64,000 nt of DNA from Stegostoma tigrinum (taxonomy: Eukaryota): assembly GCF_030684315.1 (NCBI RefSeq), contig NC_081380.1:10089575-10153574 (forward strand), read 5' to 3'. Shown one piece after another: positions 1 to 64,000 of this stretch. Made by a program: the position numbers and the translations under genes. The first letter of the stretch is position 1. Every line of letters starts with the position of its first letter. The notes under the pieces are model-generated. The model was not told where the DNA came from, did no database searches, and saw only the letters and a program-made list of their open reading frames with translations.

Positions 1-514
1 AACACTCGGCTGTAACAGCTTCATGGAAGTCAGCCAACAGGAAGTAGTAATGACGGTGTGGTGATGTCATGATCAACATAGCAGACTCACAACTGACAGA
101 GCACAAGTTCAAGGCCCATCAACATAAATAATGTTCAAAAACTCCCATAAAAACACAATTAACACCGATTTCTTTCAAGACTCATTCTTTCCATCCTGTG
201 AAAAAAGTTGAAACACCACCTGGCTTGCTGTTTTAGGACGACAGAATCCCCATCATCTCTCGCAGGAACTAGAAGATTGCCATAAGTCCAGTCAACATTG
301 CCAACATACTCAGACTTCTTCTAAATAGGTGACACAGAAGAGAACGAAGAACACACTCCTGATTTGTACAGTGAAGTGAGGCAAGGCATTTCATTCAGAA
401 GAACATGGAAAGACAGTATGAAATAGGGTGTACTAATTGAATGGGGAGGCAGGGGCAGAGGTAACTGAAGGTGACAGGACAGCTGAAGAGAACAGCAAGG
501 AAAGCATGTACAGT

Positions 515-840
515 CCTGAGCTTTTTTAAGTAAGGGACAGAGTATGGGAGCAAGAGGTGATGTTGAACTTGTATAAAACATTTGTTAGATCTCAGCTGGA
601 GTACTGTGTACAGTTCTGAGAGCTACACTATAAGAAGGTTGTAAACATATTGCAGAGACAGTTTATGAGAATGGTCTAAGGGACAAGGAACTTCACTCAT
701 GAGGATAGGTTGCAGGGCCTGTTCTCGCTGGAGAGAAGGAAGCTAAGAGGTGATCTGATAGACAGTGAGTATTTATGGCCTGTAATGCACTGCCTGGAAA
801 TGAGGTGAAGCACATTGTAGCATGCATTGAATGGAATTTT
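515..840 (+). mobile_element. CR1-type LINE, degraded 3' ORF2 fragment
   Basis: Decayed EVMLNLYKT.VR.QLEYCVQF-type coding sequence. Confidence 0.7.
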
Positions 841-841
841 A

Positions 842-843
<2 letters not shown>

Positions 844-875
<32 letters not shown>
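844..875. repeat. (CA)16 microsatellite
   Basis: Read directly. Confidence 0.98.
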
Positions 876-877
<2 letters not shown>

Positions 878-884
878 GTCATGA

Positions 885-1400
885 CTTGCTAAGTGCTCAT
901 TCAGGTACTTCTTAAAGAATCTGAGGCAAATCAACTCTACCACCCTCCCAGGCAGCACATTGCAGACCGTCACCACTCTCTGAATAAAAGAGATTTTTCT
1001 TACATACCTCTCACCCTCTTGCCCCTAACCTTGAACCTGTGTCTCCTCATGACTGACCCTTCAACTCAGCTCTGTCTATGCCCCTCATAATATTGTACAC
1101 TTTAATCAGATTGCCCTTCAGGCTTCTCTGCTCCAATGAAAACAACCTGAGCCTATCCAACCTTTCCTCATCTCTTCAATTTTCCATCCCATGCTGGTGA
1201 ATCTGCACCCTCTCCAGCACAATCACATCTCTCCTGTGAGGTGATGACTAGAACTGTACACAGTACTCCAAACGTGGACTCACCAAAGTTCTATACAGCC
1301 CAAACGTGACTATCCTGCTTTTGTAATCTACAATGTGATTCACAAAGGGAATTACCCCATATGCCTTTTTTACCACCTTACTAACATGCCCCTCCACCTT
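885..1400 (-). mobile_element. CR1-type LINE, degraded 3' fragment
   Basis: Reverse complement of CR1 3' ORF2 words such as agaactgtacacagtactcca. Confidence 0.7.
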
Positions 1401-1643
1401 CATAAATTGGGTTAGCACGCCTTCTGCAATCTCCTCCCTTGCCCCCTACAGCATGCTGGGGCACAATTCATCAGGACCTGAAGATTTGTCCACTTTAAAC
1501 CAGCCAACACCTTCAATGGCTTGTCCTTCCCTATGTCAATTTGCTCAAGCACCTCACAGTCTCTCCCCCTGGGTCCTACATCTTCATCCTCATTCTCGAG
1601 TAAAGGAGGGGGTAAAATATTGGTTCAGCCCACTACTAAAGTC

Positions 1644-2501
1644 CTGGATGAGAGTTTGCTCGCTGAGCTGGAAGGTTAGTTTTCAGACATTTCGTCACCA
1701 TTCTAGGTAACATCATCAGTGAGCCTCCGACGAAGCGCTGGTCTTATGTCCCGCTTTCTATTTATCTGGTTAGGTTTCCTTGGGTTGGTGATGTCATTTC
1801 CTGTTCTTTTTCTCAGTGGATGGTAGATTGGCTCCAAATCAATGTGTTTGTTGATGGAGTTCCGGTTGGAATGCCATGCTTCTAGGAATTCTCGTGCATG
1901 TCTCTGTTTGGCTTGTCCTAGGATGGATGTGTTGTCCCAATCAAAGTGGTGTCCTTCCTTATCTGTATGTAAGGATATGAGTGATAGTGGGTCATGTCGT
2001 TTTGTGGCTAGTTGATGTTCATGTATCCTGGTGGCTAGCTTTCTGCCAGTTTGTCCAAACTGACATGAACATCAACTAGCCACAAAACGACATGACCCAC
2101 TATCACTCGTATCCTTACAACAGATAAGGAAGGACACCACTTTGATTGGGACAACACATCCATCCTAGGACAAGCCAAACAGAGACATGCACGAGAATTC
2201 CTAGAAGCATGGCATTCCAACCGGAACTCCATCAACAAACACATTGATTTGGAGCCAATCTACCATCCCCTGAGAAAAAGAACAGGAAATGACATCACCA
2301 ACACAGGAAATGACATCACCAACCCAAGGAAACCTAACCAGATAAATAGAAAGCGGGACATAACACCAGCGCCTCGTCGGAGGCTCACTGATGATGTTAC
2401 CTAGAATGGTGATGAAACGTCTGAAAACTAACCTTCCAGCTCAGCGAGCAAACTCACATCCAGAGCCTCAACCTGAGCTACAAATCTTCTCAAAACTCAC
2501 T
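1644..2501. mobile_element. Poseidon-like Penelope element: inverted 5' copy (about 1644-2060, -) joined to a direct 3' end (about 2061-2501, +), with hammerhead motifs
   Basis: GIY-YIG C-terminal peptide KEGHHFDWDNTSILGQAKQRHAREFLEAWHSNRNSINKHIDLEPIY occurs in both orientations. CTGATGA-stem-GAAA motif near 2388-2421 (+) and 1687-1719 (-). Flanking direct repeat actaaagtcct at 1635-1645 and 2499-2509. Confidence 0.85.
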
Positions 2502-2671
2502 AAAGTCCTCTGGCTGCAGCCACACACGGCCTTCTTGATCCCCAATGGGCTGTACTCTTTCCACGGTTATCCTGTTCCCACCAATATACTTACAGAATAG
2601 CTGAGGATTTTACCTACTTTTACCAGCCAGAGATTTCTCAAATCCCCTCTTTGCTTTCCATCTTTTTTTAA

Positions 2672-2865
2672 TCATAGAAAATCATAGAATCGCTACAGTG
2701 TGGAAACAGGCCCTTCAGCCCAACAAGTCCACACTGACCCACACAGCATCCCACCCAGACCCAATCCCTGAAGACTAGGGGCAATTTAGCACAGCCAATC
2801 CGCCCTAACCTGCACATCTTTGGACCGTGGGAGGAAACTGAAGCACATGGAGGAAACCCACGCAG
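2672..2865 (-). mobile_element. HE1-like V-SINE, 5'-truncated
   Basis: V-domain words (gtttcctcccacggtccaaagatgtgcaggttagg on -) and CR1-like tail. Confidence 0.8.
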
Positions 2866-2981
2866 ATTTGCTTTCTGAAGCTCCACCCTGCACGCCTTTA
2901 ATGACTGCTGATGTGTCCCCCTCCCTTGTTTTGTAAAGAGCTTTTCTGTATCAACCTGAACAGGATGCTATAAAAATTCCA

Positions 2982-3340
2982 GCAGCATAGTAGCTTAGTG
3001 GTTAGCACAGCTGCCACACGGTGCCAGGGACCCGGGTTCGATCCCAATCTCGGGTGACTGTCTGTGTGGAGTGTGCACCTTCTCCCTGTGTCTGTGTGGG
3101 TTTCCTCTAGGTGCTCTGGTTTCCTCACACAGTCCAAAGATGTCAAGGTTGGGTGGATTGGCCATGCTAAATTTCCCATAGTGTCCAGGGATGCGTAAGT
3201 TAGGTGGATTAGCCATGGGAATTGCAGAGTGATAGGGTAGAGGTGTGGGGCTGGGTGGGATGCTCTTCGGAGGGCCAGTGTGGACTTGATGGACCAAGCG
3301 ACCTGCTTCCACACCACTGGGATTCTACAATTCTACGATA
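2982..3340 (+). mobile_element. HE1-like V-SINE
   Basis: tRNA-derived head (A box tagcttagtgg, B box ggttcgatccc), V-domain and CR1-like 3' tail. Confidence 0.85.
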
Positions 3341-4344
3341 ACTCCAAGTTGCTGTCGTAGTTTGAACAAGACTTGGAAAGAATAAAATATGTTTGACATC
3401 GGAAGTGACCTCTTTCAAAAAGAAACAGCTGATGCATGCCCTCTCAACAGGGTCACTAATTTAATTAAACCCATTAGCAGATGATTTGTGAGGGAACGAG
3501 GTCTGTTTAATAAATCATAACTGATAGACCAGACCAGGCAGGAGCTCCGCAGCAGACAAGGGCTGTGAGAATTAGGTTGAAGATTTAGTGCCTGGTTATC
3601 TGTGCATACTTGCTCATGAGACGACATGATATTCAGTGAACAGAAGGGCATTTGGTCAATCTCAGCGATCCATCCATCCAGGATAGTCCTCCAGAGCGGT
3701 TAAATCATTTCTTCAAATTATCTAAAGGATTTCTTCAGTCCACTTCCCACTCTCAAACAGTGCTCCATGCATTGAGTCATCACCCTTGTCTTCGATTTCC
3801 TTTATACTGAATTGTGCGAGAGTTCTTTTGCTTTCCCCCCTCAGTTCAATTCAAAAACAATATTCTGGATTTACTGTTCCTGTTTCCTTAACTGCTGTGT
3901 AGGACCTCCATTCCAAGCCATAACACTTGCCTTTCTCCTCACCTTTCCTCTTTACTTGGGTTCCCACATGTGTGATCAACCTGCAGGTCATCACTGCACT
4001 TCATCTTGTGTTGGTAGCCAGAAAAGGATATCAGGATGAGCCCAGACTGCTAAACCAGCTATCCAGCCGCCGAGCTGCTAATCTCAGGACTGCCCTTGAA
4101 AAGACAGCCCATTCACCATCTTGAGCTCAGATTCCAGCTTCCTGGCTCATACGCCCATGAATCCTAAAAGCAGTCCCAAATGTCGACACTGCCTTGTTCC
4201 CCTACAGACTCCAAGCAGTATGGTGAAATCTATGAGCTTCCTTTCGGAAATGGCTCTGAGGCCAGCTATCAGAATATTCAGGTGAATAGTGACCTCCCTA
4301 GGGATGCCTCCCCCTGATTTGAATGAGCCTGCAGCAGTGCGACT

Positions 4345-4622
4345 TTGATCCACATCCCTCTAAACCCTTCCCATCCATGTACCGATCCAAATGGTTTTTT
4401 AAATGTTGCTCTTGTACCTGCCTCAACCACTTTCTCTGGTAGCCCATTCCATATACGCACCACTCTCTGTGTGAAGAAGTTGCCTCTCAGGTCCTTCTTA
4501 AATCTTTCCCCTCTCACCCTAAACTCATGCCCTCTAGTTTTCAGTTCCCCAATCCTGGGGAAAAGACTATATCCATTCATCCTATCTCTGCTCCTCATGA
4601 TTTTATACACCTCAATAAAGTC
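4345..4622 (-). mobile_element. CR1 LINE 3' fragment
   Basis: ORF 4278-4637: DFIEVYKIMR...TRGHEFRVRGERFKKDLRGNFFTQRVVRIWNGLP. Confidence 0.9.
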
Positions 4623-5027
4623 ATCACACACGCACACTTACTTTTGCTCTGTCTCGCTCACACAGACATATACACACACATATAAACATATGGGGTGAAT
4701 CATTTCATCCAAGATGTTTGTTTATTTGCAGATACATGCTATTTTCTTCAAGAAACACGCAAATTATAGTCACAGTCAGTCAGTGTGGCATTTTATAAAT
4801 TCTTGCTTTTGGAATAAAACCAGCCTGAATCCAGGTTAAAATACTGAGACAGATTCTGGACAAGGACTCACACCTACAATTCAGTGTTGGACCAGACATG
4901 TTACCTATTGTTCAAAGTTTGGAAAGTTAGGCAGACACTGATGAAACCTTCTATTATCTCGGCACAGTGATTTGAAACAGATTCTGGAAGCTGCATCTTA
5001 ATCAATTGAAACTTGCGATGCCTTTCT

Positions 5028-5247
5028 AAGATAATAAAATGTGAGGCTGGATGAACACAGCAGGCCAAGCAGCATCTCAGGAGCACAAAAGCTGACGTTT
5101 CGGGCCTAGACCCTTCATCAGATGAAGGGTCTAGGCCCGAAACGTCAGCTTTTGTGCTCCTGAGATGCTGCTTGGCCTGCTGTGTTCATCCAGCCTCACA
5201 TTTTATTATCTTGGAATTCTCCAGCATCTGCAGTTCCCATTATCTCT
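5028..5247. mobile_element. Neptune-like PLE terminal fold-back: perfect 92-bp arms around a 1-nt spacer plus a 35-nt tail
   Basis: 5028-5119 is the exact reverse complement of 5121-5212. TSD gatgcctttctaa at 5017-5029 and 5248-5260. The sequence matches the terminal repeat at 25923-26020. Confidence 0.92.
5094..5121 (-). ncRNA. Minimal type I hammerhead ribozyme motif (PLE-associated)
   Basis: Minus strand reads CTGATGA-A-GGGT(CTAG)GCCC-GAAA-C-GTC: conserved CUGAUGA and GAAA core, stem II, palindromic ACGT stem III and GUC cleavage triplet. Confidence 0.75.
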
Positions 5248-5764
5248 GATGCCTTTCTAACACAGTTCTTCACATCCTGCTTCTGCAATTTCTGGAATGC
5301 AGCAATGTATGAACAATTAAAGTTTGACTGCCTGCTGTTCAGTCAGATATTTTAGGGTTTTTTTTCACTTCACTCACACCAGTTGTATGATCCTTTGATT
5401 TCTGTGCCCTTCATCTCTCTGCCAATAAACTCCTGTGTCTGTGTGCTCTCCTCTCACTTCACCTGAAGGAGCTGCACCACAAAAGCTTGTGATTTTAAAT
5501 AAACCTGTTGGATTATAACCTGGTGTCGTGTGATTTTTGACAGTGAGAGTTTGGGCAGACGTTAGTGTGGGGTGGGGCAGGAGCTGGGGGAGCTTGTGGC
5601 ACATGATACATGGTGCCAGTATCTATCTGTCAGAATGGGTAAATAGGGCAATAAACAGAAACAAAAAGGATACTCATGTCCAGGGTGGTAAAAAGATAAC
5701 ACTTACATGAATCAGAGTGATCAATCCACGTAATGAATGTCCACAATTAGTTAGGGGAAATTAA

Positions 5765-6078
5765 GGGCGGCACGGTGGCTCAGTGGTTAGTACTGCAGAC
5801 TCACAGCACCAGGGACCCGGGTTCAATTCCCGCCTCAGGGGTGTAGAGTTTGCACATTCTCCCCGTGTCTGTGTGGGTTTCTTCCGGGTGCTCCAGTTTC
5901 CTCCCACAGTCCAAAGATGTGCAGGTTAGGTGGATTGGCCATGCTAAATTGCCCATAGTGTTCAGGGGTGCGTGGGTTATAGGGGGGATGGGTCTGGGTG
6001 GGATGCTTCAAAAGGGCGGTGTGGACTTGTTGGGCCGAAGGGCCTGTTTCCACACTGTAGGGAATCTAATCTAATCTA
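5765..6078 (+). mobile_element. HE1-like V-SINE, near full length
   Basis: gggcggcacggtggctcagtggttag head, B box ggttcaattcc, V-domain, (ctaat)n tail. Confidence 0.9.
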
Positions 6079-6269
6079 AAAGAATTAGGAATCATTTGAG
6101 ACAGAACAACTTACCACAAAATGAGGGGAGGGAAAATCGAGGAACTTATTGGAAAGTTGAACCACTGGACCAAATGATCTTCAGTCATTGTTATTTCTGG
6201 CCCTCACCTTCAAGAGAAAACCAGAAAGTATCCGCAGTTTCAAAGAATAATGATGAATATGCAAAAATC

Positions 6270-6890
6270 TTCATAACAAGAGGATTTGCATATAGGATCA
6301 AGGATGTCTTGCTGAAAACATACAGGGCATTGGTGAGACCACATCTGGTACATTGTGTGTAGTTTTTGTCTCTTATCTGATGGAGGATGCTCTTGCTGTA
6401 GAGGGAGTGCAGCGAAGGTTTACCAAATAAATTCCTGGGATGCCAGGACTGACGCATGAGGAGAGATTGAGTTGATTAGGATTATACTCATAGGAGTTTA
6501 GAAGAATGATACGAGGATCTCATCGAAACCTATGAAATTCGCACAGGATTAGCCAGGTTAGATGTGTGAAAGATGTTCCCAGTAGTGGGGTGCTCAGAAC
6601 CAGGGGTCATAGGTTAAAAGGGCAATTATTTTAGGACGTGAAATGAGGAGAAATGTCTTCCCCCACAGAGTGGCGAGCCTGTGGGATTCACTGCCACAAG
6701 TATAGTTGTGGGTCAAGACATCATGTGTTTTCTAGAAGGAGGTAGATATAGCTTTTCTGGCTGAAAGGATCAAGGGATACTGGGGAGGGTGGGATTAGGG
6801 TATTGAGCTCGGCGATCAGCCATGACTTACTGAATGGTAAAGCAAGCTCAAGGAGTCAAAAAGCTTACTCCTGCTCCTATGCTTCTATGT
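6270..6890 (+). mobile_element. CR1 LINE 3' fragment, degraded
   Basis: ITRGFAYRIKDVLLKTYRALVRPHLVHCV followed by a CR1 3'UTR ending cttctatg. Confidence 0.85.
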
Positions 6891-7565
6891 GTAACTACAC
6901 CGAACACGTTGAGTCCTGTGGGAACTCTGTCAGTTTCAATTAGGTCGCGTCTCATTCTTCAAAACTCTGGAAAGTGCAGAGTTTCCTCAATCTTTCTTGT
7001 GTAGATTCTCCAACATGGGGAAACAATTTCTCTGTGCTTACTGAGGCAAGAACTTCAGAAACCTGTATGGTTCAACACAACTGTCATTCTAAATGTGTTT
7101 TGTAAATTACAGGAGGAACTATGTGCAATTTCTTCTCAGACAGTCATAGAGTCATACAGTATGGAAACAGACCCTTTGTCCCCAGTCCTGAAATCCATCT
7201 TAACACAACTCTCTCATCCCAGGGGGCCAATCTAGTAAGCCTTTCGACATTGTCTCCAGAGTGAGGGTCAACTTCCTAAAATATGGAAACTCAAACTGCA
7301 CCAGCAGCCTGTTCTATTACAGCAACATTTATTTATTGTTGTACTCCAATCCTATTGCAATAATGACCAACAAGTCACCTGTCCTCCTAAATACTTGCTG
7401 CATCTGCCTGCTAGCTCTTCAGTTACACCAGCCTTTAAATATTTTTCAAAATGAGGTATGAATTTTACATTTTTTCTCTTTTTACAACTCAAAGTGAATA
7501 ATCTCATGCCTCTCCATATTATCCATGTGTCACCTTCTGATCCAGTCAGGTAAACTGTCTACCAC

Positions 7566-7825
7566 AAAAACAGAAATTGCTGGTGAAACTCAGCAGGTCT
7601 GGGAGCAGCTGTGAGGAGAACGCAGAGTTAATGTTTCGAGTCTGAACTTCAGAAGGACTTGGAACATTAACTCTGGGTCTAGCGGCATCTATGGAGAGAA
7701 AGCAGACTCAATGTTCCACGTCCTTCTGAAGTTCAGACTCAGAGCGTTAACTCTGCTTTCTCTCCATAGATGCTGCCAGATTCATCAGGTTTCTCCAGCA
7801 ATTTCTGTTTTTGTTTCAGATCTCC
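7566..7825. mobile_element. Fold-back terminal fragment of a third PLE-like family with nested inverted repeats
   Basis: aaaaacagaaattgctgg...ccagcaatttctgttttt arms. Related copies at about 37890-38265, 38870-39090 and 61925-62065. Confidence 0.65.
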
Positions 7826-8774
7826 TGCTCTTCGTTTTATTTTATGCAATCTGTCTACATCTCTTTGTAGCCTCTCTGCGTCCTCCTGAGAGACTAGTCC
7901 TTTGTATTGTCAGCAAACCTGGTCAGATTACTTTCTGTCTCAGTAACTGATATAGTTTATCAATAACCAAGGCCCTTGCAGCACTTCACTAGTTACGGCC
8001 TACTGACTAGAAAATACCCATTTATCCCTCCTGTCTGTTTTCTGTCCATTAACCTCTACAGATATTTTCTCATCAACCTCTTCTGAGATGTTACACATCT
8101 CTGCAGCACGTGCAGCTTAAACCTGGACCTCATGGTCCAAAGGCAGGGTCACTACTGTTATGCCACAATAGCCCTCTTTAACTTCTAGATACTAGCCACA
8201 AAACCCCAAGGGCCTTGCGTTGTGTATTCATGCTCTGTGTGGCATCTGCAGTCTCAGGAATCAGGTCTCTTTCCCCGATAAAAGTCTGTGCTACAAGCAA
8301 GGGGGAAAGGAGATTTTCAAGAAGCTGTAAAAATGAGGATTAAGTTTTGCTTTGTAATAATGAGCCTGTTTAAAGGCTTGTAGGTTAATTCTGTTCTTCT
8401 CAGTCTTCAGCCCATTATTAGGATAACAGGCTAGTTTCCTCTCTACACTAGACCAACCTGGATTTGGAGTCAATCAACACCCAAAGGCCTCTTTCTTGTT
8501 TGGGGAAAGGCAACACTATACCAGTTACTCCACAAACTTGCGCCAACATCAATAGACCTCATATTCCACAGAACGGTCAGCATGGTTAGGTCAAGTACAT
8601 ATCTTCCTGTTGTTTCTGTCAGCATAGACATGGTGGGCCAAAGGGTTTTCCTCCTTTGTGTCTCCATGACATTCTGTGCCAACTGGCTGCCCATCCTCTG
8701 GAATCAGTGAACCATCCTCAATTGTCACAGGTCAAATATTCCTTCTCACTGTCGAAATAAAGAATGTTTTGTAT

Positions 8775-9240
8775 TTAATCTAAACTCTACCATTGACCAG
8801 AAACTGAACTGCACCAGCTATATAAATACTGAGGCTACGCAAACAGATCAGTGGCAAGGAATCCTACAGTGACTAACTTGTCTCCTATCTCCCCAAATCT
8901 TGTCCACTAAAGCACAAGTCAGGATTGTGATAGGATATTCCACACTTGCCTGCATGAGTACAATTTGAACTGTACTCAAGGAGCTTGACACTATCCAGTA
9001 CAATTAAAACATCAAAAGCTAGTTGATACCAATAGTGACAAAGCAGCTCATTTGGCAGGCACTCCATCCTCTACGTTCAATATTCACTCCCTTCATCACC
9101 AATGCCTAGCGGTAAAAGTATGAACCATCAACAAGATGCACTGCAGCTTCTCCAAGGCTCCTCTGACAGCAGCTTTCAAACGCATGACCGTTACCACTGA
9201 GGAGAAGGGCAGCAGTTACATGGGAACGTCACCTCCTGAT
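8775..9240 (+). mobile_element. CR1/L2-group LINE 3' fragment (family also at 30490-30800, 46420-47390, 55030-55890)
   Basis: Shared words cattgaccagaaactgaactg, acaagtcagga, aagatgcactgcagc. Confidence 0.7.
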
Positions 9241-9726
9241 GATGATGAGGAACTCTTGAGTCTGGTTTGGATCCAAAGAATCAATGTACTGTCTCCAGGC
9301 CTCAGGTAAACCTTGTTATTTAATGTTAAAAAAGCAAGACTTATTCTTTTTGGAACTACTTACTTAAAATACTCCATCTTTAGTGATATATCATGTGATG
9401 TTGACCTTAAAGAATCTCAGTCAAGGCAAAGTTTAATTTTTAAAAGTGTGGTTGAATGGATTTTAGTGCACGGATGTTGAGTGAATTTCTTATCCTTAGT
9501 GATCATTTTCTGAAATCCTTGCAGTGCTGGAAATGTTTCAGGAGTTAATTGTTATTTTCTTCTTGGAACCTAGAACACAAACAATTCTCTCTCCTCATTT
9601 TAAGCATTCTTCTAGTCTTTTAAACTTTGATTTGGTATGAGAATGACTCTCGCGTGATGAATACAGACAAGAACATCTACAAACTTGTTACCTTTTGTTA
9701 CAACACAGGCAACCAAACCAATCAGT

Positions 9727-9833
9727 TAGCGAGTTTTGAGAAGATTTGTGGCTCCGGTTGAGGTTCTGGATGTGAGTTTGCTCGCTGAGCTGGAAGGTTA
9801 GTTTTCAGACGTTTCGTCACCATTCTAGGTAAC
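9727..9833 (-). mobile_element. Very short Poseidon-like PLE 3' end, truncated within hammerhead stem II
   Basis: Matches 2395-2501. TSD aaccaatcagt at 9716-9726 and 9831-9841. Confidence 0.85.
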
Positions 9834-11114
9834 CAATCAGTCTTTCCACATCTGTCTCCGCAAAGCAGTAAAATTAAAACCAAAGACAACTCAAAATTGA
9901 TTTCAATGGTTCCTGACCAGACTTCTGAATACCCCATCCTAGACTTTGCGAATAATCAATTCATTGGATAAACATATAGATAACAATGGAATAGTGCAGC
10001 TTAGATGGACTTCAGATTAGTTTCACACGTTGGCGCAACAGAGGGCCGAAGGACCTGTATTGAACTGTAGTGTTCCATATTCTATGTACATTTCCCCTTC
10101 CAAACCACTCAACATCCTGACTTGGAAATGTATTTCTCCTTTTGCTTTTGCCAGCCCAAAATCCTGGAACGCCCTCCCTCACAGCACCGAGGACTGCAGC
10201 AATCCAAGTTCAAGAAGATAGCTCTACACCATCACCTCCAGGATAAATACAGATGGCCAATAAATGCTTATCCAGCCACTGAGGCCCAAATCCCATGAAC
10301 AAACATTGTTAAAACCTTTATAACAATGCTGAGAAAATTACAAACGCACAATCCTGTCAACAGGTGCCAGTACTGGGCACCTTAAACTTGCGTCCTGCTG
10401 TCAACTGTGATAGGATCACAATTTGCAAATTATATCTAGGATCCTGCCTGAAACAAACAATGTTCACTTTGATCAATGTCACTGAAACATTTGTTTCTTC
10501 AGGTGGACGGTACCAGTAAAATTACATGCCCATTAAGCCAAGTATGAACAGAAATGTAATATATTAACTTTATTGTCATGGCTTACGAGTCTACCAATGT
10601 CCTGCAGTTTACGCCAATCATTTGATTTGATCTTTTGATTGATTACTTTCTAAATGATAAAATATATGAGAAACAATGGATGTCCAAAGATGTTTTGGCG
10701 TTCTTGCACATAGATGACTAGGGAAGGCGGTCTGTCATATTTTGAGGAGTGGATTATAATGGGATTGGAGTCATCTTTCAGCAACACAAAGTCTTGGCTC
10801 ATGTACACCTGGATTATTGTGTTCATTTCTGGACTTTAGAAAAATATAGTGGGGATACTTCAGCACTTACTTACCAAAATTAAATCTATTCTCCAAGGAT
10901 CAAGTTAAGGGGAGGGGTTTCATAAGCAAGGGTTGTATTGTTTGGAATTTACAAGCTTATGGAGTGATTTGATGAAAATTTCCAAGATATTACAGGGAAC
11001 AGAGACACTTTGCTGTTTGAAGAGTCTAGAACTGAATAATATCGTCCAAAAATGAGAGGCTGGCCTGCTGTATTCTAATCCTCGTGAAGCAACAAACAGC
11101 CTTCCCTAATAATC

Positions 11115-11275
11115 TGTGGAGCTGGATGAACACAGCTGGCCAAACAGCATCTCAGGAGCACAAAAGCTGACATTTCGGGCCTAGGATCTCATGAGATGCT
11201 GCTTGGCCTACTGTGTTCATCCAGCTCCACACTTTGTTATCTTGGATTCTCCAGCATCTGCAGTTCCCATTATCA
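11115..11275. mobile_element. Neptune-like PLE terminal fold-back insertion
   Basis: Inverted arms of the same terminal sequence. 17-bp TSD cttccctaataatctgt at 11101-11117 and 11276-11292. Confidence 0.9.
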
Positions 11276-11931
11276 CTTCCCTAATAATCTGTTGCATGAG
11301 CCCCTAAATAACTTTGGACATCCACTGGCTCCTGCTTTTTATCATTTAGTAAGTAATCAACCAAAAGAAAGCTCCTATCAGTTCCCTTCAATGACTGATG
11401 TAAACCACATGGCCTCGTTAGGCTCATCAACAAATAAAATTAGGAGTGAAATTAGGAACCATTTCTACACACACACAAAGGTGGAGAGATTTGATACGTT
11501 GTTCTGCAAGTAGCAGCTGAGACTAAGTCAACTGGCCATTTTAAACAGAGTTAGATAGATTGATGCGTCTTATCCCAAGATATTAAATGTGAAATGAGAC
11601 AATGAAAAGCTTCATGAACTAATCTCAATCTCATTCAATAAGGGCTAAATAAGCTTCCTTCAGTTTTGACAATCACAAGCTAAATGACTACACAGCAGTG
11701 GGCTTGGAAATAAAATTCAAAGGAAATGAATGCAGATCTTGCTTTGAGAAAGAAAACAGCACAACTTTAGAGCTGGACATTTTCCTGCCTAGTTTCGGTA
11801 TTGGAGGACTTGCTTTAAATCTCAACAGGGCACAGTTAACCTCAGGGCAGATGGCAAAAGCTGTGATCAACAATTTACACACTGGTGAGTCTATCAACTA
11901 TCAATGTCCCCTCAGGAATGAAAGAACTTAC

Positions 11932-12479
11932 CAGAACACGATCCCCACATCTCAGGTCCTTGTCCCCTTTCTTTACAGATCCACTGTCAGACAGGTTTGA
12001 TCCTGACTCATTCCCCGTCTTCATGGAACTGTTCAAAATGCTTTCCCTCAGGGGGATTGCGCAGTTGACGCGTTGGGTTGAGAGTGGTGGGGTGGCAGTA
12101 CCATGTTGCGAGGCTGCGGCTGGAAATGTAACAGAGTCTCCGGAATGGGCATCACTTCCGGCACCATCACTCGAGGGGCGAAGCGCCAGCTTTGAGGGCC
12201 GGGTGAAAATGCCTTGTAAAGCTCCGCATTCGAAGTACCGCACGCCGCCGACCGAACCATCGTTTTTGCCCACGGGCTCATCGAGGACAACTCCTGCCCA
12301 CTTTCCGGGAGCAAACTGTGTTTCCCCAAGGAACTGTATGATGCCAGGCTTCACACCATTCACCCAGATACGATCCCCGATGGCAAAATCGCCAATGCAA
12401 TCGTCACCCACCTCGGCACTCTTTGAGGGCAATTTGTCGCTAGGTACAGGGACTGAAGCTTGCTTGTGCAATGGGGAAC
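11932..12479 (-). CDS. CLIP2: Internal coding exon of CAP-Gly domain-containing linker protein 2 (CLIP-115), first CAP-Gly domain; equivalent to human exon 3
   Basis: Translation (G)SPLHKQ...AEVGDDCIGDFAIGDRIWVNGVKPGIIQFLGETQFAPGKWAGVVLDEPVGKNDGSVGGVRYFEC...GIFTRPSKL...GSDAHS...GTATPPL...IPLRESILNSSMKTGNESGSNLSDSGSVKKGDKDLRCGDRVL contains the CAP-Gly GKNDG motif and linker segments I recognise as CLIP2 rather than CLIP1. Acceptor ttggttttcag|GTTCC at 12480/12479; donor CTG|gtaagt at 11932/11931; 548 nt, phase 1 to phase 0. Confidence 0.95.
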
Positions 12480-14400
12480 CTGAAAACCAACACAGTAAAA
12501 GAAAGGATCAGTTTGAGGGATATGCTAGTTCCATTTCAGAATTAATACATGTATAGATCAACAACAAATTTGGAAAAGGTTAAGTATAGGGGATATCTTT
12601 ACCAGTACAGTCATTGAACAGCATGCACTGAGCAAAAAACAGTAAATAGTAGCCTATCAATATGCTAGGTCCTAACAATGGACTTCATTCCCACAGTATT
12701 ATATAACAAAAGCCCTAATCTCACCAATACTGGGTGACCACTATAGATGTCAATGATATGAAGAAATGAACTACCGAGAAGCATAAAAGAGAAGGACCAA
12801 GAGGAAGCAGGAGTACAAAGGAAGAGGAAAGTTGCAGATGACATTCAGGGATGGAAAGTCACTCTGAGGTGAGGAACTAAGTTTTGAAGAGCCGTGCTAA
12901 GCCTACTGATAGGGAGGCAGGATAGTGGATCAATCCAGACCAGCCTTACCCTAGCCGGTCAATGGTTAGAAAATTAATTATTGGCAAGATTATACCATGT
13001 TGAAAACACTCCAATTAAAATGTCTGGACTTCGGGGACCTTGGGTTTACAAGAGGACAAAACTGCTAAAACTAGGTTGCAGCAAATAGAAAGATAATAAT
13101 GCAAGACTGTGAGATAGAGAAAAAAAACCAACAACTAGGAAACCTATGACTGAGCAAGAATTAAATCAAATTAAAAAGGAAATAGGAACAGCAAATAATG
13201 GATAGAATGAATGAAAATGAAGGGATCTGAAATATCTTTGTTTAGTATTTTGTATCAATGTTTACGGATGCTGACTGGGGTACTGAAGAATGTAGAACAG
13301 CCAAATATGGAGGTACCAATCCAAAGAAAGCACTGTCACAAATTATCAAGTATTCTAAAGCCAATAAAGTGCCCTTTAAAGTATAGTTATTGTTGTGATG
13401 TCGGAAACATGGCATGAAATTGTGCACACCAAGATTCCACAAACAACAATGAGATAAATACTTCATTGCTTATCGTTCACCGTGGCATCTTTCATGACGT
13501 GCCGGGAAGCATTTTGGAAAATATGTTTCATTTCTGCATTAAAAATATTCCATTTATAATTTACAACATACTAGAATACTAGAAGTTTATTTACTTGGAA
13601 GCTGACTGGTGCACACCTTTCATGATATACATTGATATTTACCACATTTTCATTACACATTGTTGAAAATAGGTTTATCAATGAAGTAAAATAGCTTTAT
13701 TCAGGGGTGGAAATTATCCACAGTCATTTCAAATAATAAACAGATTCTGAAACTAAGAAACGGTTCTGTTTATAAAGGTGTTTATTAGTCAGCTTCCTAG
13801 TAAATTAACTTCTAGTAATTAACTGCTTTATAAAAAAGGTGTCAATTAATTCCCCCGAGGCTAAAAAAACAGCTTTAGAGAGCTTCCTCAAATATTCACA
13901 AACAACAGAAACTCACCATAGTGGTAATTATGACCAACACAGAACACAATATTTTCTGGACTAGCAACGACCTTGGAAACTAAACTCAGCTTAATTTGTG
14001 TTTGGAATTTCTTGATGAAATAGCAGTGCAACCACTAATCTCTAGAGTCCCCAACACTTCATCCCTTCATGCATCTTCCATCATTGTGAATTTGGAAAAC
14101 AGCAAGTCATCAACTCTTTATGGAAACCAGAAAGTTGGCAAATAAAGAGATTGCAGTGAATGTTGCACACAGGAATTTTCATAATATGTTTACATTCCAT
14201 AAAACTTTATATTAAGCTTGATGCACATTATATCAGCAGAATTGTGCTGGATTTAAAGCGAATGGTTGGGTTAAGTCAGCATCTTTCCACATTGGCAATG
14301 TGTGCACAACAATCGGCAATCTGTGCTTTCATGAATTTCTTTCATTGTCCATTTATGGAGAAATTACTTGGATGGAAGCACAAGTAAAGAAGGCAAGTAA

Positions 14401-14534
14401 GACCCATCTGGGGAAGGGTCTGGGCCCGAAGTGTCAGCCTTCCTGCTCCTCTGACGCTGCTTGGCCTGCTGTGTTCATCCAGCTCTGCACCTTGTTGTCT
14501 CAGATTCTCCAGCATCTGCAGTTCCTACTATCTA
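14401..14534 (+). mobile_element. Short Neptune-like PLE 3' end starting at the hammerhead
   Basis: gaagggtctgggcccgaagtgtcagc...cagttcctactatc. TSD taaagaaggcaagt at 14385-14398 and 14535-14548. Confidence 0.88.
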
Positions 14535-15629
14535 TAAAGAAGGCAAGTGATGCTCAAATGTACAAAGATTAGGCTTCAGTTGGAGACTTGCAAACAGATT
14601 ATAGGAAGAAGATATGCAAAGCCGGGTTAATGACTCTCACCAGGACTAATGAGGCAGTCAGAGTAGCTTCCTTCTGTTCTAGAAGTCTAATATACTGAAA
14701 TAGGAAAGACACATCATCTCAATTGACAAAGGATTTCCTACACAAAACACCTTATGTAGATCTGATCAACTCAGTGGCATTAAATGGATTCTGTAACATT
14801 TGCTTTATGAAATATTTTCAGTGATATGCACATTGTATCCTGATTAATGGACCATGTTTTCCCAAACTAGCCCAATTACCATTCTATGTTCCAGTTGTTG
14901 TGGTAATAATACTCTGAATGTCTAGAGCTTTACAAATGAACTCACAAAGCCAGGTTAAACCTTTGATGCTCCAATATGCAATGCATCTCAAGTCTCTGAA
15001 ACAGAACTGGTGGTCATGCATCTGCCGAAATTCTCTTGGTGGAGAGCCGACGGGCACTTCCTGATCTCGCAATAGTGAAGGCTAAAGACTGACTCTGCTG
15101 GTGTTTTGACTTGTCTGCACAGAAGGTCCAGGGAGAGAACACTGTCCTCATCGATTACAGATGAAACAGGAATGGAGGTGTTATGCTCTTCTACAGAGGT
15201 AAGAGATATGACATCACTGTTGCATTGTTCCTGGTCAGAGTTTGACCTCACGTCTCCAGAGCTGATGGTTAATGATGGAGATAAATGTCTTCGAGTGTGA
15301 ATAACTATATCTCACTAGATCTCAACTTAACTTTTCAGGAGTGAAATTTTGGACTAGATTTTCTTGTAGCTTGTGTCGACAGAAGTTCACCTCATCTGAA
15401 GTGACTGGGATAAATGTGAAGTGCAAATGCTTATCCAATCAGCCTTAAAATGTTTGGATGGCAACTCCTCAATTGTACCTTCAGGAGCTGAGTGGGAATA
15501 TCCTGCTCATTTTAAACTGGAAGGTCAAATTTTCTTTGTTTCACTTAATACAAAAACACAAGTGACAGGAGAACTAGAATCTGGAGGACGTGATTTCAAC
15601 ATCCACAACATATTTTGGTTGTGTAATAG

Positions 15630-18000
15630 GAATGTAAAACTTTGGAGAATGATCAGGCCATTCAGCCGGTCAAGGTTGCTGTACTATTCAATAAGATCAC
15701 GGCTAAGCTGGTGATGTTCTCCACCCCATTTTCCTGTCTGCCCTCCATGGTCCTTAACTTCCTTGGCTATCAAGAACCCATCAAATTCAGCCTTAAATAA
15801 ATTCAGTGATGCAGCCTCCACTATTTTCTGGGGAACTGAATTCCATTGATGAACAAAATCATTTTCATTTTAAAGGGAAATCTGTTACTCTTAACTGTGC
15901 TCTCTAGTTCAAGTCTCCCCAATGCTACAGTAATCAACTTCCCAGTATCCCACCAATCAGTACCTCCAGCATTTCAAATTCTGGTCCCAGTTGATGTTGT
16001 TACTCGATAAATCAGATCCCAGGCTGAAACCTGGCTTGATAGATTTTTAAAACATATATAAACAAGGTGATCTTTCACTGGAGCACAAGCACGCAATGCT
16101 GCAGATTTGCTTTTGACATTAAAACAGAAGTTTGTTAAGCAAATGAAAATGAAGATAAAATAGAATAAAGCAAACTATTACATAATTTGAAAGATTTCAA
16201 AAGAGACAGTAAGGATACACCTATCTCAACAGCATCCCTTTACAATACTCAAACAGCAGAGTGAATTCCCTAGTCTATTATACCTATAAGCTTAAAATAA
16301 CTGTTTCAGTTCCCTGTCTTGACAGTTAGACAGACAGTCTGTTCCACGATTATTCACCATACTGAGTTTCGACTTTGTCAGCTTCAAAAACCCCCTTCAG
16401 GTTTCTAACCAAACACATCCGATCTGGAATTTCAAATTAAATCGTCATAACTGCGGTAACCCATTTCTAACTCTTTTGGAATAAGTCATTGTTCTGGGAG
16501 AACTGTTTCATACATCTAACATTAACCAGAACATCTAAGAATTGAAATCAGAAGCTTTCTAAGTTATAGGCTTTTCCTTCAGCAAAAAACAAAGAACCAA
16601 TTCCCGATCTTACTAACTAAAAGCTAGCGAATGTTTTTTGATGGTATTCTGCCAATTCTTAAAGGCTGCCCAATGCAAACTGCAAACCAACTGTCATTAC
16701 ATCTCCAGAAGAGTTCTCTCATATACGGCGTAAAAAAACTGCAACAAAAATACTGACAATTCAATCATTGAAGGTCCTTATACACATAGACCAAAAGCCA
16801 CATCCAACAAGTTCAAGATCTAAAAACAGAACTAAATTACAGTAAAACATATGTAAATCACACACTTTACATCACTCCATGTTCTAATAAGATCAATTCT
16901 GATAATTCCAAACTCCAATAGCTACAGGTCTAGTCCAATCCTTGCTTATGGGATAACACCATCATCCAGGGAATGAGTCAAATGTACCTTCTCTGAACTG
17001 TTTCTCACACAATTCCAACCTTTTTCATATACAGAGACTAAACCTGTACACAATATTCAAGATGTGGTCTCATCAAGGATTTTTACAGTCATAATATAAC
17101 TTCTCTATTTTTATATATCATCCCCCTTGCACTAAAAGCCATTTGCATTTAACTTGCTGTAACTGTAAAGTAATGTTTAGTGATTTGTGTACCAAGAAGG
17201 CTAGATTCCTCTGCACCTTAGAGTTGTGCAATCTCTCTCCAATGTACTGCATTTCATTTTTCCTGCCAAAATGGACAATTCACATTTTTCTACATTATAC
17301 TTCCTGCCAAGTTTTTTGCTGACTTCCTTAGCTTATTTATACCCTTTTGGAGATGATCTACCTCCTCTTGACAATTTACTTTCCTACCTGTCTTGGTGTT
17401 ATCAGCAAATATAGCTAACATCCAATCAGGCCCTGCATTCACGTAATCAACAGAGATTGCAAATAATGGAGTATCCAACATTAGTCTTTTTGACACACCA
17501 CTAGTTACAGCTTGTCAATCTGACCCATTTATCCCTATCCTCTGCTTCCTGTTTGCCAATTCTTTGTCCATACTAATATGTTAGTGCCTAAAGCAGGTGC
17601 TATAGCAATCTTAGATCACCTTATCTTTTGGAAATCCAAACACGGCACATTTCCCTTTTATCACTTAGCCTGTTATTTTCTCAGAACAAAATTAGTTTAA
17701 CATAATTTCTCTGTCACAAAGTCATGTTGACTCTGCCTGATTACATTATGATTCGCTAAGCATCCTGTTACAACCCGTTTAATAACGGAATCTAGCAATT
17801 TCACAACAACACTCATTAGGCTGAACTGGCCTGTAGTTTTCTGCTTTCCATCTTCCTCCTTTCTTGAATGAAGGTGTTGCTTTGGCAATTTCCCAATCCA
17901 CTGGGACTATTCAAGAAACAAAGGAGTTCTGGATAGTTCTCTGTTCCATGGCCCCCAGGATGCAGGATGTGCACTCTGCAGAATATGCCTGGGTCTAATA
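15630..18000 (-). mobile_element. Old CR1 LINE (RT and 3' end), interrupted at about 15980-16871
   Basis: ORF fragments FADNTKTGRKVNCQEEVDHLQKGINKL and SLMSVVVKLLDSVIK...SQHDFV; CR1 3'UTR near 15630-15800. Confidence 0.75.
15980..16871 (-). mobile_element. Possible solo LTR inserted into the CR1
   Basis: About 0.9 kb of non-CR1 sequence interrupts the CR1. It begins TGTAAAGTGTG on the minus strand and ends ...gtaacaacatcaactgggacc. No clear TSD. Confidence 0.4.
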
Positions 18001-19149
18001 GACATTTCCAGCACCTTATCCCCTGGTAAAGGTGGTATTTTTAAGTTCCTTACTATTGTTCGTTGAGGACCTTGGAAAATTTTCCAAGTCTTCTGCAGTT
18101 CATTATTTATTCACCAAAGATGCGTTCCTCTCAAAGTATCTTTCTTTCTCACTGGAGTAAATCTTTGCCAACAGATATTATTAAGTGTCTCCTTAAAGGT
18201 GTGCCATTGTAACACTACTGTTCTACTTTGGTTTCCAGTTTACTTTCACTAATTCTACCTTCATGCTGTCATAATGATTTTATTCAGGTTTAAAACACTA
18301 GTCTGACAGCCGCATATCCCCCCTACAAACTGAATGTAAAATTCTACAATGTTATGATCACTATCACCAATGTCTCCTTTGCCAGGAGGTTATTGCTTAA
18401 TCCCATTTTATTACACATTACCAAGTCTAAAATAGTCTTCTCCCCAGTTAGCTCTAGCACATTGCGAGTCATTGACATAAATAGACCCTTCAGTCCAACT
18501 CGTCCATGCCATCCAGATCGCCTAAACTAAACTAGTCCTATTTGCCTGAGTTTGGCCCATATCAGGCCGAACCTTTCCTATTTGAAAAAACACTATCTTG
18601 AACAAACTCTGTGAACTTATTTTCTAGGTTGACTTTGCAAATCTGATTCAACCATCCACATATAGATTGAAGTCATTCATGACTGTTGTGGTGCATTTCT
18701 TACCTGTCCCATCTATCCCTTCCTGTAGGTTTTGTCCTTTAGCGTAACTACTGTGAGAATGCTGCTAAACAACTTGCACTAGTGGCCTTTTAACCTATAC
18801 TGTTAAGTACCTCCACCCAAGATGATTCTCCATTGCATCCTTTTGACAATACACAATGAATCTGTTCACACCATGATCTGCCTGAGGATTTCAACCTTGT
18901 CTCCAAAGTCATTATACACCAAGATCCAAAGAGAATTGGAGGAAGGGATTTCCTGCGAGTAGTCTGGAGGATACATTCCACTGACAAGGCTGTCAGAGAA
19001 CAGCAGCACATGAAGGGCAAAACTGCCAAAGAGTCAGAATAAGAGTATCCTGGAGGGGGGTAAGAGATTGCGGTGCTTGGGAAAGAGATGTGGAGAGAGA
19101 GAATTGGGTCACAGGAAGTCAATACTGATACAAACCTGGGGAGAAAGTT

Positions 19150-19410
19150 TTCTTTATTTTTTTACGTGATGTGTATGTCCTGGCAAGGCTGGCCTATGTT
19201 GTCAACTCCTAGTGTCCCTTCAATGCAGTGACTTGCTAAGGCCATTTCAGAGGGCAGTTAATCACATTGCTGTGGGTCTGGAGTCACACGTAGGCTAGGG
19301 AAGAGTGAAATATTTCCTTTCTTAAGGTACATTAGAGAACCAGATGGTACTTTACAATACTCAATGATAGCTTCAGGGTCACCACTGGTGAGATTAGACT
19401 TGGATTCCAA
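19150..19410 (-). mobile_element. tRNA-derived SINE with SlmI/MetaSINE-like core
   Basis: ccatttcagagggcagtta...cacattgctgtgggtctggagtcaca is the reverse complement of the core at 62740-62790. Confidence 0.65.
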
Positions 19411-20758
19411 ATGGGCAAGTGAGACTTAGTTTAGATGGCTGAGTTGAAATGGACTGAGACATATATATGGGCTTCAAGAAAACAATTCAGTGTAGCTACA
19501 AATAAACAAATAATCTCAGAAATGGGCAAGATTTAAAAGCAAGTTCATGGCCAAATAAAATGCCAAAAATCTAAATTGGTTCCAACCTGAGGGAACGATT
19601 AGGATATCCTAGTGGGAACACAAGCAATGGTTATTCACAATGAGATGCTGCATCTCATGTATGACTTAATGCTGGCTCAGCATTCAAGGCAATCAAGAGA
19701 GCAGGAGACACGACAGAGTGTGGTGGGGGTGAATGTCTTCAACAGCTGATGGGAAAAGCAAGTGTTTGCTTCTTCAAGAAGAGAAGCAGCCAGGAACAGA
19801 GCCCCAGGTCGTTCCTGAGATGGATTGCAAAGAGACTGTGAGAAACTCATGGCTGCGAAGGAGGAAGTAGGAATGGAACAATTCAGCAGAGCCCCCACAT
19901 TTGGGGGGGGGGGGGTGGTGTTGGAGGAGGGTAGCATGGCATGGCATGCAAGAAAAATAATCATACAGGGATAGTCACAATACAGAGAAATCCATTCAAT
20001 TTAATTTGGGCAACACTGCCAGTCACATGAGTGGCATTCAAACAATGAATAATGGAAGAAATGGGTGTTCAACTGGAATTGAAGCAGATTAGATGGAAGC
20101 GATAGAAACAACGGAGTGATACTTGTAAAGGGAAGATGGACATTGGCCTGCTGAGAGGGTGATGGTGCTGGATATCTTGCACTTTAGCAAAGGGGGACTA
20201 TGTGCCATATGCTACACCAACATCACCACTCTGTGAATTACTTACCACAATAAAATGCATTTCCTCTTTCCCCATTCTATTTGCATGTGAGGGAAAATCC
20301 TTTCCTCATCTACACACGTACACATTGAAGTCTGTTTCCAACAATCACCACTCAGATTTTCCTTAAGATAATAAATCCATTGAGTTTTACACATGAGGCT
20401 TACATCACCACATCTGGAGCCTCTGATGCATTACAGGCTTGCAAACCACTCAGAGTTACTCAGTTCCTCTCCTGCGTGCACAGCCTGCAGAAGTGGATAC
20501 CCTGGCGGAATGCATCTGTTTAACACCAACCTCCCACTCCACCTGCCTGGTGCCAGCTCTTCAACTGCAGCAGCAACAGCACAGCACACTGTTGGGAGAA
20601 CAAGGGAACCAGTGTACTTGATCTCGAGCAACTCTGCTGAGGCAGAAACTACTGTAGAAGCCAGGCTGGCTGAAGCAGACAGACACAGTCATGGAGGATG
20701 TCAAACTACCTTCCAAAAATAGCTTCATGCTGCATGAAGCCACAGCAACTTCAGGGGC

Positions 20759-20814
20759 TGTGTGTGTGTGTGTGTGTGCGCGTGTTGGGGGGGGGGGGGG
20801 GGGGTAGGGTAGGG
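20759..20814 (+). repeat. (TG)n tract followed by G18 and tagggtaggg (G-quadruplex potential)
   Basis: Read directly. Confidence 0.9.
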
Positions 20815-21698
20815 AATGACAAAACATGTGAATCAGAAAACGGCTCCTTGTTCTCTCAGGACTGAGTCACTAAGGCAAAGCTGCAGTTCCAATAAACATT
20901 CCCCGATAGTCTATCCCTCCAGCACAAATGGAAGAATTCCAATCCAGTCTCCATTGTTCAGACAGCACCAAATCCTAATTTTTTTTTTACTTCCTTCCTG
21001 ATCGAACTCCATTCCTCGGGGTCTGCACTAAGGATTTTTTTTTCTCCTCCCTGGGCAGTAGTATTGAATCAAGCTGCAGAGACTGGTTTAATTTAAGCGG
21101 AAAACAGAGACGTGGGCACTGATTCCACAGCACTGGGTTTCAATACTTTTTTATTTAAAAAAAAATCAGCTCCTGTTTTATTTCTTCCGGTTGCCCCTGC
21201 CCCAGCTCCCCCTTCGCTGCCAACCCTTGCCATGGCATATCTGTGGGCACCGGGAGCTTCAATCCAGACAGGACGAGCCAAAACCAGACAAAATTCCAGC
21301 TGCCAGCCCACATCTTTGGGAAGTAGAAGGGGCGCCTCCTTATTCCAAGCCAGTTAGCTCAGCTGCCTGGACGGTTTTGGTTTGCGATGGAGAGTGGGTT
21401 CAGTTCTGACTCTCCTACCTCAGCCTCTCCCTTCGCCTCAGGTCAAACCACCCCAAGTTGCATCCTCCCACCCCCCCAAAATAGGGAAGCAGCTCTGGGG
21501 CTATGGTGACTTCTGCTTTCTTCACCAGGCTAAAAGGAAATCAGCAAAGTTCAGAGTTTCCAAGTGTGTAGAAATCCACTGATACTTACCCACCTCCTTC
21601 CTTCCATTCAAATTCACTTTGATATTACTTCTCCATGAACTGTGTGTACAAGTTCAATGTAGACCCAAGAGCACTGAGCTGGGAGGGAGGCACCTTAC

Positions 21699-21901
21699 CT
21701 GCAGGAAGTGGTAAGCTAGTCCTGTTGTACATTGCTCTGGCAGGTTGAGTCTGTCACTCGTTCCTCAGGATATACGGACAACGGTTAATTTCAACATCCT
21801 GCACTCAATTTGCCCATTACTAAGCTGTAATTTTATATCAAATCAAATTATTCCAAGACACCACGCCAGTTCCTTTTCAGATTCCTCAGCCTTGTGTCAT
21901 A
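21699..21901 (-). other. Candidate upstream CLIP2 exon: 5'UTR plus ATG at 21732 encoding MYNRTSLPLPA(G), phase-1 donor
   Basis: Minus strand shows a polypyrimidine tract and branch-like ctaac in tttttgtttctaacactgaacgttttccag|, an in-frame TGA upstream of gcaATG, then 34 coding nt ending CAG|gtaagg. The phase matches the CLIP2 exon acceptor at 12479. No similarity to the mammalian N-terminus (MQKPSGLKPP...); three short uORFs are present. Confidence 0.35.
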
Positions 21902-22059
21902 CTGGAAAACGTTCAGTGTTAGAAACAAAAACATGTGGGAGGAAGAACAGTTTTAAAAAAAAGGCAGGCAACTTGCTTCTTAAGGAACAATTTAAAAGGA
22001 TTATAAATTGTAAATTAAACAAGAAGATCAAAGAATGAAGTGCTCACATCTCCCAACTT

Positions 22060-22400
22060 GAAAGACTTGCATTTACATAGCGCTTTTTTGCAACACGGTT
22101 TGCGGCAATGAAGTGTTCTGTTGGAAATATGGGGAACACAGCAACCAATTGGCACTTCCAAAACTTCAATGCGATAATGAGCAAATTAGTCATGTTTTTT
22201 GTGTGTGATTTGCTGATTGAGGGATAAGTATTGGCCACAAATTGGGAGAACTCAACACTCTACTTCAAAAGAATGTCATGGGATCTTCCACGTCCACCCA
22301 AGCAGGCAGCTGGAGGGTTTGGTTTGACTGGCACTGCCCTGAATTTAGCAGGTCCTTCTTCACACTGACCTTAGGCTGTGAACCACACAACACTGACTTG
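22060..22400 (-). mobile_element. Deu-domain SINE (SacSINE1/AmnSINE-like), degraded
   Basis: Minus strand gggtggacgtggaagatcccatgacattcttttgaagtagag...tggccaatacttatccctcaa resembles the Deu domain. Confidence 0.65.
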
Positions 22401-24542
22401 TATCACAGCTCCACAGCCTTCCCCATTTCATAAGTTGACTTTCCTTTGGCAAAATTGCCCATTTCTCACTTGTCGAGCATTAGACCTGGGAAAGAAACCT
22501 TTTTCATTGGAGGTATCACCCATTAGCGTCAAGCTCCCTCTGCTCACTCTATTATGTAGGGTATTCCACAGCTATCCCTCCGTCCCTGAAACTACTCATT
22601 TCAGAGATGCATCTGCCTGTTTATCACAGCAGCCAGACATCACATGAACTTGGTCATTACAGCTTGGTGATCTCTCCAGATTGACAATTTGTGACAAAGT
22701 TGCGACATGGGGGCCATGTGAAACAGAACTAAGGTTTCGGGTGCCCATTTCATATAGGTCTTAGAATGAATAGACACTGGTGACTTGTGACTTTGTAGTC
22801 TGGGCTCGATTCAAATGGGATCACAGGGCTGAAATACTTCGCTGTAATCACCCTGACTTATTGTCTTATATTAAAAGAGACAGATTTGTCTAAGCCACTG
22901 TAAATTGTTGTGAGGCGGCTTTGGAACTTAACAATGTTTAATTGTCTTTAAAACGTAATTGAAGTCTCTTTATTAAAGCTCTCAGCTGGTCACTGTAAGC
23001 CTGAATTTATAGGTAGCTATTTGAAACGCTTCACTGATTTCAGTAATAGGCAGCGTTGTTGACGTGCAGTCTAAAAGCAGGGATTATCATAAAGTGAACG
23101 TTGCTCTTAACCAATGACAATCTTTAACCTTGCAGCCCGAGAGCTTTGTTACTCATTTCAGTCTGTCATATGACTTCCTTCAAAACAATCGAGAAAGGGA
23201 GCCCAGTAAGTGGAAAACACCATGATCCACTGGCAGTAATTATTAGCAGGAACTGAATAGTAAAATCAAACTGCAGCTAATTAACAGGACAGGCCTGGTC
23301 CAGGGAAAGATGGGAAATTTGGCAGCTCTATGCGGACTGGCTTCACTGTTTGTGGGCATCCGCTTTCTCCATCAACTTTCCTCTTCTGTAACATGAGGTG
23401 TAATGGCCCATTGAATGACATGATCATTTGAGGAGACGAACTGCAAGCATTTCCCTACACCACCAGGAGAATGATGATACCAGGAAGAAAGAACAGCCAA
23501 CACATACAAACTAAAAGGATATGCCAGTAAGTTCAACATACAGCTTACCAGTGAAAGCGCACTGGAGGAGACAAAGGCTTCATGCAAGCTGGAAGGCCCT
23601 GCCTACCCAGGTACGTATCAGTGACTGGAACAGGGACCAGCAGTTAGGCAGGCTCTCCCCAGTGGTCCTACGTATGCAGGGATCTATGGACAGCAGTTGG
23701 TCAGCTCTTGGAGCAGAAAGGAAATGCATTGTTCTAATTGTCCAGGGCGTAGAAGTGTAGGTGAACAAAAAGCACAGACATCCCAAGCATCAATCTATTA
23801 CTACTACAGTATATCACATTTCCATTATTCTACAAGGGGAATAGGAGCAAAAGAAACTGTCCTGATGGCCTCGTGGTAACAATGAAATAGAGGAGAAGAG
23901 TCAAGGGAATTTTAAAATGAATTTTAAAAGTGAAGGTCTCACATCCCACTCACCTTTCAGAGGCCCTTGCAGTGCCTTATATCACACTGTGAGGGTGTGT
24001 GACTTTGACAGGCAAAGCATTATTGTCACAGTCAAATCAGACAGCCACGGTGTAATTGGGATCTTGATTTAAAATTTTACCATCTGCAGTATGGGAGTCT
24101 CCAGCATCGTGGAACACAAAGGGAGGAAATCTCAAGAATGTAAGATTCTGATCAGTTCTGGAAATAAGGTCAATGATCTTAAACACTGACACAGTTTCTG
24201 CCTACATACATGCTGCAGGACCTGCTCAGTATTTACCAGCAATCTCTGGTGTTTGTGTTTTTAGAAACACAAAATCCTTGTGGCCAGTTGGAACAAGGGT
24301 GCTCCCTCAACCTGTCCGAGAAGACTTCAGCTTGTGGGCTGCCAAATGTGGACTTTCTCCCCCTTCCACAGCAATAATTGTCCCCAGCCCTGATTTCTCA
24401 GCACCCACTCCAGGCCAGCCCCTCCCAGTTGCCTGGGACTGTTTACTATGACAATGACAAACGCCACAAGTGGGGAACAGTAGCAAGGGTTTATGTAGGG
24501 TCCCACCATTAAAGTCAGTAGCGTGTTTTTGGCTGTCCTCTG

Positions 24543-24722
24543 GACACGCACGCGCACACAGACACGTGTATGCACGCGCACACACAGACACGCGCACACA
24601 CAGACACGCGCACACACAGACACGCGCACACACAGACACGCGCACACAGAGACATGCACACATGCATACGCGCACACACAGACATGCACACATGCATACG
24701 CGCACACACAGACATGCACACA
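24543..24722. repeat. Compound purine-pyrimidine minisatellite (16-mer gacacgcgcacacaca and 30-mer gacatgcacacatgcatacgcgcacacaca units)
   Basis: Read directly. Confidence 0.92.
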
Positions 24723-25214
24723 GGCAGACAAACAGTGAATTTATTTGCATGTGGACTGCGTTGTTGTTTTGCAGAGATCTTGAACAATAGCCCACTTGCA
24801 AGCAAAGTCTGGCCGTTCAAGTCCTCACTATCTCGGTGCCAACAAATTGTTTCAACCTCTGTTGGCCAGGAAGACAAACGACTGAAAGAGAATCAGTACA
24901 GAGACAAAGTGCAGTGAGGGACAGTTCATGCTTCAATATCAACTGAAAAGAAAGGAGAAGTTATACTGACTACACTGATGGTCTCAAATGTTTTGCTGTC
25001 TGTGAAATAAAGCGTCTTACAAATTTGGGGTTGGGGGGGATGCGGGGATTGGAACCACTGGCGACAGAATGAGGCCACCAGTACAGGGTGAATTCCTGTA
25101 GTATCTTACCTTGCATGTGTGCCTGTCTGTGCATAATTAAGATACCTTTGTGTGCTCGGTTAATTACTTCACTTTGCCTTACAAACCAAATCAAACAACT
25201 TCAACCCACGTTAC

Positions 25215-25339
25215 AGAGATAGTAGGAACTGCAGATGCTGGGAAATCTGAGATAACAAGGTGTCAAGCTGGATGAACACAGCAGGCCAAGCAGCAGAGGA
25301 GCAGGAAAGCTGATGTTTTGGGTCAAGACCCTTCTTCCG
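25215..25339 (-). mobile_element. Short Neptune-like PLE 3' end truncated at the hammerhead core
   Basis: Terminal repeat ending ...gggtcaagacccttcttc on +. TSD aac(c/t)cacgttac at 25203-25214 and 25340-25351. Confidence 0.85.
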
Positions 25340-25922
25340 AACTCACGTTACTTTTCTCTACGTTTGGAAAGATCACATCAGTCCCTGTGTTACTAGAGAC
25401 AGGCAATGGGAGGCAAGCTCTTGGGGAAAAAGGAGGCAACTAGTACATGTTAAAGGACTAGGTGAAACTCCTGAGTCCAACTGCAAACCCAAATGAAAAC
25501 ACTCTCCGTTCCAAAGGTATCCAAGGAAATGAAACTGGCGACAGTCACAACAAACTCACCCCTAGTGAGTGGGGAAACTATGGATCAAATTTCTGAAAGA
25601 CCACACAAATAGTCAAGTACTCGCATGGAGTTTGCGGTGCACGAGGCCAATCAGCAGCTCCATCCAAACAGAACTAAGATTCCCAGAACTCCCTGTTGTT
25701 TACCTCACAGCGACAGTGAGAGGGTTAGCGCAGCTTTTCTGGATGGTGCGCGCCGCCTATAGATGTGCACCAGGACTTTTCTGCGGTGCCAGCCTCTGGC
25801 CGCGCTGTCCAGCCCTGCCAGCATCTAGTCTGTCCATCACCTCACAGTGATGCGTGGTTAAATGCTGATCCATACAGGGAGCTAGCTGAGGGGGCCGGAT
25901 GGACCAGCGCAGGGAGTATTTC

Positions 25923-26810
25923 CAAGATAACAAAGTGTGGAGCTGGATGAACACAGCAGGCCAAGCAGCATCTTAGGAGCACAAAAGCTGACGTTTCGGG
26001 CCTAGACCCTTCATCAGAGAGGGGGATGGGGTGAGGGTTCTGGAATAAATAGGGAGAGAGGGGGAGGCGGACCGAAGATGGAGAGTAAAGAAGAGAGGTG
26101 GAGAGAGTGTAGGTGGGGAGGTAGGGAGGGGATAGGTCAGTCCAGGGAGGACGAACAGGTCAAGGAGGTGGGATGAGGTTAGCACGTAGGAAATGGAGGT
26201 GCGGCTTGAGGTGGGAGGAAGGAGGAAGGGATGGTTGAGAGGAAGAACAGGTTAGAGAGGCAGAGACAGGCTGGGCTGGTTTTGGGATGCAGGTGGGGGG
26301 AGGGGATGAGCTGGGCTGGTTGTGTGATGCTACTGCAGGAAGTGCTACACTTGCCCCCACACCTCCTCCCTCACCCTCATCCCAGGCCCCAAGATGACTT
26401 TCCACATTAAGCAGAGGTTCACCTGCACATCTGCCAATGTGGTATACTGTATCCATTGTACCCGGTGTGGCTTCCTCTACATTGGGGAAACCAAGCGGAG
26501 GCTTGGGGACCGCTTTGCAGAACACCACCGCTCGGTTCGCAATAAACAACTGCACCTCCCAGTCGCGAACCATTTCCACTCCCCCTCCCATTCTTTAGAT
26601 GACATGTCCATCATGGGCCTCCTGCAGTGCCACAATGATGCCACCCGAAGGTTGCAGGAACAGCAACTCATATTCCGCTTGGGAACCCTGCAGCCGAACG
26701 GTATCAATGTGGACTTCACCAGCTTCAAAATCTCCCCTTCCCCCACTGCATCACACAACCAGCCCAGCTCATCCCCTCCCCCCCACTGCATCCCAAAACC
26801 AGCCCAGCCT
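25923..26810. mobile_element. Neptune-like PLE: inverted terminal repeat (25923-26330, -) plus GIY-YIG endonuclease segment (26331-26810, +); direct 3' repeat mostly missing
   Basis: ORF 26394-26873: FTCTSANVVYCIHCTRCGFLYIGETKRRLGDRFAEH...EQQLIFRLGTLQPNGIN (GIY-YIG). Confidence 0.92.
25990..26017 (-). ncRNA. Minimal type I hammerhead ribozyme motif with intact core
   Basis: Minus strand CTGATGAAGGGTCTAGGCCCGAAACGTC. Confidence 0.78.
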
Positions 26811-27096
26811 TCCTTTCCCCAAGGAGAACTGTCCCCAACTTCTCCAAGTCTGGCCTCATCACAGAAGTTATGACTGAAGCTAATAACTGAAGGAGCTGCC
26901 CGAAAATATCCCTCAGGAAAATCAACCTGGAAAACACTCAATATAGTAGGAGAAATGCAGAGTCTGAAGTTCAAACGTCACCAACTGGATGCTTAAACAC
27001 ACCGACTTTCCCCGAATGCTCTCCCCATTCTGTTGTTAAAGCATAGTTCCTTGACCAATAAGAAGTATAGGCAGTTAAAGAACTGAATGCAACTTT

Positions 27097-28652
27097 ATTA
27101 AGATTGACAAGTCTCCAGGCCAGGACCAGATTTGTCCTCGGCTGCTTTGGGAAACGAGAAATGCAATGGCTTCGCCACTTGCGAAGATCTTTGCATCCTC
27201 GCTCTCCACTGGAGTCGTACCTGAGGACTGGAGAGAGGCAAATGTAATTCCTCTCTTCAAGAAAGGAAATAGGGAAATCCCCGGCAATTATAGACTAGTA
27301 AGTCTCACGTCAGTCATCTGCAAGGTGTTAGAAAGGATTGTGAGCGGTCGGATTTATGACCATCTGGAAGAGCGTGGCTTGATTAAATGCAGTCAACACG
27401 GCTTTGTGAGGGGCAGGTCATGCCTCACAAACCTTATTGAGTTCTTTGAGGATGTGACTAGAAAAATTGATGAGGGTCGAGCTGTGGATGTGGTGTATAT
27501 GGACTTCAGTAAGGCATTTGATAAGGTTCCCCATGGTAGGCTCATTCAGAAGGTCAGGAGGAATGGGATACAGGGGAACTTAGCTGTCTGGATACAGAAT
27601 TGGCTGGCCAACAGAAGGCAGCGAGTGGTAGTAGAAGGAAAATATTCTGCCTGGAAGTCAGTGGTGAGTGGTGTTCCACAGGGCTCTGTCCTTGAGCCTC
27701 TACTGTTTGTAATTTTTATTAATGACTTGGATGAGGGGATTGAAGGATGGGTCAGCAGGTTTGCAGACGACACGAAGGTTGGAGGTGTCGTTGACAGTAT
27801 AGAGGGCTGTTGTAGGCTGCAGTGGGACATTGACAGGATGCAGAGATGGGCTGAGAGGTGGTAGATGGAGTTCAACCTGGATAAATGCGAGGTGATGCAT
27901 TTTGGAAGGTCGAATTTGAAAGCTGAGTACAGGATTAAGGATAGGATTCTTGGCAGTGTGGAGGAACAGAGGGATCTTGGTGTGCAGATACATAGATCCC
28001 TTAAAATGGCCACCCAAGTGGACAGGGTTGTTAAGAAAGCATATGGTGTTTTGGCTTTCATTAGCAGGGGTATTGAGTTTAAGAGTCGTGAGATCTTGTT
28101 GCAGCTCTATAAAACTTTGGTTAGACCGCACTTGGAATACTGCGTCCAGTTCTGGGCGCCCTATTATAGGAAAGATGTGGATGCTTTGGAGAGGGTTCAG
28201 AGGAGGTTTACCAGGATGCTGCCTGGACTGGAGGGCTTATCTTATGAAGAGAGATTGACTGAGCTTGGACTTTTTTCATTGGAGAAAAGGAGGAGGAGAG
28301 GGGACCTAATTGAGGTATACAAGATAATGAGAGGCATAGATAGAGTTGATAGCCAGAGATTATTTCCCAGGGCAGAAAAGGCTAACACGAGGGGTCATAG
28401 TTTTAAGCTGGTTGGAGGAAAGTATAGAGGGGATGTCAGAGACGGGTTCTTTACACAGAGAGTTGTGAGAACATGGAATGCGTTGCCAGCAGCAGTTGTG
28501 GAAGCAAGGTCATTGGGGACATTTAAGAGTCTGCTGGACATGCATATGGTCACAGAAATTTGAGGGTGCATACATGAGGATCAATGTTCGGCACAACATT
28601 GTGGGCTGAAGGGCCTGTTCTGTGCTGTACTGTTCTATGTTCTATGTTCTAT
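27097..28652 (+). mobile_element. Young 5'-truncated CR1 (HER1-like) LINE, RT domain, one in-frame stop (TAG 27862-27864)
   Basis: ORFs 27166-27864 and 27865-28563 share a frame: NYRLVSLTS, QHGF, DFSKAFDKVPH, GVPQGSVL, FADDTK. (ttctatg)n tail. Confidence 0.96.
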
Positions 28653-28821
28653 CAGACTCCATGCGCCAAGGAGACCCTAATAGAAATCTTAAAAGGTGGT
28701 AGGAGCAGGGAGTGAAGTTTCATTGGGATTCCATTAATTTCTCAGCCAAGATGAAATGGGAGACCAGTAAACATTCCTTGGAATTTCAGACCTTTACATC
28801 TTGGATTTCTAGTCCCATCTT

Positions 28822-29502
28822 GGTGTCCATGTACATAGATCCCTGAAAGTTGCCACCCAGGTTGATAGTGCTGTTAAGAAGGCTTACAGTGTGTTAAGGT
28901 TTTATTGGTAGAGGGATTGAGTTCTGGCGCTGTGATGTCATGCTGCAACTGTACAAAACACTAGTGCGGCCTCATTTGGAATATTGCATGCAGTTCTGGT
29001 CGCCCCATTACAGGAAGGATGTGGAAGCATTGGAAAAGGTGCAGAGGAGATTTACCAGGATGTTGCCTGGTCTGGAGCGCAGGCCCTATGAAGAAAGGCT
29101 GAGGGACTTGGGTCTGTTCTCATTGGAGAGAAGGAGGCTAGGAGGGGATTTAATAGAGACATGCAAAATGATCAGAGGATTAGATAGTGTGGACAGTGAG
29201 AGCCTTTTTCCGAAGATGATGACTTCAGCTTGTACAAGGGGGCATAGCTACAAATTGAGGGGTAATAGATTTAAGGCAGATGTTAGAGGCAGGTTCTTTA
29301 CTCAGAGAGTGGTAAGGGCGTGGAACGCCCTGCCTGCCAAAGTAGTTAACTCAGCCACATTAGGGGCATTTAAGCAGTCCTTGGATAAGCATATGGATAA
29401 TGATGGGATGGTGTAGGGGGAGGGGCTTAGATTAGTTCACAGGTCGGCGCAACATTGAGGGCCGAACGGCGTGTTCTGCGCTGTATTGTTCTATGTTCTA
29501 TG
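28822..29502 (+). mobile_element. CR1 LINE 3' end, second subfamily
   Basis: ORF 28940-29416 LYKTLVRPHLEYCMQFWSPH...FFTQRVVRAWNALP; ttctatgttctatg tail. Confidence 0.93.
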
Positions 29503-29844
29503 ACATGACACGGTCACACACACACACCCCTGACACCAGTGAGGCACGATTCATCCATCAAATTTAACATGGTCAGAGGCAGGTTCGTGCCGGGTGAAAT
29601 CAAACTGTGGTCTCTCTTGTGCTGTATAATTTACTGGGACTCAAGGCTATCATCAGCAGGAGTCATGTGTTTAAGACTACTGTTTTCTGGTGTTACGCAC
29701 TGTCTACTGGTGACTCTCACCCAGAGTTACTGACATCATTTAACAATAATAACCTGCTCATGTGACTGACTGACAGATATTGTCTGTAGATACTGAAGGT
29801 GGCGGGGGTGGATGGTCACTTGTGCCGAAGAGGCTGGGATTTTT

Positions 29845-30252
29845 TTTCGCCTGGAGCATAGGAAACTGAGGGGCGACTTTAAAGAGGTCTAAAAATCATG
29901 AGAGGTACAGATCCTGCACATAGCCAACAACTTTTCCCCATGATTGAGAAGTCTAAAACTAGGAGGGCGTTGGTTTAATGTGAGATGAGAGAGATACAGA
30001 AAGGTCCAGAGGTGCAATTTTTTCCACACAGAGGGTGGTGAGAATCTGGAATGGGCTGCCAGAGGTTGTGGTGCAGGGGAGTACAATTTTGTCCTTTAAG
30101 AAACATTTGGACAGGTACATGGATGGGATAGATATGTGGGGATATGGATCAAACACAGGCAAATGGGACTAGTTTAATTGTGAAAGCTGGGCAGCATGGG
30201 AAAGATAGGCTGAAGGGCCTGTTTCGATAGTGTAGACTTCTAATGACTATGT
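29845..30252 (+). mobile_element. CR1 LINE 3' fragment
   Basis: CR1 ORF2 end and 3'UTR words such as gaagggcctgttt. Confidence 0.85.
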
Positions 30253-31049
30253 ATAGAAAGTTGTGTATAGGACAGAAACCAAACGTAGGTATTCATGCCT
30301 GAGTCTGGCACTTCAGGGATAATCAATGTAGGCATCACTCAGAGAGCAGTGCTGAACTGTTACCTGCACAACAACATAACGAAAATTCAGAAGGAATCCA
30401 CTAGTTTTAAGACTTCCTGAGAATGTGATAGGTACTATATAAATTCGAGTTCATTTTGCTTTCTTTTTAACTCTTCTTAATGATTTTGGTATTTGGGTCC
30501 AGAGCCAAGGTATACATCATCCCTTGATATTCAATGGCATCATCATCACTGAATCTCCCACTGTCAACTTCATGGGGATTACCACTGTAACACCAGAACC
30601 TGAACTGAACCAGCCATACAAATACACTGGCTATAGAGTGGGCAAGAAGCTGGGAGCTCTGGACTGAGTAACTCACCTGAAGTCCCAAAACCTGTCTACC
30701 ATTGACAAGAAACAAGTCAGGAGAGTGAAGGAATATTCCACTCTTGCCTGGATGAGTGAAGCTCTGACAAATGCTTAACAAGCTCAGCACCAAAGCTGCC
30801 TGTTTGACCCAGCAACTGTGCTATATTTCCAAGTCTTTGAGAGAGTTGGAGAAGAACTTGCAGGTGGTGGTGTTCCCACATATCTGCTGCCCTTGTCCGT
30901 TGGGTGGTATGGGGCGTGAGTTTGGAGGATGCTGTCGAATGAGCCTTGGTAATTTGTTGCAGTACAAGTTGTAGATGGTTGTCCAGGTCCTACTGCTGCT
31001 GAGGGATGTGCTGCAGTCACAAGCTCAGCAGGATCGGAGTCTGGTATTC

Positions 31050-31400
31050 TCAGTCAGGTTACCAGTGCTCCACACACTCTCATTCTGTCTGGCACAAGGC
31101 AGTTTTTGTGATGTGTGTTAATATCAATAGCAAGTGATAGATTGCTGGTGATTGTGGGGCCTGGATATGTGAATCTGTGAGAACAATCACATTGCCCATT
31201 CACAACGACAAGGGTCTTCCCCATACTGACAATCAAACCAACTCTTTACAGATTGGAGACAGTCTATCCATTGACCACTGCAAACACGGGCCTCAGTGCA
31301 ATATCCTCAGTGTAAAGGAACTTTCTGATAAGGAGTTGGTGTGTTTTTATCTTGGATATCCTGTGAGCAAGGATGAACAGCTTTCTGTCAGTTCTGGAAT
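31050..31400 (-). mobile_element. RTE-type LINE fragment
   Basis: HRFTYPGPTITSNLSLAIDINT resembles the RTE F.YLGS.IS..LSLD.EI motif. Confidence 0.5.
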
Positions 31401-31519
31401 GTAAGTAAGCTATCTTCTGTAATAACCTGAGGATTTATAACAGCAGCGAAGAGAATAATACGCCAACATGCGTTGGTACCAGAACACAATCCTTGTTCGA
31501 TCCATTGTGGATGTCACCA

Positions 31520-32007
31520 GGTTATTAAATTCATCAGATAAATACCAGTTGAAATTTAACGTAGAGAGTTACACAATGGTGCATTTTAGGAGAATGAACA
31601 AAAATTGAAGATAGGGTTAGCAGTTAAGACACTTCAGGATTCAGATATACAAATCCTGAAATGGGAAAACAAAAAGCATACAATAAAAGGTCCTGTCAGA
31701 AATGGTGGAATAAGTACAAGTGTGAGTGAAGAATGCAGACCCTATCCAAAGCAGCGGGTGTAGAGGGGATCTGAGAAAACATTTTTTCACCCAGAGGGTG
31801 ATGGGTATCTTACCTAAAATAGGGTGGTAGAAGCAGGTACCCTCTAGACATTTAAGTAGCATTTGGATGAGCACATGGAACACCACAGAATACAAGACTA
31901 CAGGCCAAATGCTGGAACTGGGGTTGGAGTAGATGGATGTTTGATGACTGACACAGACATGATGGGCCAAAGGGCCTCCTTCCATGCTGTAAAAACTCTA
32001 TGTTTCT
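31520..32007 (+). mobile_element. CR1 LINE 3' fragment, degraded
   Basis: ctgagaaaacattttttcacccagagggtg...gggccaaagggcctccttccatgctgt...ctctatg. Confidence 0.75.
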
Positions 32008-32359
32008 AAATTACTAGCAGCTAGAGTACCGTATCCAGGGTACCATCCATGGAGAAGCTGCATCGAGATCATGCCCAGAGATCAGAGCCTGGGGTTCTGA
32101 GATCCTGGCACATTTCACTTTGTGAGGGATATCTTCTAATTGTATTCACATTTGATGCGGTAAACCAGGACAAACTATTTCTGCTGGTTAATTAATCGAT
32201 AACAATTCATCAGGATTTCAAACCATCACCAAATGCATAAAAGAAGAGTTTAGCAGCATCTTTTTTTGCAATGAGGTAAAATGTTAAGACATGGAAAATC
32301 CTACCAGCAAGTTTGAAAGAAGTGAGTACGTATTTGAAACAGAAAAATTAATAATTAGA

Positions 32360-33025
32360 TCATAAGACCGTATGATATAAGATGACCATTAGGCCCTTCA
32401 AGATTGCTCTACCATTCGATGAAGGTTCAAAAGTTTCTCAACCTCATTCTCCTGCCTTCTCCCTGTAACCCTTGATCCCCTCACCTATTAAGGAAGGTCC
32501 AGAGGTGCAATTTTTTCCACACAGAGGGTGGTGAGAATCTGGAATGGGCTGCCAGAGGTTGTGGTGCAGGGGAGCACTCAATGCCTGGGCCTCCACAGCG
32601 TTCTGTGGCAATGAGCTCCACAGATTAACCACCCTTGAGCTGAAGAAATTCCTCCTCATTTCAGTTCTGAAGTGATGTCCCTTTACTCTGAGGCTGTGCC
32701 CTTGTGTCCTAATCTTTCCTATCAGTGCAAACATCTTCTCCATGTCCACTCTATTCAGACCTCTCGGTATTTTGTAAGTTTCAATCAGGTCCCCCGTCAA
32801 CCTTCAAGTACAGACCCAGAGTCCTCAACTGCTCCTCATATGACAAGCCCTTCATCCCTGGAATCATTCCTGTAAACCTCGGCTGGACCCCCTCCAAGGC
32901 CAGCACGTCCTTCCTTGGATAATGGGTCCCTAAAACTGTTCTCAATATTCCAAATGCGGTCTGACCAGAGCCTTGTACAGCCTCAGCAGTACATTCCTGC
33001 TGTAGCTTTCTAGCCCTCCTGATAT
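32360..33025 (-). mobile_element. CR1 LINE 3' fragment containing an 81-bp foreign insert (32494-32574)
   Basis: ORF 32444-32800 GDLIETYKIPRGLNRVD...RNFFSSRVVNLWSSLP. Confidence 0.88.
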
Positions 33026-35295
33026 CACAATATCATACCTGCCAATTTCAATCTGTGCTACAAGCTCATTTACTTGTCTTGTATACTGCATGCATTTAAG
33101 TACAACACCCTCAGTCCTGTATTGACCATGCCCCTTGTCGCAGAGCTGTCTCCTTATCTGGTGTACCTGAAGTTAGGTTTCTGACGCTTTCCACACTCTC
33201 AGTCCTATTACCAATTCTGGAAACTTTAATAACCTCTGTTGAGGCCTCTTCTCCCTTCAACCAGTTCAATGTTGAGGAAAATAGCAGAGGAAAGAGGACT
33301 GATTATTACCAACTATGATCATTCAGTTAAGGCTAGGTGCATTTCTGGTGACAGATATTGCCTCCTGAGGGAGAACATGGAGAAGGGACGAGTACCCCTA
33401 GGGCTCTGATCAACAGAGGAAACAAGGGCTGAGGTTCTGCTGTGGGAGTCTGAAGATCCACCAAAACCTCAGAATAATCTCTGGAGTCCTCCTGAGAACC
33501 AAAAGCAAATTGGCAAAAGCCAGACCGGTTTAGAAACATGGCTAACACAGTGGTCTGGGATCACTTCAAGGGACACTGCAGAAAGAGGGAACTGTTCCTT
33601 TGCAAACAGAATCCACTTAGGCTCAGCAGGAACCTGCACTCTGGCAAAATGCAAACTCGCGTGGTAGTTTGAGCTGTAAAACAATATGGGGTGGGGGAGG
33701 GGGCGCTTGTACGGTTAAGGTAAGCTTAAAAGTGAACTCTAGTAAGAAATGTTCCATTCACCTGAATACACCTGTGATTGAAGCTGACCACTGAAGATGG
33801 TTTGGAAATAGAAGCCAATTCATGCAGCTCCACTCCTCAGAATTTCCACCATCCTGTGGAGCTGCAGATTGTAGGTTAGGGTACAAAACATAGGCAGAGC
33901 AGAACAATTTAGCACTGAGATGGCTATGTCAGGAGCAAGGAAAGAAAACCAGACAGGTTTTCCGTCCACAGATAAATGTGTCACAGCTATTAGTCCAGTC
34001 AACGAGGTAAACTACATACTAGGCTCCTTGTAATCATTAACTAGTGGCACTATACCTGAAGAAACGCTGCACAAATTCAGTTATTCATGGGCCTGTATGT
34101 TCCACTGCCAAGCAACAGTCTGTTTTTTTTTAAGAAAGAAAAACCCCTTTTGAAGAAGAAGAGCAGGTGTATACCCCAGCCCATGTCCCAGTCAGCAGAA
34201 AGCCACAGTCAGTGAGCCAGGACAACATTCCTCTTCTCATTCAGTGAGTTTCTCCCGGAGGAGCACCCTGTTCACTCCGAATGTGCAGGTGAAGCTACAG
34301 GGCATCACCCAGCACCGCTGCCTGCGACAAAGCATTGCTTTGTATCCTCATGACCATTGATCAGAACGCCATATCATGATTGGACAAACTGTCCATTTTG
34401 AAATACATATGTTGCAATTAAAAGAAATACAACCAAAAGATGACTCTGGATGTTTGTTCAGTAGCTCTCTGGAGAGGAGGCTTAGATTCTTGCACCTGCA
34501 AGTGTTGACGAGGTATCAATGGGTTACAAATTAAACGGTGAACATCTCAGACCATGAATGTGACGAGATAAAAGACAGCAATCTGGGAAAGAAATACAGT
34601 GGAGATTCCTCTTTTAAGATTACACAGGGACCCAAATTGAAAACCTGGCATATATGTGCTAGTGGGCTGCAGTATTTGTATGTGCTCACCTTGGTTTCAG
34701 AACTAGAGTGCTGTGAAAGTCACAGTTAAAGGAATTCCTGCACTTCAGGTAAAGGACACGCTCACTCACTGCTGGAAACCAGCCAGCAATAAGAAATAGG
34801 ACAAATGAATGACAGTTAACCTACAAAGGCCAATAGTCTCAACATCAACTGTTCCTAATTTCCAGATTTACAGCGATACATCAATAGTGATACCTCCCCT
34901 TCAACGATCAACCTTGTTGAATTACCACAATAATAAACCAAACTGAATCCCACCAATGAAAGTGCCAGTGTTAAAGCAAACTGCATTATTACATTTTCTC
35001 TGGGGTAGTCTGCGCCCTGCCTACGCTTGGCATTACCACACAATTACTTCAACCTTGTTCTGTAGCCTCGTGGCTCTATCCCACACTGGAAGTCGACCTC
35101 CTCAAAAAACAGTTTTTATTCTCATTTGCCAAAACAGTGGCATTACTGTACGAGTGGCATTTCCAACTGTGTTAAACATTTCCGTGTGGAGACTCCTTCC
35201 CACTCCCTTTCTAAGTAACAGGCAGAGTGGGCCATGGTGAGGGAAGCCATGTGACATGATAGGAACGTGCAGCAGTGTGGGCACAGAATTGTATC

Positions 35296-35498
35296 GGAGA
35301 TAATGGGAACTGCAGATGCTGGAGAATCCAAGATAGTAAAGTGTGAAGCTGGATGAACACAGCAGGCCAAGCAGCATCTCAGGAGCACAAAAGCTGACGT
35401 TTTGGGCTTACACCCATCTAGGCCCGAAACGTCAGCTTTTGTGCTCCTGAGATGCTGCTTGGCCAGCTGTGTTCATCTAGCTTCACAATTTATTATCC
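35296..35498. mobile_element. Neptune-like PLE terminal fold-back insertion
   Basis: Inverted arms joined inside stem II. Imperfect TSD tgggc(a/t)cagaattgt(a/g)t at 35278-35294 and 35499-35515. Confidence 0.88.
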
Positions 35499-36369
35499 TG
35501 GGCTCAGAATTGTGTTTTCTTTACGAGAACTAAATCACGCGACAGTCCAACTGAATGAGCGAACATCATCAGGTGAGTCCTTTAAGAGAGTGGAGTTTTG
35601 TGCAAAGCAATTAATCTGTACCTAATCTGTATCTGTTCCCAGTCCCGTGGAATTAAACAGGAAAGCCCCAAGCGGCTGCATTTGCAAACCCAGCGCCAAA
35701 GATTCAGTTGTCATTGCCCTCCCCCACTCAGTGTACCCTCCAATGATAAAACAATGCACAAGACAAGCCAAGTGATGTGCAGTGTTGATAGAACAGAATG
35801 CTACCATTACAGGCACCGAACCTCCCTTACATTCATTCACGAATAAAGAACAAATGGGCATCAAAAAGTCCTTCTTATTAAAAACAAACCAACTCAAGAC
35901 AAAAGATGTAGGCAATTATTTTACACAGCAAGGTTAGTTCTAGGTGTAGTTCATGCAGCAATCTTGTTCATTTGAATTCTTGCTGCTTCTATTATTGAGC
36001 TGAATTATCAGGCAAATGGTAGGATGACTCGGGTCATTCTCGGTCACTCTTTAATCCTGGATAGGGACTTCTTTTTACCCCCTGCAAAGACTCATATGGA
36101 AAGTTAAAACAAATTCATGGGCAATGCATGCTCAGATTTACACTGTGGAAGGAGTATGTGTCTCTGTGCCAGGCTGTATACTGGCAAGGGCACACGCGGC
36201 AGGCTATCCTCACATTAATCCTATCTGGTGCCCAAAGCAAAAGCCTTTGGGAGTGCAGCTGGAAGTTGTCCTCAGGGTCAAATGAAGCAAATAAATCGGG
36301 CATGTTCAAGAGATCAAAGTTAGGGGAAAGCAGAGATCTTGGAGGGTCGGGATCTGGGATCTGGGATCA

Positions 36370-36835
36370 ACACCCTTCGGCCCATTGTGTCCACGTGAGT
36401 CATTCAACATCCATTTATTCCAACTCCATTTTCCAGCACACGGTCCTTAGCCCCGTACATTATGGTATGTCAAGTGCCCATCTAACCACTTCTTAGTTGT
36501 CTTGATGGATACTGCCTGTACCACTCTTTCAGGCAGCAGTTTCTAGAAACACACAACCCTCTGGGTAAAGAAACCATTTTACTCAAAGCCCCTCTTAAAC
36601 CTCCTGCTCCTTCCCTTGAAACTGTGCCGTTTGGAAATAACCCTTCTACCAAGGGGCAAACTTCCACATTGCCCACCGTGTCTACGCTCCTCAGAACTTA
36701 TACACCTCAATCTGATTCCCCCTGCTGCCCACACCACCCCCACACCTCGGCCTTCTCAGCTTGAAGGAAAACAAGCCCCACCTATCGCATCTCTCCTCAT
36801 AGTTCACTTGCTCCAGCCCAGGCAACAATCTCTCA
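36370..36835 (-). mobile_element. CR1 LINE 3' fragment
   Basis: cccttcggccca...accactctttcaggcagc...acaaccctctgggtaaaga is the reverse complement of a CR1 3' end. Confidence 0.7.
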
Positions 36836-36879
36836 CACTACAGAAACCCGGAGATCATTAAAAACTCCACTGACCATTT

Positions 36880-37590
36880 CCTAACTCACACCAACTCTCG
36901 TTCTCCTATCACCTCCACACTCAAAGGCCTACACTGGTTCCCAGTCAAGCAGCATTTTAAAATGTTTTTCTTTATTTCGAGATTGCTCCACGGTCTCGGC
37001 CCTTGCTTCTCTGTGACCTCCTCCAGATCCCAACCCTCCAAGATCTCTGCTTTCCTCTAACTTTGATCTCTTGAACATCCCCGATTTATTTGCTTCCCAT
37101 TAGTGACCGTGCCTTAAGTTGTCAAAGCCATAAGCTCAAGAAACTCCTCCTAACGCCTATCCATCTATTACTTTGTTACCTCGAACACAGTCTGAGAACT
37201 GGGGTCAGCCTGTTCAGGAGTGATTCTCGTAAGCACTGCCACACACAGAGTGGGAGAGGTTTAGAACTCTCTTCCACAAATGGCAGTGGATGCTGGATCA
37301 GCCGTTAATTTTAAATCAGAGATAACACTTTGTTAAGCAAAGTTGTTAAGGGATATGGGCCAAAAGTAGGTTTATGTAGTTAAGCAATAGATCAGCCATA
37401 ATCTCATTGAATAACAGAACAGGTTGGAGGGGCTGAATGGCTGACTCATGTTCCTATGCTTCCTTCTGTAATGTCCCTGCCTTCTTGACTTTATCTGACC
37501 TCATGTCATCCAGTCTCACAATGCTCCCATGAAACACCTTGGGATGTTTCATTTTGTTAAAGGTGCTATGTAAATATATAGTTGCAGTTG
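36880..37590 (+). mobile_element. Old L2-like LINE 3' end with a nested CR1 tail (about 37190-37460)
   Basis: ctacactggttcccagtcaagc (LHW.PV-like); 3' end ccttgggatgttt...gttaaaggtgctatgtaaat. Confidence 0.55.
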
Positions 37591-39449
37591 ACAGAGAATC
37601 TGAGTAAATGTTGACAATAAGTCAGGCTCAGTATTGAATCTGACAATTTCTATTTGCAATCACTGCTCCCCTCACGTCAGAGAGCATGTATTGGTAATGA
37701 TTCTGCTGTTGTCCATCACAGCTCCTCAATTCGAGAAAGGAAGGATTTATCTTGTCCCACTGGCTGGTGCCATCATCCCTGTTACTTTTTCAAAATGCCA
37801 GGCTTCAGCCTATCACAGGCCTTCTCTTTTGTTCTTCTCCCCCAAAACGCTGGCAGCAATCCTGCTCCATCTCCAGCCTTCAATTAAAAGCAAAAAAATT
37901 GTGGATGGTGGAAATCTGAAACAAACACAGAATGCTGGAGAATCTCAGCAGCTGTGGAGACAGAAGCAGAATTACCATCTCCAGTGCAGTACAAATCTTC
38001 TTCCAAACTAAAAGGTTCGTGGATGTCCTGGACTCAAATGTCAATTCAGATTCTCCCTCCGCAGGTGCTCCAAGACCAGTTGAGTTTCTCCAGCATTCCC
38101 CAGGCTAGTTCCATCTCTGACCTCTGCCATTTCTGCCTAAAATGATTGTCAACCTCAAACATGAACTGGTTTCCTCCCTCCACAAGTGCTGCCTCACCTG
38201 CTGAGTACCTCTAACATTTCTGGCCCATTTCGTTAGGTCAGGTCTCCAGCCTCTGCAGTATTTTGCAATTAAATGTGCAAGATAATGTCATTGATGACTT
38301 AATTCCAAGTGTTTCCATGTTGTGCTAAGGGTGGAGACCTGAAGGCATAACAATTATAAAACAAAGAACACATATACCTAGACAGCAGTTGATAACAAAA
38401 ATGCAGTAATCAAGATAGTGGAGGCAAATATATGCAAATGTTAGAAATGGTAAAGAATATACTGTAAAATAGAGTTTGTGTGGACATCTATTTAGTCTCC
38501 ATTCCAATACCAGCTTGAAAGACAATCTGGCAGATAATCAGGAGGTGCAGTCCTTCACAGATACATGGTAGATAGTCTAACTGATGTGGTTTCACACAGA
38601 GGTTGATCCTTTGTGTTTCACATTAGAACGTGGCGCTAGTTACATCGGAAGAGACCAATCACAGATTAGTGCGGCCTCTTCCATGTGAATGAAGCAATGT
38701 TTATGAATTGGTGCTTGTTCATCACCAGTTATCCTCAGCAATGCTCTCAGCCTGCAGTCAGGTGACCCACCCCAAGATCACCTTTTTGTGAATCTGTGGA
38801 TCCAGTCATGGTCAGCTTCAGCTCATTTGGAGAATGGATCTAGCAGATTGTAAGAGATCCCGAGATCTAAAGAACCAAAAGAACTGCAAATCCTGTAAAC
38901 CAGGAACAGAAGCAGAAATGGGCACAGAAGTTGCTGGAAAAACTCAGCAGGTCTGGCAGCATCTGCGAAGAGAAATCAGAGGTAAAGATTCAGGTCAGTG
39001 GAAGGGTCACTGGAAGCGAAATGTTAATTTTGCTTTTTCTTCAAATGCTGCCAGACCTGCTGAGCTTTTCTAGCAACTTCTGTTTTTGATCCTGAGATCT
39101 GGACAGGGTCATGGATTAGACAGGTCAATGCTGAAATGGTCTGGCGGACTTTGTGAAAGATGCCCTTCAGTGCAGAATTTGGAGAACAGCGCAGGGTTAG
39201 AGTGGATGCCTCTGTGGTCTCACAAAGTCCAAATGGCAATGCAGCAAGACAGCACCCTGCATCTCAGGTGCAGTGTTCATTTTTGTTACGTTCTGTGAAA
39301 ATCTTGCCATGCTTCACTAAATTGAAGCAACCTATCATTCTTAGTTTGTTGCTGTTGAATGATACAACAAAAGAAAGTGTCTGTTGCTAACACAGGTCAA
39401 TCAGCATTACATTAAATAGAATGGTCATGAGTCTTTGTATTCTCTCTCG

Positions 39450-39825
39450 CTTTCCAGTTGAGAAGAAACCTGACTTTCTCAGATGACACAAGAAGCACAA
39501 GGAAGTCCCAAAGTAATCCAGTCATTGAGAAATGTTTTGATGTATAGTTTCTGTAACATTTTACGAAATGTGCACACAGCAAGTTCCCACAAACTCAAAT
39601 ATAATAAAAACCTGATAACGTGCTAATTTTTAAGCAGGTACTAGTTAAAGGGAAAGTGTTACTCTGTACACCAGGAAGACTCTGCTCTTCTTCAACATAG
39701 TGCCGTGGGTAATTTAGAGCTGCCAGAGGTGGGGAAAGTAACAGCTCATCTGAAACATGACACCTCCGACAATGCAGCATCTCCTCAGTGCAACACTGGG
39801 AGAGTCAGCCTAGAATCCAGCACAT
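39450..39825 (-). mobile_element. Deu-domain SINE, degraded
   Basis: cacctccgacaatgcagcatctcctcagtgcaacactgggagagtcagcctaga is the reverse complement of the Deu-SINE core. Confidence 0.65.
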
Positions 39826-39899
39826 CAGTCAAAGCAAGTGGATGACCTGCAAGCTGCCTGGTCGCAATAAATGAAGACTATGCTGACTTGCATGGCATT

Positions 39900-41115
39900 T
39901 TGGAACCCACTGCAGTTGACAGGGTGTTCTTGCAGGCCTTTCAGTCCAAGAGTGAACATCACAGTCTCCTCATGTGCAGCTCGTCTGCTGTGTACAAGTA
40001 CCCACTGTATGCTGCAAGGCATCAGCCCCACCCTTTGATCCACACTCGTCTTGCCAAGAAGAAGTTTCTCATTGGGCTGGTCATTGTCTACTGGATGGAA
40101 CGTCTCAACCTCAGCCAGTTGAAATCAATGAGGAAAACTTCTGTGCACAAATAACAAGGCAGTCTCTGCTCTCTCACAAGGGAATCTTTAAGCCTTGTTT
40201 AACCCTTCATAGAACCATAACGAAGAGCTGGTCTCAGCCGCAACCTCAAGACAACTTCAATCCATTATCAAGCTGCCCCAGGACAAGGTCTGGTCCATCT
40301 GTCCATTAAGATCAATGGAGAAATCCTGCCAAAAGGTGGAAATGTTTCGCTTACTTGGGAAGCCATGTCTCATCAAAGACTGACATCGATACAGCGAGTC
40401 AACAGCGCACCCAATCTGCGAGATCCCCCCGACCCGAAATGGCGAAGGGTGACAGTCTTCAGCAGCCACGTTTTCCACATCGATATCAACATCCTCGTGG
40501 TTAAGGTAGTCATCCTTCTGTCTCTCCTATGTGGCTCTGAAAGCTGGGGTATTGTATAAAGACTACCTCAAGGCCCTTAGGAGAAGTACCATCAATGCTG
40601 CTTGATTCTCTACATCGGCCAGGTGCGCTAACATCAGTGCCCCTGAAGGAACCAAACTGCACCAGCATCGAGACCCCTACCATCCGAAACCAACTCCGCC
40701 GGGCCAGTCACATGCTTAGGAGGCCGGAGTCCCAAAGCATATCATCCTCACCCAGCTCAAACAAGAGGTGGGCTAAGGAAGCTTCTCAAGAAACTTGCTG
40801 AGAGCTTCCCTCTGGCAGTATAACATCAATGTCAATGTAGGGGAGACCCTCAGTCAGAAGGCACCGGCTCAGAGGAATCTCCTGCATGGGGGACACAATT
40901 CCTTGAGAACACCCAGCAGGAAGAGGAAGTATGGGAAAAGGAACCAGAGAAAGGAATGCCAGTGATCTCAAGGCCAAGGACACTTCCACGTTCTGGAAAC
41001 ACCTATCAAATGCGTGGTCGGAGATGTGGCTCTGGGACTGGTCTCATCAGCCCCACAAGGATGCGCAGAACACACTTCCTGCGTGGACGATTTTTCTCAT
41101 TAGTGAATGATTACC
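39900..41115 (+). mobile_element. RTE-clade LINE remnant, heavily decayed
   Basis: Decayed VE.F.YLGS, LL.GSE.W and EKYHQC motifs, and a C-terminal C..CG..GLISH.R.H-like zinc-finger remnant near 41000-41070. Confidence 0.6.
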
Positions 41116-41702
41116 GATGATTATGGCTCAATTTACTGCCCAGCAACTTGTATTTCTGAAAAACCTTTAGCAAACAAATATTCCAAGGTACCATACAGGA
41201 GCACAATCAGACCAATTTAACACAAACGGAGCGGCGCAAGCTAGGGGAGCCAAAAGCCCGGACAAACAGGGAGATTTCCAGGGCTGTCATAAAAGGGGCA
41301 GAGAGATGTCAACAGAGACAGAGAAGTCTTTCCTGTAATATGCACGCCAATGGCCAACACATCTTTCCTCCCCGCCCTAATCATCTTTGTCATTGCTCAA
41401 GCATATCACTGTAATCCCAATCATTAAACTTCTCTTCTCCCAGCTCCAAACTGGGCTTATCTACAGCACATGGGCTGCAGTGGTTCAAGATGGTAGTTCA
41501 TCAGGACCTTCTCAGCTGCGACAAGATATGGCCAATAAATGCTGACCCAGCCCGTGGCACCCGTGCCCCACTAATTGCTCACTTTCAGTTTAGCTATGCA
41601 GCTGCTGGATCATCAATAATTCTCATAAAACATCAGCTTTTTCTTGCTCTTTCTGTGACAGATTGCTGTTAATTTTTTTGTGGTGGTGGGAAACACGGTG
41701 CA

Positions 41703-42005
41703 GGGTGGCACGGTGGCTCAACGGTTAGCACTGTTGCCTCACAGCACCAGGGACCTGGGTTCAATTCCACCCTCGGGCAACTGTCTGTGTGGAGTTTGCA
41801 CGTTCTCCCCGTGTCTGGTGGGTTTCCTCCCACAGTCCAAAGATACACAGGTTACAAGGTTTGGCCATGGGAAATTGCCCCAAGTGTTCAGGGATGTGTA
41901 GACAGGGTGGGCTATAGGGGGAATGGGTCTGGGTGGAATGCACCAAGGGTTGGTGTGGACTTGTTGGGCCGAAGGGCCTGTTTCCACACTGTAGGGATTC
42001 TGTGA
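41703..42005 (+). mobile_element. HE1-like V-SINE
   Basis: Head, V-domain and tail as at 5765-6078. Confidence 0.88.
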
Positions 42006-42234
42006 TGAAACTTCAGAGAGCTCTTCTTATGAAAGTGTCATTATAGCCAAGCGCATGCAAAACGGTGCTCAAAATCACAAGGGGTCTCGGCAAAGCAGTT
42101 CAGGAGGCACCATCCCATTGGTAGGAGTGCAGAGAACCTGAGTGTACCAGTTTAAGGTGACTGGCGAAGCAAAAATCAGAGGTGATGCACGGAAAATGTT
42201 TTTTTCTGGAGCAAATGCTTAGGAATTTATTTTT

Positions 42235-42460
42235 AAATTCACTCACGGGATGAGGGTGTCACACTGATTAGGCCAGCGTTTATTGGCCCAGAGGGCAGTT
42301 AAGAGCCAATCGTACTGGTGTGGGTCTGGAGCTGCACACAGGCCAGACCAGGTAAGGGTGGCAGTTTGCTTCCCTTGAGGGCATTTGTGAACCGGACTGA
42401 CTTTTCCTGACAATCGACCTTGGTTTCATGGTCACCAGGAATTTCAGATTCTTTGGATGA
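42235..42460 (-). mobile_element. SlmI/MetaSINE-like SINE
   Basis: cagagggcagttaagag...tgtgggtctggag...aggccagaccaggtaagg. Confidence 0.7.
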
Positions 42461-43549
42461 ACTGTCAGATTCAGAATAGACTGCCCAGAAAGGTGAAAGA
42501 CTGAATTATTGCTTCAAAAGAGAATGGGATAAATTTTACAGACAGAAGAAATGTACATGATTACACTCAAGTGGGACTAAGTAGCTTATGTGGAGAACTG
42601 GTATAGACATGAAACGCTGAGCGGGTTCTTACTCTGCCACTATTGCCCGGTGCTTCCAAAGGAATGTCACACAAGGACGACACCAAAATACATACACCAA
42701 CATACATAGCTCGTCTAATATGTTCCAGAAAGTTTAATTAGGGTCAGACAAGGTTCATGGTCCTGCTGAATAAATGTAACTGGTTTCAGAATCTGAAGCC
42801 CTGTGTAAACTAGGCCTCGATCATTTGATAACAACAGTTGCTGGACAGTGACTGTCCCAGCTAAAGAAAGCTGTTTTACTGCTCGACGTGATCCTTTTCA
42901 ATTCCAGCCCTCTCACTGCACAACTATGAAAGTGGACTGATTGGTAGGACAAGAACAAAACCGCAGCTGAAAGCACTCTTACTGTCAAAGCTCCTGCCAG
43001 GTTTCCATGGTGAAGAAGAAAAAGGGGTTGTAGAATTCAGTCTCTCTCCAACAGCAAGGATTCAGACAAGAACCCGGATTCAGCAGAACAATGCCTGCTT
43101 ATTTCTAGGCACATAGTTCAATCCCTCACAAACACCCAGCTGATTAAATTCTCCGGGCCCAGTCCCTCTGGAACATCCAGCGACAGAAATGCAATTTATT
43201 TCTATAGCAGAGAGATTCCTCTCATGGGGAAACTCTCTCCGTTTGATGTATCAATCAATGAATGAATAAAGGGTCGAGTGATATTTGGCAAAATGCTGGG
43301 GTGGCAAAGCCCATCTTCATCTTGAACCTTATACTGGTAGAAGCCAGAAGAAAAATCTTCCATTGTCAAATTAACTAATCCCACTTGGATCTGCAAAACT
43401 CTCAGTCATACAGTGCCTGAACTTCAGATAAAATGTGTACGTGCACTGCCAGGTAGTTTTAAAACTGAAAAATGAGAAAGTAAATTGAAACAAGCCAAGA
43501 GAAAAGATAGGTTCAAGGGTTTAGGGAGTAACACTTCATTAAAAAAATG

Positions 43550-43903
43550 ATCATAGAGTCATAGAGCTGTACAGAGTACAAGCAGACCCTTCAGTCCAAC
43601 TCATCTCTGCTGGCCAGATATCCTAAATTAGTTTAGTCCTATTTGCCAGCATTTGGCCCATATCCCTCTAAACCCATCCTATTCATATATCCACCCAGGT
43701 ACCTTTTACATGTTGTAATTGTACCAGTCTCCACCACTTCCTCTGGCAGCTCATTCCTTTCGGGCACCGCCCTTTCTGCGAAAAAGTTTCCCCTCAGCTC
43801 TCTTTTAAATCTTTCCCCTTTCACCTTAAAACTATGCCCTCTGGTTTTTGATTCCCCTACCCTGGAAAAAAGACCTTGGCTATTTGCCCTTTCATGATTT
43901 TGT
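43550..43903 (-). mobile_element. CR1 LINE 3' fragment
   Basis: SQGLFSRVGESKTRGHSFKVKGERFKRELRGNFFAER. Confidence 0.88.
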
Positions 43904-44225
43904 AACAGGGAGGGACAAAAATTTGACTGGAACAACACATTGATAATCGCACAAGCCAAGCAGAGACACGTCAGGGAATTCCTGGAGGCCCAGTATTTCA
44001 ACTGGAACTCCATCAGCAAACACATTGAATTAGACCATGTGTACAAACCACGGAGAAACAGAACAGGAAGTAATACTAACCGCCCCAACAAAGCAAGGCA
44101 TATAAATAACAAGCAGGACAGAACACCGACCCTTCACTGGAGGTGCACTGACAATGTTACTTAGCAGAGTGATGAAATGCTTGCAACCAAGCCTCATCCA
44201 CAACCTGAGCTATAAATATTCTCCG
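43904..44225 (+). mobile_element. Older Poseidon-like PLE 3' fragment with decayed hammerhead
   Basis: IIAQAKQRHVREFLEAQYFNWNSISKHIELDHVYKP; ctgacaatgttacttagcagagtgatgaaatg. Confidence 0.8.
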
Positions 44226-46419
44226 TTCTCCACTACATTAGTCAATGCTGGCTACAGAGTGTGTCCGGAACAGTACGCATTATCCGAAGGGCCAGCAGCC
44301 TGAGTACACAGATCCGTACAAGCCAGGAAATTCCCAGGTTTGATCCCTGGTCTCTGCTGGCAGGCAGGGAGACAGCTGGGATGCCACAAGTGTCCTCTGT
44401 GCCAGTAATCCCCACCTCACACCCACCTCCCCATCACTAAGGGGTGGCCCTTTTGGGAAAGTGAACTATTCTGCATTGCCTGCCACAGTCAATATTTACT
44501 ACTGAGTCCCATACCGAGACCATGCATTTGTTGGGGTACGGAGGGAGGGCTTCTATGGAACTGTACCCCAACAGTGAACATTTCCGAGGGAGACAGGAAT
44601 AAAGCTGGCATAAAAATAAAACTTTTACAAAAAAAAATTCAGGGAATAATTGATGGGACAGAGTGTGTAAAGAGAGAGAGACAACCTCTAAGCTTCTGAA
44701 TTGTAAACTACAAACGGAGACCAGGTTTACCATCAGGTGACAAAGAGTCTGTGAAGATTAAAAATTACAACGGCTTTACAAGAATGTGTAAGTTCTCTTT
44801 AACCGCTCTTTCAATGAAAGTCTTGTCCCCCTGTTAGGGAAAAGGTTAACATCTTGGTTGTAATATTGTTGAGAAAGAAATTTCAATTATTCATTAACAT
44901 CCCTAGAGTATGGTTAAAACTGGAGTTATGAGAATTAAACAAGAGATCCCTTAATCATCTGACGTAAAGTCAGGTTATGATCTATAGAAATGCTGGGGAA
45001 AGAGTGCTCCTTCCCCAGGCATTCCACAGATATCCATTGATTCCAACATTTCGAACTGTTCCAGCAGAGATTCAACCCCTATCTGGTTTTGAAGCTAGTG
45101 TGCAGCCTGTCTTCCTGATGGGAAATAGCACAATGTCTCACAATCCTGTGAGGCATCTCTACCGTTAGGGTAGAGCTTCTACTTGAGAAACGGAATCAGA
45201 CTGTAACTAACAGATCGGGAATGTGAGACTTCCTGTCATGCTCTTCCAGCATATGCCAGGAATGTGGAAGGAGGCATCTTTCCCCGAATAATCCACAGCG
45301 AAGGCTTTGATGGGGATGAATTTTGATTCCATCCCGTCTCTCCATCGTTTCAACTTTAGAGGTGTGCTCCCAGTGAGAGACTGTACAAAAGGAGCTACAA
45401 AAGCAAAAACCTGGCTCCCACATGGCATCCTAATGGTTATACAGACTGTGCAGCCTATCTTTAACATGTAAAATACTACAACTATATGTTCAGCCAACTA
45501 AAAGAGATTGTTACACTTGGATATCGTGTCAGTGTTACTGTCTAAAATTTATTCTTTTTTAGGAGCTAAAACCTCAAATTATTTCCGCTCAGTGAAGCAG
45601 TATTCTGAAGACAAGGAAACTTCTGTGAAGATTGGAGAATGAACCAATAGCTGAAAGAATACTTTAATAACTGATTGGCTGACCTGAGAACACTCTACAA
45701 ATTTTATGGAGCTATCTTGGCAAACTCTGAGAATCTAGGGACCTGTGAGTGATTTACTAGAACACAGAAGCCAGGAAAGCCTACAATTACAGATGATGAG
45801 CAGAACAATGGTAAACTGTTCAGCAAGTTCTTGAGTAATGCAGTTGTTGCCAATTCCCCACAAGCCCCAAATGCAATATAACATTTCAGATGTCAGTCTA
45901 TCAGAATAGTGCAGGCAATCTGCACAGCGCACTATTCCTCAAATAAACCCTAATTCTAAAACTGTGGTGGTCTCTGTCACGTTAATGATAATGCTGTGGT
46001 AATAAATAGTTGGTTAAGGGATTTATTAGCTCTGTGGGTTAATTTACTTGATACAGTCAAACACGTGATAAGTTATAAAGCAGAAAACCAATGGGGCTTT
46101 ATGTTTACAGCTTACAAACCCACAACAGACAAACTGACAGGCAGAGTCGCGATATTATCTACACACCACACACCGAGTCCTTGAAGTTAAGCTCTCTTAT
46201 AGACAATGTAGCTATACAATAGTGTCCTTTGCACAGTTATTACTCAAAGAAAGTTGATAACTGGCTCAAAAAGGTGTGGAGTTCTGTTTTCTAAATCAAA
46301 CGATTTTTCTCTTAGAGTATAAAGAACCATGCAAGGATATAGGTGCCTGAAGTAAGAACTCATTCCTCCCGGATGAATCTGGAATAGATGGTGAATGTCA
46401 GTAGCCTATCTTCACCACA

Positions 46420-47385
46420 TCAAGGTGCACTGGTTGCAGGATGATGGCTCTGGTTATTGGTGACCAATTACTTCAATCCCAGGACATTGCTGCAGGGGTT
46501 TCTCAGGGCAGTGCCTCAGAGCCAGTTGCTTATTCAGTGTTTTTCCTTCTAATGGTAAGGTCAGCAGTGGGGATATCATTTACAGTGCATTTAGTATCAT
46601 TTGCAACTTCGGATATGCTGAAGCAGTCCATACCCTTAAACAGCAAGTTGACATTCAGGTTTGGGCTGATTAGCGGCAAGTCAAATCCATGGCATACAAG
46701 GCCCTGACAATGATTGTCTCCAATACTGGAGAAGCTAATCAGCTCTCCTTGACACTCAATGGCATTAGCACCATTGACATTTCCCCATTATCAACATCCT
46801 GAGGGTTACTACTGACCAGAAACTCAACTAGGCTAACCATATAAACACAGTGGCTGCACGAGCAGGTCAGAGGCTCGGAATACAGTGGTGAGTAATCACT
46901 TCCTAGCTCCCCAGAGCTTGTCCGCCATCAACAAAGGCACAAGTCAGGAGTGTGATGGAATACTCCCCAGTTGCCTGATGACTGCAGCTCCAACAACACC
47001 CAAGAAACTTGACACCATCTCTCTTGATGGTTACCTCATCCACCAAGTGCAACAATGTGTACCATCTGTAAGATGCACTGTAGCAACGCACCAAGGCTCC
47101 TTCAACCTCATCTTCGAAACCCAATGGCTCTACTATCTAGAAGGACAAGGGCAGCAAACTCATGGGAAACACAACCACCATTAAGTGTCCCCTCCAAACA
47201 TTCCTGACTTGCAGTTATATTGCCATTCCTTCAGTGTGTCAAAACCCTGCAGTTTCCTTTCCATGAATATTGTGGGTGGACCTACACCACATGGATTACG
47301 TGGTTTTCACCTTCAGAAGGGCAATTAGGTGCGGACACTTTATACTGCTTAGCCTGTGATATTCACATCCCATGGGAAAAAACAA
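46420..47385 (+). mobile_element. CR1/L2-group LINE RT and 3' end, degraded
   Basis: QDIAAGVSQGS; tail gggcaattagg...cacatcccatg shared with the SlmI-like SINEs. Confidence 0.75.
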
Positions 47386-47419
47386 GAAAATGAACCCAGC
47401 AATGTTCCCATGAGAACGT

Positions 47420-49330
47420 TACATAAGGACTAGGATCAGGAGTAGGTCATTCAAACCTTCAAGACTGCTCCATCATTCGAGAAGATCATGACTGATTTTC
47501 TATATCTACAACATTTTTCTGCACTATCCCCATATTCTTTATGTTTATAGTATGTATAAATCTATCGATCTCAGTCTTGAAGACTGCATCTCCACAGCGC
47601 TCTGGAGCAGAGAATTCCAAAGGCTCACTACCCTGAGTGAAGAGATTCCTCCCTATTTCAGTTCGAAACAGCCTGTCCATTATTCAGAAGCTTAGATCTC
47701 TAGTTCTAGACTGAACAGCCAAGGGGAACATTCTTCCTGTATCTACCCTGTCAAACTCTGCATGTGTGAAGGAGATCACCTCTCATTCTTCTGAACTCCA
47801 GAGAACACTGGCTCAGTCTATTTAATATTTCCTCACACAGCAATCCTTCTACCACACAATAGTTTGATGATCGTTTATTGCACTGTTTTTACGGCAAGTA
47901 GATTTTTTTTGGGTAAGGAGACCGAAACTATACCTAATAGTCCAGGTGTGCTCTCATCAAGGCTCTATATAATGGTGGTAAGACACATTCATTATTAAAC
48001 TCAAATCGTCTTGTTATAAAGGCCAACATTCTGTCAGAATTGCTTCCTCTACACGTCATAATTTTCAGTGACTCATGAACAAAAACATCAAATTCCCTTG
48101 AGGTTCAACACTCCCTAGCGTCCCACCGTGAGAAGTGATTGCATTCACACGTGCCGGGATTGACACAGTAGATGGAGTAAGGATGTTTCCCTTGGCTGTG
48201 CAGTCTAGAACTATGGATCTCAGCTTCAGAATAACGGACAGGCTGTTCAGGACTGAGATAGAAGGAATCTCTTCACTCAGGGATTGTCAACCTTTAGAAT
48301 ACCTAAAGAAATACTGTCTGTTTCCAACTTTCTACCAAAGTTGAGAACCTCACATTTCTCGATTTGCATTCCATTTGCCATATTTTGGCCCACTCACTTA
48401 GTCTCTCCAAATCCTTTCAATCTCCTCACAACTCATACGCCCATGCAGTTTGGTCTGAATTGCAAAGAATTATTTTAGTCTCCACATTCAAATTATCAAT
48501 ATGTGAGACCAGCTGGTGCCCAAGCCCTGATGCTTACGGTCCCTCACTTATTTTGGAGTTGACTGACTGAGATGTTATATTCTTTCATATTCTGGTCTGT
48601 TAACTAGTTCTCGATCCATGCCAATATATTCTTGCCAATCCCATGTGTTCCAATGTTGTTTCCTAACTTCTTGTGTGGGACTGTCTCAAAGGGTTCTGAA
48701 AAATCTAAATATACCACATCTAGCAGTTCACCTATTCTGTTAGTTCCCCCATGAAAACAAAAACTCTTAACAGGTGTCTCAAATATGATTTCACTTTCAT
48801 CAATTCTTTGAGTCATCCAATACTAGCCTGGGTTTACAACTGGCCTTAATTATATAGATTCTAGCATTTTCTCTCCTATTGACAGGATAACATTTCAATG
48901 GTTCCCTGTTTTCTCTCTCCCTCATTTCTTAAATAACAGAGCCACAACTGTCTTTTTCCCATCCTTGAAGACTAGGCTGTGGAGTTCAGATAGATGACAA
49001 CTAATGCATTTATCGGCTCGACAACCATCTTTTTCAACAATCTGGGAAATAGATCATTAGCTCGAGGGGTTGGGTTTTAACTACTTTAAGTCCCATTAAT
49101 TTCTCCTGTGCTACTTATTTTTTATTACTATTAATGTCTTGTAGTGTCTAATTTATACCAGTACTGGGATTCTCCATTAATTTAAGGAGTATTAACATTT
49201 TTTTCTCTGTGAAAACAGAGAAAGGCTTTGCTTAGTTCATCTTCCATTCCCCATTCCCCAATGTAAATTCTCCTGATTCTATTTGAAATGGACCCACATT
49301 TATTTTTGCTGATCTTTTTCTCTTTACAGA
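47420..49330 (-). mobile_element. Old CR1 LINE with an internal inverted segment (48160-48300)
   Basis: LDVVYLDFSEPFETVPHKKL...HGIGKNILAWIEN and a CR1 3'UTR. Confidence 0.78.
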
Positions 49331-51172
49331 CTTAAAGAAGCTTTTACAGTCCACTTTTTAAGTTCAATCCTAGTTTATTCTTTTACTTTGCAGTCAGTAT
49401 TCCTTTGTGAACTTTCTAGATAAGTTGCATGATAATAATTAAGCTGCAAACATTCTAACTGGCTGCTTTCCTAATTTTACCCTGGGGATTGTGGGCAGCC
49501 AAAGTGTCCCTCCTGAAGCTCTGGCAAAAGTCAACTAAATCAATACAGAATGCAGGTTGAACCTGGGGCCTTTCTGTCTCAGGGCTCACTCTGACATATC
49601 TGGCAACTCAAATTATATTTTTAAGTGTACGTTGAATTACTGTACACTGAATGAAATAATGGAAATATGTATGAACAGATTGACTGGACATTTAAATTGT
49701 ACCCCTATCTCCTTGACTTTTCAAGGGGGGGGGGGCGGTGACTGTAATACTGAGCAGCAGGATGTCTGATCAAACATTCAAATCAAGGCGGAAATCAGAT
49801 AGCTGAAGGCTGATCATCCACCAATACCACCAGCTAGCTACAGCTCCAAAGCTGGCCATCAGGTTGAAGCTAATGTCTGATAGCACAAGGTAATCACCGA
49901 GCTCTGGGAAGGAGCTTGCAACTGATTATCCATGTGGGCCCACCCAGAATCCTCTGCTGACCCTGAGCTCCTCTCCCCCCTGCCCCCCGGATGACCTGTT
50001 AGAAAATGCATAATGGATTGCTCATTCAGGTCTGTTATTACATTGGCAGTCAGGTCCAGACAACACCATTACAATCAAACATTCAAAGGAGGGCTCTGCA
50101 GGGGTTTTGCAAGTGTCCTTCCCGCATGCACTGGAAAGCTTGTTAAAATAAATGACAATGCAAATGCATCAGTGGGTACGTGCCCCTGTATGATTTTAAT
50201 TGCCCATTCTACCGGGTGGCAAGGGTTCAACTATCTGGCTCAGAACACAACGACAATGCCAACCCAGGACAGGGTGTGAGCAAAGGAACAGTTTCTTATG
50301 AACAGTACTCTCTCACCTGCATCACCAGCTAATTCTCCTGTGTCTTTTCAGTGAGAGGCACAGAGATTAGCTGCTAGTGAAGCTGCTGAGAACACTGCCT
50401 ATGCAGTGAGTGTGGGGAGTGGGATCTTTAGACAAATGCTTGTGAACCGTCCAAGTGGTATCTCACGTAAAGTCAGATTTGTTGGTTTCAAAGATAATGC
50501 TCAAAAGTCAAGCTTAAAGATGTAAGCATTCTCCCACAAAGAAAAGTGCACTAATACACTTACGCAATCCTAACGTGCCTCATTTTTATGGCCGGGAGGA
50601 AGTGAACACAAAGCAGCAAGGGATGAAAAGCACTGCCACAGCAACTTTGTAATAATGACTCACCATAGGAACTTTCGTTTTCTCCTTCATCCTCTGGCTG
50701 GTCAGGTTTCTTTCCCACTTTACTCTCCCACTGATTCCTTTCCATTTCATAACCCAGCTCTTCTCCTCCTTTTGCATTTCCATCTACACCCCATCTGTTT
50801 CTGTTGCACCTTCCTTTCTGTTCTTTCCCATTTTCTGTCCTTACACATTCTCCTCCTTCATATGGCAGTTCTTTTGTTCACTTATGCTTTCTTCAGCCCA
50901 TCTTTCTCCTTCTCTGTTTCAGTACCATTGCCTTCCTTTCTTCTGCCCCCTCTTCCTCCTCCAGGGTCTGCTCTCTGTGAGGCTGGATAACTGGGAGTGA
51001 AGGGGATGCTGGTTGGCTTGATTGTGCTGCATTAACAAAACCCCTTTTATACCCCATTAACCCAGAGAGACATCCTGCGATAGCTGCCTCACCCTGTCAC
51101 GTCCTTCCTGAAACCAACAGGGAATGGGGAAGAACAGCAATATCCTGGGCAATGGGCTATATGTTACACTGA

Positions 51173-51244
51173 GGGAGCATAGCTTAGTGGTGGCACAGTT
51201 GACTGCAGATCAAGAGGTCCCCAGTTCAAATCTGGGTGCCCGGC
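51173..51244 (+). pseudogene. tRNA-Cys(GCA) pseudogene
   Basis: GGGAGCATAGCTTAGTGGTGGCACAGTTGA-CTGCAGA-TCAAGAGGTCCCCAG-TTCAAAT-CTGGGTGCCCGGC aligns with vertebrate tRNA-Cys. The GCA anticodon loop and T-arm (CCCAG/CTGGG) are intact; the acceptor stem has 3 mismatches and the D-stem is disrupted. Confidence 0.85.
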
Positions 51245-51277
51245 TATACAAGCACCTCGACTGAACAGGAGCAGTAT

Positions 51278-51547
51278 TAGATGGCTCAGTGGTTAGCACT
51301 GCAGTGCCAGGGACCTGGGTTCGATTCTACCCTCCGGTACCTGCCCATGTGGAGTTCGCACATTCTCCTTGCGTCTATGAGGGTTTCCTCCCACAGTCCA
51401 AAGATGTGCAGGTTGGGTGGATTAGCTATAGGAAATGCAGGGTTGAAGGGATACGGGGGAAGGTTGGGCCTGGATTAGATGCTCTTCAGAAGGTTGGCGA
51501 AGGCCTCATGGGCTGAATGGCCTCTTTCCACAGTGGAGGAATTCTGT
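51278..51547 (+). mobile_element. HE1-like V-SINE
   Basis: atggctcagtggttagcactg...gggttcgattc, V-domain and CR1-like tail. Confidence 0.82.
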
Positions 51548-52571
51548 GTTCCAGTTTCCTCCTTTGTGGAAGACTATGGTTATCAGCTTTAATGCAATAG
51601 ACAAGTATCCTCTGGGTGTTACATAACAATCTAGTCAAAACGTGTCCAAACAACTCACCTTGAGCTGGGTGGAGGGGTTAGGATGGGATCTTAGCGGATA
51701 TACAACACAGACAGGCCTGATCCTGTATGTCAAACGGAGCTGTGCTGGGTGGAATTTTCAACTGCCCATCCATAGGCCCCATTCTCCACTTCAGTATGAC
51801 AACTATTGGTGCTATAGGTCAATGCCCAAAAGCTCTATGAAAAAATGGCAAGTCTCCCCGAAGCAGGTGAAGCGCAGGAGGCTAAAGAATGGGAAATATG
51901 GAGACAGATACTCATCTCCCACATAAGTCTGTAACTGTCCTAATGCAGAACATTCATTTTAAAAAGCTGATTGCGGATCATGGAGGAGGCAAGGCTGAAG
52001 GTAAGCCTTGGGAACTGCCTAATACTAATGCGCTGGGGCTTGGTAAGACTTTCTAGAAACAGGCAACTGGAGATGGTTGGCGCCTCTCCCCTGTTGAGGC
52101 CCTTGTTATCTCAGCAACGTTCTGTCCATATACTCGGCTAAATCAGTCTCTGCATCTGTACAAGCAGCAGTGCCCTCAAATGCACAGTCCTCACAGTGGT
52201 AAATGCAAAAGAAGATGTCAAATAAAGAGATTCTAATAATATTTGCATATGCCTTTTGTGTCAGTGTGTAAGTCACTGCTTCATTCCATAGCTGTGTGAC
52301 CTTCTCCAGCCCTGAAAACCTCAGACCTCTGCAAATTGAGGCCTCCTGCTTATCTCTGATTTTAATCGGCACTTCTGCGTTCAGCTCCCAAGACTCTAAC
52401 CTCTGGAATCACCTCCTTAAGCCACCTTCCCTTCCTCTTCAGGTAGTTCTGTAAACCTATCTTTCTGACCACCTTTGGGGCTGAGTCCGCAAATATCCTG
52501 TTAAAAAGACCTGGGGTCATTTTGAGTTTGAATATTCAGCTGTGATGCCAGCACTCAAAATGTACAGTGAG

Positions 52572-52625
52572 GTGGAGGGTTGGGTGGAGGGTTGGGAGGG
52601 GGTTGGGGCGGGGGGACGGTGGCGG
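52572..52625 (+). repeat. G-rich tract with G-quadruplex potential
   Basis: ggtggagggttgggtggagggttgggagggggttggggcgggggg contains more than four G3 runs. Confidence 0.75.
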
Positions 52626-52809
52626 TGAAGAAAGAAAATCGCTTGTGACACAGCAAAATCCCCCAGGGGTAAGATTATTCACAGCAGTGACCACTCAGAA
52701 GGAAGTTCTGGGACTCTAATTCCCCAGCATTGACGACTCAGCCCAGGCATCACGGTTCGTCACGTCATGCAGCATTGTCAGACGTTTGAGTAAATTATGT
52801 CAGTGCTGA

Positions 52810-52970
52810 TGCACTTTAGGGAAGGAAACTATCATCCTTACCAGGTCTGGCCGACATGCGACTCCAGACCCACAGCAACGTGGTTGACTCTTAACAGCCC
52901 TCTGGGCAATTGGGGATGCAATAAATGCTGCCCAGCCAGCGATGCCCTCATCCCACGAATGCATTAAAAG
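52810..52970 (+). mobile_element. SlmI/MetaSINE-like SINE, 3' half
   Basis: ctttagggaaggaaac...actccagacccacagcaacgtggttgactcttaac...aataaatgctg...catcccacgaatg. Confidence 0.75.
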
Positions 52971-53149
52971 AAACTTTTCAAATGGCAGTCATGACAACCA
53001 AGATTTTTTTCATGCTATTTCAGTTTTCCTTCATAAAAACAATTATATTCTGGTGGTGGACACATTGAGCTCAATTGGTGTATTTTAGAACACCTTTGTT
53101 TGCTGTTTGCTAACTGATGTGGGGTTAAACAAAGCACGGACAATAATCG

Positions 53150-53357
53150 AAGATAATAAAGTGTGGAGCTGGATGAACACAGCAGGCCAAGCAGCATCTT
53201 AGGAGCACAAAAGCTGACGTTTCAGGCCTAGACCGTTCATCTAAGCCTGAAACATCAGCTTTTGTGCTCCTAAGATGCTGCTTGGCCTGCTGTGTTCATC
53301 CAGCTCCACACTTTGTTATCTTGGGTTCTCCAACATCTGCAGTTCCCATTATCACTG
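53150..53357. mobile_element. Neptune-like PLE terminal fold-back insertion
   Basis: Inverted arms joined at the hammerhead. Imperfect TSD ac(g/a)ga(c/t)aataatcga at 53136-53150 and 53358-53372. Confidence 0.88.
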
Positions 53358-54003
53358 ACAGATAATAATCGATGTTGAAAGGCACGAATAAGATAGATTT
53401 GTTTTCGGTTGGTTTACTGTCGCAGGACAACAGTGTAGGGTGTCTACTTCGTGACTTGTTCAGAGTCTTTCAATGCATGGGAAATGACTGTTGGGGACAT
53501 GCTGTACTTTTAAGTACTAATTAGTACTTTTCTCTCAACTTGATCATTTGAATGAAGGTCTTGGCCCTTTCTAAAATGATGATAAAATTAAACTGAAAGG
53601 AAAACTGCCATCAGACCCCAAGAACATCACACTGACTATTTTTGACACAGTTTTGAACTCCAGGGGCACGTGTACTGTATTTTCTGTTGGTCAGGATTGG
53701 TTTACACTCAGACTCACTGGTTCTCCATTACAAACGTGAGCAGCTGCAGTTCCAGCCTTAAACCAGTGTTAACAGCTGCTGTAGATAAGTTTCAGGAATG
53801 AGCTCAACAATATCTTGATGCCCAGAGACCAATCTGCAATCTAACACTTTAGAAAGGACTGTTTCAGGCCAGTGGTTCCAGTCTGTGCTGACATTAGGGG
53901 AATGATAAAACCAAAAACGCTTTGCTGCAAAGTACATAAAGGTCTCAAAGTACTTTTAAAAATTATTGCACACTCGAAAGGGATCCCTGGCAAAGCCAAT
54001 GTT

Positions 54004-54349
54004 TCATAGAATCTTGACAGTGTGGAAACAGGCCATTCGGTCCATCAAGTCTATACCAACCCTCCGAAGAGCATGCCACCCAGACCCACTTGTCGACAAT
54101 ATCCTTCATTTCCCAAGGCTAACCCACCTAGTTTGCGCATCCCTTGACACAATGGGAGACTTCCTATGGCTAATCTACTTAACCTGTGCATCTTTGGGCT
54201 GTGGGAGGAAACTGAAGCACCCGGACGAAACCCACGTAGACATGGGAAAACATGCAACCTCCACACAGCCAGTCGCCTGAGGCTGGAATTGAACCAGTGT
54301 CCCCGGCACTGTGAGGCAGTATTGCTAACTACTGGCCCACCATGTCACC
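54004..54349 (-). mobile_element. HE1-like V-SINE
   Basis: Reverse-complement head, V-domain and tail. Confidence 0.85.
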
Positions 54350-55029
54350 TTTGTTGCCAATCCCTAACTGCCCTTGTAATGTCGAAGAGTTATCTTCTTG
54401 AATCATTGCTCTCTGTGGCGCTGCTGGAAATAGAGTTCAGGCTTTTGCCCCAGCGACTGCAAGAAAAATGGTGATATATCTCCTAGTCAGGACGGCATGC
54501 AACTCAGACCGGAACTTGGATATGATGTCTCCACGTATCTGCTGCCCCAGTCCTCCTGGATGGTAGAGATCCCAGGAACCTTGGTGAATTGCTGTGGTGC
54601 ATTTGTAGATGATACACACAGAATGACAGAATCGTTACAACGCAGAAACATCCTGCAGTGTCTGCGATGGCTCTCCAAACAAGTAATTCACTCAGTTGCA
54701 TTCAACAGCCTTCTCCCCACAGCTCTGCACATTCCTCCCCCTTAGCAATTAGTCTAATTCCATTTTAAAGGCTTCCGTTTAACCTGCCTCCACCACACAC
54801 TCAGGCAGAGCATTCCAACCCCTAACCACTTGCTATGTGAACCAGTTTCCCTTATTTAATTGGTGTTTCCTTTAAAAAAAATACTTTATATATGTGCCTA
54901 CTCATTCTCCAACCTTTCACAAGTGGGAACAGTTTCTCCATTCATACTGTCTTGGCCACACACCATTTTCAGTCCTTCTGTCGAATCTCCTCTCACTTTC
55001 TCTTCGAGGAAAATAGTCCAAACTTCAAC

Positions 55030-55890
55030 ATTTGCAAAAATGTTTTCAGCCAGAAGTGCCCAGTGGACAATCCATTTTGGCCTCCTCCAGGGGACCCCAG
55101 AATTACAGATGTCAACTTTCAGCCAATTCGATTCACTCCGCATGATATCACAAAACAGTCGGAGAACACTGGATACTGCAAAGGCTATGGGCCCGGACAA
55201 CATTCCAGCAACAGTACTGAAGACTTGTGCTCCAGCACTTGCCGCTCCCCTGGCCATGCTCTTCCAGTAAAGTTACAACACTGGTATCTACCCGGCAATG
55301 TGGAAAATTGCCCAAGTATGTCCTGTGCTCAAAAAGCAGGACAAATCCAATCCGGCCAATTACCGCCCCATCTCTTGATCATCAGTAAAGTGATGGAAGG
55401 TGTCATCAACAGTACTATCAAGCATCACCTGCTCAGCAATAATCTGCTCAGTGATGCCCAGTTTGGGTTCTGCCAGGGCCACTCAGTTCCTGACGTTATT
55501 ACAGCCTTCGTTCAAACATGGGCAAAAGAGCTGAATTCCAGAGGTGAGGCGAGAGTGACAGCCCTTGATATCAAGGCTGCATTTGACCGAGTGTAGTATC
55601 AAGGAGCCCCTCAGCAAAAAGGGAGTCAAAAGGAATCAGAGACAGAATTATCCGTTGGTCAGAGTCATACTTGACACACGGGAAGATGGTCGTGGTTGTT
55701 AGAGGTCAATCATCTCAGCTCCAGGACATCACTGCAGGAGTTCCTCAGGGTAGTGTCTTAGCCCCAACCATCTTCAGCTGCTTCATCAACAACCTTCCCT
55801 TCATCATAAAGTCAGAAGTGGGGATGTTTGATGATTGCACAATGTTCAGCACCATTCGCAGCTCCTCAGATACTGAAGCGGTCCATGTTC
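55030..55890 (+). mobile_element. CR1/L2-group LINE RT domain, frameshifted
   Basis: KAMGPDNIPATVLKTCAP, QFGFCQGHS, ALDIKAAFDRV, AGVPQGSVLAPTIFSCFINNLP, MFDDC. Confidence 0.9.
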
Positions 55891-57683
55891 ACACCACATA
55901 TGTGCCAAGCATGACCACGATATTCACGCCTTGATAGTCAATGGTGTTGTCATCGCTGCATCTCTCGTATTTGCAATAGAAATTATACCTTTCATATACC
56001 CCCTGAACCTGGATCCTGGCTTTATGTGAGTCATGTATGAAGACCCCAAAATCCCCTTGCATTGTAGCTTTCTGTAATCATTTTTCATATAAATTAAATT
56101 CACCTTTGTTCTTCCTGCCAAAATACATGACCTCACATTTTCCCACATTATATTCCTGCTGCCAGGTTTTTAGCCTGCCTACACACCCTCCCATAGACTC
56201 TGCGTTATCTTAATCACCTGCCTTCCCACCTATTTTCGCGTCACCCAAACTCATCCAAGTCATTAATATACAATGTCAATAATTAAGGCCTCAGCTTGGA
56301 TCCTTGTGACATGACACAAGTTACAGGTTGCCATTCTGAAACCGTTTCCCTTAATCCTAACACTCAATCTTTTATTAATTAGTGAATCCCCTATCTACTG
56401 GTCAGCCCAAGCCTGAATATTGTCCATATCTTGCCAGCTGCAGGCATGGACTGCTTCAATATTCGAGGAGCTATGAATGGTACTAAACACTGTCTAATCA
56501 TCAGCAACATCACCACTTCTAATCTCATGAAGAAGGGAAGGTTATCGATAATATCATGCAACTTTCGGGACTGGGTCTTCAATGAATAATGTGCTCCAAT
56601 AACCAGACACAGAGTTGCCTCTCTGATTCCCATTAAGTTCTATTTTGGTGGGGCTTTGCGGCATTTAGGACAGTCATCTTTCAGAAATTCTGTAGGTTTC
56701 AACCAAGTCTGTGGAGATGTCAGGAGAAAAGTGGATGTCTGTGTTACGGCTAACGCAGCCTGGTTAGGGATGTGGCCATTTCTGGAGCACAAGTCTTCAA
56801 TGTTACAGCCAGGATATTCTCAGGAACCAGTGCTTTTAGCTGTTCCTAATATTGGATGGAGTCAAGTGAATCGGCTGAAGACCAGTACATCCATGATGTC
56901 GGAGAGCTCGAGAGTAGGTCAGTATGAATCATCCACTCGGCACGTACAGTTGAAGAAACCAATACATTGGAAAAGGTTTCATGCTAAGGCAGCACAACTT
57001 ATTCAAAGATGGAAAAATAAAGAGGGTTCTACAATCTGTACTGTAAGTAGCGAGTTCCGTCATACTGACTCCATTTAAAGAGCAGTTTTGTCAGGAGAAA
57101 CCTCATAACACAGTCTTTAAAAGGGTCATTCACCATCTTCATCAAACGTCATCGGCAAGCTTTTGTCTTCTTGACAAGTAGATCGAAAGGTGGCTGATAT
57201 AAAGAATGGTGCCATGAACATGTCAAACGTGGCCTTTCTGACATCTTGCTGAATCTTTTTAAGAGAAGTATTGCTCCTTTGTGTGTAACATTTCACTATA
57301 CAAACCACTAAACAAAAAACGTTAAACTTGACAGATTGATAGATCACCCCGAATGTGGAGTTGCAATGTGTGTCCTTAAAGAGATGAACACTGAAGATAT
57401 TGCTGAGGATTTTAACCAGGAATTGATGCATTGGCGAGGACTTAAAGAGAACAACATGGAGGTTCAGAACAGAAGTGATGTGACCTGCAGAACGCATTTG
57501 TTCTTATTAGAAGAAAGGGGACCCGTAAAAGACTTCAAATGCTGTGTGAAATGGTCAATGTTGATTAAAATGATCCGCAAGGGCAAATGTTGGAGGGTTA
57601 ACACTGAATAAATGAGATTTAAAGTCATAGGATTCTACTCCTTGTCCCTGTCAAGGAAGGGTATGCAACAGCCTCTCAACTAA

Positions 57684-59279
57684 GAGATAATAGGAACTGT
57701 AGATGCTGGAGAATCTGAGATAACAAGGTGCAGAGCTTGTTGAACACAGCAGGCCAAGCAGCATCAGAGGAGCAGGAAGGCTGACATTTCGGGCCTAGAC
57801 CCTTCTTCAGAAATGGGGGAAGGGAAGGAGGCTCTGAAGTAAATAGGGAGAGAGGGGGAGGCAGATAGAAGATGGACAGAGGAGAAGATAGGTGGAGAGG
57901 ACACAGACTGGTCAAAGAGGCTGGGATGGAGCCAGTAAAGGTGAGCGTAGGTGAGGAGGTAGGGAGGAGAGAAGTCAGTCCAGGGAGGATGGACAGGTCA
58001 AGAGGGCGGGATGAAGTTAGCAGGTAGGAAATGTGGGTGTGGCTTGAGGAAGGAGGAGGGGATAGGTGACATGAAGAACAGGTTAGGGAGGCGGGGACAA
58101 GCCGAGCTCGTTTTGGGATGCGGTAGGGTAGAGGAGATTTTGAAGCTGGTGAAGTCCACATTGATACCATTGGGCTGCAGGGTTCCCAAGCGGAATATGA
58201 GTTGCTGTTCCTGCAACCTTCGGGTGGCATCGTTGTGGCACTGCAGGAGGCCCAGGATGGACATGCTGTGTGCGGAATAGGAGGGGGAGTTGAAGTGATT
58301 CGCGACTGGGAGGTGCAGTTGTTTAGTGTGAACCAAGAGTAGGTGTTCTGCAAAGCAGTCCTCAAGCCTCCGCTTGGTTTCCCGATGTAGAGGAGGCCAC
58401 AATGGGAACAAGTGGATGCAGTACACCACATTGGCAGATGTGCAGGTGAACATCTGTTTGATGTGGAAGGTCTTCTTAGGGCCTGGGATGTGGTTAAGGG
58501 AGGAGGTGTGGGGGCAGGAGTAGCACTCCCTGCGGTTGCAGGGAGAAGTGCCGGGTGTGGTGGGGCTGGAGGGGTCTGTGGAGCGGACAAGGGAGTCACG
58601 GAGAGAGCGGTCCCTCCGGAAAGCAGATAAGGGTGGTAGTGGGGTCGGATTGCAGATGGCGGAAGTGTTGGAGGATGATGCGTTGTATCCAGAGTTTGGT
58701 GGGGTGGTACGTGAGGATGAGGGGGATTCTGTGTTGCTTGTTATTGCGGGGAGCAGGTGTGAGGGATGAGTTGCGGGAAATGCGGGAGACACGGTCAAGG
58801 ATGTTCTCGACTACTGAGGAGGGGGAAGTTGTGGTCCTTGAAAAATGAGGACATCTGAGATGTAGGGAGTGGAATGTCTCATCCTGGGAGCAGATGCAGC
58901 GGAGGCAAAGGAAATGGGAATACGGGATGACATTTTTGCAGGAAGGTGGGTAAGAGGAGGTGTATTCTAGGTAGCTGTCGGAGTCGGTGGGCTTGAAATA
59001 GATATCGGTTTCGAGGTGGTTGCCTAAGATGGGGACAGATAGGTCCAGGAAGGAGAGAGGTATTAGAGATGTCCAGGTGAGCTTAAGGTTGGGGTGGAAG
59101 GTGTTGGTAAAGTGGATGAACTGTTCGAGCGCCTTGTGGGAGCACAAGGCGGTGCTGATACAGTCATCGATGTAACAGAGGAATAGGTGAGGTTTAGGAC
59201 CAGTGTAGGAATTGAAGAGGGATCATTCCACGTAACCTACAAAGAGGCAGGCATAGCTTGGGCCCATGCAGGTACCCAC
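57684..59279 (-). mobile_element. Neptune-like Penelope element, 5'-truncated and frameshifted (RT end, Cys linker, GIY-YIG, terminal repeat)
   Basis: FLDLSV...YFKPTDSDSYL, CNRRECYSC, VVYCIH, EQQLIFRLGTLQPNGIN; variant hammerhead ctgaagaagggtctaggcccgaaatgtc at about 57783-57810. Confidence 0.93.
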
Positions 59280-60419
59280 TGATCTCCGTCTTTTTTTTAA
59301 AATGAAAACCCATTATCAAAATTAACTAAATTAAATAATCAAACAGCAACAGTTAACACTAAAGTGACTCCAGCCACTTTTAAAAAAGTCAGGTGGGGAA
59401 CCAGATGCAAACACCTAACCCTCAATTCTGACCAATACAGATTTCCTCGGTAAAGTGGGATGTTAAATACAGGCACGAAATGCACATCCACTGTGCCATG
59501 TGAAAATAACCCAGAGTTTAAAAAGACCCAATTTCCAAATGACGTAATTCATAACTTGAGTGCCATGAATTTACAGAGGAGGCATCAATGGTCTTGAAGA
59601 CTGACAGTTTTAAGAATGTATTAAAGGATTAGCATGTTTGCTGTGGTTATTGAATAGACATTTTTGCTTTTATAATTGGTTGACCATTAGAGGGTAGTTA
59701 AATTCATTGACTGGGTTTCACAATTGAGTGTTTTTGTCCTGCACTGAACTAAGATTTTCTTTCATCTTCTCAGTCCGGTTCCCCCTGCCCCTAAAAGTGG
59801 CTATTGAAGTGGCATGGAGAGAGGCACAGACGGAGGGTTGAAGGACCTAACAGCCCTTTATAACACCAGGGCAAAGGTTTAAAGAACCGAATCACATCTT
59901 CTATCCAGCATACCCCTGCACTTACCCACCTCCAAGGTGACCTCTGACCTGCCTCCAGAGGCTGCAGGACCGATTCAATCAAGCCCCGTTCTCTCAGGGT
60001 CCAGAAACAGCGCATGTTGGGGACCTTGAAACTGACCAGATCTTCCCAGTTGGGACAGTGCCTGGCGCAAGCTAACCACCTGCTCAGTGAAAATCCGGCT
60101 CCTTGCCTATCCATCATGTATCAGCAACCGTCCATCAGTGTTGTCCACGGGCATGGGTGTGAAGTGCAGCACCCTTATTCAAATCCCATTACCTCATCAC
60201 CCACGCACATGCTGACCAGCTTTTGGTGAAACAGGTTTTTAAATCCTCATTCCCATCCATATAACCTCCTCCAGCCCCAAAGGTATCAGTGCTCCTCCAC
60301 TTCTGGACTCTCAAGGACCTGAGTTTAAAATCACTCTACTATTGGGAGCCATGCCTACAATAGCTGAGTATTCAGTCCTGGAATTCCCTCTTATACTGCT
60401 CTTTCCTTCAAGAGATTTC

Positions 60420-60742
60420 TGTTTTAATTCAATCATGGCATGATAGGCCCTGCATTTATCGCACAAGTCAACCCAATGGTGGTGGTTCTGGAGTCATATA
60501 TAGCTGGGAGATGGTCACATAACAGTGACCAGATGGACTTTTCCCCACTACAATCAGCAATGGATTTGCTCTTAACTCCACTTTTCTTTTTAAATTGAAT
60601 TCAAATTCCACTATCTGCCATAGCAGGATTTGAATTCAAATTCCACTATCTGCCATAGCAGGATTTGAACCTGGGTCACCAGAACTTTACCTGAGTTGCT
60701 GGATTAACAGTCCAGTGATAATACCGCTAGGCTGTCACCTCT
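60420..60742 (-). mobile_element. SlmI/MetaSINE-like SINE with an internal 35-bp tandem duplication (60595-60669)
   Basis: Reverse complement of the head seen at 62525-62640. Confidence 0.7.
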
Positions 60743-62523
60743 CCACTCTTAAAACTGACCTCTGACCAACCTCTCAGCTGCTGCTCTAATATTGCCTTCC
60801 GTAGCTAAGTGTCAAATTTGTTTTCCCATGCCCCCGTGAAGCACTTTGGGCTGTTTTCTTACATTAAAGATACCAAATAAATACAAGTCACTGGGCTTCC
60901 TTATCAAAGTGCATACAGAACGTTGAGTGTGTCACTTGGGAGACTGGGAGACTGGTAGAGGGGCATGATGGGCAGGAAATGCACACTAAGAGACGACTAT
61001 GACTTGCTGGCTGTTGTCACCACAGCCTCTCTGAAGAGGGAAAATTGGGAGCAGGTGCAATAATTTCTGCATGGCCTGCATTTAGCACAGAATGTCCATT
61101 TGTGGTTGTAACAATGACTTGTATTAGCAACCAATGTCAGGCAGCTGGATAACCTCATAAAGGCTCAGGAATCGCTGAGCAAATTCACCGTTTGCTTTTT
61201 TTCGAAGGGGCGAAAACAGAGAGATTGTGTCTCAGACAATTCTGCCTCATATTGTTCCAGAAAATCAAAATCCTCTCAAAGCACCAACGGAAAGTCAGTT
61301 TTATCTCATTTCAAAAGCTTCAGCACAGTCCCTGTATAACTGTAATATGATATCAAACTGGTTGGAATCTATCCCTCTCCTAACACAGGCTTAAAAGTCG
61401 TGCGCACTCCAATTTAAGCCCAGTCGCTGGCTTTCTAATACTTGTAAGTGTTGGTTACTAATAGCTCAGGGCTAACTGGAGAGCAGCAGTGCCCTTATGG
61501 TAGTCAACCCGGTCTCAACCAGACTGATTACATGAACTAATCGAATATAGTCGAGGAGACAGTGGGGAGATATTAATTCTCTCATTTACTCCGGCTGGAG
61601 GAAGGGGTCCCTTACTAATTTCCCAACTCTCTCTTGTTTATGTACACAGTGGGTGGCTTTCTTGTCCCATCACTAATTCAGGCTCTTAAAAGTGTAATAG
61701 AAGGGGCCAAACCATGCAGGCATCCTGAAAAGCAAAAGTTGGAGTTGCTTGTGGGCTTTTAGTGGGAGCGGGACCCTCATTCAAAGACACTCAGAGGCTG
61801 ATAGAGAGGCTTGGTAGCAGTAACTGGGGGCCCACTCTGAGCTACTGCCTGCATCCCACCCTTGCTGCTTAGCCGATTCTCCTCTTTGGCGCCATCCCCT
61901 TAATCAGCCTTCCACCATCACTGAAAGAACTGCGGATGATCTAAATCAGGAACGAAAACACAAATTGCTGGAAAAGCTCAGCAGGTCTGGCAGCATCTGA
62001 GAAGAAAAATCAGTCAACATTTCAGGTCTGGTGACCAGTTCTGAGGAAGGGCCATTGGTCATCAGTGGATGGAGCCTCTTCCCCAGGGTCTCCCTGACGC
62101 TGGCAAAGATAAGCCACTGCTGAGTTAAAAGCCCAGTTGGCACTCAACTCACGGAGCCTTCTCAAAGAGGCAATGCCAGACTCTCGCTGGCTCTTCAACT
62201 AATGTTGAATATCGCCATCAATACATTAAATGCTGCATCCGATCTGGGTGAATATAGGGACACCAACCGTGGAATTCCTGCATTAGTGCTTTCAGTGCAG
62301 AGACCAGTTACAGAAGATGCCCTTTGGCACAGTCGGCAGCTTCCGCTAAACATTCTCTGTCAAGTAGAAAATGTCAGCACAGTGCTTCCTGCATATCTTT
62401 CTACAAACATGAGGCACCAATGCTTTCTTGTCACAAGAAACACTCAATGACTCAGTACAGTCTACTCCATGCCTTCAAATGAGGAGGATACACCAACAGA
62501 TCAATGGATAAGTGGGTTAGTCA

Positions 62524-62830
62524 GGAGGTGATGACCTATGGTATTATCGCTGGACTGTTAATCCAAAGACCCAGGTAATATTTTAGGGACCCAGGGTTCA
62601 AAGCCTGCCATGGCAGATGATGGAATTTGAATTTGATAAAAATACCTGGAATTAAGAGTCTAAAGACGACCATGAATCTATTGACAATTGTTGGGAAAGC
62701 CCACTGGTACACTCATGCCCTTTAAGAAAGGAAACTGCTATCCTGCATGCAACTCCAGACCCACAGCAATGCGGTTGACTCTTAAATGCTGGCCCTAGCC
62801 AGTGAAATCCATGTCCTGTGAATGAATTTT
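62524..62830 (+). mobile_element. SlmI/MetaSINE-like tRNA-derived SINE
   Basis: B box gggttcaaagcc, core actccagacccacagcaatgcggttgactcttaa and LINE-like tail. Confidence 0.72.
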
Positions 62831-62947
62831 TTAAAAAAACGTGATACAAGTCTATGCCTTGACCAGGTTGAAAGGGAGGGTACGGATGGACCTGGTGGCT
62901 GTGTGCTGGGAAAAGCAGCTCAATGTCAGTCAGATGCCTTTCAATTC

Positions 62948-64000
62948 GTCCTCACACTCAACAACTTCTCTTTTGACTCCTCCCACTTCCTACAGACTAA
63001 GGGGGTGGCCATGGGCACCCGCATGGGCCCCAGCTATGCCTGCCTCTTTGTAGGTTACATGGAACAGTCCCTCTTCCGCACCTACACAGGCCCCAAACCC
63101 CACCTCTTCCTCCGGTACATTGATGACTGTATCGGCGCCGCCTCTTGCTCCCCAGAGGAGCTCGAACAGTTCATCCACTTCACCAACACCTTCCACCCCA
63201 ACCTTCAGTTCACCTGGGCCATCTCCAGCACATCCCTCACCTTCCTGGACCTCTCAGTCTCCATCTCAGGCAACCAGCTTGTAACTGATGTCCACTTCAA
63301 GCCCACCGACTCCCACAGCTACCTAGAATACACCTCCTCCCACCCACCCTCCTGCAAAAATTCCATCCCCTATTCCCAATTCCTCCGCCTCCGCCGCATC
63401 TGCTCCCACGACAAGACATTCCACTCCCGCACATCCCAGATGTCCAAGTTCTTTAAGGACCGCAACTTTCCCCCCACGGTGATCGAGAACGCCCTTGACC
63501 GCGTCTCCCGCATTTCCCGCGACACATCCCTCACACCCCGCCCCCGCCACAACCGCCCCAAGAGGATCCCCCTCGTTCTCACACATCACCCTACCAACCT
63601 CCGGATACAACGCATTATCCTCCGACACTTCCGCCATTTACAATCCGACCCCACCACCCAAGACATTTTTCCAACCCCTCCCCTGTCTGCTTTCCGGAGA
63701 GACCACTCTCTCCGCGACTCCCTTGTTCGCTCCACACTGCCCTCCAAACCCACCACACCCGGCACCTTCCCCTGCAACCGCAGGAAATGCTACACTTGTC
63801 CCCACACCTCCTCCCTCACCCCCATCCCAGGCCTCAAGATGACATTCCACATCAAGCAGAGGTTCACCTGCACATCTGCCAATGTGGTATACTGCATCCA
63901 CTGTACCCGGTGCAGCTTCCTCTACATTGGGGAAACCAAGCGGAGGCTTGGGGACCGCTTTGCAGAACACCTCCGCTCAGTTCGCAAAAAACAACTGCAC
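62948..64000 (+). mobile_element. Young Neptune-like Penelope element, 5'-truncated; open RT-linker-GIY-YIG frame running off the window
   Basis: Manual translation from 62951 gives LTLNNFSF...QTKGVAMGTRMGPSYACLF...RYIDDC...FLDL...HFKPTDSHSYL...CNRRKCYTC...VVYCIHCTRCSFLYIGETKRRLGDRFAEH, 350 codons with no stop seen. It is absent from the ORF track because it has no stop in the window. Confidence 0.95.

Follow-up and report, generated by a model that had tools for sequence, protein, structure and literature searches.

Short Penelope-like insertions end at a wall in front of the hammerhead, where their capped RNA probably begins

The short insertions described here are best explained as dead-end copies of a Neptune-type Penelope-like element (PLE), whose 5′ ends lie 3–6 bases before the hammerhead core because the capped RNA likely begins there and the reverse transcriptase (RT) runs off its end; judged from sequence, this reading has a probability of about 0.7. 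Positions are counted from the C of the CTGATGA core (+1), with stem II at +9 to +20 and the predicted cut after +28. In an evenly spaced genome sample of 1.57 Mb, 79 of the 186 family A arms that reach the core stop at −8 to −1; per base, stops there are 30 times as frequent as just upstream and 6 times as frequent as in stem II.

Short insertions in the window

The window, the whole 64,000-nucleotide stretch analysed, contains seven PLE mini-insertions (5028, 9727, 11115, 14401, 25215, 35296 and 53150), all of which were found as originally predicted and all of which (7/7) have a target-site duplication (TSD) on either side; random 25-nt flanks had a 9-mer in common in 0.4% of 2000 trials. 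The head-to-head insertions of family A lie at 5017–5260 (+ strand; 13-nt TSD, 5017–5029/5248–5260), where an inverted arm (5028–5120, +92 to −1) meets a tailed main arm (5119–5247, +3 to +128); at 11101–11292 (+; 17-nt TSD, 11101–11117/11276–11292), with a tail-less inverted arm to +13 and a tailed arm from +39; at 35278–35513 (−; 15-nt TSD with one mismatch, 35278–35292/35499–35513), with a tailed arm to +6 and a tail-less arm from +12; and at 53143–53372 (+; 8–9-nt TSD, 53143–53150/53365–53372), with a tail-less arm to +3 and a tailed arm from +12. Single arms of subfamily A2 occupy 14385–14548 (+; −1 to +126, with a mutated core, an 8-nt filler and a 14-nt TSD, 14385–14398/14535–14548) and 25203–25351 (−; −2 to +126, with a 12-nt TSD bearing one mismatch, 25203–25214/25340–25351). 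The single arm at 9716–9841 (−; 11-nt TSD, 9716–9726/9831–9841) begins at +9, where stem II starts, and ends at about +112; it belongs to family B, which we take to be of the Penelope/Poseidon clade, and is atypical of that family. That clade has an RT-EN ORF lacking the linker of the Neptune clade; the protein sequence examined for family B was a C-terminal fragment.

Ten of the eleven arm ends of the seven insertions fall at −2 to +13, the exception being +39 in 11115. The two hairpin arms differ by about 36 nt at their 3′ side (ends near +92 versus +128), and most copies retain stem II, both as claimed beforehand. The original prediction also placed every end inside the hammerhead; the clustering at that end of the element stands, but three window ends lie just outside the core (−1 in 5028, −1 in 14401 and −2 in 25215), and across the genome the maximum falls 5′ of the core. 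Nor is the pattern universal in the window, which also holds copies that run through and that the prediction left out: a longer family A arm (25920–26330, −) that crosses the hammerhead and a TATA-like box to about −305, a long A2 copy (57685–59300, −) that crosses the hammerhead and retains some of the RT region along with a decayed endonuclease, and a family B head-to-head insertion (1641–2503), both arms of which cross the hammerhead and meet at a point over 320 nt further upstream. Family C, a second Neptune-like family, contributes one or more hairpin-type insertions at 7564–7814 (arm ends near +10 to +27) and a head-to-head insertion at 38924–39083 (arm ends near −6 and +18). The seven mini-insertions are ordinary dead copies.

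Family A is an EN+ Penelope-like element

One locus of family A, L281, carries an open frame of 1088 residues encoding an RT and, at the C-terminus, a GIY-YIG domain (RVT_1 E=3.4e-5 and GIY-YIG E=0.0015, both under Pfam's curated cut-off). Six long loci show partial-tandem pseudo-LTRs, with the hammerhead repeat at both ends, 3.4–3.6 kb apart, and copies of the family have the tail on one end, the inverted 5′ copy and the TSD of EN+ PLEs. A Cys-rich linker precedes the GIY-YIG motif in the protein P0001, which points to the Neptune clade; in the accessible text of PMC8557442 this clade is defined by a zinc-finger-like linker between RT and endonuclease.

The motif census found a minimal type I hammerhead, with core, helix II, palindromic helix III and a short helix I, just 2 bp long in family A and 4 bp long in family C. 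An Rfam scan of the window returned no hammerhead family match, and the window hairpins gave microRNA-like matches only, below the gathering score. The seven insertions were also considered as a MITE, a class rejected on 77 distinct junctions among 80 pairs and on one arm being 36 nt longer.

A wall of 5′ ends in front of the hammerhead

Ends were first mapped on 338 arms; 14 of 371 had been left out for lying less than 40 nt from a stretch edge and 19 of 357 for having no 3′ end. Seven of the 338 belonged to family C and were removed, and long copies split by indels were reclassified, before the final count of 331 family A arms. Stops per nucleotide in this set are 0.0012 at +51 to +103, 0.0071 at +29 to +50, 0.0067 at +21 to +28, 0.011 in stem II, 0.021 at +1 to +8 and 0.069 at −8 to −1, falling to 0.0023 at −50 to −9 and 0.0012 further upstream. 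A small bump at +44 to +46 in the first mapping was partly due to family C copies. The clustering against the next 42 nt upstream (p about 1e-42) is far beyond what chance or length bias could produce, and this breakpoint mapping rules out uniform or length-biased breakpoints for family A.

Family C behaves alike, with 43 of 58 arms stopping at −9 to −1. Among the mapped arms of family B, from which one duplicated mapping (L094) was dropped, no comparable wall was found, and the rule claimed to be common to two PLE families therefore fails.

Arms that approach the repeat from the coding side are pre-selected, having already passed the wall once; those stopping there number 0 of 16 for targeted loci (Fisher p=3e-4), 1 of 4 for the random sample and 1 of 20 overall, one insertion inside the ORF of another copy (L162) being excluded. 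That they almost never stop hints at a second template, possibly circular. All six near-full-length copies that reach the core of the 5′ repeat continue past the wall, so a simple linear RNA beginning at −4 is not the sole template.

Promoter-like sequence at the wall

The sequence TATTTAT begins at −34 in subfamily A1a and at −35 in A1b and A2; 30 nt on, at the wall, comes a pyrimidine-rich motif. We take these sequences to be TATA-, TCT- and Inr-like elements. The upstream sequence of family C is unlike that of family A, and it has TCAGTT at −6 to −1 and a TATA-like box at −33/−34 in four of five long copies and at −38 in the other. The spacing of box to wall, as for a capped start 30 nt behind a TATA-like box, is found in A1a, A1b, A2 and C; in family B such a box lies near −46, and no wall follows it at 30 nt. 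In A1a, a G precedes 21 of the 24 arms that start at −4 and 3 of 11 arms with other starts, an excess such as a copied cap would give; counting the −4 arms not explained by the other arm, the figure is 10 of 12. Subfamily A2 shows no such G excess, a G standing before about 23 in 100 arms at −4 and 29 in 100 at −5, counted by eye among the arms listed.

The whole hammerhead is predicted to fold as one extended hairpin (+1 to +30) that adjoins the wall, so position alone cannot part a start site from structure. After copying this hairpin the cDNA might refold and the enzyme drop off on the pyrimidine-rich bases, an explanation we consider improbable, although the strongest of the alternatives. 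The predicted hairpin terminates at +1, beside the wall; the stop rate climbs already from +50 onward; and the wall and the ribozyme lie equally far apart in families A and C, which confounds the two. Release by structure nevertheless leaves unexplained the TATA-like box at a fixed distance and the G excess at −4. The coding-side arms, albeit pre-selected for one passage, cross the same sequence and seldom stop, and family B has the stronger stem II yet no stop.

A probable mechanism: two primings and run-off copying

The box and initiator-like motif would form a promoter at the wall. RT primed internally, just 96–132 bases downstream, would then run off the RNA 5′ end; both ends of the cut target would prime separately, one at each internal site, and the two cDNAs would be end-joined head to head with trimming, short overlaps or filler, processes that would spread the ends in a gradient into the ribozyme. 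Family A arms have two distinct 3′ ends, at +92 and +126/128, and in 74 of 80 sampled pairs a tailed arm stands with a tail-less one. It is the tail-less arm that extends further 5′ in 34 of the 56 unequal pairs and the tailed arm in 22; in 18 pairs the two are equal. These pairs have 77 different junctions, in agreement with the independent origin originally claimed; 45 of 80 keep an exact TSD of at least 9 nt, and 43 of 80 joints carry filler instead of overlap.

LINE-1 twin priming, two primings from one target break, is comparable, but the inverted part of LINE-1 copies a different upstream stretch whereas both arms here copy the same one. Retroviral strong-stop DNA is a short cDNA ending at the RNA cap, tRNA-primed and not inserted. 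For an anole PLE in vitro, the available part of PMC11167929 describes cutting and extension of both target strands, with starts at two internal sites bounding the tail and ribozyme cleavage not required.

A transcript with one minimal hammerhead would stay mostly uncut, which would account for the retained stem II, and single minimal hammerheads show no cleavage in the accessible part of PMC4209133. A minority of templates is likely cleaved, giving a small peak at +29. Among the arms listed, 30 of 100 counted by eye lie at +29 (19 palindromic, 11 not), against 1–7 per neighbouring base from +24 to +34, and 756 palindromes centre on the cut site; however, the four bases after the cut form a palindrome and inflate the count, only 3 of 331 sampled arms begin at +29 as opposed to 79 at −8 to −1, and none of the 11 window arms does. 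Cleavage is therefore quite unlikely to be what the ends chiefly record, and holds only as a minor class.

The original prediction had tentatively ascribed the ends to stalling at stem II followed by snap-back or template switching, which as the main cause we regard as very improbable. In its favour, exact palindromes centred on stem II number 507 genome-wide, compared with 21 at a downstream control palindrome; stem II is also the centre of 3 of 80 sampled pairs, and 6 of 11 window arms end at +3 to +13 or in stem II; a role for stem II as microhomology in some joints survives. Yet the stem II stop rate (0.011/nt) does not significantly exceed that of the stretches 3′ of it (p=0.13 and 0.06) and amounts to a sixth of that at −8 to −1, and the 5′-most end lies in stem II in 10 of 80 pairs as against 37 at −8 to −1. 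Among the genome-wide matches listed, by eye and with a pattern that excludes perfect stem II palindromes, +1 to +8 holds 69 of 92 ends and +9 to +18 holds 23. Snap-back requires the tailed arm always to reach furthest, whereas it does so in 22 of the 56 unequal pairs, and filler, rather than overlap, marks more than half of the joints. Genome-wide, 8,028 hairpins retain a complete core on both arms (pattern allowing any 0–14-nt joint) versus the 507 exact stem II palindromes, counts that are not like for like. Stem strength does not predict stopping either: family A stops with a weak stem II (−3.7 kcal/mol), and family B, with a stronger one (−6.7), does not. A repeat whose RNA itself begins at the hammerhead, which the prediction had set against its own model, is what most likely holds.

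A separately amplified, non-autonomous short element (a SINE- or MITE-like master) starting at the hammerhead is likewise very improbable, for although one 31-mer has 89,060 exact matches (long and short copies together) and a symmetric −4 joint is common to 5 of 50 hairpins listed, by eye, the 77 distinct junctions in 80 pairs and the subfamily variants, the same in short and long copies, speak against it. Were 3′ repeats to supply short read-out transcripts that are used in trans, this would count as a version of the run-off reading and not as a rival to it.

More tentatively, and with the balance against it, the hammerhead of Neptune-type elements, four bases from the cap, may sort templates: uncut capped RNA would give stubs and hairpins, and RNA cut at both repeats and circularised would give full-length copies that extend beyond the start site and restore the pseudo-LTR with its promoter.

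Relation to known elements

The insertion architecture is already published: in the available sections of PMC8557442, PMC3846280 and PMC2377424, EN+ PLEs resemble family A in their RT with C-terminal GIY-YIG, pseudo-LTRs and 5′ truncation, and in head-to-head inverted copies with a 30–40-bp tail on one end and a TSD. Those sections note a TATA/Inr-like pair in the pLTR of Adineta and, differing in this from the present account, give no mapping of 5′ ends onto a fixed wall; the literature searched did not yield the positional rule, though paper supplements may hold end maps. In its accessible portion, PMC3846280 derives head-to-head palindromes from self-priming on an antisense template, whereas here the order of the arms speaks rather for sense RNA primed twice.

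Much as proposed for family A, the Poseidon element PAc of Anolis starts at two internal sites that delimit the tail, some 110–150 nt from the hammerhead, and its main substrate is uncut RNA (PMC11167929, text available in part). PAc is of a different clade, and its ORF begins inside the hammerhead whereas that of family A begins after the tail; the same partial text reports no reads at the cut site and maps no start site. The PLE hammerheads in the accessible part of PMC4209133 have the same minimal core with palindromic helix III and occur as head-to-head pairs 100–700 bp apart, cut-and-ligate circles being proposed for tandems; that part is without positional statistics or in vivo evidence, and here the ribozyme apparently lies four bases from the RNA start.

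The origin of head-to-head repeats, the regeneration of pseudo-LTRs and the use of the ribozyme are given as open in the PLE field in the consulted parts of PMC2377424, PMC3846280 and PMC8557442. At base level, the tens of thousands of junctions predict that the RNA starts at −4, that one target break is primed twice, that cleavage occasionally occurs at +28/+29 and that there is a second template lacking the start. If templates are indeed sorted, the genome's junctions would be a record of both the regeneration of pseudo-LTRs and the function of the ribozyme.

Non-LTR retrozymes were also considered for the seven insertions and rejected, these being single or head-to-head and not tandem units as in retrozymes. 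In the available text of bioRxiv 10.64898/2026.07.22.740005, such retrozymes are PLE-derived with one hammerhead per unit; they resemble the short tandem arrays that other loci of family A do form.

Identity and copies of the elements

Positions in the terminal repeat are numbered from the C of the CTGATGA core (+1), which places stem II at +9 to +20 and the predicted hammerhead cut after +28; an arm denotes a single copy of the repeat, and a hairpin two arms head to head. Family A is assigned from sequence features to the Neptune-type Penelope-like elements: in the genomic stretch L281 (1769–5035, minus strand), an open reading frame of 1088 residues shows weak RVT_1 and GIY-YIG matches with a Cys-rich linker between them, and lies between two repeats separated by 3.6 kb. 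The N-terminal part of this frame holds a Thr/Pro-rich repeat insert. The family has been active recently, and one 31-mer of its hammerhead occurs 89,060 times without mismatch in the 3.2-Gb genome. The 3′ ends of arms lie at +92 or at +126/128, the known tail.

All seven short insertions of the original prediction (at 5028, 9727, 11115, 14401, 25215, 35296 and 53150) were recovered, with target duplications of 8–17 nt. Their general architecture is already described in PMC8557442, PMC3846280 and PMC2377424. Family A accounts for six and family B for one (9727); the positional rule that two families were said to share is absent from family B. Of the 11 arms, 10 have their 5′ end at −2 to +13 and one at +39. 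Two family C hairpin insertions (7564–7814 and 38924–39083) were missing from the original list. Copies that pass the ribozyme also occur in the window, at 25920–26330, 57685–59300 and 1641–2503, the last being a family B hairpin whose arms of about 400 nt are 98% identical and include the end of the open reading frame. A long family A copy (26019–27900, minus strand), adjoined by a LINE fragment, is inverted internally, the 72-nt arms of the inversion lying at 26259–26330 and 26748–26819. The tRNA-like match at 51173–51242, barely over the Rfam gathering score, is probably a SINE head.

A wall 5′ of the hammerhead core

For a genome-wide sample of 157 evenly spaced 10-kb stretches, arms were anchored downstream of the ribozyme and their 5′ ends were then mapped, chance matches in the local alignment lengthening these ends by about 1 base. 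Family A, with 331 mapped arms, has a per-base stop rate of 0.0012 at +51 to +103, 0.0071 at +29 to +50, 0.0067 at +21 to +28, 0.011 in stem II and 0.021 at +1 to +8; the rate reaches 0.069 at −8 to −1 and is 0.0023 at −50 to −9 and 0.0012 beyond, with 67 arms going past −370 or running on across an indel. The rate at this wall is 30 times that just upstream (p ~ 1e-42) and 6 times that of stem II (p ~ 1e-20), and 79 of the 186 sampled arms that reach the core stop there. Between stem II and the stretches 3′ of it, the same 331 arms show no significant difference (p = 0.13 and 0.06). The 5′-most end lies at −8 to +28 in 120 of 155 sampled short family A insertions, so the six of six in the window are typical. 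The predicted enrichment of breakpoints in the hammerhead is a real positional signal in the Neptune-like families A and C, but it was misplaced, its peak sitting 5′ of the core, and misexplained. Length bias cannot produce so sharp a step and was rejected as the cause of the clustering. The six-fold rise in stop rate from +51 to +29, some 50 nt 3′ of the wall, may, at a guess, come from trimming of cDNA ends.

Promoter-like motifs and the probable start of the RNA

TATTTAT starts at −34 in subfamily A1a and at −35 in A1b and A2, 30 nt upstream of a pyrimidine-rich motif at the wall; the terms TATA, TCT and Inr presumably apply to these motifs. The commonest start in short A1a arms is −4 (24 of 55, a set that includes pattern-chosen loci), and a G precedes 21 of these 24 arms versus 3 of 11 with other starts, again in a partly pattern-chosen set. 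Within these 24, the G is present in 10 of 12 arms for which the other arm gives no explanation; no G excess was seen in A2, counted by eye. In family C, a TATA-like box lies at −33/−34 in four of five long copies, TCAGTT occupies −6 to −1, and 43 of 58 arms, window arms included, stop at −9 to −1 (old copies, accuracy about 2 nt). In this family, helix I is a perfect 4 bp, formed by the four bases that directly follow the predicted start. The wall in families A and C would mark the start of the RNA, a reading to which we assign a probability of roughly 0.7. No description of a 5′ wall fixed at a promoter-like motif beside a hammerhead was found in the literature searched, which comprised main texts, few of them from subscription journals.

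In family B, no wall follows the TATA-like box near −46, an absence for which this start-site reading has no explanation. Of 25 sampled family B arms, 20 pass the ribozyme, ending from −42 to beyond −326, two end downstream of it, and three (L181:2965, L146:8460 and L173:6671, in sampled genomic stretches) are interrupted at +18 to +22, in stem II, by the A-rich (poly(A)) 3′ end of one other element, apparently a LINE targeting this hammerhead. Even with the three cut arms counted as stops, family B differs from family A, where 159 of 266 arms end at −8 to +28 (Fisher p = 1e-5); copy 9727 is the exception within family B. Stem II folds more strongly in B than in A (−6.7 versus −3.7 kcal/mol).

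A stop built into the sequence is argued against by arms entered from the coding side, which are pre-selected for one earlier passage: at 28 independent loci where the repeat runs into the start of the reading frame, the core is reached by 16 arms, none of which stops at the wall. Six of these belong to near-full-length copies, whose ends lie near −16, −50, −260, −380, −540 and −720; in the random sample, one of four coding-side arms stops at the wall.

Formation of the hairpins

Stem II as the rule for junctions, as originally proposed, finds no significant stop excess. Genome-wide, both arms keep the core in 8,028 hairpins whose joint measures 0–14 nt, and stem II accounts for 507 exact palindromes, the cut site for 756 and a control palindrome (+56) for 21; these patterns differ in length and degeneracy and are comparable only in order of magnitude. 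The counts make stem II one among several microhomologies rather than the rule.

Snap-back of nascent cDNA at stem II is contradicted by the pairs themselves. Among 80 sampled, 74 combine one tailed and one tail-less arm and 77 have distinct junctions, the joints being overlaps of at least 2 nt (19), near blunt (18) or with filler (43). Fold-back of tail-primed cDNA could never put the tail-less arm further 5′, yet it reaches further in 34 pairs, the tailed arm in 22, with 18 equal. Two primings, one from each target end, would yield both arms, in agreement with the extension of both strands from two internal sites in vitro reported in PMC11167929.

Likely cleavage and a second template

Starts at +29 account for 3 of 331 sampled family A arms. 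Among the matches listed genome-wide with starts at +18 to +35, judged by eye, 30 of 100 arms start at +29 (19 in palindromes, 11 not), neighbouring bases (+24 to +34) having 1–7 arms each. A minority of templates is likely to be cut at the predicted site. Stem II is kept in most copies, which agrees with single minimal hammerheads showing no cleavage in vitro (PMC4209133). At genomic loci L226 and L228, breaks fall precisely at the predicted cut site (+29): in one copy the sequence skips there from +201, and a second copy starts there.

The passage of coding-side arms through the wall indicates a template besides linear RNA that starts at −4. Circles made from RNA cut at both repeats, as proposed in PMC4209133, read-through multimers or inter-repeat strand transfer would each fit a second one. 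Short family A tandem arrays occur elsewhere in the genome (G000:C1; loci L246/L247, L227, L238, L239 and L233), with units of about 160–360 nt or more (for example, −131 to +231 three times) and a junction private to each locus, sometimes common to both arms. Their retrozyme-like form suggests that a small circle, or a multimer, served as the template.
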